A stretch of DNA of 63,209 nucleotides, filler included, from Collodictyon triciliatum (Eukaryota): assembly GCA_043381765.1 (NCBI GenBank). It is 5 parts of 5 records of this genome, joined end to end, with 100 filler letters (N's around TTAATTAATTAA, not from the genome) between each part and the next. Parts side by side here need not be neighbours in the genome. Positions count along the whole stretch, not along the records: positions 1 to 17,941 come from JBHJMP010001415.1; positions 18,042 to 35,957 come from JBHJMP010001417.1; positions 36,058 to 53,950 come from JBHJMP010001418.1; 2 more parts are not named here. One strand, written 5' to 3'. Position numbers and translations under genes: made by a program. Position 1 is the first letter of the stretch. Every line of letters starts with the position of its first letter. Shown here one piece after another: positions 1-63,209 of this stretch. The notes beneath the pieces were generated by a model. It had not been told where the DNA came from. It worked only from the letters and a program-made list of their open reading frames with translations, and did no database searches.

Positions 1-29
1 AAAAAAAAACCAAAAAAAATAAAAATTTT

Positions 30-86
<57 letters not shown>

Positions 87-156
87 CGTCATGACGAGAT
101 GATATATAACGACCAAGCCATGACATATGATCGGATGAGATGATAAAACTTTTTAC

Positions 157-3100
157 CCGTGAAAGTATAGAGACTACTTTTTTCTGTGATGTGGTTAGTT
201 CACGAGCTTGGTCTGCAACCATAATCAACAGTGTGGTTGTGATGAGTCCAACGACACTTCCTATGAGATTAAACGTACATATTATAATGCACGGACAGGG
301 CGATGTATATAGACTAGTTTAATAGTATTATGTGTGATTTTTTTGAACAAGATCGAACGAAGGAGTGATGAGTTATCGGTTTTGTTTTGTTTTGTTTTGT
401 TTTGTTTTGTTTTGTTTTGTTTTGTTAAAGTATTTTTTTTATGAAAAAAAAAAAACTCACCAACACTTGCAAACGATCTGGCACAATATGTTTTCACCGT
501 AATATCTCCATATCCAATGGTTGCGATGGTCACGAACATATACCAAATTGAATCGAGATATGAAACATCTTTGCTGTCCGGAGATGACCTCTCACACACA
601 AGGACACAGTAAGATGATACCACGACGTTGAGAATCAAGGCAGTCATTAAGAAATGTATAGGATACTGGTTGAGAATTGATTTCAGGGCAAATGTGGTGT
701 TCAGTTCCACTTTATTGATATTTGATATGACTTCTGCCATTCGAGCATGTAAGTCACTAACATAATAAAAGATGCGGCCTATAAGAGAGCAAGAAAAAAA
801 AACTTATATCATGTTGTTGGAAGAAAATTGAAAAGTTCAAAGAATAATCAGGGTCAAGTATTGTTTCGAAATATTACAGGATTTAAATGTGACACACGTG
901 ATTGATGATAAATCATATTCGAATAAAACAAAAAAAAAATACCTATCAAATAAAATCGAGAAAACATCACGATTCCCAAAAAAGCATCAAAAGTGTATTC
1001 AGGCTCAAATTCATAGAATTTAGACAAGTGTCCTAATTTACATGCCGCTTAGTATTATATTCTAAAGCAGAGAACATACATAGAATTCGAGTAAGTGGAA
1101 AAGAATATGAGTCATGTACTACGTTTACAGCTAGCAATCCTTACGGCCAAATCAATGAAAAATCCTACCGTTGTATAGTCGAAAAGTACCATCAAGGCCA
1201 GGTAGTGGATGAATGGATATGATACAAAACTCCAAGAAAAGTGCAAAGTAGCGCCTTTTTGGGAGAACAGGGCCTAGTATGTAACATAACGTGTTGAATG
1301 AAAGTTAGCGTACACTTACAATTCCTACTATAGCGAGGAAAGGACCGCAAGGCAAATATTTTCCTTCATTAAAAATCAAAAATAGCTTTAGTAAGATTAC
1401 AGAACCACAATGCGTGGTATTCGGGCATGTATGCATTTTTATAACCTCCAGGTATTTGTAGGCCATTTAATTCCATTTTCTTGACGGTGAGGGTGTAATA
1501 TTTTACAAGGCAGTATTCTAGACCAGATAGTAAGATTTTTTTTATTAGACCTGGCATCATTTAAAGTGATACCAAGATGTAAGTGCCGTAATGAAGTAAA
1601 ACAGAACCTGAAAATATGGTTGAAATGGTCAAGATAAACTTTATGATAGTGGTTACAAGATGGGCTTTATTGTTGTTTCTATACAGGATTTCATTCTAAT
1701 AAAAAAAATGCAAATGAAAGTGAGTACTTGAGCGAAATATTAATATTATGAAAGATGTATGTGTGACTCATGAATTGCATGCACCTGCTTGCTGCGTTGA
1801 GCTTAAAGTAATAAATGACTTTAAAAAAATAAAAGAAATGAATGACCTCTAATATCATTAGAAATATTCCACACATTGAAGATACAAATAGCTTGAGCAA
1901 GCAATTTTGGATTTTTATGGCGACTTCATTTAATTCCCTCATGGAACTCGCTATCGCTTCCCTTTCGCTAAAGTGCATTTGGTTGTATTTAAAGAGAATT
2001 ACTGTGGTACATGAGTAAAAAAACACCTCAAATTTATTGGATACATTTTATGAAAAGCCACTGACTCATCCGTTATCTTTTTTCCGAGAACAGCAGATGT
2101 TATGATGACAACGGATGAACGCTTATTCTTTCCATCAAAACTAATTCGATTGTTTCATGTTTTCAATGAATAAGCTCCGGAATAATTTTTAGATAGGGGA
2201 AAGAAACTAAAATACGCGATGTAATTTTATCATATATAACATACTTCCTTGATATCACATCTTTGTTGTTTGCATTAATTTCAATGTTCGAGGATGTCTT
2301 TTCCTCAAAAGTGTTGGTCTTAGGGGCCATGTCATACACCTGAACACTTTCAGATGGCTTGTCATCTGTGTGGTAGTTTAGAAAGGCTGGTATGGATGAT
2401 CAATTTATAATGTCCAAATAGAAATGATACTCCTTAAAAAAAAAATCATCTAAATTGCAATATATGGGACTAAAAACATTTTTAAAATGCATGACACCAA
2501 ACCATACAAAAGAAAAACTGACCAATGTTGAAAGGGAATATAGTAAACTTTTCTCCAGTATTGTTAGAGTCCCCTTCTCGGTTGCTTTGTATTATTCCAT
2601 CTTCTTTAAATTGCTCTTTTCCGTATACATCGGTACTATCATCACTTCCTTCCATATCCTCCTCTTCAACCTCACCAGTACGCATACTGCCGATGATACT
2701 GCGTCTTTCTAACGGAGAGCACAGATGAGCAGAACTTCTAAGTTCTACACATGTCTCTGTGACTGGCTCGCTACTTTGCTTCAATCGTGATGCGAATCCT
2801 AGTTCAGAGGAGCCTTTTGATTTGTCAAATTCATCGCCTTCTCCTCCATATTTGAAGTTGTAGCGATTATGGTTTTGCTCTTCAGGTAGACTTATGGAGT
2901 GGCTTTTTGCATTCGCTGAGACTGGGTGGGAATCATGGCTTTGGCTTTGTGCAACAGAGGGACTCAAGCGGCGTCTATGGAGAGGAACTTGACTCTGAAG
3001 GACTTCAGTTCTTCCACTTTCGTGGCGCCTGAACCCGGAATGTTTTGGCAGTACCCGTTCATCCGTTTCTTTTTTGCTTTCGTCTTCATCAGAACCTTGT

Positions 3101-3453
3101 TATGTTTTTGTCAAGTATCATTATTAAATGTCGGCCTGTCCCATTACGAGCTCATAGCTATGATCTTTTCGCGCATATATAATGTGACATACAGGTGTTG
3201 AAATAGTATATCCTGTTCTTTCTTTTCTTTTCTTTTTTTTTTTTTTAATGGTTTTTGCATGAGCTCTCGATCAAATTCAACATGAACATCATTTCCAAGA
3301 TGAGGTTCGAGTGTTCAACTCGCTGTGCATTTTGAGACAAACAAAGCTCGACAAGAGAAGAGTGTGTCGAATGCATCGCTAAGCGATACTCAACTTATCA
3401 AAAAGAAACTTACCAGATTCTTGTGTAGCGGCAAAGACCTCTGAGAAACTCAT
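157..3453 (-). CDS. Small/intermediate-conductance Ca2+-activated K+ channel-like protein (SK/KCNN family), multi-exon, 3' end not in the window
   Basis: Exon 461-778 encodes ...YLDSIWYMFVTIATIGYGDITVKTYCARSFASVG (pore helix and GYGD filter). Exon 157-260 encodes S6 SVVGLITTTLLIMVADQARELTTSQKKV, resembling the SK S6/calmodulin-binding linker. An S4-like segment (GIVMFSRFYLIGR) lies near 940-1030. Probable start ATG at 3453 (MSFSEVFAATQES, donor GTAAG at 3413) joins the long N-terminal exon ~2480-3095 in frame. Confidence 0.85.
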
Positions 3454-4164
3454 TCACCCCCGAGCAACCTATAATGGTCTTTGTGAAAAATAGGGAATCC
3501 CCGTTCAAATACTGAGCTTTCGCCGTCACAACTTCACAACGGCACTGAGAGGCAACGAGGAGAGGCAGAAATGTTCCATTATTATCTGTCGTTTTCTTTT
3601 TGATGAATCCCCTCAATTGTGAAGGCCGATGCGAAACAAACACACTCACGAGTACGTGCGTGTAGAGACGTTGCTGAACGCAGTCAAGCGGTGTGAATCA
3701 AAAGAGAAGAATGTCTTTGATGAGGGACGGTGCAGATTTATCATGTTTGATCAAAGATGGCTCCGTCGCAACGAAAAAGAATACCTATTCCGTTTATATG
3801 CAAATGTGGAAATTATGATATTTTGAATTCGGTAGCCACTATGAGGCCGATGGCGTATGGTAAACATTTACTGGGCGCCAACAGAATCGTAAATCTGTAA
3901 CCAATGTATGTGACAACACGAATCATGTATCAGTATAGATCTTTACAGAGGATGTGCCATCAGATCGAGATTGCTGTTAGTTAATTTTTTTATGGCGAAT
4001 TCTTTGTGGGTGAGAGGGAGAGAAAAGGCGTGCGCGAGCACACTTAAGCTCAAGACACGAAGGAGTGAGGGCAAAAAGGAAGAAAAAAAACTGCGTGAGA
4101 GAACGTCGCAAGAACACAGCAAAGGTTTTCTTTTGATTTTCCCAGTTGAGTGAGTATGGTTGCC

Positions 4165-4350
4165 TTAACGCTTCTTTGTGCGGCTAATCTTCTCTTCCGT
4201 GAAAAGGACGTGCTGGTTGACGCGCGGGTCGTACTTGCAGAGGACGAGCTTTGTGTTGATGCGGGGATTCTTGCGGGTGGTGTAAAAGAAGCCAGTTCCA
4301 GCCATGCTGACAAGCTTTATGATGACATTCTTGGCTGCACTGCGGGCCAT
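4165..4350 (-). CDS. rpmG: Ribosomal protein L33 (bL33), probably mitochondrial, intronless, 61 aa
   Basis: [54 protein letters not shown] matches the L33 pattern (LVSxAGTGxFYTTxKN...LxLxKYDP...HVLFxE). ATG at 4350. Confidence 0.95.
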
Positions 4351-4690
4351 TGATTCGAGCTTCAAGGAGGGTTTGGGAATGTTAGTCTTGTGTTGCTTCG
4401 AGTGTGAGCGGATCGCAGCGTGATTCTTGGCGTGGGTTTGACGATCGGAATGATCGGCAAAAACCACAGGAAATAAAATTCTGTATCTGGAAATTATGAT
4501 AATAATCATTTAAATCATTAATCATACAAAAATGACTCCAAAATCATAGAAATATACTAATAAATATATAATTTACAAAGCTTTATCAAAGCACAATTCG
4601 CATTTAGCCGTGTGTGTGGGCACAATCCAGCATCGAAGCTGTAGAGAGAGGCAGGCAAAGAAGGGAAGCGCAACGCAACTCGCAGCAGAA

Positions 4691-5386
4691 ATGAAAGGCT
4701 CAAGCACAGAGGCTGTGCCCCGCTCCTCTCAACTCAAGCGTAGAGAGCAAATCCTGCATTTGTTGCTCATGATCGACATCTCTTCCGGCTCTGAGGAGGA
4801 TCAACAATGCGGGTCCTCTGTGTCTGCAATATCTACCTCTTCCATGGTTTCTGTGGCCTCTGAGGAGGAGACATGTCCAACGAACCGCTCTTCCTCATCA
4901 CACATGGGCTCAACTAATGATGGTAGGAACGACCTGCAACCAGAGAAATGCCTCTTTTGTGTCGATAATCCGGAGAGTGTTCTCGAATCTGCGTTACGTT
5001 GGCAAGACGTGCATGTCTTGCAGGGTCATGTTGACTCAGACGACGAGCACGTCTCTCCGATTTCCATCCCACTAGTAGGTTCTGACCAACCAGATATGTT
5101 AACAAAGGAAATGGATCAGCTATCCCGATTATCTATAGAATCAGGGCCAGTCATTCCCTATGTTCATTCCCCAGCCGACCAGCGTAATGGCTCTTCCAAC
5201 CCACAAAGAGAAGTCTTGTATTCGTTCATGGCAAACTCATATGACTCTTTATCAGATGAAACTGGTATCACTCAAGAAGCTACAACTCAAAACCCTCAAA
5301 TGGGCTTATGCTCGACGCAAAATCAGTCTGTGAAGCTGAGCCTGACAATCGCACAGCATATTTGTACTCCGCCCGAATCGAGCTAG
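4691..5386 (+). CDS. Hypothetical Ser-rich, probably disordered protein (231 aa), head-to-head with L33
   Basis: Single uninterrupted ORF with coding-like composition between AT-rich flanks. No recognisable domain. Confidence 0.45.
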   Translation: MKGSSTEAVPRSSQLKRREQILHLLLMIDISSGSEEDQQCGSSVSAISTSSMVSVASEEETCPTNRSSSSHMGSTNDGRNDLQPEKCLFCVDNPESVLESALRWQDVHVLQGHVDSDDEHVSPISIPLVGSDQPDMLTKEMDQLSRLSIESGPVIPYVHSPADQRNGSSNPQREVLYSFMANSYDSLSDETGITQEATTQNPQMGLCSTQNQSVKLSLTIAQHICTPPESS

Positions 5387-6084
5387 CAACAGCCTTCCAA
5401 TCAAGTAGTGTTCCTCTTTGTGACATTCAATAGCACCATTTAAAAACAATCTCATATATAAAAGCCAATCTCCAAGGGAGATATATGTATATATTGGAGA
5501 TGGCAAGTAAACAATGTTGGTACACACGCGAAAAAACTCCTTGCTGGCCCACAGGAGAGATAAAGGAAAGGAAATCGTCCTACTCGCTCCGCCCTTCCCA
5601 GTTTCCGAATAAACACCTTTTGCGTTTTTCTTTTTTGAAAGTCCTTAAAGTACGGTACAAGGATAATTTAAACATTTGAATATTCAAACAAAGCGGTAAT
5701 GCTCGGCAAATACGAAAGCAAAATTCGATTAGGCCAGCAGATGCAGAACCTAATCATCAGCACATCCCTGCTGACCCAACACTTGACCCACGATTCTAAT
5801 CACTCGTGCGACCAATTACAGCATATCAAAGCTGCCCTACTATTCCCCAAAGGAATGGTCTTTCGCACTTTCTCTTGTTTACAAAGCACATCATCGTCAT
5901 AGTAGTGTATAGTAAGACTGGCTGGCAGTTTTATAAGCTTAACTCAACCCCATCAAAAAAAAAAAGCAAAGCACCACTATGAAGATAAAATAACATTCAA
6001 GTTTGAGGAAATAACCTCTTGCTTTTTTTTTCTTTCTTCAAATGTATATACATGTAGAGGGAGGGAGAGCAAGTCAGACCTTTG

Positions 6085-9000
6085 ATGGACTCTGTTATTG
6101 TGGGGATTCGTGTCAAACCCTTGAATGATCGGGAATGGCCGTCCAATCGCATCGGTTCGTGGTTCATCGACACCCAATCTATCGCCCAGTGCGACAATCA
6201 AGGCACAATCATTCGAGCTGCTCGCTACAACATGGGTATTTCTTTTGTTCAGGCTTTTCTTCTTCTTCTTCTTCTTCTTCTTCTTCTTCTTCTTCTTCTT
6301 CTTCTTCTTCTTCTTCTTCTTCTTCTTCTTCTTCTTCTTCTTCTTCTTCTTCTACCAATACCCAGACTCTCAAATGCCGTCCTGTCCCTTTGTTCGGTGC
6401 GTTTTCAGGACTTTCTCTAAGCCACCAATTATTTTCTCTCTTGTTTCTGATTCCCTGTCTTTCTCAACAGACCGAGTCTTTTCGCACGAGGCAACAAATG
6501 AATACATCTACGCTCAATTTGCAAAGTCTATCATTGAGTCTGCCATGAATGGAATAAATGGTAATTTTTACTGACGAGCGAATAGAATATATATATATAA
6601 CCTATAAAATGCATTACCCAGCATTGTATTCACATTTTGTATGTTTCTCTTTAAAGCCTCTTGAATACCGAGAGGTTTCTTCGCCCTTCTGTACACAAGA
6701 AAAAGCAAAAACTGATACATCCCATAATTAGGGACGATATTTGCATATGGACAAACAAGTAGTGGGAAAACTCACACCATGCGCGGCGATCTGCGAACCA
6801 ACCCTGGTGTGATTCCGATGGCATTGCGCGATATTTTCTCAGTTGCCGAACACTCAGAGTCCCGACTCTATTTTCTCCGAGTCTCTTATATGGAAATATA
6901 TAATGAAGTTATTCGAGATCTGTTGAATCCTGACCCTACAAACCTAAAGATTCACGAGAGCGCTGAGGTCTTATTCATTCATACTTTTACTGTTTTTTTC
7001 TCCCCTCCTTTTACACCTGTGTAGATATTGTTTCCAAAAAAAAAGTTGTTTAAATCAGTATTTGATGAAAGAAAAAGCTATCCAAGTAATGATAGTACTG
7101 TCAAATCAGCGTCAAACTGAATTTTTTTATGTGAAACACAGAAAGGTGTCTTTGTAGGGGATCTACGAGAAGTTTCAGTACAGTCTATCGAAGAAGTTCT
7201 CAATCTACTTACTTCTGGAGAAGGTATACAAGCGAGACCTTCCCATTGCTGAACTATTTTACATCTACAAAGTCACTCACTCGTATATTTATGCATTTTT
7301 ATCTCTATACTTTGAGCAGCTAAACTCTTCTTTATCATCATTTTTTGTAATCATCAATATCAAATTTACACAATCGTATTCGTAATGTGCCTGTTATATT
7401 AATCATTCGAATGATAATTATTTTTTTTTTATAATTCATGGCTCAAAAGGAACATGCAATACTTTTTGGTTCACCTTGTTTTGCTTGAAATGACTGAACC
7501 TTTTACGAATTATTTTGAATGTATTACAAAATTAATTGGGTTCTTGTCCTATTTCCCTACAGCTCGACGTCATGTCGGGGCAACCAACATGAATGAGCAC
7601 AGTAGTCGCTCGCACACCATTTTTCAAGTATTCATCGAAAGTCGTGATACCACCGCTGGTGATGGAGATGAATCCGATGAATCCGTCCGTCTTTCGGTGT
7701 TGGTATGAACATTTTCTAATAATTACAATTATCTAAAAAAAAATAATATTTTTGATCCAAGTTGCGCAGAAGCATACCTCCTTTTAAAATTCTAATAACA
7801 TATGCGTCCTTTCATTATACACCTGTTTAACATATATCTAATCCTCTTAAGAATTTCACCCAAAAACATCATTAAAGTTCCAATCCATCTTATTTTTATA
7901 ACGACTTCCTTCTTCCTATGTACATGGCTTACACAAAAGAAGCCAAATACCTTGATGAAATTCATGCAACATGAATTCTTGGTTATGATAATGCGTTAAT
8001 TTTATTTTGAGAAACATGATTAACCAACAAATACAATCTCTTAACTTATAGAATTTAGTTGACTTGGCTGGTTCTGAAAGAGTCTCTTTGACTGGGGCTG
8101 AAGGAATTCGACTGAAAGAGGGCGTTCATATCAATAAAAGTTTATTGACACTCAGCACCGTGATTGCTAAACTTAGTGAGGGTTGTGTGTGAGTTACTGT
8201 ATAGCTATTTATTGCTATCATAATTGACCTTCTATGAATAAACTTACTGTTAACTTTGTGTTTCCTTCTTTCTTTGTGACTAAATAATTAACACTGAGGA
8301 AAACCCTTTATTTAATAGGGCACACATCCCATATCGAGAAAGCAAACTTACTCGTATCCTCCAACCATCTCTTGGAGGTAATGCCAGAACTGCAATTATT
8401 TGCACAGTAAACCCCTCACCTATGTTTACTGATGAAACGAACAGGTTTTTTTTTTATCATGAAAAGCACTGAGATTTACCTTTCATAAATTTATCATATG
8501 GAATCGCTATAAGCGCTGTATCATTTTGGTTACTTTCGTGGAGTTTTGGTTTCTTTACTTATAGTGAATTTATTCATAAAGTACGCTTAAGTTTGCCAGT
8601 CGTGCAAAAAAGATAAAGAATAAACCTAAAGTCAATGAGGTGGGCTTCATAGACCCATCGATAGCTGTTCTTTGGCAATTTTTTCCCTTTATTCGATTCA
8701 AAGTGTTCTTTGGCAATTTATTATAAAGTTATAATTCTCCTTTTCTTTTTGTCTTGAAAATACCTCATCGCCTTATCTCATTTGCTTACAATTTTCCCAA
8801 AATGTGACAAAGAGAGCAATTTCAGAAAACGAATTCACATACCACGTTCAAACTATCAGATGATGGATGAAAAGGCTCAACTTAGAAGCTATGAAAAACA
8901 AATCCGTGACCTGAAGAAACAGATGGAATCATCGACAAATACTGTAGCTTCACAGAAAGCACTGGAACAACTTCAGGAAGAAAAGCAAAAGGTTTTTTTT

Positions 9001-12000
9001 TTTGATTTTTTTGAAGTGCAAAATGCGTTTTGATTCTTAAAATCAAAGTATCTTTACAAGAAAACAAGACTAAAGGGATACTTTTTCGTCTGTAACGATG
9101 CCAATATTACAGTATTTTCATTTCCTTCACTCAAGTATGTTTTTTTTCATTCTCAGATTGAATTGGATAAAGAGGAAAAAGAGAGGAAGTTGAGAGATCT
9201 TGAGAGTCACGTCAGTCGATTGATGCACATGCTCACAACCAAGGCTGATTCAGAGAAAAAAACAAAGGTGGGGTTCATGGTACAATCATCAGATTTAATA
9301 CTCCGTTCTCATAACCTTTTCTGAAAACGATGATAGTTTTGTTCAATAATACTGATTTAACTGATATATACTAGTCCCGGCTCAGGCGAGAAACATGGGC
9401 GGCAGATTGTGGTTCTGGAAATGATATGGGTGAAATGGATATGTCGATTGATGTGGATTTCAAGAAGCCATTCCATGAATTCTTTGGTCCAACACGCTCC
9501 AGGAACAGCTCTGAAAACACTCCAACCCATCCTATCAAGAGTCATTCTCCATTCACTGCCCCCTATACTCAAGAGACCAAGTCAAGTTCACCCCGAGATG
9601 AAATATTATCATCACAAAAAATCGACGTTGATGGCGTTTTATACGTATGACACTTACATTTGTTTAATAGGGCAACTGTTTCTTCTGTTACCCATGAAAC
9701 TAACTCCCCAGTCAACTATTCTTTACCCCAAGGACTTTGATATGATTCGGGAATTGGTATCCGAAAACACACACCTCCGCGAGGAACTGTGCACTGCGCA
9801 ACAAGAGAAGCTCATTCTAATGGACCAGGTAATAATCATTTGAATAATTATTTATCTACTCGACGATTTTTTTTCACTACTCCCCTCATTTTCTCAGACA
9901 AGTTACCATACATTTGCTGCATTGCACATATTTCCCATATACGTTCCAATCGCCTGAATTAATTTGACCACAACCTAAATATCACCAGAACCTACGCAAA
10001 GAAACTATTCTTCTCATCCAAATATTATATTATATTTGTTTCTAGAAATTTACTCTGGAGAGAGAGGCGGAACAAATTCTGGATTTCACTGAAGAAAATG
10101 AAAAGCTAAAATCAGAACTCGATAAGGTATTTGTCGAGCTTGAAGAGTTGAAGCTTAAGGCTGAGCAGGTAATCCTTCATATAACAGACTTTGGATGCAC
10201 CGTTGATTTTACTCAATTGTTTTAATTCGATGAAATATGAATATTGAATTGATAAAGAGCCTTTATTTGATGAGCCCATTGATAATTATTCTTCATACAT
10301 GCATGAATTATTTTTATTTTATTAATTAGGAAGGATTGATTGCTTACGAAAAAGGGGAAATAGCAAAATCTCTTATTGTTGAACTTGAAGAGAAATCAGG
10401 CCAACTAGAGATTGCAGATAAATTGATTCATTTGTTACAACCGTATGATTTATTTATTCATTTATGTTACTTTCCATGCAAATTTCAACATAATATCCTA
10501 ATCTCACAAGAACATATTCCCATTTTAAAATAGCAATTATTTCTAACTATCAGGAGGCTCAGCGAAGCAGAAATGAGATGCGAGGAGCTCTACGAACTTG
10601 CAAATATGAAAGATACAATTATCAACGACCTTACTGCCAAGGTCGTTACTGCCAATGCAGAGACCCAAGAACTACGATTTCAAGTATATATCCCAATAAC
10701 CATAATTTGGATGAAATAATGTCGCTCAATTTTATTTTGAAACAAGTCTTGATAATCTTTCATGAACTCATCTCGCCCTTGTTATTTTTCTTATACCAAT
10801 TGAATGGAGTTCTCAAATTTGCCAATATTATTATTGATTCTGAGGGCACTGATTATCATATGCGCAACCATCAGGTGGAGTCTTCGATGGCAGTAGAACC
10901 TAAATCAAGCAGCATTCTTTTGGAAATAGGGGTTCAATATGACGCAGAGAAAGCCGTGAATGAGGTATAGCAGAAAGTCTAGTTTATTCGTCATTGGATA
11001 AAAAATTATTTTTCTTTTGTTTTTCTTATGTATTCAATACGACATTCGAATAATCAAATCGGTCAAAATTACCCCCATAGGTATCTTCCCAGACAGAATG
11101 TGCCGAAGTGCATGTGGATAATGAGGAAATTGTATCATTAAAAGGCATTTGTCAAGAATCAATTCGAACTATTGAAGCTTTGAATCGCGAAGTATCTGAA
11201 AGAGATATACAAGTATGTTCCACATATTCTTATTTTTGAAATCAAAAATTTCCTACTGACAGGATTTTAGGAGGGAATATTTTGAGTAAAATCTATCCAT
11301 CTCCTTAATCAAAATTAAACGTATACTTTTTCTTTTAAAAAAAAGTGTAAGACACTAACATTAAAATTTTAAATTAATGTAGATATCATCTATCAAGTCT
11401 GAATTTGATAGTTTTGTGAAAGATAAAGAACTTTGTCTCTCAGAATTAAACTCAGAATTGACTGGATCAAAAGGTATGGTAACGTGTTTATCTGAAAAAG
11501 TCCAAAGCCTTGAATCAAAACTAGCTGAAGCAGAGGGTCATCTGTCAGGTGATTGCAATTTTCTACTCTTTACCTACCTCGAGTTCGTGTTACATTTACG
11601 AATAAGGATATTTTGTGTCTAGTAGAATTTTCACAGTAAACATTATTATTATTATTTTTGCAAAATTGATAGAATTTATCTTCAAAATGAATAAAGAGAT
11701 ATAAAAATTCAAAAATATGATGCATCACTCATACTTTCCAACTTATATTTTATGAATTTTTGTTTAGCTGTATCTGTTTCCTTCGAGAAGGAGATATCAC
11801 ATAAGGACTCTGAGATAGTCGAACTTTTGCAATCTAACAAGGCCTTAGTATCTGAAATCGAGGGATTGAAATCTGGTCAATCACAATTATCTACCAAAGT
11901 ACGTATCAACACAATTATGGTCGACTTCAATATTTTCCAGCTTATAAAAATTATTACTTGATTAGTTCCTCGAGTTGGAATGCATATCAAATTCTCGCGA

Positions 12001-15000
12001 AAGGCTCATTAACGAGCTCTATGAGCAAAACGGGAAGCATCCTGTTGCAATTGCAAACAAAGAATACGAGATTCAGCAGCACAAAGACCTGATTCAAAGG
12101 TTGGAGAAGACCATTCATGAGCTTAATTCTCAAATTGAAGGACTTGAACTGGTATTTAGCCATCATTTGCAATCTTACAACCATATACATCATATCTGGA
12201 AGTGCTCACATAACCTCGCTGCACTTTGAATCGAATAAAGGGAAAAAAATATCTGGAAGTGCTCAAGAAAGCAATGATATGTTCAAATTAAACATTCTTA
12301 TCAACACATTCTTTTTTAAATCTACCAACCAGTGTCTGGATCAAAAGGGGGAAGAATGGGAAAGTCGATTTAATGAACAAAAGAAATTAGTCGAGGACAC
12401 CGAAAAGGCGTTGCAATACGAAAAAGAAGACTTGGAAAAGTGTCAGGAGGCGCTTAATGAAACACGAAAGACTCTTAAAGTACTTATTCATCGTCCAGTT
12501 TGTTTATCTTTTTTTTTTTTTTGATTTCTTCTCTTTTTCTCACCCAGAATTTTTGCCCAAAAATAAACTCTTTTTACGCAGTGTGGAAAATAAGTTACCC
12601 TTCTAACTTGCAATATTTAACTCAAATAATTCAGTCTCTCAATCCACAACAAGTGCAAAAGGATAAAGAAAACAACAGAAAAGAAATGGAAAAACTACAG
12701 AAAAAAATTGAAGAACTTGAAATCAAATTCAAACAGGTAATATATTTTTGTTTATTTTCATTATTCAATTCATTTGTTTGAGTTTAAGAATTACCAAAGA
12801 CAGTCTCTTACCTTACCTTACATGTCATATTGTCCAAAGGTTTCGCAAGAGAAACAAGCTTTAGCGGGAGAAAAAGTAACCAAAGAACAGGAATTCAAGA
12901 GTTTGGAGAAGAAACATAAAATGGTCGAGAGTCAGGTTACCTGTTCAATATACAAAAAATAATAATATCTAAACAATCGATAACTAATATATTTGATAGA
13001 AGAACTTATCCCCTGTAAGATTGTTGACATGAGCATTATTTGTAGTTAGAGAAACTGAAGGCTGCAGATACCAAGGCCAAAGACCAAACAAAAAAAATTG
13101 AAATACTCTCTAAAAAAACTGATGAGCTCAATCAACAAGTTGACAAACTCAGGGAAGACCTCGCAAAAAAGACACAGCAGTATGAAACAGTAAGAAAATA
13201 GCGATTTCTGTCATATTCAGTAAACTTCATCTAAATATGACTACATAAAAGTCTGGCATCATCAATCACAAGAATTAACATTCTGTTACATAAATTAGCT
13301 ATCATCAGACCATGACAACCTAAGAGGCTCTCTTTCAAGTTCTGAGCAAAAGGTTGTGGAGTTACAAACATCTCTAGCTGATAAAATTGAGAAATTGGAG
13401 GTTAGCATGAATGAATCCGCTGCAAAGACAGAGCAATTAAATGATTCCTCATCCAAGATAGAGCACCTTCAGACAGAACTTGAGAATATAAAATCTGTGT
13501 ACGAAAGAATAGCCCTCTCATTCCATGAATCCCAAAAGAGAAATGAAGAGCTATTGCTGGAAAATGCAAAGTTTAGGGAAAGTGAAATTGCATCAACTGC
13601 CCTTGTTGCCAGGTTGGAATCAGATATAAGTTCTTTAAAGTAAGTTCTTTTCTTGGTTTGGTTGATTGATCTTCCAACATATATGTGCGTTTAGCTTATT
13701 GAAAATATTTTTTGTCAAATGCTCGGCCGAATCATAAAGTTCCACAATTAATTGGCTTTCATACTTTCTGAGAAATAACCCTCTATTTTTCTCCTAAATC
13801 TAGAGCCGAGTCTTCCAGGGCTTTAGATAACTTGAAGGGCGAGTATGACAGATTGAACTCTGAAATCATGACTACTAGGAACGAGTTTGAGCAGCTTAGA
13901 GTTCAAAAAATGCAAGAAGAGGACGGATTCAAGAGCAAAATCACATCCTTGGAAGAGATTGTCAGCACAAAGTCTATGATTGCAAAATCAATGGAAAATG
14001 TGCGTGCATTAGTCCGATGTGGATGCTACCTGAATACATGCAAAATGAGACTAATTTTTTTGAATCTCGCTTTTTTTCTTATTCCAGATAATCTATATGT
14101 AATTAGTATCAGAATGAAAAAAAAATAGCTTATTATATGCCCTGTGTTTTCATCTTTTGATGATTTTGCGTATAGGAAATAATCGCTCTGAAAAGCCAAA
14201 ATGAGACTCATGAAGGTAACATCGACAAGCTCAAAAAGGATAACTCCTTGTTGTGTGAAAATATTACAAGTCTGGGGAATCAAATGAAGTCGACCGAGTA
14301 AGAATGGCACAATATGAACCCAAAGAAATGTTTTGCATTTCGCAACATATTCACTCAAATATTTTGAGAAATCATAATTGGGCATAGTTTTAATGCTTGT
14401 ATTACTATCTCAGAACTTTGTACAAAGAAAAGTTGGCGACTGCCGAACGAATAGCATGTGAAAGAAACGACGAGATCGAATACCTTAGAAAGCAATCGGA
14501 AGAGATAGAACGGTCTTCCAAGTTGAATGCAGCGCAACTGTTCAAGGAATTAGAGCAAGAGAGATGCTCAGTGCAGTCCTACATCGAGGTATGACAATTA
14601 TATAAGAATTTACATGCATATGTATGTACAATAGAGAAATTCATTTATTTATTTATTTTTGCATACCCCTATGATTAATGAAGGTGCATTATGTTCGTTA
14701 CAACAGAGATTCGCGGGGCTTAATGAAACGATCATGGTCATTCGCGAAGAGAATAGTGAATTGAAGAGAGCCAAAGAGTTGAATGAAGAGACCATAGCAT
14801 CATTGAAGATTGAGAAAACTGAAATGACAGAAACAACCCGCAGGTATACCCTCGAGAAAAGCGCATCGGAACAGACGATGGCTTCTCTCAGACAAGAAAT
14901 ATCCAGCATATCCGAAGAACTGAAGCGAATGGAAGGAACAAACAAAAAGCTTACCTCACAAATACAAAATTTGGATGGAGTTGTCCAGTCCTTGGAAAAG

Positions 15001-17071
15001 GAAATAGAAAAACTAAAGGCTCTAACACGGCAAATGGAGGCAAACACTGAAGCTAAAACTCGAGAGGTGTCTATTACACAAGAAAAGTATGAAAATATCA
15101 AGATTCAACTTGAAAATGCTCATGTGGAGTTGGAAAAGCTCCGAGAGAAAATCAAGTCTGATTATATTGTATCCTTATCTAAAGATGAACAAATCAAGGA
15201 ACTTGAAGAAATGGTACAGATTTACTCGAACAAAAGACTCAAAGGCCAAGCAAGAAGTCGAGGTCGCATACCATCTTCATTTTCTGAATCTTTTTCGAAC
15301 CCAGAAACTGTCCCTGATATCCCACATGAAAGCGACTCAGAGAGTGACTCTGGTAATCAACAAAAAAAGTACCAAGAACTGTTCTCACAATTTGAGCGAC
15401 AAACAAAAGAACTAAGTGAGAAAAATGAAAACATCCTCTCTCTTGAAAATGCTTCTAAACAACAAGCTACTGCAATTGTTGGCCTGAAAGATTTAAACAA
15501 CGGCCTTGAGGAAAAATTGGCTGTTAAAACAACTAAAATCACAAAACTTGAATGCGAGCTACAGTCTAGCAAGGACGTAATCAGTCAACTTCGCCAGGAA
15601 ATGGAGGAAAAAGAATCAGTGTTTGAAGAACAAGGTGAAATGATTGCGCAGCTTCTTGAAAGCAATACTAAGCTAAAAGAATCGATCGAAAGCTCAAATA
15701 CTGCTATGCACAATTCCCTTCGAGACTCAACTAAGCAAGAGCTTAAATCCAACTCTACACAAACGACGGAGCTACCAACCGATCACCTTGCTCTGCAATT
15801 GGAAACAAAGCAAGAGGAAGTTGCCCAACTCAAGAAACTAACAGAAGTGCAAAAGGTGAAAATCAAAGAGTTTGATAATCTGGTTGAGACCAAGCAGAGA
15901 GAAATCAATAGACTAGAATTACAACTGTCCTCGAAAACAAGGACTAATGAAGAACCAACCATGTAAGTACTATAGAGGCATATATACCCACATATAATTA
16001 CTCCTCTCATTTATCTTCTATGGCACGATTATTGAAATGGATAGATGTTACATATTGTTTTATTATGACTTTCTCTGTTAATCACTTGCTTTTTTTAAAA
16101 TAAAACAAAACGCATAGAATAAAGAAATCACCAATAAATCAGGAGGTAAGATGAGAATATTAGTCTATCTTCTATATTGTTTATGCTCCGAATAATTTTG
16201 ACGAATATATATATATATGAACGCATGTATCGTCTATATTTTCTTACTAAATAATTGCATACAATATGATCTAGAATGAAAACGGAGTCGCTGAAGTTGA
16301 TAGGCTTAAAAAGCGTGTGAAAGAGCTCGTTGAAGAAAATATGAATGGCAAGGTACATCTCCACCGCGACGCAAAGCTACCAAAGTCGTCATCATACAAG
16401 ATACTCAATCGATTATCTCTGCTTCTTTACTATTTTTCTTTTCAAAATGCTCCTTTGATAAATCCTGTAAATCCACGCAGAGAACAAAGAGAAACTTGAT
16501 CGTCGCCAAACGCGAAAATGCTTTGTTATCTAATACGCTGAGGGTTTGTGAGCAAGTGTTGGAATCACCCTTTTTGAAGCCCCAAGGCCAGTCAACAACT
16601 AGTTTGAGATCGAACTACAGCGCCAACCCCAGGATGGACTCGGCTGCCAATCGACAGCAGGTGACAATGCGATGATATATGTCCAATCAATATTTATTAT
16701 ACTTGGGGATGTATTGCGGTTGGGACTTGTTTGTTATTAATATTTTGCTCTCTTTTTCTCGGTTCGTAGCAACCGCCAGAAAGCCCCCCAAAGGCCAGCG
16801 TTCTGCAATCGAAGCGATTGTCCTTTTGCGTTTTTGTAAGATTCTTTCTTTTCTCATCTCCATATTTAAATTGCTCACTATTTGCAACACTGTCGTTTCT
16901 CAATTAATAGCTATAAATATTTCTTTCATATTTTTTGTTTACTTTTTTGTTGTGCGCTCGATATCAGTTTCGATTTTGTAGCAGCAAGGCATTCAATGGC
17001 ATATATCCCTCGTCATACATTACTTTTGTCATATTTATTTATTATTTTTGTCATCGTGGTTTATGCAATGA
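6085..17071 (+). CDS. Kinesin-7/CENP-E-like motor with a very long coiled-coil stalk, many exons; 3' end uncertain
   Basis: Motor motifs lie across exons: VGIRVKPLN (6085-), [21 protein letters not shown] (P-loop, ~6731-6780), [32 protein letters not shown] (switch I), [10 protein letters not shown] (switch II, ~8052), [55 protein letters not shown]. Many E/K/Q-rich coiled-coil exons follow to ~16660. The last exons (16770-16835 and ~16982-17071) are tentative. Confidence 0.92.
6257..6352. repeat. (TCT)n microsatellite in kinesin intron 1
   Basis: Perfect trinucleotide run. It explains the poly-L/F/S ORFs in the track. Confidence 0.95.
8666..8719 (-). mobile_element. Micro-insertion copy A (22 bp) with 16-bp TSD, in a kinesin intron
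   Basis: TGTTCTTTGGCAATTT (8666-8681) + TTTCCCTTTATTCGATTCAAAG (8682-8703) + TGTTCTTTGGCAATTT (8704-8719). Confidence 0.85.
12192..12265 (+). mobile_element. Micro-insertion copy B (40 bp) with 17-bp TSD, in a kinesin intron
   Basis: ATATCTGGAAGTGCTCA (12192-12208) + CATAACCTCGCTGCA-CTTTGAATCGAATAAAGGGAAAAAA (12209-12248) + ATATCTGGAAGTGCTCA (12249-12265). Confidence 0.85.
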
Positions 17072-17460
17072 TATTATATGATTAAATATTCAATAAACCT
17101 TCTCTCTCTTATTACGTGGAAAACTATGCGTTGAATAGGAGGACAAGTAGCATGAAATACACGACAGTGCCTTTTCACCCCGCCAGAAACCCTTCGTCCT
17201 GTGTTTAGGCAATTGACTTGCCCCAACCTTGCCGACGAGCCTCATATGTTCATACTTAACAGGCACACACTGTTAAAATAAAATAAATAAATAAAAAAAA
17301 GATAAAGAAAAGAAAGAAAAAAGAAAGGACTCGGCAATTCAAGAACACACCGCAATACCTGCCCTCTATTCCTGAGTTGGGAGTCAGTCTTCATTCCCAA
17401 GAGGTGGTTTCTGCAGAGTTTATCAGCCGATGGACATCTTATGTATGGATGGAAAATGTA

Positions 17461-17485
17461 AAGATACGAATCGAATAAAGGGAAA
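17461..17485 (+). mobile_element. Micro-insertion copy C (degenerate, no clear TSD)
   Basis: AAGATACGAATCGAATAAAGGGAAA shares the core, and also the AAGATAC 5' extension of copy G. Confidence 0.6.
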
Positions 17486-17941
17486 TCTACACAACGCGTA
17501 ACTCAACCGGCGCCGCGAGCCAAGATACCTGAGAGGGGAGTAATTTCCAGATCTGGACATATTCTGCGCTTCTCTATTTTTCGCTAAAAGGGGCTAATAT
17601 TAGCGTCCATGCGTCTCGATCGATGTTTTGCATCACCCTCCGGTGTGATTTGTTCCGATCAAAGCAGCGGATTGGCAGCGAGACATACGGGCGAAAGAAA
17701 CAGAACGAAGCGTAATTGAGCGGGGAAAGACACACGAGACTTTGGCCTCTAGAGAAAATTGATTCGTAGCTCTTTCTTTTATGTTAATGAGTATGTCTTT
17801 GATCTGTTTATCATTTCTTTTTTCTTTCTTCTTCTTTCTTTTCTTTTTTCTTTTTTCTTTTTCTTTTTCTTTTTCTTTTTCTTTTTCTTTTTCTTTTTCT
17901 TTTTCTTTTTCTTTCTTCTTTCTTCTTTCTTCTTCTTCTTT

Positions 17942-18041
17942 NNNNNNNNNNNNNNNNNNNNNNNNNNNNNNNNNNNNNNNNNNNNTTAATTAATTAANNN
18001 NNNNNNNNNNNNNNNNNNNNNNNNNNNNNNNNNNNNNNNNN
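17942..18041. other. Artificial assembly linker N44-TTAATTAATTAA-N44
   Basis: An identical 100-bp cassette recurs at 35958-36057, 53951-54050 and 61198-61297. The 12-mer places stops in all six frames. Confidence 0.95.
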
Positions 18042-18775
18042 TATGTATGTATGTATGTATGTATGTATGTATGTATGTATGTATGTGTGTGTGTGTGTGG
18101 GGGGGGGGGGCGTTAATTATGTAAACAATATTGTAATGTCGTTTTTTTTTGACACATTTCAACTAAATGAGAATATATTACTTTATCCCGTTTTGACGAT
18201 TGGCGGTATTTATTCAGCAAACTCATTGTGGAATGACGACCTGGTGATTACCTCGAAACTTTGACCATACGCTTGGGCCGTCACAAATAAACTTTGACAC
18301 GCTCTGTGTGATGTTAGCAACTTGAAATCATTGGAATGTATGGAATACACAGAGGACTATTGAATATGTATTGGCAAGGTGTATAATTTTCTCAAAAAAA
18401 ATATATAATTCAAATGAATCCATGATTGTAAAAACAAAGACAAGGTGGGTTCTTTGGATTATATCGGATGACGCTTATTTTATCAACTGATCTTTTGAAC
18501 GAATTAAGACGAAGGATATTCAAAGGAAGGAAGGGGGTTTAGATTATATTTTTCAGTCCGATGTAGTTGTATGTGCCTTGGTTGAAAGCAATCACGCGTG
18601 TCGGATAAGCGTGCAGGCCGGCTTGGTATGGAAGCTGGATTCATGGTTCATCGACGTCAGGCTGATGGCACCGATGGTAGTATTGCATCTTAAATTCTTC
18701 CTCTACTAGACGGAGTATAGCAATTAAAAGATTAACAAACCTAGTGCACCTGTATCCAAGGTCTCACCACTTTTG

Positions 18776-20030
18776 TCACAAAGACTGTGTAGTGGCGGAG
18801 GCTGCCAGGAAAGACCCAACAGTCTGTTTTTTTAAAGCAAGGTGTATGCATATTTTGAGGATTAAAAGAACTTTCATGGGTATATTTTTAGCGCTGTTTA
18901 AGTCCTTTGCCAAGAATACACTTTGTTTGCTTTCTGACCGATTGCATTCTTTGCATATGAGACATCTATACATTTTTTTGAATTTCCTTTCAGTATTATA
19001 TATTCCAGTCCTTTTTTGCAGTTACAGCACATCTTGGAGGTTCTAAATTCATCTACACTAACTGGTTCAAAACTTTTGGACAGTATTATTCGTAATCCTC
19101 TTCCGATTGTTGCCATGAAATGCTTCATCGAAAATTTTCTGCTCCTGTCTCCATACCCCAGTACAACATCCTTGCCAAATGTCTTTTCGATTCCATCCAT
19201 AAACAACCGTTCACTTCTTTTTGTATTAACATACTGTCTCCATCTCATCTTTCGAAAAGTTATGTGTTCATAAAATCTGGATAATTCTATCTGGTATCAT
19301 GATTTCATAGATATATATTCTCGAAATTGTTCATAATCGATTGTGCGTGAATTATGTTTACTCAGTTCTGTATCTAAATCGATTAAAGATACTCTTGATA
19401 CCTCAAACTACTGATTCTCCTCAAAAGTCATGTGACCAAAAGAAATAGCACTTTGTAAACCTGTTGCCATGCATATCTCTGAAGCATTGTACTTTTCATT
19501 TCTTTTCTTTTTTTTTTTTCACACAAGAGTACTTTGTGATTTTTAAGAGATTTGCTATCATGTCTTGTTTGGTGTGCCGTGTAACGTGATTTCTTACCTG
19601 CCTCATCCACCATGTAAACCAAATAAACTTGCCTGCGTCCACTCCAACTATTTTTTGTCGCTAATAAAGATAACTGCTTTTCGAAAAGCTCATCTATATA
19701 AACATATTCTTGGGTTTTTTTGATTAAATAGGAATTTTGAATTTGAAATACCTTTCTTTTCAAATAATAATCACACCGCCAAGCTGTCTGTTTGTATCAT
19801 GTATATAAAAAATTGTAGTCTGTTTGATAAAAGACCCTCTTCTTCATTTCAAAGAAATTATCCCATAGTGTCCCTTTGCATCCTGATATATTCTTCATTA
19901 ATGATGATTTTCCATATAATACTGATAAATCTATCATACGTGCAGTATCTAGAGTAACATGACATGATGTAATGTCAGTTATTATAAAGGTTTCGCTGCA
20001 AAAAAGAATCATTTTCTTATTCATCGAGAT
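18776..20030 (-). pseudogene. Degenerate Fanzor (Fanzor1-like; eukaryotic TnpB-related RNA-guided RuvC nuclease)
   Basis: Joining frames on the minus strand gives ...HVTLDTARMIDL...LWDNFFEMKKRVF...YMIQTDSLAV*LLF...KIVGVDAGK (RuvC-I Asp 19637-19639) / LVYMVDEAGKKSRYTAHQTRHDS...DTELSKHNSRTIDYEQFREYISMKS*...FYEHITFRKMRWRQYVNTKRSE...FGKDVVLGYGD...VDEFRTSKMCCNC (RuvC-II Glu 19048-19050) / CLICKEC...KDLNSAKNI (RuvC-III Asp 18902-18904). Contains several frameshifts, two in-frame stops and an ~110-bp interruption near 19390-19495. Confidence 0.85.
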
Positions 20031-20361
20031 ATCTTTTTTAATTGCTCCTCTCAACTCTGCCACCCCAGCGCGATGACCACGTTCATTCACATTTCGTGGT
20101 GTGGAATGGATAAACCTAGGAAATTACCACCGTCCTGACCCACAAACAAACCCTGCAATGTCTTTGTTCATTCAATCTAAAGATGATAGTATTCTGTCTT
20201 ATTTTGTCCAAGAGCGGAGGCTTCGTCCAGGTGATTTCGTGCTGCGCAAGTCTGGAGAGAAGCGTTGTGTTTGTGGGGTATTCCACAGATGTTTTATTTT
20301 TATTTCGAAAGAGACCCCCTTCAGCAAATATTGGAGCGCAGAACCAGTCATGACAAAAGTA

Positions 20362-20466
20362 TCAGGACAGTGCAACTTTCATTCCAGTCAGATGCACAAG
20401 CCAAGCATCGCGCTCGGACTCTGTCTTGGTCTACGGGGAAACGAGCGTAATAAATAAATAAACAAA

Positions 20467-20525
<59 letters not shown>

Positions 20526-23500
20526 AAATAAAAAATAAAAAATAAAAAAAAGACTTGTCAACTCAATGGAACAATAATTGGATGTCGATGCGACCGGATA
20601 GTATACTTCATTCTCTCTCTTTTAAATGCGTAAGAATAATAGTATTATGGCCTGTGTGTCTAGCTAGGGCTCTTTAAGCAATAAGAAACACACCTTGAAC
20701 TGGTACTGCTTCTTGGCAAACTTGATTGTAAACCCAAACATCTCATCCCCAGTCTCCCATTCACTCCCCTGTTGAGGCACAACAGATCAGTTAAGAGGGC
20801 GGGAAAGGTAACATGCATAAATATGACAGTAGATTACATGTGCGGTTGCAAGGGAGAAAAAGGGTGCGTGGACACGATACCTGAAAGTCGCCCTCGATGG
20901 GGATTGTACCGCTGGAAACACGCATAGTACCGTCCAGATAGCGGATAAGGACACGGGCATCCTTGTCGAGGACAAAGAAGCGGCGCTCCCAGGACTTGTA
21001 GAATGCGGTGTGCCTGTACATCATGATGCCGGTCATTGCGCGCTGGTTCGGCTGGGAGGTGGGCAAGACGGGGACCAGGGCTGGGGAGGAGAGGAAGATG
21101 GAGGACTCGTCTGTCATGGCAAAGCACTGGGGGCAGAGCAGACGCACGGTGCCATCCTGGAAGCGCTTGGGCTGCAGATGGTTGCGCCATTGCCCGGTGG
21201 GGTCGAGCGCATCCACCACCCGAGCAAACTCCTGCGTGCGGTGGTGGCGATGGACGGCGCCGTGGCTGCCCTTCTTGCCAAACCACTGGACCATCTCGGC
21301 CGCCTCGATGCCTTGGCTGTCAGCCGTGAGCGCAGAGACGTTGGCCTGCGGCTTCCACAGTTTCAGGAAGTAGTGCAGGATCTTGCGGTTGGCCAGGATC
21401 TGCTGCGCCGTCACGTGGAGCGACAGCCCGTCCACCCGGTGCGGCTCCCCAAGCGACTCGCAATGCATCTGGAACAGCAGTGCGTTTGCCGAAAACACGG
21501 GCGCCGTTGCCAGCGACGACGACAGCGACAGCGGCGAAGGCATCGACGGCGACGGCGACGCCGCTGCCATGTGCGAGGCGGACAGTGAGGCCGATAGCAC
21601 GCTCCTCACTGGCCGGGGAGACGACGAGGCTGCTGCTGCTGCTGAGCCCAGGGTCGGGAGTGCCTTCGTGGGTGTGGAGAACGGCGATGCGGCCGACACT
21701 GAGCTTCTGGGCGAGGCCATCGGCGATGCGCTGGACGACGGCACGGCTGTCCTCCCTGCGGCCTCCTCCGAGCACGGCTCGATGGAAAGAAGGTCGGGCA
21801 CAAACAAGGCGTCTGCCGCCAAAGTATGCCTCGATGTGGAGATGACCTTGCCTTCCGTCCACTCCTCCAGTGTGTATCGCTCTTGCTCCTTCAGGCACGT
21901 GACCCGCCCTTCCTCGTCCACGTCCACGTTGTCCATGGCGATGCGTCCGCAGCACTCGAACGCCGGCTGCCGCTGCGAGCAGAATGGGCAGAGAATCGCC
22001 TTGCTTTCGATGGTGTAGCCGTCATATCGCTCCAGCTTCTTTGTGATGATGTCGAGTAGGTGCTTCATGCAGTCCAAGGCCGGGTACTTTTCGTTCAGGA
22101 CCCGCACAGAGACAAACACCTTGCGCTCGTCCTTGTGGTGGTGAAGCATGTATCGGTACGTCGGCTGCATCTGCGCTTTTTTCAAAGCACATATGGTGGA
22201 AACGACGTAGTTTGTGCTGTAAAACTCCCTTGTCTCAGCATCCTGGCCTCCTTTGAATCGTTGTGGCCCCATCGATCCGATGAGAGTCTGGAATGCAAAC
22301 CTGGGAAGCATGTTGAAGCGTAGTTCGCAATTGATAAAGGCCGGTACAGCCGCTGAAGGGTTCCACGACCACAAGTCTGGGTGGGGTGCCGCCTCATTCA
22401 GCAGGTAAGGGATGATTTCAAAGTTACCGTCGCTGCTGGGGAATGAGAGGTTGTAGAAGCGCATGATGTCAAACACCTCATCGGCCAGTCCAGGGAAGTT
22501 CTCGTCAAGGACGCCGCGGAAGTGCTCTGTGACATAGACTCCACTCACCCCGCGAATGTGGGGCGTCTTAAAAATAATGCGAAATATGCGAATTAGGAGC
22601 GCAGGGTGGCAGATAACCTTCTCTATAAATTCAGGCTTGCTAATCCAGACTACAGAGCCGATATCTCGGAGAATGGTAAGCGTGGTGTGTGCATGGAGGT
22701 CGCTCTTGAACATCGTCATGTAGCTTTCAAAATCCTTGAAAGACATTGTCGAGTTGGATTTCGTGCGAACCACTCCGTCCACAACCTGTATCATCCGGAA
22801 AAAGGACTCGGGATACTCAATATTGAGAGACGGTAGTTGAGAGACAACTTGGACGATCTTCTCTCGGACTAGAGGAATGTTATTCCCGTTTGCATTACTC
22901 ACGGTGATAAAGTCTACAAACTTGATGATGCTGCGCAGCGGGGCCAAGAGTTGCTTGATTGATTCTAATAAAGAGTCTCGGTCCTGCTCGCTCCACGAAA
23001 GACATTGATCGTTGTGGGTCCCCACAACTATCACACGGGCTCCTGGAGCTGCTGTGGCAATCACATCTGCCCATCTTTTCAAGGAGGAATGGTCGGAACG
23101 ATTCGACATGTTCCACACCAAGATGATGACCGCGCCAGTCGATATAAACAACTGTCCGAGACACTCGAACTTAGCAGACCCGCTAAAATCCCACATGGTC
23201 AAGGAGACACTTGACTGGCCCATCTTGACCACGAAAGGGTCTGGGTGGATGTCAATGTCCAGCGTGGTGGGCATCTGTGATGAGCAAGGCGATACAAAAA
23301 CTGACGACTTTGACAAAATCGACTTCATCAGTGTTGTCTTCCCTGAGCTGGGTTCTCCAACCAGAAGAACGCGACTCAGATTCAGGCCTCTTGTATTAAG
23401 TAAACCTTTCCTCAGATGCTCCATTATGTGTGATATTCCGTGCTCTGCTACAGATTTGAGAACAGGTTCTAAGGGGAGCTCTTGAATATCAAGAACTTCC

Positions 23501-25296
23501 AGCTTCTTCATGTTAAACATGGAGTATGGAAGGCTGGTAATCTAAAGGTACATATGTATTACTTTAAGTATGGTGATAATGGGAAATAAAAAGGATACAT
23601 ATATAAGAAGGGGATATTGGTACTATAAATTTGTATCAATGGGTAATAGGTATATTTTTAGATATTATGCAACATCACTGGGGATGGTTACGTGATTACG
23701 TAATTGAATAAAAAAAAACCTGGTTAACAGAAGCCCCACGAAGCTCGCGAGCACATCCCAAAATGAGGCGTCTAACATTAGTGAGCATACCGATACCTTC
23801 AGGTATTTGGATAAGCTAATGAATCAATAGTTGAGAAAATTAATAGCATAAATGATTGAGAGTATGATGGTACTCTGTATTCACAATGCTGATATTTAAT
23901 AGGTGAATACTTACGTTATTCGAGTGCAGATTTAGATGAACGAGGTTGGTCAACTGACTGATGCTCAATGGAAGACTAGAGAGCTAATCGTTATTGTGAT
24001 TAATTTTCTTTTTTTTTTTTAAAAAAAAAAAAAAAGGTACTTGATACAGCTCCGAGCAAATAATTTGAGTTGAAAGAAGCTGAGAGTGATTCTAACCACG
24101 AACATTGTTGTTGTTGATATGGAATGTATTCAGGAGATACAGCTTCCCAAACGACCAAGGTAGCGAGGACACCTGCATGGTTGAGGGTAGTTATTAACAA
24201 AGCATTTGGAGCTTCGGAAAAATTTGTGAATATATCATGATATAATAAACAGTCTGACTTTTAAATTTGAGTATTTGATTTGATTATGTGTAATGCAATA
24301 TTTGGTGTGTGGGCGAGATGCTACCTTGTTCTTGCTCATGTGGAGTATCTGAAGATTGGTTAGCTGACCGATCCAGTCAGGCACAGAAATTAGCTAGTGA
24401 AGGAGGGGAGATTGGAAAGAAAGAAAAGAGGAAGTTTCATTCAATTACAAAGGCCTGTCTGTTTGACATGAATAAGTATTTTTTTTACCCCAATCCACGG
24501 AGAATGTGAGTGAACTCAGGATGTTAAGGCAGTTGTATAACGCGTTCAAATGGGACTTACCTGATTCTGGTTTACTCTGAGCACTTCCAGGTTCGTCAAA
24601 TAGGACAGGACGTCGGGGAGAGTAGTGAGCTGGATTATGTAGTGTTACACAAAATTCGTTTACATAAATTTTTCTTGGCTTTATTCTCAATGATATTTAT
24701 GTTCATTCTCTTCCACTACTTCAAGGATGGAAAAAAAAAGGCCCAGTCATCACTGGACAACGACGTTATGGGATCAAAGTACCAGGTTTTCATCCAGGAA
24801 GATGGTTTTCAGCTTGGTGACGAGGCTCATGTACGTAGGCAAGTACGACAACTAAAGAGAAACACACACACAAAATGAAAGGAATCAGTGAAGTTGGACA
24901 ATCTCTGCTGAGGCTAGAGCACAACCGCACAGCAGCATTAGCAAGATATTGACAGTTTATCATCATTCTTTCCGTGATATTTTTTGATTTCTCTCTCCAA
25001 GGGAAAAAAAAAGGAAATAAGTACACGGCTATTTTCAGAGTTTGGCCATTCCAGCAGCAAAGAATGCATAGGAACTCTGGGAGGGAACGGAAAGGAAACG
25101 TCACCTGATTCTTTGACAGGTTGATCTCGATGAGCCCCACAACATTCTGCAGACACTCTGGGAGGATGACGATTTGTTTCCAGCTGCAGTCGAGGAAGGT
25201 GGCAGTCTCCACTTCCTTGGCGGTCTTGCAAACGTTCAGGATTCCGTCGTCGCAGCGACTGGGCTTGAGTTTCAGAAGCTCCGAGAAGTCGGTCAT
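20362..25296 (-). CDS. ROCO protein: LRR - Roc GTPase - COR - Ser/Pro-rich linker - C-terminal PH domain (~1145 aa, 10 exons)
   Basis: Exons 25105-25296, 24783-24851, 24561-24629, 24325-24393, 24104-24172, 23915-23983, 23720-23815, 20881-23541, 20694-20768 and 20362-20430, all GT-AG and phase 0. Motifs: LRRs (e.g. LTTLPDVLSYLTNLEVLRVNQNQ), G1 LLVGEPSSGKTTL, G2 PTT, G3 WDFSG, G4 VGTHND, COR-like helices with CPFC, and PH KSWERRFFVL...FKTKTESERDAWL. Confidence 0.9.
20451..20525. repeat. (AAAT)n microsatellite in the last ROCO intron
   Basis: Directly visible. Confidence 0.9.
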
Positions 25297-26440
25297 GGAG
25301 GCGGGAAGGCCGTGTTTTGTCTGTGGGTTGGGAGGCTCTTGCTGTGAAAGGTTGCGCGGGGTTAGAAGAGTCCAAAGAAAAAGCACGGTGGACTCAAGAC
25401 AAGTCTTGGCTGAGCACGACTTTGCTGGTACATGGGTTTGTTATGGTTGTTAAGTTTCTTGTGTGTTATGTGCTTTGCTTTGCTGTGCTTTAGTATTAGT
25501 ATGCTTGTCGAGCGTGGTTTGTTGGGCTTCGCGAAGGTGACCCTTATGATTCGAATCAGTGCCGCGCGCGGGTGAGTTTGACAGTTTGGCCAGAGTGTCG
25601 TGCGAATTGAGTCGTTGGTGTGTCCATACACGCACGCACCATTCTTCTTGCACTATTGGTGGTTGGCCTCTAGAGAATATATAGGGTTTGCTGGAACTTG
25701 ACGTTACTATCTGAAAAACAGAATATTCTATGAAATTGTGTGAATGAGGATATTTCCGCATAAAGACCAGTGACGTTGTGTGAGTAAATTTGAGATTATG
25801 TGAATTATAATGAATGTATATTAAAACTATTTTGTTGTTACAAGAGTGTAAAAGTTATAATAGAACCATATTTTATAATTAATAAATATATTCCAGAATA
25901 GTATGAATAATTTGTTTGCTGGTTTGATGAGGCTATGTTCTGCAAAGCTAGACGAATGGTGCTGTAAAACACATACACACATGAAAAGTATTCCAATAAT
26001 GATTTTAAACATGAAGGCATGCCTTAATTGTTATTATTTTTTTTGTTTATCAGTATGAGAGGGCTTCATTACCTCACCAGATTTTTCAACTATCGTAAAA
26101 AATAAAAAGACGAATGAGGGATGCGTTTTTTTATTTTTTATTTTTTTGTGGGTGATATATGCTCTTACCAAACCCCGTTCAATTGCGAATGTATGAAGCA
26201 TAATTATTATTGATTTTTTTTTAAAAAAAAAATAATTAATTTTGATGAAACTAACCGCCTGAAAAATGAAGGTAAGAATAGTGAAGGTAAGAAAAAAAAA
26301 AGAAGGGAATATAAACAATTGAAGGTCTTGTCCAAACTTAAGTGATACTCCCTTAATTAGGGTATTTGATGAAAATGGTGTGATATTGATATCCAAATTC
26401 CATTGATTTCCTTTCTCCTTCGCTTGATATTACCAGAAAT

Positions 26441-28149
26441 TCAGGTGTGTTGCGGAATGTCCCTATTGAAGTGACTTGAAGGAGCAGGTGCTTGGGGTGT
26501 TGGACTCTTACCATGTTGTGTCTTGTCATTTTCGGACGATTCAGACTCCGCATAATTCCCATCGATAAAGAATTCTGATTTTATTAATTAAGTGAATGAC
26601 ACCAAGAAGGTATATACACATGATCATTCGATTTTAGACTGCTTTAAAAAAAGTTCATCAATTCTGTCATATTTCGATGGGATTCACTAACCTGCTTTTT
26701 GTGTCGGGGGTATTACAGCATTTGTTGTGCTCATGACACTGATGTTTTTGTTTGTGTGATAAAAGCTCATTTTTGGAGCGATGGAGTTCACTCGGGAGAC
26801 AAAGTCAGGGGGTTCTGGTGATGCAGTATTGGGAATGTCGTCCCATATTACAGGAGTCATATCGGTGGGGTCATTAACATATATAAGCTGCATACATCTC
26901 TTGCGTTGGTAGGCTTCTACATCACAAGAGTGCGCTTTGTTGTAGTCATCCAATTTTCGGATATTTTCTTCAGTCAAAGGAAATATCTCCACAATCTTTT
27001 GCGGAATCAATATCTGCTTCGGAATAAAGCCAAAGGACATGATCGAAGACTCTAGCAATCCAGCGATGCCAGGACGAGTATCAACTTTTGATAAGTCGAT
27101 CCCGCCCACGAAGCTTTTTCTCTGAGAGTTTATGGATGCCCTGTTTGCGTGTTGTGACATTCTGCGGGCCGCTTCGATTGATTGCCTCTGCAAAAGATAT
27201 GTATGCAGGTGTTAAGTCTAGTTATTTGTGATTGTAAATATTTGCAAGTTTTTTTTTCCTTTATTCGATTCAAAGGTAAATGTTTGCAAGTTAAAAAATA
27301 AAAGTGAAAGTGAAATGGATTGGGTTCACTGCTCCCTGTGTCCAACAATAATTATGAATATTTTTTTTTATGGAAACATAGACTTAATAATAACAACAGA
27401 TGGAAGAAATGAATGAAACAGATATATCATTCACCTTTTAACGTTAGAAAATATACAAGTGTATTGAGAGGAGTACTAGATGATGGTGAATAATAGTGAG
27501 AATGAGATTTGCTATGTATTTTTTCCATAGTAGTACCCTTTGTTCATTTCGCACTTGAGAAGCGCTTTGTTCACGTAAAATCAATACGGAAAGTGCATCT
27601 CTGGGCGCATCATTACGATCAGAGGCATCTCGATCCTCCTGTAAAGATACAAAAAGCACATGAACGAAGCGCAAACCCATGCTTTTTTATTTTTTATTTT
27701 TGTTTTTATTTTTGTTTTTATTTATTTATTTTATTTTTGCTCTCGATGTATATTCTATGTTCCTTAGCAATTGATTATTCTTAAATTTTCATGCTCGTTT
27801 GGTATTGAGATATTCCAAATATATATGATAATTCAATATCATTATTTTTCATCTAAGCAATCATTTAATGCATGAAGGACAAATAGAAAGCTCTATGTTT
27901 TGAAATGCTGAATAATCTCACTTGATCCTCTACTTTGTTATTAAAGACGGAGGCTGAAGCGCCTGTATGGTTGATGCATATGTGATAAGAATGAAAAAGA
28001 AGGGAAAGATGAAGAAAAGGAAAAAGAAAAAGAAAAAGAAAAAGAAAAAGAGAATTCATTTTTTATTTGAGGTCTGTGTATTCTCGTGAGTCAATTCCGC
28101 CAAGGCAGATACAACCTTTTTATCCACGAGAAAGAAATCCCTCACCCAT
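26441..28149 (-). CDS. Hypothetical protein with N-terminal MGASAS (probable N-myristoylation), 5 exons
   Basis: 4-nt first coding exon ATGG (28146-28149, donor GTGAG), then ~27921-27962 (ASASVFNNKVEDQ), ~27537-27638, ~26692-27187 and 26441-~26574. They splice in frame to a TGA at 26441-26443. Confidence 0.65.
27234..27292 (-). mobile_element. Micro-insertion copy D (25 bp) with 17-bp TSD (1 mismatch), intronic
   Basis: GTAAATATTTGCAAGTT (27234-27250) + TTTTTTTCCTTTATTCGATTCAAAG (27251-27275) + GTAAATGTTTGCAAGTT (27276-27292). Confidence 0.85.
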
Positions 28150-28472
28150 GAATCGTTAAATGCTTGTGCGATGGACGGACGAAGCTGATCTCTGGGGCCG
28201 CCTTTCTTGGGTCGCCTGCCGATCGAAAGCCTGCCACGTGGGTTTACAAGACTGACTACTGCGTGATTCGATCCTCCTGCAAAGTTCTTGGCAACAGCAA
28301 CGAGCCAAAAATTACATGTCACCCGACGGAAGACAAAACGTCACACGCGTTGACTCTTCCAGATATGTTTTCTGCATCAAACCCATTCTCGTGATAAGAT
28401 ATTATATTGATACTATATTTTGTATATAGTGTTTTTATGGTTAAAATTAATCAACCCATGTATTATATTATT

Positions 28473-28528
28473 ATAATTTCCACACTAGAATGAATCGAAT
28501 AAAGGAAAAAATAATTTCCAGACTAGAA
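28473..28528 (+). mobile_element. Micro-insertion copy E (20 bp) with 18-bp TSD (1 mismatch)
   Basis: ATAATTTCCACACTAGAA (28473-28490) + TGAATCGAATAAAGGAAAAA (28491-28510) + ATAATTTCCAGACTAGAA (28511-28528). Confidence 0.85.
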
Positions 28529-28671
28529 AGTAACACACCCACGAACAATCTCTCTAAAGTCCATCCTGCAGAAGCTTATCCCAAGCCTACCCGCGAGGAT
28601 CAAAAGGATACAAACCCACACAAGACATCGGAGATATCAATAAAATCAACAGAACTATTATACTACCGCTC

Positions 28672-28672
<1 letters not shown>

Positions 28673-28766
<94 letters not shown>

Positions 28767-28767
28767 C

Positions 28768-28799
<32 letters not shown>

Positions 28800-28805
28800 C
28801 ATTAT
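28673..28805. repeat. (ATT)n/(ATTATC)n microsatellite; similar (ATT)n runs at ~39947-40044 and ~44553-44651
   Basis: Directly visible. Confidence 0.95.
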
Positions 28806-29455
28806 TCATACTTTTCTCGGTCGTTATCCTTCGCTTCTCACACAGCGCATTTTGTTGGCTGGCTCTTTTGTGATGTTGTGCTTTTGTTATGCGGGGGCTG
28901 TGTGACTAGGAAACTATGCCTGGGCTGAAGATCCCTTCGTTGTTATAGTTGTCCCTCTATTTCCCTTGTCATATGGTATCTAATTCTTTTTTATTTTTAT
29001 TTTGTTTGTGTTTTTTTTTTTTTCGCCTCCTGGTGTTTACATTTCGTGGCTAAGTGCTGAGCTGATCGTTGAGCATAGATCATTGATCATCACCGCAAGC
29101 AGCCAAACCCGAAGCCGATGGAACCCACGAAGGAGGCCAATGCACAAAAAGAAACGGGCACTTTCATCAGTAATGTACACTACGAACTCATGCCTCTGTG
29201 TTATTCCAGCATGCAATAGATTTACGTGATACGCTCTTTCGCACACTTAAGAACCATGTTTTTCTATTTGGAGTAAAATAAAAATATAAAAAAAAAATAT
29301 TGGTTCCTTCCGAAGGGTCATATATGAGTAAAACAAAACAAAACTAAACTAAACTAAACAAAACAAAACAAAACAAAACAAAGACAAAGACAAAGACAGA
29401 CCGTTCAATGGAAATATGATTTTGCTCCAAATTGTACTCCACCTCTTGTATTCAT

Positions 29456-32400
29456 ATGAATCATACGATAGATGAACAATCACACGAGAGGAAGATCAGT
29501 TCTGTGAAGAGCAACGACTACCAATACTCCCAGGCCTCGTGGCCTGATCCTATCAGTAACAATTACTGTCGCCCTGTTGTCGATGACGTTTCCCGACTGA
29601 ATGCAACACAGGTGGAGCGTATCTTCAATGTGAGAACGAAGGAGGACATTCAAAATGTCCTGGCCCTTGCTCGTGAGAGTAAACGCAGCGTTTCCATCCG
29701 CGGCACACAACACAGCATGGGGGGACATTCTATCGCGCCCGGGGGTTTTGTCATTGACATGAAACTCTACTGCGCAATGACTTACAACCATGTATCAAAA
29801 ACAGTGACTTCGGGTACTGGGGCGCAATGGTCCCATCTTATAAAGTACCTTAATCAATTTGGCATGTCGCCAAGGACAATGCAAAGCTACTCGAGCTTTT
29901 CGGTCGGTGGAACGGTGAGCGTAAACGCTCATGGGATAACAACAGACTACAGCTTGGTTGAGAGTGTCATCTCATTTAATCTGATCATGTATGATGGTAA
30001 GGAGGTTTTTTGCACCAGAGATTCTGAAAACCCTGACGCCAGAAAGCTCTTTGGATTGGCCATTGGTGGATTCGGCCTTTTTGGAGTCATCACTGATGTA
30101 ATTGTATTACATTATATTCATACTAAACAAATAAAGGAAAACATATTAGTATTAAACAAAAAAAAATTAAATACTCAAAGAACACTCACTTCAAATTCTC
30201 ATAATGGGTGATCATATATCGCTTATTTCTAATGATGGTTGGTTTACGGTGCTTTTGTACCTTGAAATTATTCATGTTCCCCCTGCCTCCTATGAACTGG
30301 GAAAAATCCCTCAATTTTATTGTCGCAATATTTATTTGATTTATTTGATGTCTTTTTCTTTTCTTTTCTTTTCTTTTCTTTTCTTTTCTTTTCTTTTCTT
30401 TTCTTTTCTTTTCTTTTCTTTATCCTTTATTCCTTTTTCTTTATTCCTTATTCTTTATTCTTTTCTAGAATTTTTTTTTTTAAAAAAAAACATTAATACC
30501 TACAAATCTCAGTAGATATATCTTAATTGAATATCTTTTAGATAACTATGAAAGTCGACGAAAATCATCGACTTAGTCTAGACAATATTGTTGTCAGCAC
30601 TCGAGAGTTTCCCATGTTTTTCGATAAAATAATGGAGTGCGACCGAGATAAAGGTGGTAATGTGGATATAAAGTTGTCCAGGTTAGATATCACATCCATG
30701 GATTCCGTGACCATCTACATTTTCAAAAAGATATCAACTCAACCCACCATCTCTGATATGGATCTAAAACCGCGCGAAATGTCTAAAGCATCACAGCTTC
30801 TCTACAAATGGCTCGCGCCAACTATGCAGGAGCTACGCTTTTCTATCGAGCGATCGTCCGGAGCAGCACTTGATTGGAATGAAAGTAGCAGCCGAAATGT
30901 ACTAATGTATGAAAGTGCGGTGCCGCTAGCCAAGGTGTACTCCCCTCTCATCGAATTGGATGATACATTCATCTTACAAGAATATTTCGTCCCAAAAAGC
31001 AGCTTTGTTCAATGGGTTGAGCTCTCCAAGGAGATATATAGAGATATAATGAAACATCCTCGTTTAAAATTACTAAATACTACAATCCGCTTCGTTCATC
31101 ATGACGCTGAGACAGCCTTGGCGTACTCATCTCGTCCTAATGGTATGTTTGCTTTTGTTCTCTACTACAGGCTCCCACGAACCAAAGAGGCTGAAAAAGA
31201 TTTGGAATCTTATCATATACGATTTGTGGAGGCCACTCTGAGCCTTGGCGGAACATTCTACCTTCCCTATCGCCATCATTACACAAGATACCAGATGGAG
31301 AAAGCGTATAACCTTAATGTTTTGGAAAATTTCTTTGCTTCGAAGGAAAGGTATGACCCTGACTGTTTATTTACCTCTCTTTGGTTCAACCAATATGGCC
31401 AGTATTATGTTTCAGAAGAATATAAATCCTTGATGACCTTCCGACAGTCAAGCGAAATTCATGGTTTGCGTGTGTACAACGAACACCACCAAATATCTAC
31501 TAGATATACAATCCCAATTGTATCTGAGCGTCGCTCTGATTCATATGCTCGACTTTTTTCAAACCCGGATATGCGTCGACAATTTGCAGAAGAGTTTTTA
31601 GTCAAAGTGTTTCACATCGAGAATCCAAACCTCCTTATGCAGGTGATATCGAAAGCTGTGTGGGACCCTCGAAACAAGAACGATATTGATGTATACTGCG
31701 CTATACAAACCTCTCTTACAAGGTTATTATTTCTTATTCATGCATATTACTTCAATAATGCTCATATGTGTATGTATGTATGTATGTATGTATGTATGTA
31801 TGTATGTATGTATGTATGTATGTATGTATGTATGTATGTATGTATGTATGTATGTATGTATGTATGTATGTATGTATGTATGTATTGTTTAAAGGAAACT
31901 TCTCAGCATACTCATAATCTACCTGAAACCCGGTTATGAATTGAACCTATGAACTCCAAATAACTAGTACAAATTATAGCACATCCCAGAGTCCTTTGAC
32001 TATGATAAAAAAGACCTGGAGACAAATCAAGCAACTTAGTGAGCAAAAGGAAGAAATAGCGAGAGAGACTGTTTCGATAATATCGAAATTGGGTAAAATG
32101 GGGCAATTACATGATTATGTATCCATCGGAGATAATGGAAAAATGGTTATCCCTTTAAAGGAAGCACTTAGCATGCGTGGTAAGGTTTGGATTCTGCACG
32201 ACTCAGAGCCTTCCAGTGCAGACGTATCAGCTATACTTGAAAGGGGAAGCCTGGATCCTATCGGGCAATTTGTATTCGTCGATTACAACAACATATGTGC
32301 CGCGCGATGGCCCATATCGGACGAAAGTGTCGACTTTGTGACAATTAATCAAGGGTTGCATCATTTGCCTCAATCCAGTTTGCCAGATTTCTTGGGAGAA

Positions 32401-35316
32401 GTCAAAAGAATTCTGAGACCTGGAGGTATTTTCATAGTTCGAGAACATAATGCGGAAAAAGGCCCCCAGAGTGAGGTAATGTTTTCTATGCATCTAATAT
32501 CGTTCCTTCTAATTCTCTCAAAGTGTAGTCGAATGTGGTACTGAATGATCAATAATAGTTGCATAGAATAGTGTAATGGCTTGTATATGATAAATCCTTT
32601 TCTTTCTTTCTTTTTTTTTTTTTAGCCAGGAGCGAACTCAAACGTATTGGACCTCATCCCCATGCTAGACTTGGCTCATAGCGTGTTCAACGCGGTCACT
32701 GGGGTCCCCATTCAACTTGAAAAAACAGAAATTCGAGCCTTTCGCTCAATACTTGAATGGAGGGATATTCTGCAAGGGCATGGATTTATCGACACTATGC
32801 TCTACGAAATACAAGCAAGTGACCCAACACTAGACGAAATGATGTGTTTCTACAAGCCCCCCTTCACTGACCGTCTGTTTGTTCACCAAGAAAAATATTC
32901 AAGTATCCTCCCGGAAGAAAATGGGGTGGACATTACCAAATTTGCTGTTCCTTCTATCTTGAACGATATTATATCCCCTATACCTGGAGCTGTCCTCCAC
33001 TTGGCCAAGCAAATATTGAAGATGATAATCGATTATATCCCAATTTTTTCAAAATATCTTTTTGATTATGTCAAATATATTTTTCCTCCGTCTGTTCATG
33101 ACCTTATGGCTGAAAATATTCGTAATACATCCTCTGAAGTTACATCATGGTTTCAGCGGTTAGGGCCTTTCCTGAATGAATCCAAGGTAGTCGGATGCAC
33201 TTCTCCTTCTCTTTTTCCATCTGAATTTCTCTTAGTTTACCCAGCGATTAAACGTAAGGCCAGTCTGGGAAAGGCCACAGCAGCAGAAACCGTGCTGATT
33301 TCATTCATCGAAGACATAAAAAAATCTCTCACATCGGAGCCAATCAGCCAAGCTTTCAAATGTGCCTCACCCGGGAATTCACAAACAATCGACACTGAAA
33401 AAGTATTACAAAAGATAACTTCCTTAGTGGATGCACTTCCAGGACTCAAGGGACCAAATGTTTTTGAAGAGCTCAATATACCTACAATAATCAGGAAAAT
33501 GTGGAAATCTGCACATGCAGCTGCCGTATCAGCCGATGCAGTGTACCAAAACTCTGAAAACACAGGATCCCCTGGGAGCCAAAATCATTTAATTTATGTC
33601 ACAAGGGCGTTGGTTGCCTATCTAGACATTTTTACTTGGAAGGAGCTTTCAAAAGTCCTGGATGTTATCATCAAAGAGAAGGCGTTTCCTCCTCCTTTGG
33701 AGGCAATTATCGAGAAAGCGTCGTGTTCTAGTAATGAGATATATGATAACAGTCCAGGCGGATTATGGGCTCGGGCATTAATATCCTTGTTAGGCTCAGA
33801 GCAAATACAATTAGGCCAATATTCCGGTCAAGCAAGATTTGTTGGCTTAGGGAAACTATATGACCTTTGGAAATTTTCTCAAGAGCGCAGGAAACGCGCC
33901 GTAAAATTGATTTCAGAATCTCAGAAGCACATGGATGAAGAGGCTCTCCAGTACGTTACAAGGATGGATACTGTCGAGGTAGTTATGAACGAACACGCCT
34001 TTCATGATATACATAATGTTCGAGGTATTAAATCTGCGACGTTTGGATATACAAGCCTGACTGTCAGTCCAGTTTGTGTCTTGAGCTTAGTAAGTAAATA
34101 CCTAAAAGATGGTACTTTGCATACATCACAAATCGCAACTCAAACTTTGGAAGAACATCGGAAAACTGTCGCTGTTGTCGAGGGTGTTCGTCGGTTTGTG
34201 GTATCAAAGACCAGCAAATTAAATATACAATATTTTCCCTTGACTGAAACAGACGAAAAATACCAAAAACATGCATCCGCTATTATTAAATATCTAACTG
34301 AGACCGGACAGCTGAATCAAAATCGAAAAGGACAAGGTCATTATAACTATTACAAATTACCCGAATGGATGCAGGTATGTGTGACCTCAAAGGCATTGAT
34401 TTACATTATTATTAATTTTTTTTTCCTTTATTCGATTCAAAGTACATTATTATTAAAAAAAAATTTTTTTAAAAAAAACAACTTAACTGGTTAATGTCAC
34501 TGAGTGTATGTCGCTTTTCTTTTCTTTTCTTCTTTTTTTGAAAACAAAACAAAACACCGACTAAATATTTTCTCCCACCAGGTTGAGATAATTCAAATAT
34601 TCGGAGAAAGCTTGGAGCACACACCATGGTACCGATTTCCCTTTTTCGATTTCATTAAAGTTTACTTCAAAGTTCTTTCTCAGATGGTAGGAACAGTGAG
34701 ATCAGAATATGGAGTTGGAAAAGCGGTTTTCAGTATGGCATTTGCTACTGACTTGATTCCTGGAATTGTAATGTCTATCCTTTTCGCTCAGATGAAGTTA
34801 TTATCAAGTCCTATAGCGTACTCATTAGGAAATGAATACCCTGAGGATGAAATGACGGAGCATATAGTAATTGCAGTTCATCAGTCCGAGCAAAATGATT
34901 TGAAAAAAATAGGCGGGAAAATCAGATCATTGAGGGAAGTTGCTCGTGGCCGAGGAATATACATCATGGAGGTGGACACGTTCAAGAATCTAACAACTGT
35001 TCTGAAGAGTATGGCCATTGCTGTTCCAAACGCCAGAATATTGGAAATCTCGAACCATCAGAAGATTCATATCAAAGTGGTTCTCCCACGCTCCGCCGAT
35101 ACGGAAGAGAAGGAGCAGAAACTTGTTGAGAGAATCAAACAATACCCGGGGTGTGCTCTCGTTTTATCGTTCCGTTACCCTGTCGACGGAACACCAGCCC
35201 AGAAGTCGCCCCTTTGCCTTTCCCTCACCGTGCAAGTACCTTGTCTGCTTCATTTTGTCAAGGAGTGTCACAGTTCTGGCGTTGGTGTTGCGCAGATATA
35301 TGACTTTTTCTGCTGA
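29456..35316 (+). CDS. FAD-linked oxidase (PCMH/VAO fold, aldonolactone-oxidase-like) fused to a class I SAM-dependent methyltransferase-like domain and a long C-terminal region (~1600 aa); start uncertain
   Basis: Exons ~29456-30097, 30542-31722, ~31968-32475, 32626-34374 and 34582-35316. FAD motifs: SIRGTQHSMGGHS, SFSVGGTVSVNAHG, AIGGFGLFGVITD; oxidase cap ILQEYFVP...GGTFYLPY...KERYDPDCLF. MTase-like: YVSIGDNG...SVDFVTINQGLHHL...LGEVKRILRPGGIFIVREHN. Confidence 0.88.
31770..31885. repeat. (TATG)n microsatellite in an intron (also at ~18042-18085)
   Basis: Directly visible. Confidence 0.95.
34402..34456 (-). mobile_element. Micro-insertion copy F (27 bp) with 14-bp TSD, intronic
   Basis: TACATTATTATTAA (34402-34415) + TTTTTTTTTCCTTTATTCGATTCAAAG (34416-34442) + TACATTATTATTAA (34443-34456). 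Confidence 0.85.
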
Positions 35317-36225
35317 GCGACATACCCACGAATCAGCGGCTGTGTTGGAACTGTGTAACATCGGCGCTCGTAATCGCACAGCATGCGTAGTGATAGTTTC
35401 TACGGCCCCAACTTTGCCATATCTCTTAACTCAACCCCACCTGCTCCTCTTCTCGTGGTTAAAACATTCCTTGTGCTTCGCGCTCAAACCCAAAGTATCT
35501 TTCTTTTTTTTTCACTCGTTCTTTCCTCCTACAAGAAAATGAGAAGAAAGAGAAAGAAAGAATAGCCCTGGAACGTGTAAATTGCCACAATATTCTTTGT
35601 AGAAAGAGAAGATACAAGTGTATGTTGTCATCACATAGTTTGCACATCCTTTGCGAGTTTCAACACAGAAGCAAGCAAGTCACAGATTGCTATCCTTTTT
35701 TTTTTTTTTTGCGTGCGAATCTATCTTAAGAAATAAATAAAGAGAAGCATGACCGTTTTGGTGGATAGCTGGCCTCTTCTTTGTTCGAGGCAAGAAGGCA
35801 GCACCACTTACTCAGCCACTTTATCTTGCAAAAGAAAGCAGCCAAAGAGACCTGCCACGACCGAAGTGCAGCCGGCTGGCGTGGCGATGGAAATACCAAC
35901 CCAGGCTGAGGCACAGCCAACAGCCCAGCCAAAAAATGAAGATGGCAAAGTTCGCATNNNNNNNNNNNNNNNNNNNNNNNNNNNNNNNNNNNNNNNNNNN
36001 NTTAATTAATTAANNNNNNNNNNNNNNNNNNNNNNNNNNNNNNNNNNNNNNNNNNNNAACAAAAAAAAAAACAACAAAAAAACAACAAAAAAACAACAAA
36101 AAAACAACAAAAAAACAACAAAAAACAACAAAAAAACAACAAAAAAACAATAAAAAAACAATAAATAAAAAAAGGAAGCTGACTAGTTAAAATATGTAAG
36201 TTTATCTCACAAAAAGGATCGAACA

Positions 36226-38252
36226 TGTCCTGGATTCAGCGAGCGAGTTCACTTGACCTGTTCGAGTTCCTTTTTCAACAGTTATTGGTAGATATTTTAT
36301 CAAGGTTTCCATATGGATCGACCGAAGTGATTTGGAGATAATCCAATTCTATATAATTCCGATAATTGATTGAGGTATTTAAGTGCATAATAAAATTTCG
36401 CTGTTAACTACCAAAAAAAAAAAAAAGCCTTATTATGATTTGATCGTAAATTGTACATTTGCATGCATGTAGTTTAGAAGTGGGAACATGAGAGTAATGA
36501 TTGAGGATTTTTTCAATTACCGCAAACTTTTCTAAGGCCGGGTAAATTTTCATGACCTCTTGGTCACCTGTACACTCAGAAACAGATGTCTTCCTAACAA
36601 ATTTCTGTATTGGAGGCGATCTATCCTCTATCAGAAAATGGAAAAAAATCGTAAAAATACATTCTCTTTCATGGGAAACAGTTTTATGGATTGATACTCG
36701 TATTCTTGCAATCAGTTACCCGTCGACATCCGGTTACGTATCCCATTAATTGATTTTAATTTTGCAACGCCTCTCACGTTATCAATAACCTGGTAGATGA
36801 AGAAAAAAAAAACAAGAGGAATGCATAAAGCAAAACATGTAGCACAACATATACCCACTACTTTCCTTCTGAGACATGTATAATATATTTTATTGCTACT
36901 TTTCTTCTTATCTTATGATTATAATGATCATGCCTCAATCTCAACAAGAGTTGGATTTCCTTCTCGTATAACATTCAAACAGCCGCAGGCGTTTTTGCCT
37001 AGCATGACCTCTCCAATGGATGACGCGTTTAAAGCATCCCTTATTTGATTGAAGATTCCATCCCCACATAAAAGAAACTCCCATTTGCCCTGAACACCTA
37101 ATAAATGTAAGTTGTCCTTTTTTTGAATCTTGTAAGAGTTGTAAATTTCGATTTTCATTTTCTACTTTTAAGATACAATAAAAAAAAACAGAGATGCACA
37201 TATGTATTAGATTAATATGACTTGACAATACTGTCTATAAATAAAACAAATAAATGCATCCCAGAAAACTTAAAGAGGAATTTACATTATCTTTATAGTG
37301 AAATGAAAGCCTTACCTCCGCAGTGTACTCCGTAAACTTCCCCCGCAGCCAATGCACAATGAATTCTTAGTTCTCCGTAGTGGGACTTGGGCGATGATTT
37401 CAGATTGCCTTTTAATTTAATAGAGCCTTTTTTGACAGCATCGAACTGATATTTTTGATTCATTTCAATACATCTCATTGAGCAAATGCAGGCAGCAACA
37501 ACAGCCATCGGTAAGTTAGGCTGTTCGTATCGGTTTTGGCACTCTTTTCCCATTATAGAGTTCCTTCTATCTGACTTTGAAACTTTCCACATAACAACCA
37601 AGGCATCCCCGGCAATTTTAATAACTATTTATGGTTGTTATATAGAGAGCTTGAAGTATTATACACCACAAATTTCATTTATCCTCATTAAAATTCAAAA
37701 TTTTTTTATTTATACGACACATTTTCTTTACTCTTTTCATTATTCGTAGTAAAAATTACCATCACCGCCACAATCATCGATTACATCAATAAGTGCGCTG
37801 AAGTAAGAGTTCAAAAATCTGTACAAAATAGCAAGAGAATCTGATTATTTTCGTAACTATGATGCGCTTTACAATTCAATCATTAATTGCCCACTTCATT
37901 ATTTCGGAATTATTTTTCATGTGTATTTTGAAATATAAATACGAAATCAAGAAAATACAAACCCAGTGAGTTCCTCCATACCGCTTCCTCTCGTCCGAAG
38001 CACTTCGCCAAGCTTTGTAAATCCGCTGATATCCGCAAAAAGAACAGCTACCCAATTATTTTATCTTATATTACTTGATTTAATAATTGGTCATCATTTA
38101 AGAAATGCATTAAGAATCAGAAAAATTATATGAGTTTTATTAATTATACACTCTTTACCAGCCTCAAACTGATCTGCTCTTACAGACGGAATATTTCCGA
38201 CTGATACATCACTAATTACGCATCTCGGTAAAAAACTTGCGACGTCATACAT
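36226..38252 (-). CDS. Class III adenylate/guanylate cyclase of the soluble (ADCY10/sAC-like) type, first catalytic domain; 3' part lost at the linker
   Basis: Spliced: MYDVASFLPRCV...AVLFADISGFTKLGEVL...FLNSYFSALIDVIDDCGGD-VIKIAGDALVVMW...LRIHCALAAGEV...WEFLLCGD...LIKYLPITV...SLAESRT. The last segment is the typical lead-in to the second catalytic domain. Confidence 0.88.
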
Positions 38253-38849
38253 TAAGCGATCGGCAACACTGTATCGACCTCTAGAAAATGATTAAGAAAA
38301 CAAAATGAATAGAAAACAAAAACAAAAACAAAAACAAAAACAAAAACAAAAAAAAACAAAAACAAAAAACGAAAAACGAAAATAATAGAAGGGCTCAATA
38401 GATACAGTTTTGTGTGACATATAGGAAGACTAATCATTGATATATTTTCTTTTTTCTTTTTATATGAGTAGGATAATTATTTTAGCTTGAAATTTTATGG
38501 GAAAGCGAAATCATATATGATCTATTCATACAACGTAAGATACATACAGTATATCATTCATTAGTAGTGTGATATATCCTCTGTCGAATTCAATATAGAT
38601 ATATGGTCTCTGGACGTCGAATTCCTTTTTGACCTTGTGCATAATTATTAAATTTAGTTGTTGGCATGATGCCAATACGAATAGCAATAGTAATCTTAAT
38701 GAATAAGTACGCAAATTAAACGAAACGGTCATCGGCGTTTCATTAACCACCACATAAGTCTGAAACTTTCGTTATGTGTTGGTCATTAAGACAACCAAAT
38801 AATTAGAGAAAAGAAATGACAGATATAAAAGATATGAAATAATAAATAT

Positions 38850-38850
<1 letters not shown>

Positions 38851-38943
<93 letters not shown>
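38851..38943. repeat. (AAAG)n microsatellite
   Basis: Directly visible. Confidence 0.95.
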
Positions 38944-38944
<1 letters not shown>

Positions 38945-39608
38945 GACTATTATTGGGTGGAATGAATGTGACATCTCTTCTACCAGGCCAGGACACCAAG
39001 CTTGCTTTGACTCTTATTTTCCTCAAGTCCGGCCGAAATGAGTTTTGATCAGAGAAAGTGATCTACACCGACAGTCTGAGACAAACCCGTTCCTTTATTT
39101 GTTTGCTTTCTTGCCGACCCACAGGGCTTCTAATTTAAAATTATTGACATTTTATCCTGTTTAAGCAAATGGCGGAACCAAAAGTGCTTTGAGAACAAGC
39201 AGGATTTGTGTCCTGCCAGTGTCACCAAACTATAGTAACGGCTTCCAAAATTGGAATTTATTTCACGATTTTTTCTTGCCTTATCGGCAACCCCGCGTCA
39301 ACCAATCGGCTGCGCGTGATCGATCGTTTCTTTCCTTCGAGCTGCTGGAAGATGGAAAACTGATCATCATGTTCACAGTCAGCCGTAAAATATTTATAGG
39401 CTTATCAGCCCACATAGTGACTAAGGAAAAATAAAAAGAAAGAAAACCCCTACCAGTTTCTTTTGTGTTTTTTTTTTTTTTTTGATTTCATTTGAACAGT
39501 TTTTTTTTTCTGTGTTGCACTGAACTCTTATTTTTCTCGCTCGTCCGTCTTGATCCAAGATATCAGGCCTAGAAGACTCTTTCACGCAGTATCTGTCGCC
39601 GAGGCAGG

Positions 39609-47938
<8,330 letters not shown>

Positions 47939-48356
47939 GTGATGGGGACTGTAGTATTCTGCTTCGAGAGGAAACTTCTCCTTACGGTTAAATAAGGCTC
48001 CCAGAGAAGAAAAAATAGAATAGTAATAAATGCCAACACCTTGGTTGCTACGATGTGTAATTAGTCCCCAACAGAGGTAAAATGATACAGTCATTTGGTA
48101 TCATAACGTATCTTGAGTGCCCTTTGTTTAGATTGTCTGTTTATATAAATCTCAGCGTGTGTGTGTGTGATACTTGTGTCCAGTTTTCTTCATTTCTGTA
48201 AGTGCGTGAGGCGGGGTTTTGTTGGGTGAGAGGAAACTTGCTTGTGGAAATTATAGGGGTAATCGGGCAACCACTGAGCGACCAGAAGACTCTTCAAATC
48301 ACCAAAAAGAAAAGAAAGAAAAGAAAAAGACTTTGACGGCGAGTGCCTCTTCCAGA

Positions 48357-51300
48357 TCACTGAAGGAACGGCTGGATGCGGGTCTGGACCTCGGGAGAGA
48401 GAGTTCCCCATGCCTACAATAATGCATGCAAGTAAGAATGTGGCCATTCTGAATTGGTTGTTGTAGTTGTTATTAATCCAGGGGGTGAAGAGAGTGCGCG
48501 AAAGGCTACCATACACACGAGGTTGTTTGAATAAAGAGTATAAGGCATTGGTGGCAGAACTCAGGCTGGGGAGAGCAAGAGACAAGAATACCTGTTGGAT
48601 TTGCAGGATGACAGGTTGAGGAATGCCAGAGACTGAACCACTCATGACCTGCGGTTTATGAGCCATGGGTGTTATAATCAGAGGCATCGGGAAACGAATG
48701 AATAAATCTCAGGAAAAGATACTTTGAATCGAATAAAGGAAGAATAAATCTCAGGTATAGATACATATATATAAGAAAAAAATTGAGCTGCGGATAGGTG
48801 TGCTCAGATTAAACACGCCAAGATAAAAGGGAATTACAAGAAAGCGCCTAAAATTAGTCTCTGGAGAAAAAGAAAAATGCGTTTGGTCTATACCTGCTTG
48901 ATGATAGTAGCGATGCGGATGTTCAGTGCGTCTGTCGATTCTTCTACACCCAAGAAGGTGGCAAGAGCTCCAATGATGCGAGGAAGGTTGGAAAATCCAG
49001 CACCAAGGGCTTCAACTACGTTGCTGTAATTAAAGTCGTAGACTTTTCAATCGCCCGTGATGATGGAATAACAAGGTAAGTATATTCAAATGATAAATTC
49101 ATACCCCTCAACAAAGTCGCATATTGTGGAGTAGATATTAACACCTTCATCGAGGTCGGCCTTAATGGGGAGGTAGCCAACAACAAGTGGAATCAGGGCT
49201 CTGTAATGTATAAACAGATAATTATGCCAACGATTAAATAGATGTTCTAGTTCTTCTGGGTTTGACAAGTTAAACCAAAAAAAAAAATGAGTAGAATTGT
49301 TTCGAGTAATTTGGAGAAAAGAAAATGGTATATGCCATTGTTATATGAGCCCATCAATACTAACCCGAAGTTCACACTCTCGCGGTGATATTTGCAAATC
49401 TTGCACAGTGTAGAGATGCAGTTGTCTGTTGGGCGCTCATTGTCCTCATCACGAGAGTTTGGTGCCTGGATGAGACGAAAAGAAAGCGAAAGAAAAAGAA
49501 AAAATAAGAGGGAAGGAGTCGTATGAGTATGATTTAAAATTGAAGAATCTTTACACATCTTCGCTAGAAGATCAAGACTTACGCTGATGAGCGTCACAAG
49601 CTGCTGGGATGCCTGGTTGGCAAAGGATGCAAAAACTGGCCCACATTTCTCAGCTGCAACACCGACTCCGTAGACAGCAGCCTGGCGAATAGAAGGGTCG
49701 GCATCGATGCTACAAATTACAAATAAAATAGAAACTATGTTCATCGAAGCTAATTGCTTTTCTGTTGCTAACTATGATATTCTGGCGATGTAATAGACAA
49801 TTAATCAATCATGTATTAATGCCGATACTAAAATCTACTTCTATTTTCTACTTATAGATATATAGATATATATCCACTACTTGGAATCAAATTTCGAGTA
49901 GATTGCTCTTTTAATAATAAATAATCTGCATACCTTGATTGGACGAGGACTGGCACGATTTGGGGTGCGTAGTGGGCAGCAAACTGTCCACCAAACTCAA
50001 CAACATCATCAAAGACCCACAGACTGAGGAGGCGGTCAGTGGAAGGATGGTCAGGAGCCTAGGGCAAACAATATAATGAATTTCACATAATGCAGAATGT
50101 CCAAAAAAAAAAAAACATTCCTTTCAATTATACAAGAAAACATGTTTCGGTGATGTGTGAAGCGGGTCTTTTAGTCGGACATTTTATCAAAAGAAGCTTC
50201 ATATTCACAAGGAGATTGGTTAAGTGTGAATGTAAGTGGAATTAGTAGCCTACAGCAAGCTGCATGAAGCTGGTCAGGTAATTGCCGAAGAGAGGCATAA
50301 ATACGTCTGTGTGCGTTTTGATGAGGGCACCAAAGACTTCAGAAACCTGGTAGAATAAGTAAAGAAAGCCTTTTTCACTTTGATGTGAATTATGTGCTAG
50401 TAGAGTTTGAAATGCATTGAATCGATTAGCGGTTTCACACTAAAGAATGTCGAGTATATATTTACCAAGTTCATGACCATTTCATCGCGCTCTTTTTCTC
50501 CTTCAATGATTTCCTCCTCTTCAGCATCAAAATCTTCATCCTGACGACTTTCCTCTGTAAAAGAACATGTTTCAAAACCAAAGAATTCGAAGCTGAAACG
50601 ATGATTTGAAAATCATTGGCCATAGACTTCAATAGCAACGTACGTCTCTCTTTGTGTCTTTCTTGGCTGTCTTTAATGACGGCAGCGTGACATGCTCCAA
50701 TTTGGTTAACAAGCTCAACCGGGATGGAATTGGGCACAATCATCATGATGCACTAAGGAGATAGTGAGTGGATAAACCGAATGCCCTCTGGGTTGTGTTC
50801 AGTGAAAAGCATAATAATAATAATATACATCTCTAAGGGACTCAAGCATGCTTTCTAACACTTCGATGGCAGGCTCATTTTGGATGGCTTCAATCAATGG
50901 GCCAAAGACTGCAGCCTGCAACTGATGGAGAACCTCAATTCCAGCCACTAATTGAAGGAAAAATAAGAATATGAGATATGGAAATAGGATTTTTTTTATT
51001 TCCTTCGCTTGTGGTTGGTGGCGTGGAGTTGCAACTTATTAATTGAGAGCATAGTACTCGATAGTTCAAGTCATGATATATGCTTAATCACTTTGTTTTT
51101 CAACAGCAGCTTTGCAAACACCAAGAAGACTGGGCATTGCCATTGTAGAAGCAGTACGGACGTCTAGTATGGTGTATTTGAACCGGTGAGAAGGGGTTTC
51201 CCGCTATTAATTGATTCTGGAGCACTATAATTCATCAATACCATCGCTCAGTTTCATAGAAAATAATCACCTTCGTTGTAGTAGAATTTAAGGAGTGGGA

Positions 51301-53950
51301 CCATCAAGTTCACAATGTCGGGGAGGTGCTAGATGAAATTGTATGTCAAAGTCTTATCAATTAGAAGCCTATTTATGCTTATAAATCAATGATCTTTGGT
51401 CTTTACTACGTATTTGAATTGCTATATTACAGGGAACATAAACTCCTTCAGGTCATTCAGGAAAGAGCAAATCATCTGGCAGGCATTGGCTTTCTCCTCA
51501 AGGATAGATGTGCGAATACCGATAGTCTGTATTGAGTGTTTGTGTCAAAGCTCTTGTTCATTTCGATTGGGGATTTGAGAGAAAAATCATTGATCTTTCA
51601 ATACCTGGTCTCCCAATTGGATGCACTCAAAGTCTTGAGTCTGCTCGTCTTGGTCTTCTAATGTTATTTTATTACGTATTTGAATTACAAGTTCGACATT
51701 ACTCGAAAGCTAGATTTGGTGACTGATATATCATGCAGTTTTTCAAAGGTCTCCAGGATTAGATTTGAAGTGCCCTTTAACCCGGAATCTCACCTTCAAA
51801 GACCTTTACTTCAGGCTTCAAGCTGGCCGCAGCGATGATAGGGGGGAGTGCAACAGGTAAATATTGGACAAAGTCCTGGCCAAGGCACCCGCCAATGCGC
51901 CCCCAGGCTTGAAAGATGTATCCCTGAAGTGGGTCATCGGCTTCCATCGGGGTGGCTAGTGGTCCATATGCTTCGTTATTATCTTGTCTAAATTATCAAC
52001 TAATATGTACATAAACGTGAATGATGCACCGCCTCCAAATATATGGGAAGAAAATGTACCTTGGAGAGTGGTCATGAAGCGAATGATTTCGTGTGCATCA
52101 GAGATGAATTTTTCCTTTCCAACAGATACACCTTAATGAGAAAGAAGGAAAGAAAAGAAGCGAAAGGATATTATGTAAGTATAGGGGTTATTCATGGTTT
52201 TATAACGGAAGTTTCACTGTTTCCTTGCTAAGTTTGCGGCTTTGCTGTGTCTAAAATGAGGTTACCGAGAAGGGTGATACACTCAAGGGTCTTTCCACGG
52301 AGCATTCTGAGTTCCTTTCCTTCAGAACGGGTCAAAATACCTTTCAGTGGCCCAACGAAGGCGTCATAGTACTAATTGTTTTAGATGGTAGTTCAGGAGA
52401 GTGTGTGGCCTTCGTAAGGTTGGTTAGCTTGCTCGTGATAGAGAATATGTATTCATTTGTGCAGCTTCTTTGGGCGGAAGGAGAGAATATACAGTGCCAT
52501 AATATAGATAATTACAGGGAGGAAGGCTTCTCCAACAGCCTCGGAGACAGCAGCCAAAGAAGTCACTCCAAGCTCGATGGTGAGGCGAACGGGGGAGGAC
52601 AGTAGCTTCATCAAGCGATCGAGGAGCTCGTTAAGGTACGGTGCGATGATTTTAGCATTGGCACTCTCACAGAAGTTGATTGTGGCAGCGGCAGCGTGGC
52701 CTTGGACTCTATTGACAGAGTTGGATAAGAGTACTATTGACTAAACGACACATTATCATGGGCTCCTCTGGCGAGCCAAGTCAAAGTATAAAATTAAGTG
52801 GGACAAACTTGGGGTTGGTAGTGTCTCCCATCAACAAGATAAGCACTGGGACAGCTAGGTGGTGGTATTTCTTTTGGACCAGAGGCTATGGAATGGGGAC
52901 AGTGTATTAAAATTATTTCATGGGGCGAGGGGTTCATGTATTCATGCTAAAATTTTATGAAAAATGTTTAGTATTGGTTGGTAAAATGAGGGATTCCATA
53001 CCCCAAAGTCAGTAGACATTTGCCCGATGCAGTTACAGACGGCCCAGCGGACGCGAGGATGTGGGTCCTGAGCAAACTTCGCAATCATCCTGTCATTATA
53101 TTTCGTTAGTGGAAATCCGCATGCTAGTGAAAAGTGTACACAGCAATTTAGATATGGTGTTTGACAAGTGGGAAAAGGGAAGGTCATAGAATTTCTAAAG
53201 TACGTGAAGATGTTTTCAAGCTCTTTCTTCATTTGCTTGAAGCAGCCTTCCCCAATCATGCTGAGTGCCATGAGACCAGCGTAGCGCTGCTTCCAGTCGG
53301 CTGGCGTAGACAAAAAAAAATGCAATTTTTCACAACGAATCAGAATTTAAAAACAGTCAAGCTTGGAGTTGCCTGCATTAGAGGTTTTGTTTCTTGATAA
53401 ATATAAAGAAATACTGTTTCCAAGGAAGGATGTAATGATGGGTAGAGCCACAGGGAGGATGACATTAGGACCTAATGGCAGCATAGTGTGCATTTGACTC
53501 AGTATTGGGCCTCGATTTATGATATTAACATACTCTATCCTCGTCATCTCCATATCGTTCAGGTGAAATGAATAAGGTGTAATATTCATACCGAGAGCCA
53601 AGGCCAAGCGGTCAAGAGTTTCCTCTCCAATGTCCTTGTTGGTAATGTCACCGCTGCTCTCGTCCTGCATTCACCATTCCATTTAGATGAGCGAATGAAC
53701 CATGATTGGTGCAATATTGGTTTTTGTTTTTGTTTTTGTTTTTGTTTTTGTTTTTGTTTTTGTTTTTGTTTTTGTTTTTGTTTTTGTTTTTGTTTTTGTT
53801 TTTGTTTTTGTTTTTGTTTTTGTTTGAGTACAAATTTCATCAGGGTGGATTGGGGTGTATGCACAGCAAGTATGAATAATGACTTACTTCACTCATCGTC
53901 CATGCTTCGATGTCTTCCTCCTCTGGCAACATGAACTTAAAGCCGACTGG
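48357..53950 (-). CDS. IPO5: Importin-5 (RanBP5/Kap121/Pse1, importin-beta family); N-terminal part lost at the linker
   Basis: Exons encode GEETLDRLALALG, WKQRYAGLMALSMIGEGC, DPHPRVRWAVCNCIGQMSTDF, VQGHAAAATINFCE, LRMLRGKTLECITLL, QAWGRIGGCLGQDFVQYLP, IRTSILEEKANACQMIC, PLLKFYYNEDVRT, DPSIRQAAVYGVGVAAE and YLPIKADLDE. Terminal exon 48357-48413 encodes AWGTLSPEVQTRIQPFLQ*. Confidence 0.93.
48700..48755 (+). mobile_element. Micro-insertion copy G (28 bp) with 14-bp TSD, in an importin-5 intron
   Basis: GAATAAATCTCAGG (48700-48713) + AAAAGATACTTTGAATCGAATAAAGGAA (48714-48741) + GAATAAATCTCAGG (48742-48755). Confidence 0.85.
53721..53823. repeat. (TTTTTG)n microsatellite in an importin-5 intron
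   Basis: Directly visible. Confidence 0.95.
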
Positions 53951-54555
53951 NNNNNNNNNNNNNNNNNNNNNNNNNNNNNNNNNNNNNNNNNNNNTTAATT
54001 AATTAANNNNNNNNNNNNNNNNNNNNNNNNNNNNNNNNNNNNNNNNNNNNAAAAAAAAAAAACAAAAAACAAAAAACAAAAAACAAAAAACAAAAAACAA
54101 AAAACAAAAAACAAAAAACAAAAAACAAAAAACAAAAAACAAAAAACAAAACAAAATAGAGGCCTGGCTGGGCCAGACACAACAACTTGATGCATGGAGG
54201 CCATACAACGATAAGAAATTATAATGATAATAATAAATTAGGCCCGACAAAATAAGCGACGTTCTCCAAAACGTTTGTTCAGATCCACCGCCAACGGTAA
54301 CCAAACCAAAATCCCACAGGCTCAAATCTATCGATTTTCACTCTTCACCGCCTAACCAAGGAAACTTGTATCAAAGAATATGAGGAACGCAACAAGCAAC
54401 AACCCAGGAGGACTGTAGTATAAATCCGTTTGCATTTATTCGTTTTTGTAGAATGCAGACGCAGACAGTTGGGCAGGTGCTGGGAGCACAAGAGTGCGAT
54501 AGAGAAAGAGATGGGGAATACATATGGGGATACACAGCGAGTCAATGCTCCCGAG

Positions 54556-56994
54556 CTAAAACGCAGAAATCCTTGAGGCACTGAATTCACACGTGTAAAG
54601 AAGGTCATTTGGCCCGACCGCAACGCCCATAGGGTTCTGCAGAAACACTCGGGCTGTCGGGTGTGTGGTTATGGAGTGGACGATGGAGCCGTCCAAGAGA
54701 GAAAGAAAATCAATACGATTCGAAGCGTAATCACTGACAATAAGTGTGTCTACGGGGCCGCGGCACAGGCTCGTATGGCCGACCCTGCGAAACCGCAGCT
54801 TCCGAATCCATTGCCCATCTACGTTAAACACGTGTATTGTATCTGAGCCTCTGCCCATAACGCAAAGTTCCCTGTGTCTTGTGACTGCTATGGACTCTGG
54901 AGCCCACTGTTCTTGCTGCTGGCCACTACATTCTGAATGCGGCAGACCAAAGTCTCTGGAATGACTGTATCCAAAGGATGGTGAGGTTGTTGCATCTTCG
55001 GCGTTAAAAATATATTTGCGGACCCTCGAGTTCCCAAGGTCCGTGATGAATAAAGTGCCATCTTTATCAAACGCAGGGTTGCATGGGCTTTTGAATCCAA
55101 TTATCTCACCAAGATAGCTAAAATCTCTTCCCATAACAAATGCTATGTGTGCTCCGTTATCCACAACAACAAGATGTCCATTTGGGCTGAGTGCAATACC
55201 ATAAGGACTGGTCATTACAATTTGGCCGTTCGCTTTTCTATCATGGTAGTTAAGCCTTCTGTGTTTGGTCTGTCCTAAATGCTCTTTAAGATCCAAACTA
55301 AACTTGTGCACACATGCATTTTGATGATCTGTGACGAAAACGTGATTTTTCTCATCATCGATTGCCAAACCCCATAGGTTTCCGGTCACCCGAGCTCCTG
55401 TGTTTGAGTATGACCTCCGAGCCTCTGGGCCATATGAAGATATTTTGCGTGTGATGATTCGATTCTTTCCTTTCGTATTGATCCAGTCTGTGTACTGGGG
55501 ATACTTCAGGCTTTGTTTAAGCTCATTAATGTGTTTTTGTATATCGATATCGACACAAATGTCCGTTTCCTCAAGGTCCCATATAGAAGTGTGTTTCATC
55601 GATGGTGAAAGAAAATCCCCTTTAGATTTTAGCGCACTCGCCAATCCAGACACGTAAGATAATTTTTCGAAATTCTTCATCCCTGAGACCCATTCTTGCT
55701 CTGTTTCTCGGATTAGCTCTCTGGTATGCCGGAGGTAATTTTCTCTCATTTCGATTTCGTTCAAGGATAGCTCCAATTCTTTGAGTAAAAGCCCGTGAAG
55801 CTCATCAACCTTAAGATATTGTGTAAATTTTGCCCATTCAAAAATAGCTTGAGTTATATATAAAGTATCGATATTTTTGTAAAGAAATAACGAAATCATA
55901 CTGATTCTTTCAGTAACTTGTAAAATTGAATATATAGTCTTATGTATATTCCATACTTCAATTAAAGTACCTTGTGGATGAAGTCCTCTTCCATTACGTC
56001 AAGCTTTTGCAAATATATTTCAACCTCGGCTCTATATTCCTTGAATTTGGCCTTTCCACTTTCCTTCAAAGCCTCAGCCGAGTCTTCCAGCTACATATTC
56101 ACAACGAAAGTAGTCTCATGTTATTTTTTTTTGATAAAATCTGGAATTTGGTAAAATATCAACAACAATTACAAAAAATAAAATAAAATAAAATAAAATC
56201 GAGAGCTATATCCACGTATTGTCGATGCAAATAAGAATACATACTGATTCAGTTTTTGACAGAATCTCGTCTCTTTCTTTGGACGCAAAGTCCATCTGAC
56301 GGATGATTATCTCCTCGACATCGTCTAACCTCTTTTCCATGATAGTCACTGCGTTTTCAAGCGTTTTACATCTGTGGTTGGGATTCATTTTTTTGTCCTC
56401 TGCTTCGCATAAAATGCATTTCAATGGTTCCAAGATGCAATCTTCACAGAACGATACTACTGAATTCCTAGGGTGTTTGGAGCATTCCATATGTTGTAAT
56501 GCATACGCAGACACCCCGAGGCTGGACGAAGAGAGCATGTCATGGCCTCTTGTTTCTTGCGCAGTAGAATGGTTTGATTGGCAAATAAGGCACATAAACC
56601 CGCAACCGTTGAGACAGTAGTACTTTGAAGGATTTCCGCACCCTTTTGAGGCACAGGGTTGATTTTTCATTTGTTTTTGACACCTCAGATTGTGATTAGA
56701 GCAATTATCCTCTGCAATAGAATGGTATCTTTCGTGGGAATTACCAGCAGGGGCTTCAGCAGATGCCCTGGTCCCAGCTTCCTTTAAGAGAAAACTGGTG
56801 TGTGTCTGGGACATCGGAATTGAAGAGCAGTCTCCATTCGGACATTTAAAGGGGACTCTGCAAAAGGGGCATCGCAGGTTACATGGTGAAGAATGATGAA
56901 TTGCAGTAATACAAGCAGAGCAGATGACATGGTTGCATGGAAGTTCTCGTGGCTCCACCATTTTGTCTTGGCAGATAGGACATTGGTTCTCCAT
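54556..56994 (-). CDS. TRIM-NHL-type E3 ligase: RING - B-box(es) - coiled coil - NHL beta-propeller (~707 aa, 3 exons)
   Basis: Exons 56245-56994, 55971-56090 and 54556-55809 (phase 0). RING CPIC...LPCNHVICSAC...CPFC; B-box-like C...C...CLNGCGFMCLICQSNH...H and CSKH...FCEDC...CILC...H; NHL repeats WGLAID...VFVTD, SPYGIALSPNGHLVVVD, LFITDLGNSRVRKY and NPMGVAVGPND. Confidence 0.9.
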
Positions 56995-57757
56995 TCTATG
57001 CTACTACAAACACATATGCAATTAAAAAAAAATTATAATATGCATTTTGTTTGTTTTGTTCTTTTGATTTTTTCCTGCAATTTCGTGTAATTATTCATCT
57101 TGAGCCTCGGCCATTCAAGTGATAGCAACTGGTGCTTCGTACAGGAGGAGCTTGGAGAAGATATTATTGAAAGGGGAATAATCACGCAAATAACTTCATG
57201 ATAAATGTGGTCTGGTTTATGCTGTTAGTTCCTTGCTAGTAGACTGTGTTACTGGGGTATGCGCTGTGCTTGGGCTACAATCTCGCCTTTTAACATCTCT
57301 GCCACCTGCCAAGCCGGCAAGACAAAAACTATCAAGAGCGTGCCGTTCCACCCTTTGTTCGCCGCAAATTTCCGCGAAGAAATCGACAATTGCGAAGGAG
57401 AAATCACATTAAATATTATTTATTCTGTCATTTTACATAATATTTTATATACTAGTGTATTTTATGTCACACATGGAATAATAAATATGTATATATTATA
57501 TATTCCATAAATGTATAAAAGACATTAGCAACTAATCAAGAGAAGTGCACCGCATATTCAACAATACTGAACGAAAATGGATATAGATTCGTACATCAGC
57601 AAATAAGTTACCAGTATGGTACGGCATTCTTGCGCGGTGTGGAAGAAAAGTTGAAGCTGGTCGGAATGCGCCACTGTTTATCTAATCGATTTTCTTCATC
57701 ATTTCATCATTCAGTTCACAATTAACTTTCTAAAGCCGCTATTGATGCAAAAGAAAA

Positions 57758-57788
<31 letters not shown>

Positions 57789-58991
57789 CAAAACAAAACA
57801 AAACAAAACAAAACAAAACAAAACAAAACAAATAAATAAATTAGAATGCATTATTTTCCACAATAACAACAGAGGAACTTTTGCAAACTTTTCTCGCACT
57901 TTGAATGGCACGACCCTGTTGCACTTTGAATGGAACAAAGGTAAAAAAAAGGTTGTGCAGATTTGAATGGGCCTTTGTAGTTATATCGACACAACACGGA
58001 CAAGTTGACAGGGGATTTGATGGGCGGGGCAATCACGGCGATTTTAATTGGCCTCGTCTACAGCCCTTCGATTTCGCCTGGAATATGACCAATTAGTACG
58101 CCATAAAAGGGATGAAGAAGCATGTTCGTGACCAAATCGATCAAAACCTGCTTGATCAAATCAGAGACACGGCCAGATCAAAATCAAAGAAAGCTGGAGT
58201 CTGCAAGGCAGCAACAAACACCTCTTGGACAGGTGGCTCCAGCATGTCGACATCTGNNNNNNNNNNNNNNNNNNNNNNNNNNNNNNNNNNNNNNNNNNNN
58301 NNNNNNNNNNNNNNNNNNNNNNNNNNNNNNNNNNNNNNNNNNNNNNNNNNNNNNNNNNNNNNNNNNNNNNNNNNNNNNNNNNNNNNNNNNNNNNNNNNNN
58401 NNNNNNNNNNNNNNNNNNNNNNNNNNNNNNNNNNNNNNNNNNNNNNNNNNNNNNNNNNNNNNNNNNNNNNNNNNNNNNNNNNNNNNNNNNNNNNNNNNNN
58501 NNNNNNNNNNNNNNNNNNNNNNNNNNNNNNNNNNNNNNNNNNNNNNNNNNNNNNNNNNNNNNNNNNNNNNNNNNNNNNNNNNNNNNNNNNNNNNNNNNNN
58601 NNNNNNNNNNNNNNNNNNNNNNNNNNNNNNNNNNNNNNNNNNNNNNNNNNNNNNNNNNNNNNNNNNNNNNNNNNNNNNNNNNNNNNNNNNNNNNNNNNNN
58701 NNNNNNNNNNNNNNNNNNNNNNNNNNNNNNNNNNNNNNNNNNNNNNNNNNNNNNNNNNNNNNNNNNNNNNNNNNNNNNNNNNNNNNNNNNNNNNNNNNNN
58801 NNNNNNNNNNNNNNNNNNNNNNNNNNNNNNNNNNNNNNNNNNNNNNNNNNNNNNNNNNNNNNNNNNNNNNNNNNNNNNNNNNNNGAAAAAAGGCAGAAAA
58901 AACACCCGAGTGTTCCGATCTCTTATTTCTTCCAACCACAGCACACTCGCTTCGCCCAAAAAGCAGCCGCAGCTTGAAAGTGGAGGGCCCT

Positions 58992-60984
58992 ATGGCAACG
59001 GGAACAGGCGCAAACGATGCCATGCTGATCAAGTTTGAGACCAAAAGTAACCGCGTGAAGGGTCTCTCCTTTCACAACAAACGCCCGTGGATTCTTGCGT
59101 CACTCCACAACGGCGCAATTCAGTTGTGGGACTATCGCATGGGCACGCTCCTCGACAAGTTTGAGGAGCACGAAGGTTTGTTGCCCAGCTCACAAAGTCA
59201 CAAATATGAAAAACAGAAAAAAACAGAAAAAAACAGAAAAAAACAGAAAAAAACAGAAAAAAAAAGAAAAAAACAGAAAANNNNNNNNNNNNNNNNNNNN
59301 NNNNNNNNNNNNNAAAAAAACAGAAAAAAAACAGAAAAAAAACAGAAAAAAAACAGAAAAAAAACAGAAAAAAACAGAAAAAAACAGAAAAAAACAGAAA
59401 AAAAAACAGAAAAAACAGAAAAAACAGGAAAGACAAGGAAAAAAAGAAAATCAGAAAAAAGAAAAATTATCACAAAAGGAATCTTAGTGAACATTATAAT
59501 AACGAACCTTATATCGCTCCATCCAGGCCCTGTCCGTGGTGTGAATTTCCATACATCGCAGCCACTCTTCGTCTCTGGCGGAGACGACTCCAAAGTGAAA
59601 GTCTGGAACTACAAACTACGCCGCTGCCTCTTTACGCTGCAAAACCACCTCGATTACATCCGCACCGTCCAGTTTCACCATGAGTGGCCGTGGATTGTCA
59701 GCTGCTCCGACGACCAAACCATTCGCATCTGGAATTGGCAGTCTCGCACCTGCCAAGCCGTCCTCACCGGTCACAGCCACTACGTCATGAGCGCATTCTT
59801 CCACCCAAAAGACGATCTGATTGTCTCTGCCTCGCTTGACCAGACTATTCGTGTTTGGGATATCTCTGGTTTGATTTACCCCAACATGCCAATTCTTTTT
59901 TTTTATTATTATTATTATTATCTGTTTTATTAACTCTCGCGTCTTATTTTATCTGAGTTATGCTATGAATATTTTTGAAATTCCCCCTTTTTTGTTTTCA
60001 TATATATTTATCGCTCCCATATATATTTGAATATATCCCTATGCGAATCAACAGAATCTAAACATCATGTTTCTGTTACTTATCGATACATTTGTTTAAT
60101 GCCTCTTTTTTTTTTTGGCCATATTGTTTCACATTTGCGGCTGATAGTTAAATTCAACTGATTAGGCCTTAAGAAGAAGAAAGCTTCCCTAGTGGACGAG
60201 TCATCGCGTCTCCCACAAATCAACAGTGACCTTTTTGGGGGGAATGAAGCAGTTGTCAAATACGTTCTGGAGGGCCACGACCGCGGCGTGAACTGGGCTT
60301 CGTTCCATCCAACCATGCCTCTGATCATTTCCGGGGCTGATGACAGACAAATCAAATTGTGGCGGATGAATGGTTCTCGTTCATACTCACAAAGGACATC
60401 ATTTATTATTTTCATATACAATCATAAACATGCATATAAGGATGTATTACCATTCGTAATCAACGGGAGAAGGTTGACAAAAATCAAATCAACATCACTT
60501 TTAACCCAAACAAATAAATTCGTGATGATAATAACACCAATACTCTAGTTTTTTTCTTGTCTTCTTATCATGTATAATCTTTCATTACCTTAGAAACCAA
60601 GGCCTGGGAAGTGGACACCATGAGAGGCCATTATCACAATGTCTCCTGTGTTTTGTTCCATCCTCGACAGGACATCGTCATCAGCAACTCTGAAGATAAG
60701 AGCATTCGCGTGTGGGATGTCTCAAAGCGCACCTGCATTCAAACATACCGCCGAGAGAATGATCGATTCTGGGTTATGGCCAGCCACCCTGAGATGAATC
60801 TGTTTGCTACTGGTTCGTTAGTAATTTGTGTATTCTATTTGGTATCCTCTCGTCTCATCCACATCGTTGGGCACCCCTCTCTCATGAGCAATTTGTAGGA
60901 CACGACAGTGGTATGATGATATTCAAGTTAGAGAGGGAGCGCCCGCTTGTATCAGTGTTTGGTACAACTATCTATTACCTGAAG
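58992..60984 (+). CDS. COPA: Coatomer subunit alpha (N-terminal WD40 region); 3' part lost at the linker
   Basis: [60 protein letters not shown]...[35 protein letters not shown]...[16 protein letters not shown]. Exons 58992-59174, 59528-59867, 60166-60372, 60594-60811 and 60899-60984. The conventional start is the second ATG at 59022. Confidence 0.97.
59209..59420. repeat. (A6-8CAG)n minisatellite in COPA intron 1, with an internal N gap
   Basis: Directly visible. Confidence 0.9.
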
Positions 60985-61100
60985 GTGATTACCGCGACAA
61001 ACTTCCCTGCATATTAAAGCCGATAATTCCCTTTTATCGTTTGATGATATGCTTTTCTTTTGGGACTACGAGGAATCTTTCATCTGACAAAAAACTATTT

Positions 61101-61197
61101 CATATCATATCATATCATATCATATCATATCATATCATATCATATCATATCATATCATATCATATCATATCATATCATATCATATCATATCATATCA
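61101..61197. repeat. (CATAT)n microsatellite at a contig end
   Basis: Directly visible. It abuts the linker. Confidence 0.95.
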
Positions 61198-61629
61198 NNN
61201 NNNNNNNNNNNNNNNNNNNNNNNNNNNNNNNNNNNNNNNNNTTAATTAATTAANNNNNNNNNNNNNNNNNNNNNNNNNNNNNNNNNNNNNNNNNNNNAAC
61301 AAAAAACNNNNNNNNNNNNNNNNNNNNNNNNNNNNNNNNNNNNNNNNNNNNNNNNNNNNNNNNNNNNNNNNNNNNNNNNNNNNNNNNNNNNNNNNNNNNN
61401 NNNNNNAAAAACAAAAAACAAAAACAAAAAACTCAGACTTCGAAAGCCAACACGCGAGAAAGTGGAGGAGGATTGCTGTTTTTTTTTTCTTTTTGTTTTT
61501 GTTGGAGACTGGACGATCACAAGCGCGGGGGAGAGAGGCGTTTGGGCCCGCCGCCTTCCCATGAGGCGACCAAAGAGGCTAACGCACGGTCCACAGCAGG
61601 GCACGGACGGCCCAAGCAAGAAGGCAGGG

Positions 61630-62433
61630 ATGAGCAGGAGCGGGGAGAGGCTGGGGCGGGGGCTGCGGCTGGTGCTGCTGGGGGCGCCGGGGGTGGGGAA
61701 AGGGACGTACGGGCAGGGCGTTGCGGAGGCGCTGGGGCTGCCGTTTGTGTCTGCGGGGGACGCGCTGCGTGCGGAGGTTGCGCGGGGGAGCGCGGCGGGG
61801 CGTGCGGCGGGGGCGGCGCTGCAGGCGGGGACGCTGGTGCCGGACGAGGTTGTGTGGGGGAGCGTGTGCCGGCGGCTGGAGGAGGTGGGGGCGGGGGCCG
61901 GCGGCCTCGGCTTCGTGCTGGACGGGTTCCCGCGGCGCGCGGAGCAGGCGCAGCATCTGGACGGGGCGGCGTGGCGCCCGCACCTCGCGCTGCATGTGCA
62001 CATGGCGGCCGCGCTGCTGGAGCGCAAGATCTGCGCGCGGCGCTCGTGCCCCCGGTGCGGCCGGTCGTACAACGAGGCCGACTTCCGCCCCGACGGCCTG
62101 GACCTGCCGCCCCTGCTGCCCCGCCGCCCCGGCCTGTGCGACCGCTGCGTCCCCGACTGCGCCCTCCTCATCCGCCCCGACGACCGCCCCGACGTCGTCC
62201 GCGTCCGCCTGCGCGAGTACGACCGCCTCGCCGCCCCGCTCCTCGCACACTACGCCGCCCCCGACACACACACACACACCCACACACACACCCACACACA
62301 CACACACACACCCCTCGACTCCCTCCCCCGTGTCATCTCCCGCATCGGCCGCAGGGTCGACGTCCCCGTCCTCGGCCCGCCCCGCCCCATGGTCCGCAGC
62401 ATCCTCGACTTTCTTGCCGGGGAGGTCTTCTGA
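61630..62433 (+). CDS. adk: Adenylate kinase with long Zn-binding LID, apparently intronless and extremely GC-rich
   Basis: P-loop LLGAPGVGKGT, GDALRAEV, GTLVPDEVV, GFVLDGFPRRAEQA, LID RRSCPRCGRSYN...CDRC...RPDDRPDVVRVRLREY. An alternative in-frame start lies at 61561. Confidence 0.92.
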   Translation: MSRSGERLGRGLRLVLLGAPGVGKGTYGQGVAEALGLPFVSAGDALRAEVARGSAAGRAAGAALQAGTLVPDEVVWGSVCRRLEEVGAGAGGLGFVLDGFPRRAEQAQHLDGAAWRPHLALHVHMAAALLERKICARRSCPRCGRSYNEADFRPDGLDLPPLLPRRPGLCDRCVPDCALLIRPDDRPDVVRVRLREYDRLAAPLLAHYAAPDTHTHTHTHTHTHTHTPLDSLPRVISRIGRRVDVPVLGPPRPMVRSILDFLAGEVF

Positions 62434-62488
62434 TTCGCCACACTGGCCCCCCTCTGCCCTGGCCTTCTGTGGTGACGACGACGACGAC

Positions 62489-62519
<31 letters not shown>

Positions 62520-62524
62520 GTTGC

Positions 62525-62559
<35 letters not shown>

Positions 62560-62956
62560 GTCCTTGCCGCGCGCCAATCAGTATCTTTATCGTGTTGCTT
62601 CTTCTTGTTGCTTCCCTCTCTGTCTTTCTGTTCCTTCGTCTCTGCTCTTCTTCTTCTCTCTCTCTCTCTCTTCTCATATGCCTGGTGGCGTGGATGGAAT
62701 GTCCTGGAAACGTTGCGGCAATAAAAGAGGACAGTTTCAGAATGACTTGTTGTGTGTAGGGGATCCTTGTTTCTGCAGAGTGTCGATGCATTTGGGCGTG
62801 AGTGTTGTGGGGTGGATCGGATTTTATTCCTTTCCTTTCCTTTTCTTTTCTTTTTTTTTCTTTCCTTCTTTCTTTTCTTTTCTTTTCTTTTCTTTTCTTT
62901 TCTTTTCTTTCTCTGCTCATCGTATAATGATATTGTGTGTAGTTTGCGTTGGAGAG

Positions 62957-63114
62957 ATGCAGGCAACAACAGCAGCAACAAAGCAAAAGGTGGCGGAAGA
63001 GCTTCCCCAGTGGATTGCATCCACGCTCGGGGCAAATACGGTATACAGAGATCTGCCCCAGTTGGCTGAGCAGTTGTCCCCGGAGGAGTTGGACAAAATC
63101 ATTCATGCCCTTCG
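62957..63114 (+). CDS. Probable first coding exon of an unidentified gene continuing beyond the window
   Basis: MQATTAATKQKVAEELPQWIASTLGANTVYRDLPQLAEQLSPEELDKIIHALR, followed by GTTTG and a pyrimidine/(CT)n intron-like tract. Confidence 0.4.
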
Positions 63115-63157
63115 GTTTGCTGTGATTTTATTCTCCCCTCTTTTTATTTTTTTTTTT

Positions 63158-63209
<52 letters not shown>

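Follow-up and report, generated by a model that had tools for sequence, protein, structure and literature searches.

Ultra-short insertions in a Collodictyon triciliatum genomic window as probable, extremely 5'-truncated copies of one L1-like retrotransposon family

The window analysed here, the whole stretch of 63,209 nucleotides of Collodictyon triciliatum DNA, carries a family of ultra-short insertions that share a common 3' end, vary at their 5' ends and are mostly bracketed by target-site duplications (TSDs). [quoted passage not shown] We read them as truncated LINE insertions because the same tail sits behind the C-terminus of a LINE ORF2 in a metagenome contig (L008) and because contigs from public runs extend the tail upstream; the motif is not a free-standing element. 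Judging from the domains of related proteins, the parent would be of the type that combines an APE endonuclease, a reverse transcriptase (RT) and a CCHC zinc knuckle.

An exact search of the 63-kb window for the motif GAATCGAATAAAGG recovered seven copies, at 8686 (-), 12228 (+), 17468 (+), 27258 (-), 28492 (+), 34425 (-) and 48726 (+), which are all seven of the sites listed in a preliminary description of this DNA. The mean count in shuffled sequence was 0.03 and none of 100 shuffles reached seven. A search allowing up to three mismatches added no core with a single mismatch in the window, so the young copies are identical in their core. The preliminary description proposed a somewhat longer shared core, which holds for part of the family: the full CTTTG... 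start is complete in four copies and a fifth begins with TTTG..., while the copy at 28492 starts from TGAATCG and the copy at 17468 from GAATCG. It also overlooked an eighth, diverged copy at 57899-57950. The density is thus seven to eight copies per 63 kb, or approximately one per 8-9 kb, located in introns and spacers. Every copy brings an AATAAA hexamer and an A-run (6, 7, 3, 9, 6, 9 and 2 nt after the seven cores, 8 nt in the eighth copy and 10 nt in L008). The hexamer lies only 2-3 nt ahead of the A-run and is therefore unlikely to act as a poly(A) signal. Used as a literal string, the 14-mer gave no match in a search of papers.

Copy 1 (8666..8722, - strand) has its insert at 8685-8703 (CTTTGAATCGAATAAAGGG), with a LINE-derived part of 18-21 nt, an A-run that runs into the TSD and a 3-nt microhomology (ACA) at the 5' junction; its TSD (8704-8722 and 8666-8684) is exact over 16 nt and extends to 19 nt with one mismatch. 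Copy 2 (12192..12265, + strand) is the longest young copy, with an insert at 12209-12248 made up of 33 nt of LINE tail, an extra G and the A-run, between exact 17-nt repeats (12192-12208 and 12249-12265). It lies in sense orientation in an intron (12151-12331, GT..AG) of a kinesin-like gene, and this intron is skipped by a spliced contig from run X1. Copy 3 (17468..17485, + strand) consists of 14 nt of LINE tail, a G and AAA. The 7-mer AAGATAC occurs at 17461 and again at 17522, in the surroundings of this copy. Copy 4 (27234..27292, - strand) has an insert at 27251-27275 of 18 nt of LINE tail and seven As, or nine As when the first As of the TSD are included, and a 17-nt TSD with one mismatch (27276-27292 and 27234-27250). 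Copy 5 (28473..28528, + strand) carries 15 nt of LINE tail and five As (28491-28510) within an 18-nt TSD with one mismatch (28473-28490 and 28511-28528). Copy 6 (34402..34456, - strand) carries 18-19 nt of LINE tail and nine As (34416-34442) within an exact 14-nt TSD (34443-34456 and 34402-34415). In copy 7 (48700..48764, + strand), 17-19 nt of LINE tail and AA (48723-48741) are flanked by repeats at 48700-48713 and 48742-48755 that are exact over 14 nt and reach 23 nt with two mismatches. Copy 8 (57899..57950, + strand) is older and diverged; the LINE tail in it is at least 52 nt long and 81% identical to the L008 tail over 52 nt. Two identical 13-nt stretches, at 57896 and 57921, reflect the internal 25-nt tandem unit of the tail. 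A TSD could not be recognised at copy 8. All seven young copies had been described as intronic or intergenic, which the spliced contig establishes directly for copy 2 alone; the flanking open reading frames suggest that the others are also non-coding.

Site-specific direct repeats of 14-19 bp thus bracket six of the seven young copies, starting at 8666/8704, 12192/12249, 27234/27276, 28473/28511, 34402/34443 and 48700/48742. The lengths given for them in the preliminary description (16, 17, 17, 18, 14 and 14 bp) were reproduced. For copy 3, the window yielded no TSD even when three mismatches were allowed. As a control, we scanned the window for exact close direct repeats of at least 12 nt, and a second time allowing one or two mismatches (16 hits in total). 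Microsatellites aside, no close direct repeat in the window is longer than the six that flank the motif. Neither scan of the window revealed a second family of short TSD-flanked inserts, or a TSD-flanked copy with less than 14 nt of the tail. The TSD starts with A or GAA at five of the six sites (where the A-run ends and the TSD begins is ambiguous, and six sites are too few for a consensus), and T-rich DNA precedes the TSD at five of the six. The TSD of copy 6 starts with TT, which makes a poor primer for poly(A).

The link to a LINE comes from metagenomic sequence. A metagenome scan with the exact 18-mer returned 35 loci, only one of which, L008, continues into poly(A); the other 34 lie in unrelated, mostly coding DNA, are not followed by an A-run and were rejected as chance matches. 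Upstream of the 18-mer, L008 has the same 15 additional nucleotides as copy 2 but for one base, and the 40 nt of copy 2 (12209-12248) match the 3' end of L008 at 39 of 41 positions. A metagenome scan with a 24-mer gave no match because L008 differs by one base within that stretch. The tail had no match in the contigs of prokaryote genomes or in viral contigs. L008 is a single metagenome contig of 1157 nt, which may not be from the organism of the window. Its 40-nt tail and poly(A) lie approximately 85 nt past the stop codon of the C-terminus of a non-LTR retrotransposon ORF2, which is frameshifted and contains a zf-RVT domain (PF13966; E 1.5e-7; 32.4 bits, cut-off 27.5). The contig contains neither an RT nor an endonuclease domain.

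The tail is present in four independent public runs, and contigs of three runs extend it upstream into common sequence. At least 13 X1 contigs (10 + 3) and eight X3 contigs continue upstream, from position 12209 or 12214, into sequence ending in CCCTTTGTATGG, as L008 does; the contigs of the runs were compared over positions 1-17941 and share a low proportion of the window (0.06-0.12 of sampled words). At this low coverage, no contig of the four runs was seen to span an insertion site lacking the insert. The runs are labelled as freshwater and wetland metagenomes and one coded organism, and the shared proportion is too small to indicate habitat. A homology search with an NHL-repeat ORF returned one weak hit, and neither this nor a look-up of an oxidase-like ORF pointed to a taxon. 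Contigs of X2 and X1 also hold a micro-copy from a different locus, which starts at -19/-18 relative to the A-run and has GAGGCGC(C/T)ATT on both flanks.

A search for relatives of the L008 ORF among 1.84 billion representatives returned 14, of which four are full length (1226-1275 aa). All four contain Exo_endo_phos and RVT_1 domains, and three also match zf-RVT, at scores under the curated cut-off. No longer relatives of the L008 ORF emerged from a word-indexed search. The best solved relative of one of these proteins, P0009, is human LINE-1 ORF2p (E 3e-57, versus 9e-24 for R2), and P0015, which represents the intact C-terminus of the family, aligns to the C-terminus of P0009 (E 3e-18). Identity to the relatives is only 25-31% and the RT and endonuclease domains are seen in these relatives alone; on this basis, the parent element is predicted to carry both APE endonuclease and RT domains.

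The inserts resemble 5'-truncated L1 copies in their poly(A) end, variable TSDs of 14-19 bp, apparently T-rich|A-rich target, common 3' end and variable 5' ends, and in a parental ORF2 with a C-terminal CCHC (zf-RVT) domain whose distant full-length relatives combine APE and RT domains and match human ORF2p best; this L1-likeness is one of domains and best match. The microhomology of 0-3 nt at the 5' junctions is likewise as described for 5'-truncated L1 (PMC2912911). The copies differ from truncated L1 in that each of the seven young copies has just 14-33 nt of LINE sequence, one 5' end recurs and the A-runs are very short (2-9 nt). In mammals, truncated L1 copies are typically several hundred nucleotides long. 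Severely truncated LINE copies, even ones consisting of poly(A) alone, have been published, and a poly(T) insertion in human NF1 and remnants of less than 100 bp of the stickleback L2 element Maui are recognised there as extreme truncation products of the same process (PMC3219598, PMC3381678). Those are single cases or the tail of a broad length distribution, whereas in our window the ultra-short copy is the only young form and has a preferred end point.

The attribution to TPRT by a non-LTR enzyme, already made in the preliminary description, is supported by the TSDs, the A-runs and the position of the tail behind the ORF2 C-terminus in L008. From these products we infer the following order of steps. 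The endonuclease of the element would nick at a T-rich|A step in non-coding, AT-rich DNA, and the freed 3' end would prime on the poly(A) of the LINE RNA. The RT would abort after copying just the final 14-33 nt, with exactly 18 nt as the most frequent length. A second-strand cut 14-19 bp away and joining of the short cDNA at 0-3 nt of microhomology would leave the tail and a short A-run between TSDs. Synthesis may end so early because the enzyme has low processivity or because the host interferes, and selection against long inserts in this gene-dense DNA could have accentuated the pattern. Of the sources considered in the preliminary description, the extreme 3' tip of a LINE is the one borne out by L008 and the X1 and X3 contigs, and an RNA-templated patch of DNA breaks is not needed to explain the copies.

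All copies share the 3' end, and the LINE-derived parts of the young copies measure 14, 15, 17-19, 18, 18-19, 18-21 and 33 nt; longer forms are the eighth copy and L008 itself, with more than 1000 nt. Four of the seven young copies fit one 5' end, 18 nt ahead of the A-run (P approximately 0.002-0.011 under uniform truncation, in a post hoc test with n = 7). None of the young copies exceeds 33 nt and none of the eight exceeds approximately 100 nt. Uniform random truncation predicts neither the shared 5' end nor the short length of all eight copies. An RNA hairpin was rejected as the cause of the recurrent end, as the tail folds no better than shuffled sequence (98-nt stretch, z -0.36; 25-nt unit, 0 kcal/mol; 40-nt unit, -2.3 kcal/mol, z +0.35).

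It is possible, if unlikely, that truncation followed an ordinary length spectrum and that selection left only ultra-short copies in the short introns and spacers. Gene density in the window is high and introns measure 67-303 nt, longer tail-bearing copies do occur in X1, X3 and L008, and stickleback has been described as showing selection against long LINE copies together with a surplus of very short ones (PMC3381678). However, selection on length does not create a common 5' end at one nucleotide, and spacers should tolerate copies of 50-200 nt.

The recurrent end at -18 may instead mark a real template, a reading that we regard as rather improbable. The inserts would then be run-off cDNAs of a defined RNA made up of the last 18-19 nt of the LINE and poly(A), which a host slicer or nuclease, for instance, might release from the LINE transcript. 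Endonucleolytic cleavage of the LINE mRNA, or cleavage guided by small RNAs, could leave such a 3' fragment while the ORF2 protein is still bound to the poly(A); alternatively, the RNA could represent a minimal retroposon consisting only of the tail and mobilised in trans. Besides the shared 5' end, this reading draws on the micro-copy in X2 and X1 with its -19/-18 start, on the lower limit of 14 nt of tail in the TSD scans and on the fact that the micro-copy corresponds to the last unit of the 25-nt tandem repeat in the tail. Against it, the copies of 14, 15, 33 and at least 52 nt with the same 3' end make variable truncation certain, an RNA of that size has not been observed, the site is without RNA structure, and the clustering rests on the small post hoc sample given above. 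The RNA of approximately 20 nt mobilised in trans that the preliminary description envisaged is not needed, and survives at low probability in this short-template form.

LINE/SINE pairs with common 3' tails are well established, and such SINEs, like other RNAs mobilised in trans, would share the enzyme and would produce the TSDs and the A-tail seen here. The copies could be truncated forms of a SINE that shares the LINE tail, and the 33-nt and 52-nt copies do stop short of the LINE coding part. We consider this very unlikely: the window contains no tRNA genes (ARAGORN) and no matches to RNA families (Rfam), the X1 and X3 sequence upstream of the tail agrees with the L008 3' UTR, and no SINE body was seen anywhere. 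The inserts consist of LINE tail only, without a promoter-bearing pol III head (tRNA, 5S or 7SL), and at 19-40 nt they are far below the size of any known SINE. An assembly, adapter or linker artefact, which the preliminary description had named as a refutation and which could appeal only to the support coming from short, identical sequence, is refuted by TSDs that are site-specific (two with a mismatch), by the tail in four independent runs and behind a LINE ORF in an independent metagenome contig, and by its absence from prokaryote genome and viral contigs.

The proposed extreme 5' truncation of one L1-like family is, as seen in one window, an ordinary mechanism with an unusual quantitative outcome. 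Inserts of 20-40 bp escape ordinary repeat annotation. If the density observed here holds genome-wide, the genome would contain far more LINE scars than any repeat table shows, and the copies would add small insertions to introns and supply presence/absence markers. Their stubby lengths and preferred stop would offer a natural case for studying what ends reverse transcription in TPRT, be it processivity, host restriction or template cleavage. Should a discrete template prove to be the source, the genome would hold thousands of "fossil cleavage products"; these would represent the shortest retroposon unit known, from which the 25-nt tandem unit of the LINE tail may also have originated.

Seven exact occurrences of the 14-mer GAATCGAATAAAGG are present in the window of 63,209 bases (copies 1 to 7, with the 14-mer at 8686-, 12228+, 17468+, 27258-, 28492+, 34425- and 48726+), compared with a mean of 0.03 in shuffled sequences, none of which reached seven (0/100). 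A window scan allowing up to three mismatches added no copy with a single mismatch, so the seven cores are identical. All seven are followed, in element orientation, by G or GG and then an A-run of 2-9 nt. Site-specific direct repeats bracket six of the seven, measuring 16 nt exact or 19 nt with one mismatch (copy 1), 17 nt exact (copy 2), 17 nt with one mismatch (copy 4), 18 nt with one mismatch (copy 5), 14 nt exact (copy 6), and 14 nt exact or 23 nt with two mismatches (copy 7). No flanking direct repeat was found for copy 3. Two window-wide control scans were carried out, one for exact repeats of at least 12 nt spaced within 450 nt and one for repeats of at least 13 nt with 1-2 mismatches within 139 nt (16 hits). 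The six motif-flanking repeats were the longest of their kind outside microsatellites, and no further family of short inserts flanked by target-site duplications (TSDs) was seen. The seven sites and six sets of direct repeats reported in the preliminary description were thus confirmed, although its list was incomplete, having missed an older and longer copy at 57899-57950. Microsatellites are very common across the whole window, both between and within genes; they include an (AAAAC)n tract at 57.7 kb, a (CTTTTT)n tract at 17.8 kb, trinucleotide runs (28.6 kb and 39.9 kb) and a (AAAAAACAG)n-like run at 59.2-59.4 kb.

The same description placed all copies in introns or intergenic DNA. This holds for copy 2, which lies inside a GT..AG intron (12151-12331) that is removed in a spliced contig from the public sequencing run X1; the other copies are presumably non-coding, judging by their position between coding ORFs. 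Several features of the surrounding sequence were recorded. A 132-aa ORF at 18898-19296 (-), containing ...DEFRTSKMCCNCK... and with neighbouring ORFs at 19428-20123 (-), has a weak, sub-threshold Pfam match to Cas12f1-like_TNB (E 0.034, 14.7 bits versus a cut-off of 26.3) and is possibly the relic of a TnpB/Fanzor-like transposon protein; it adjoins the TSD-less copy 3 in the window. Long open frames at 20791-23541 (-) and 61400-62430 (+) have a G+C content far above that of the remaining window (34-41%), with G+C of ~0.49 over 20-24 kb, while at 61-62 kb the translation is very GC-rich. One of them encodes a Roc/Ras GTPase-domain protein and the other is adenylate kinase-like, by eye only. 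A series of long ORFs spans 29420-34494 (+), one of which resembles D-arabinono-1,4-lactone oxidase C-terminal domains, with mostly bacterial nearest Atlas clusters; the 622-aa ORF at 32626-34494 had no Pfam match. Blocks of 44 N, 12 bases and 44 N at 17942-18041, 35958-36057, 53951-54050 and 61198-61297, the first three ~18.0 kb apart, resemble the outcome of masking or scaffolding more than a biological feature, and longer N runs occur at 58257-58884 and 61308-61406.

Contigs of four public runs were compared with positions 1-17941; as they are a small share, they give presence information only. Their depth was highest at the copy 2 insert (12209-12252), where 10 + 3 X1 contigs and eight X3 contigs match the insert and then diverge from the window flank upstream of 12209 or 12214. 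Their upstream consensus ends ...CCCTTTGTATGG (agreement 0.56-0.64). Scanning metagenome contigs with the 18-mer gave 35 loci, 34 of them chance matches without an A-run. The remaining one, contig L008 (1157 nt), reads ...CCCCTTTGTATGGCATAACCTCGCTACA followed by the 18-mer and ten A; its tail differs from the 40-nt copy 2 insert by one base, and the sequence before the tail agrees with that of the X1 and X3 contigs. L008 also has, upstream of the tail, a 202-codon open frame that extends off the contig, with a C-x2-C-x7-H-x4-C knuckle and a Pfam zf-RVT match above the curated cut-off (E 1.5e-7). Past one frameshift the frame resumes, and its stop lies ~85 nt short of the poly(A). Fourteen relatives of this frame were identified among 1.84 billion representatives in a full HMMER search. 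One, P0001, is 98% identical, and its cluster mate P0015 (359 aa) has an intact frame. Four more distant relatives are full length (1226-1275 aa) at 29-38% identity; all contain Exo_endo_phos and RVT_1, and three also match zf-RVT, below the curated cut-off. The best solved relative of one of these, P0009, is human LINE-1 ORF2p (E 3e-57; R2, E 9e-24), and P0015 aligns to its C-terminal residues 975-1196 (E 3e-18). The position of the tail behind a zf-RVT frame with L1-like relatives indicates that the motif forms the final 18 nt of an L1-like LINE's 3' UTR; the parent element has been seen on a single short metagenome contig of unproven host. Among the sources listed in the preliminary description, this supports the first, the extreme 3' tip of a LINE/SINE, with reverse transcriptase and endonuclease domains seen only in the distant relatives.

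Measured against the L008 tail, copies 1 to 7 contain 18-21, 33, 14, 18, 15, 18-19 and 17-19 LINE-derived nt, the ranges arising from 0-3 nt of junction microhomology. Comparison of L008 with the window by blastn showed that the older copy (57899-57950) is 81% identical over 52 nt, with two core mismatches and an A-run of eight; sequence further upstream in L008 had no match anywhere in the window. The LINE 3' UTR terminates in two ~25-nt tandem units, best seen in the old copy, where a 13-nt exact repeat GCACTTTGAATGG recurs with period 25 (57896-57933). The units have diverged in the young family, and it is the last of them to which the micro-copies correspond. AGATAC immediately precedes the LINE tail in copies 3 and 7 (17461-17528 and 48714-48722) and is repeated downstream of both inserts; the copy 7 occurrence probably belongs to the 23-nt TSD. 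Summed over the six TSD pairs, 2 of 96 compared positions are mismatched, against 0 of 98 in the cores, indicating that the insertions are young.

What is seen directly is the products only: a 3' end common to the copies, an A-run, TSDs, 5' ends that vary and a tail behind ORF2. They agree with the earlier proposal of target-primed reverse transcription by a non-LTR enzyme, and bear the signature of that process with 5' truncation, as in L1, for which truncation, junction microhomology and abortive retrotransposition are described in PMC2912911. We infer the order of events and the parent's two enzymes, an endonuclease and a reverse transcriptase. The TSD starts with A or GAA at five of six sites, with T-rich DNA before it, which fits a T-ended nick priming poly(A), six sites being too few for a consensus.

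All seven young copies have at most 33 nt of LINE sequence, and four are compatible with a single 5' end, a C located 18 nt ahead of the A-run. A post hoc simulation (uniform truncation from 14 to 33-50 nt, random microhomology) had at least four of seven copies sharing an end in 0.2-1.1% of trials. An extra micro-copy at another locus, seen as loose ends in an X2 contig and an X1 contig, starts at -19/-18 relative to the A-run between GAGGCGC(C/T)ATT repeats. Early arrest of synthesis by the enzyme or the host remains an explanation for the shortness, as does a discrete short template RNA. Selection in gene-dense DNA, leaving nothing but stubs, also remains, but does not account for the common nucleotide end. 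A hairpin stop was rejected because RNA folding was no better than in shuffles.

Known examples of severely truncated LINE copies include a human NF1 poly(T)-only insertion, interpreted as a severely truncated element in PMC3219598, and stickleback Maui L2, about one third of whose copies are <100 bp according to PMC3381678. Within partial coverage of the literature on the motif and on extreme truncation, we found no LINE combining young copies all of at most 33 nt with a preferred end; one may exist elsewhere. Severe LINE truncation itself is already known, and the element is an L1-like family without prior description that has a stubby insertion spectrum.

Follow-up and report, generated by a model that had tools for sequence, protein, structure and literature searches.

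A decayed, 5'-truncated Fanzor1 gene in Collodictyon triciliatum DNA and its relatives in giant-virus contigs

Results and discussion

Extent and organization of the relic

We found on the minus strand of a stretch of Collodictyon triciliatum DNA (GCA_043381765.1), from position 19979 down to position 18776, what is very probably the dead fossil of a Fanzor1 gene, sited in ordinary eukaryotic nuclear DNA. The whole stretch analysed, hereafter the window, is 63,209 nucleotides long, filler included, and joins five parts of the genome that are not necessarily neighbours in it. The relic is an ordinary transposon fossil, real but dead, and it adds a new dead copy to an already known family, Fanzor1. 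It is inactive at present, being unable to encode a nuclease and presenting no sign of a guide RNA (see below). Its extent was determined as follows:

18776..19979, minus strand: Fanzor1 pseudogene comprising the C-terminal ~60% of the gene (end of the WED domain, RuvC, TNB zinc finger and C-terminal tail), as delimited by profile search, tblastn and frameshift-aware alignment

A first-pass annotation, made from the sequence alone, had described a decayed Fanzor at 18776..20030. Its lower limit was exact, as it coincides with a stop codon, while its upper limit lay about 50 nt past detectable homology: both the profile and tblastn supported an upper end at 19979, and the frameshift-aware alignment one at 19964. 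All the motifs that this annotation had listed were located on the minus strand and in the order it gave, distributed across three reading frames and interrupted by stops. Followed from the N- to the C-terminus, the path of the protein starts in frame 2 (HVTLDTARMIDL ... YQTDYNF), moves to frame 1 (YMIQTDSLAV), returns to frame 2 (EYVYIDELFEKQL), appears briefly in frame 0 (IVGVDAGKF) and once more in frame 2 (LVYMVDEAGKKSRYTAHQ), and then occupies frame 1 along a 621-nt stretch containing LSKHNSRTIDYEQFREY, FYEHITFRKMRWRQYVNTKRSE, GYGD and VDEFRTSKMCCNC; it ends in frame 0 with CLICKEC, KDLNSAKNI and the stop codon at 18776-18778.

The relic is truncated at its 5' side and about 40% of the protein is missing; it derives from Fanzor1 but is an incomplete member. 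The absent portion corresponds to the N-terminal 254 residues, i.e., REC1/REC2 and the first part of WED, together with the start codon. Positions 1-249 of a 57-member family profile had no match in the entire window, and a tblastn search with 75 full-length relatives revealed nothing upstream of the relic and no further copy of Fanzor anywhere in the window.

Assignment to the Fanzor1 family

The longest frame of the relic (18898-19494, minus strand), read with its TAG and TGA codons as X, gave a product of 198 aa named P0001. A phmmer comparison of P0001 with all solved structures matched three distinct chains only, all of them Fanzor1: 9cf0 from Parasitella (E 6.8e-9), 8gkh from Spizellomyces (E 1.6e-6) and 9cer from Guillardia (E 1.6e-4); down to E<=1 nothing further was matched. 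Among 1.84 billion representative proteins P0001 had 1492 relatives at E<=1e-3, 566 of them at E<=1e-10 and four at E<=1e-30; the full-length ones were mostly 600-700 aa long and were matched in their C-terminal third. A family profile, A1, built from 16 full-length relatives, recovered the three Fanzor1 structures at E 5.3e-85 (Parasitella), 2.6e-66 (Guillardia) and 7.1e-82 (the third). The best non-Fanzor1 structure for this profile was LaTranC (E 0.0054); chains of the TranC, Cas12m and TnpB types were reached at E 0.005-0.73 through a zinc-ribbon part of about 65 residues alone, and no Fanzor2 chain was found among the solved structures at E<=10.

The 57-member full-length profile was also run against the 2852 pieces of the six-frame translation of the window. 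Five collinear minus-strand pieces matched (E 2.1e-41, 2.5e-10, 2.4e-09, 2.7e-09 and 1.1e-07), covering positions 250-595 of the 649 in the profile; the best match elsewhere in the window, in an unrelated place, had an E of 0.22. The motif set and the profile matches are far beyond chance. In view of the matches to the Fanzor1 structures and to the profile, the stretch is therefore Fanzor1-derived. The phmmer matches to the three solved chains and the family profile thus bear out the Fanzor1 type proposed by the first-pass annotation, which had named a failure to match TnpB/Fanzor profiles as an outcome that would speak against it; once the search was run, the relic did match, both the Fanzor1 profile and the Fanzor1 structures. 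These structure matches also bear on its other criterion, a RuvC fold in a structure prediction, the RuvC domain of the relic being too broken up by frameshifts to form one contiguous piece.

An origin from TnpB, Fanzor2 or an IS607-type element instead of Fanzor1 has in its favor that the RuvC plus zinc-ribbon core is common to all these proteins, and that the sole Fanzor-related Pfam match of the separate pieces was to the generic Cas12f1-like TNB domain (PF07282, E 0.034, under the cut-off). We find such an origin hardly conceivable, however: significant E-values were obtained to Fanzor1 chains only, with P0001 as well as with the family profile; a full-length relative, P0003, aligned with the Spizellomyces punctatus Fanzor1, SpuFz1, over residues 14-607; and the Pfam search between 13000 and 20790 showed no recombinase domain near the relic. 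Three further Pfam matches of the pieces were sub-threshold and belonged to unrelated families. Several intact relatives likewise fell under the PF07282 cut-off, and Pfam is a poor detector of the Fanzor1 relatives seen here.

Catalytic triad, zinc finger and WED motif

The metal-binding residues of SpuFz1 given in a section of PMC10432273 are D383, N385, E541 and D606. We transferred this numbering through an alignment of P0003 to chain 8gkh_P, in which a fusion offset of 394 applies, so that the residues appear as D777-P-N779 in IDPNK, E935 in LLDEYKTS and D1000 in NRDMLS. The corresponding sites in the relic, listed from the N-terminal side, were:

19783..19791, minus strand: the 'TDG' motif of WED, here T-D-S, with T312 and D313 kept and G314 changed to S
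19637..19639, minus strand: GAC codon of the RuvC-I catalytic Asp in VGVDAGKF (motif DAG), equivalent to SpuFz1 D383
19048..19050, minus strand: GAA codon of the alternative RuvC-II catalytic Glu in VDEFRTSK, equivalent to SpuFz1 E541
18944..19029, minus strand: cysteines of the TNB zinc finger (CCNC ... CLICKEC), with a frameshift at about 18981 between the two halves
18902..18904, minus strand: GAC codon of the RuvC-III catalytic Asp in KDLNSAKNI, equivalent to SpuFz1 D606

The codon of the RuvC-I Asp lies in an island of 10 codons that is out of the frame of its neighbours and is flanked by frameshifts near 19655 and 19624. The first-pass annotation had read IVGVDAGK as a consensus-like form of DPG; the Asp is indeed kept, but the invariant Pro has changed to Ala, giving DAG. 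At the third site the equivalents of D604, N606 and N610 of the RDxNxxxN motif are kept and R603 has been replaced by K. The zinc-finger cysteines C562, C565 and C587 are kept as well. The name of the TDG motif follows the description of the Fanzor1 WED domain in part of PMC10711439.

The position of the glutamate deserves separate mention. A relocated RuvC-II glutamate has been described for Fanzors in the relevant part of PMC10530073 and is termed "Ealt" in a passage of PMC10711439. One feature taken here as diagnostic of Fanzor1 is this relocated Glu in a protein whose canonical site is occupied by Gly or Pro. In the relic the GYGD stretch occupies the place of the Glu of canonical TnpBs, a placement made at the level of the stretch. 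The Glu of the triad proposed by the first-pass annotation was retained, although it is neither that of "RSE" nor in GYGD: it is the E of VDEFRTSK, which aligns with SpuFz1 E541 and preserves the invariant E555 of P0156, the closest intact relative (see below). The description of the relic as retaining a D-E-D triad and a zinc finger holds at the codon level, because the three equivalent acidic codons and the checked cysteines are all present.

Decay of the reading frame

Frameshift-aware alignment placed residues 255-642 of P0156 on window positions 19964..18791, with 233 of 382 residues identical (61%). The alignment revealed six frameshifts, near 19811, 19713, 19655, 19624, 19523 and 18981; these coordinates come from a simple alignment script and are approximate to a few bases, particularly around 19520, where there is a poly-A run. 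Three clear in-frame stops were also found:

19771..19773, minus strand: in-frame TGA opposite S318 of P0156, from the alignment to that protein
19408..19410, minus strand: in-frame TAG, where all five covering relatives encode an amino acid (Q, R, R, P and N) when aligned
19297..19299, minus strand: in-frame TGA, where all five covering relatives have R (P0036, P0023, P0157 and P0156) or K (P0002)

A further TGA at 19521 falls within the ambiguous poly-A indel, so that the total is three clear stops and one ambiguous. The stops at 19408..19410 and 19297..19299 arose secondarily, since every covering relative has a sense codon there. The decay claimed by the first-pass annotation was thus found, in the form of six frameshifts together with three or four in-frame stops, and the relic can therefore make no nuclease.

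Of the family columns that the relic covers, the invariant ones were kept at 17 of 22 positions and the near-invariant ones at 13 of 17. Among the losses were the hallmark changes P365A (DPG to DAG), G314S (TDG to TDS), W523R (GDW to GDR), P534A and R603K, a pattern that fits relaxed constraint on the sequence. The decay is not extreme, as judged from the catalytic codons and checked zinc-finger cysteines that were kept and from the 61% identity with an intact relative, and the genome may contain an intact sister copy at another site. An alternative genetic code was considered as the source of the stops and rejected: TGA and TAG both occur, the six frameshifts would remain under any such code, and the neighbouring frame of 916 codons is open in the standard code.

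Genomic surroundings and the 3' flank

The relic is located about 0.8 kb downstream of an open frame for a Roc GTPase (916 codons, 20791-23541, minus strand). Other open frames in the window carry RING plus NHL, FAD-binding and methyltransferase domains, and, from our reading of the matches, exons of a coatomer-alpha-like WD protein are present too. These surroundings are ordinary nuclear eukaryote DNA in the standard code. A protein-cluster search with the Roc-domain neighbour returned only generic ROCO/MFHAS1-like clusters. A spacer of N occupies 17942-18041, 0.7 kb from the relic, and the sequence to the left of it may not be truly adjacent. In seven DNA sequencing runs, only 5-9% of the sampled words were present.

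The first-pass annotation had recognised no transposase or terminal repeats nearby, and three kinds of search agreed with it. Inverted and direct repeats were sought between 16500 and 21500, where no terminal inverted repeats were found, only microsatellites and low-complexity pairs; no target duplication was found in the window. When the DDE_3 transposase of a related giant-virus element, L003 (see below), served as tblastn query on the window, the best E was 5.2, i.e., no remnant. The Pfam search of the 55 open pieces of at least 55 aa between 13000 and 20790 showed no transposase or recombinase, only sub-threshold matches of coiled-coil type. The region next to the end of the gene was the following:

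18042..18775, minus strand: 3' flank, the expected site of the guide-RNA scaffold and of the right transposon end, with nothing recognisable in it and no inverted repeat matching it to the upstream side

The possibility has to be weighed that the protein gene is dead and the locus still provides intact Fanzor1 copies with omega RNA in trans. Part of the account by Saito et al. (PMC10432273) describes 134 ORF-less ghost loci with inverted repeats kept in Spizellomyces, and the relic does contain the 3' end of the ORF, the place where Fanzor1 guide scaffolds are encoded. Nevertheless, the 241 nt around the end of the ORF (18690-18930) folded no better than shuffled sequences (z -0.99, with 27 of 200 shuffles at least as stable), there was neither an Rfam match nor a recognisable right-end repeat, and no intact partner is known in the genome. 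The Rfam search gave no match at the gathering threshold and only a chance-level snoRNA (E 0.62) at E<=1. A surviving guide function is accordingly very improbable, and we keep to the reading of the relic as wholly dead.

The closest intact relative and other broken copies

The closest intact relative, P0156, is a 648-aa metagenome protein encoded on a public contig of 2610 nt. In common with the relic it has the C-terminal tail and an insert, specific to the family, that separates RuvC-I from the SE motif, and it differs from the relic in being intact, with DPG, TDG and GDW in place. Higher identities to the relic, 71-78%, were shown by short ORF fragments from short public contigs (P0036, P0023 and P0079). 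Among these P0023 looks independently broken, because in our reading of the alignments its frame is shifted where the window is in frame.

Contigs from four freshwater or lake metagenome runs matched the stretch of the relic. Near-identical pieces were few and short (151-246 nt, with 0-5 differences), and many more pieces, over 18500-19981, were 80-95% alike. In run X3, for instance, 110 pieces fell on the relic: five at >=99%, 20 at 95-99%, 43 at 90-95% and 42 below 90%. This distribution fits a dispersed repeat family in the source organism or in closely related ones, the metagenome depth giving no copy number. Two intervals, 18110-18343 and 20216-20420, were free of metagenome contigs, and coverage was sparse to the left of 18500. 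The loose contig ends at about 18750 and 18520 represent divergence and not clean ends, since the contigs remain partly similar to the window there. A scan of metagenome contigs with P0001 yielded no relative, and the same scan with P0156 yielded one distant locus, L081, with 21% identity, which was left aside in the comparisons.

A sister clade in giant-virus contigs

In a collection of viral contigs, 371 of 420 candidate stretches encoded relatives of the clade of the relic. The best 80 viral loci matched along almost the entire length at 38-47% identity, many of them on contigs named GVMAG, and they contained 81 intact ORFs that matched the family profile. Pairs of these loci share whole elements: L036 and L038 have 2.4 kb in common at 83% identity with inverted ends of 34 nt, and L001 and L003 have 3.3 kb in common at 74% with inverted ends of 33 nt. 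The element in L003 consists of the Fanzor ORF and, on the opposite strand, a 343-aa protein with an HTH and a DDE_3 transposase domain (Pfam E 1.5e-15), and it adjoins a gene for an mRNA capping enzyme. A homologue of this transposase was present within 28 of the 80 viral loci.

The rows of a FastTree analysis, 70 in all, were the window, 49 metagenome proteins and 20 loci drawn from the 80 viral ones. In this tree, which was unrooted and came with long-branch warnings, the window grouped with P0156 and P0002 (support 98). The sister of this group was formed by P0003, P0004 and L001-L003 (support 98), and both groups were contained in a 32-row clade (support 96) that included all 20 viral rows. 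The closeness of the viral rows in the tree is partly a matter of selection, because the criterion for including them was a best match to the clade.

The abundance of this clade in giant-virus contigs (the 371 stretches mentioned above) and the position of the window among all 20 viral rows are what one might expect of a scrap of an endogenised giant-virus genome, as opposed to a copy of a transposon family resident in the host. We consider this explanation unlikely to a high degree. The 55 open pieces between 13000 and 20790 included no virus-like gene beside the relic according to Pfam, and the adjacent ORF is the Roc GTPase; the metagenome contigs at 80-99% and the other broken copies fit a dispersed repeat better than a single integration; and the viral rows had been picked by similarity and placed in an unrooted, fast tree. 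A relic of a host-resident transposon therefore remains our preferred interpretation.

A wider proposal would be that the host has a dispersed Fanzor1 family whose nearest intact kin are carried by Tc1/mariner-type (DDE_3) transposons of giant viruses, that the relic records traffic of the nuclease and its transposon between giant viruses and host, and that an intact, active member resembling P0156 is extant in the host or in its viruses. We put this forward tentatively, as a possibility on the doubtful side; if it were true, such a member (648 aa, with all motifs intact) would constitute a new programmable nuclease.

The ancestor and its loss

The parent gene would have encoded a protein of about 650 aa which, judging from the Fanzor1 proteins that have been solved and assayed, was presumably an omega-RNA-guided endonuclease of double-strand DNA. 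Its active site would have been a single RuvC, with Asp in DPG, the relocated Glu in DEF/YRTS and Asp in RDxNxxxN, accompanied by a Cys4 zinc finger, and the guide transcript would have come from the element's 3' end. The putative carrier was a cut-and-paste transposon with terminal inverted repeats and a DDE transposase of the Tc1/mariner/IS630-like type. By analogy with the viral elements, the ancestor was probably carried by a DDE transposon, the relatives used for this comparison being only 38-47% identical. In the relic itself the first ~254 codons are gone, and neither a promoter nor a start codon nor recognisable ends remain; the presumed partner transposase has disappeared as well. The six frameshifts and three to four stops have accumulated since.

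The relic by itself is of little weight, as dead copies are to be expected of a transposon-borne Fanzor family that is widespread among eukaryotes and the large viruses infecting them. It shows that the lineage of Collodictyon triciliatum was invaded in the past by a Fanzor1 element, and through it we arrived at P0156, the intact relative of 648 aa, and at a clade in giant-virus contigs that is large, apparently mobile and made up of elements with DDE_3 transposase and Fanzor1. Compact RNA-guided nucleases, as well as cases of transposon exchange between viruses and hosts, could be sought in this clade.

Comparison with known Fanzor1 systems

The Mariner/Tc1-associated Fanzor1 elements were reportedly first described by Bao and Jurka in 2013. 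The elements of the sister clade resemble them in that 33-nt terminal inverted repeats enclose a Fanzor1 ORF together with a DDE_3 transposase. The relic differs from both in that the window contains neither a transposase remnant nor terminal repeats, and from the sister clade also in its location, the former being in a cellular genome and the latter in giant-virus contigs. The association of Fanzor1 with Mariner/Tc1 elements is stated in passages of PMC10530073 and PMC10711439. Portions of PMC10432273, PMC10530073 and PMC10711439 already deal with Fanzor1 genes as such, with their linkage to Mariner/Tc1 and other transposons, with their occurrence in large DNA viruses and with the existence of partial and ghost copies.

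SpuFz1 (PDB 8GKH and 9CEU-9CEZ; Saito et al. 2023) belongs to the same family as the relic, which aligns to its RuvC/TNB part; the alignment of SpuFz1 with the intact relative P0003 extends over nearly the full length (E 9.2e-37). The codon equivalents of D383, E541 and D606 are kept in the relic, whereas N385 corresponds to Gly in its clade. Partial Fanzor genes and ghost loci devoid of an ORF occur in S. punctatus too, according to a section of PMC10432273, a condition similar to that of the relic, but neither the 30-nt inverted repeats nor the CA/TAM context of the SpuFz1 elements was recognisable at the relic. The Fanzor1 proteins of Parasitella parasitica and Guillardia theta (PDB 9CF0-9CF3 and 9CER-9CET) are intact and have been characterised biochemically and structurally, as presented in part of PMC11423790 (Cell 2024), in contrast to the pseudogene studied here, of which they were the best and the third direct structure matches, respectively.

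Giant-virus relatives of the Fanzor1 relic

Giant-virus contigs (best 80 loci in viral_contigs, L001-L080) carry intact Fanzor1 genes that form a large clade. These genes are housed in discrete elements bounded by terminal inverted repeats of 33-34 nt, as in the following two examples from viral loci L003 and L036:
L003:3627-6949, viral Fanzor1 element
L036:4512-6914, viral Fanzor1 element
Several viral bins carried two Fanzor1 copies each, with 80-89% identity, and a homologue of the DDE_3 (Tc1/mariner/IS630-like) transposase was found in 28 of the 80 best viral loci. The elements appear to be giant-virus transposons that have moved recently, and the clade looks like a pool of candidate compact nucleases.

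Surroundings of the relic

Upstream of the relic, a Fanzor1 pseudogene, lies a long open frame on the same strand:
20791-23541 (-), 916 codons, Roc/Ras GTPase domain
A segment of this frame (~21000-22000) is Ala/Ser/Pro-rich and has 65% G+C, against ~37% in the rest of the window. Judged from its sequence, the frame ends in what appears to be the beginning of a PH-like domain, and therefore the Roc gene may extend into further downstream exons; if it does, the relic could sit in one of its introns.

Microsatellites, (TATG)n and (AATA)n, lie on either side of the relic's region:
18042-18101 and 20440-20560, (TATG)n, (AATA)n
The ORF at 30542-31939 likewise terminates in (TATG)n.

In two metagenome runs, a contig matched only 37 bases of the window (19740-19776), with 6 differences, and ended loose in CCCCAAAA repeats, which resemble the telomeres of spirotrich ciliates. 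This match is probably due to chance or unrelated.

Spacers and other genes in the window

Four identical-looking spacers were present, three of them at intervals of ~18.0 kb, along with longer N runs:
17942-18041, 35958-36057, 53951-54050, 61198-61297, spacers
58257-58884, 59281-59313, 61308-61406, longer N runs
Each spacer consists of 44 N, 12 bases and 44 N, the 12 bases being TTAATTAATTAA (letters read at the first spacer only). Because the spacers look like an artefact of record assembly or joining, the sequences on either side may not be truly adjacent in the genome.

Other host genes were located as follows:
14635-15966 (+), coiled-coil ORF, 443 aa
29420-35316 (+), FAD-binding-4 and methyltransferase gene region
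54556-57000 (-), RING and NHL-repeat protein
58900-59933 (+), coatomer-alpha-like WD-repeat exons, interrupted by introns and gaps
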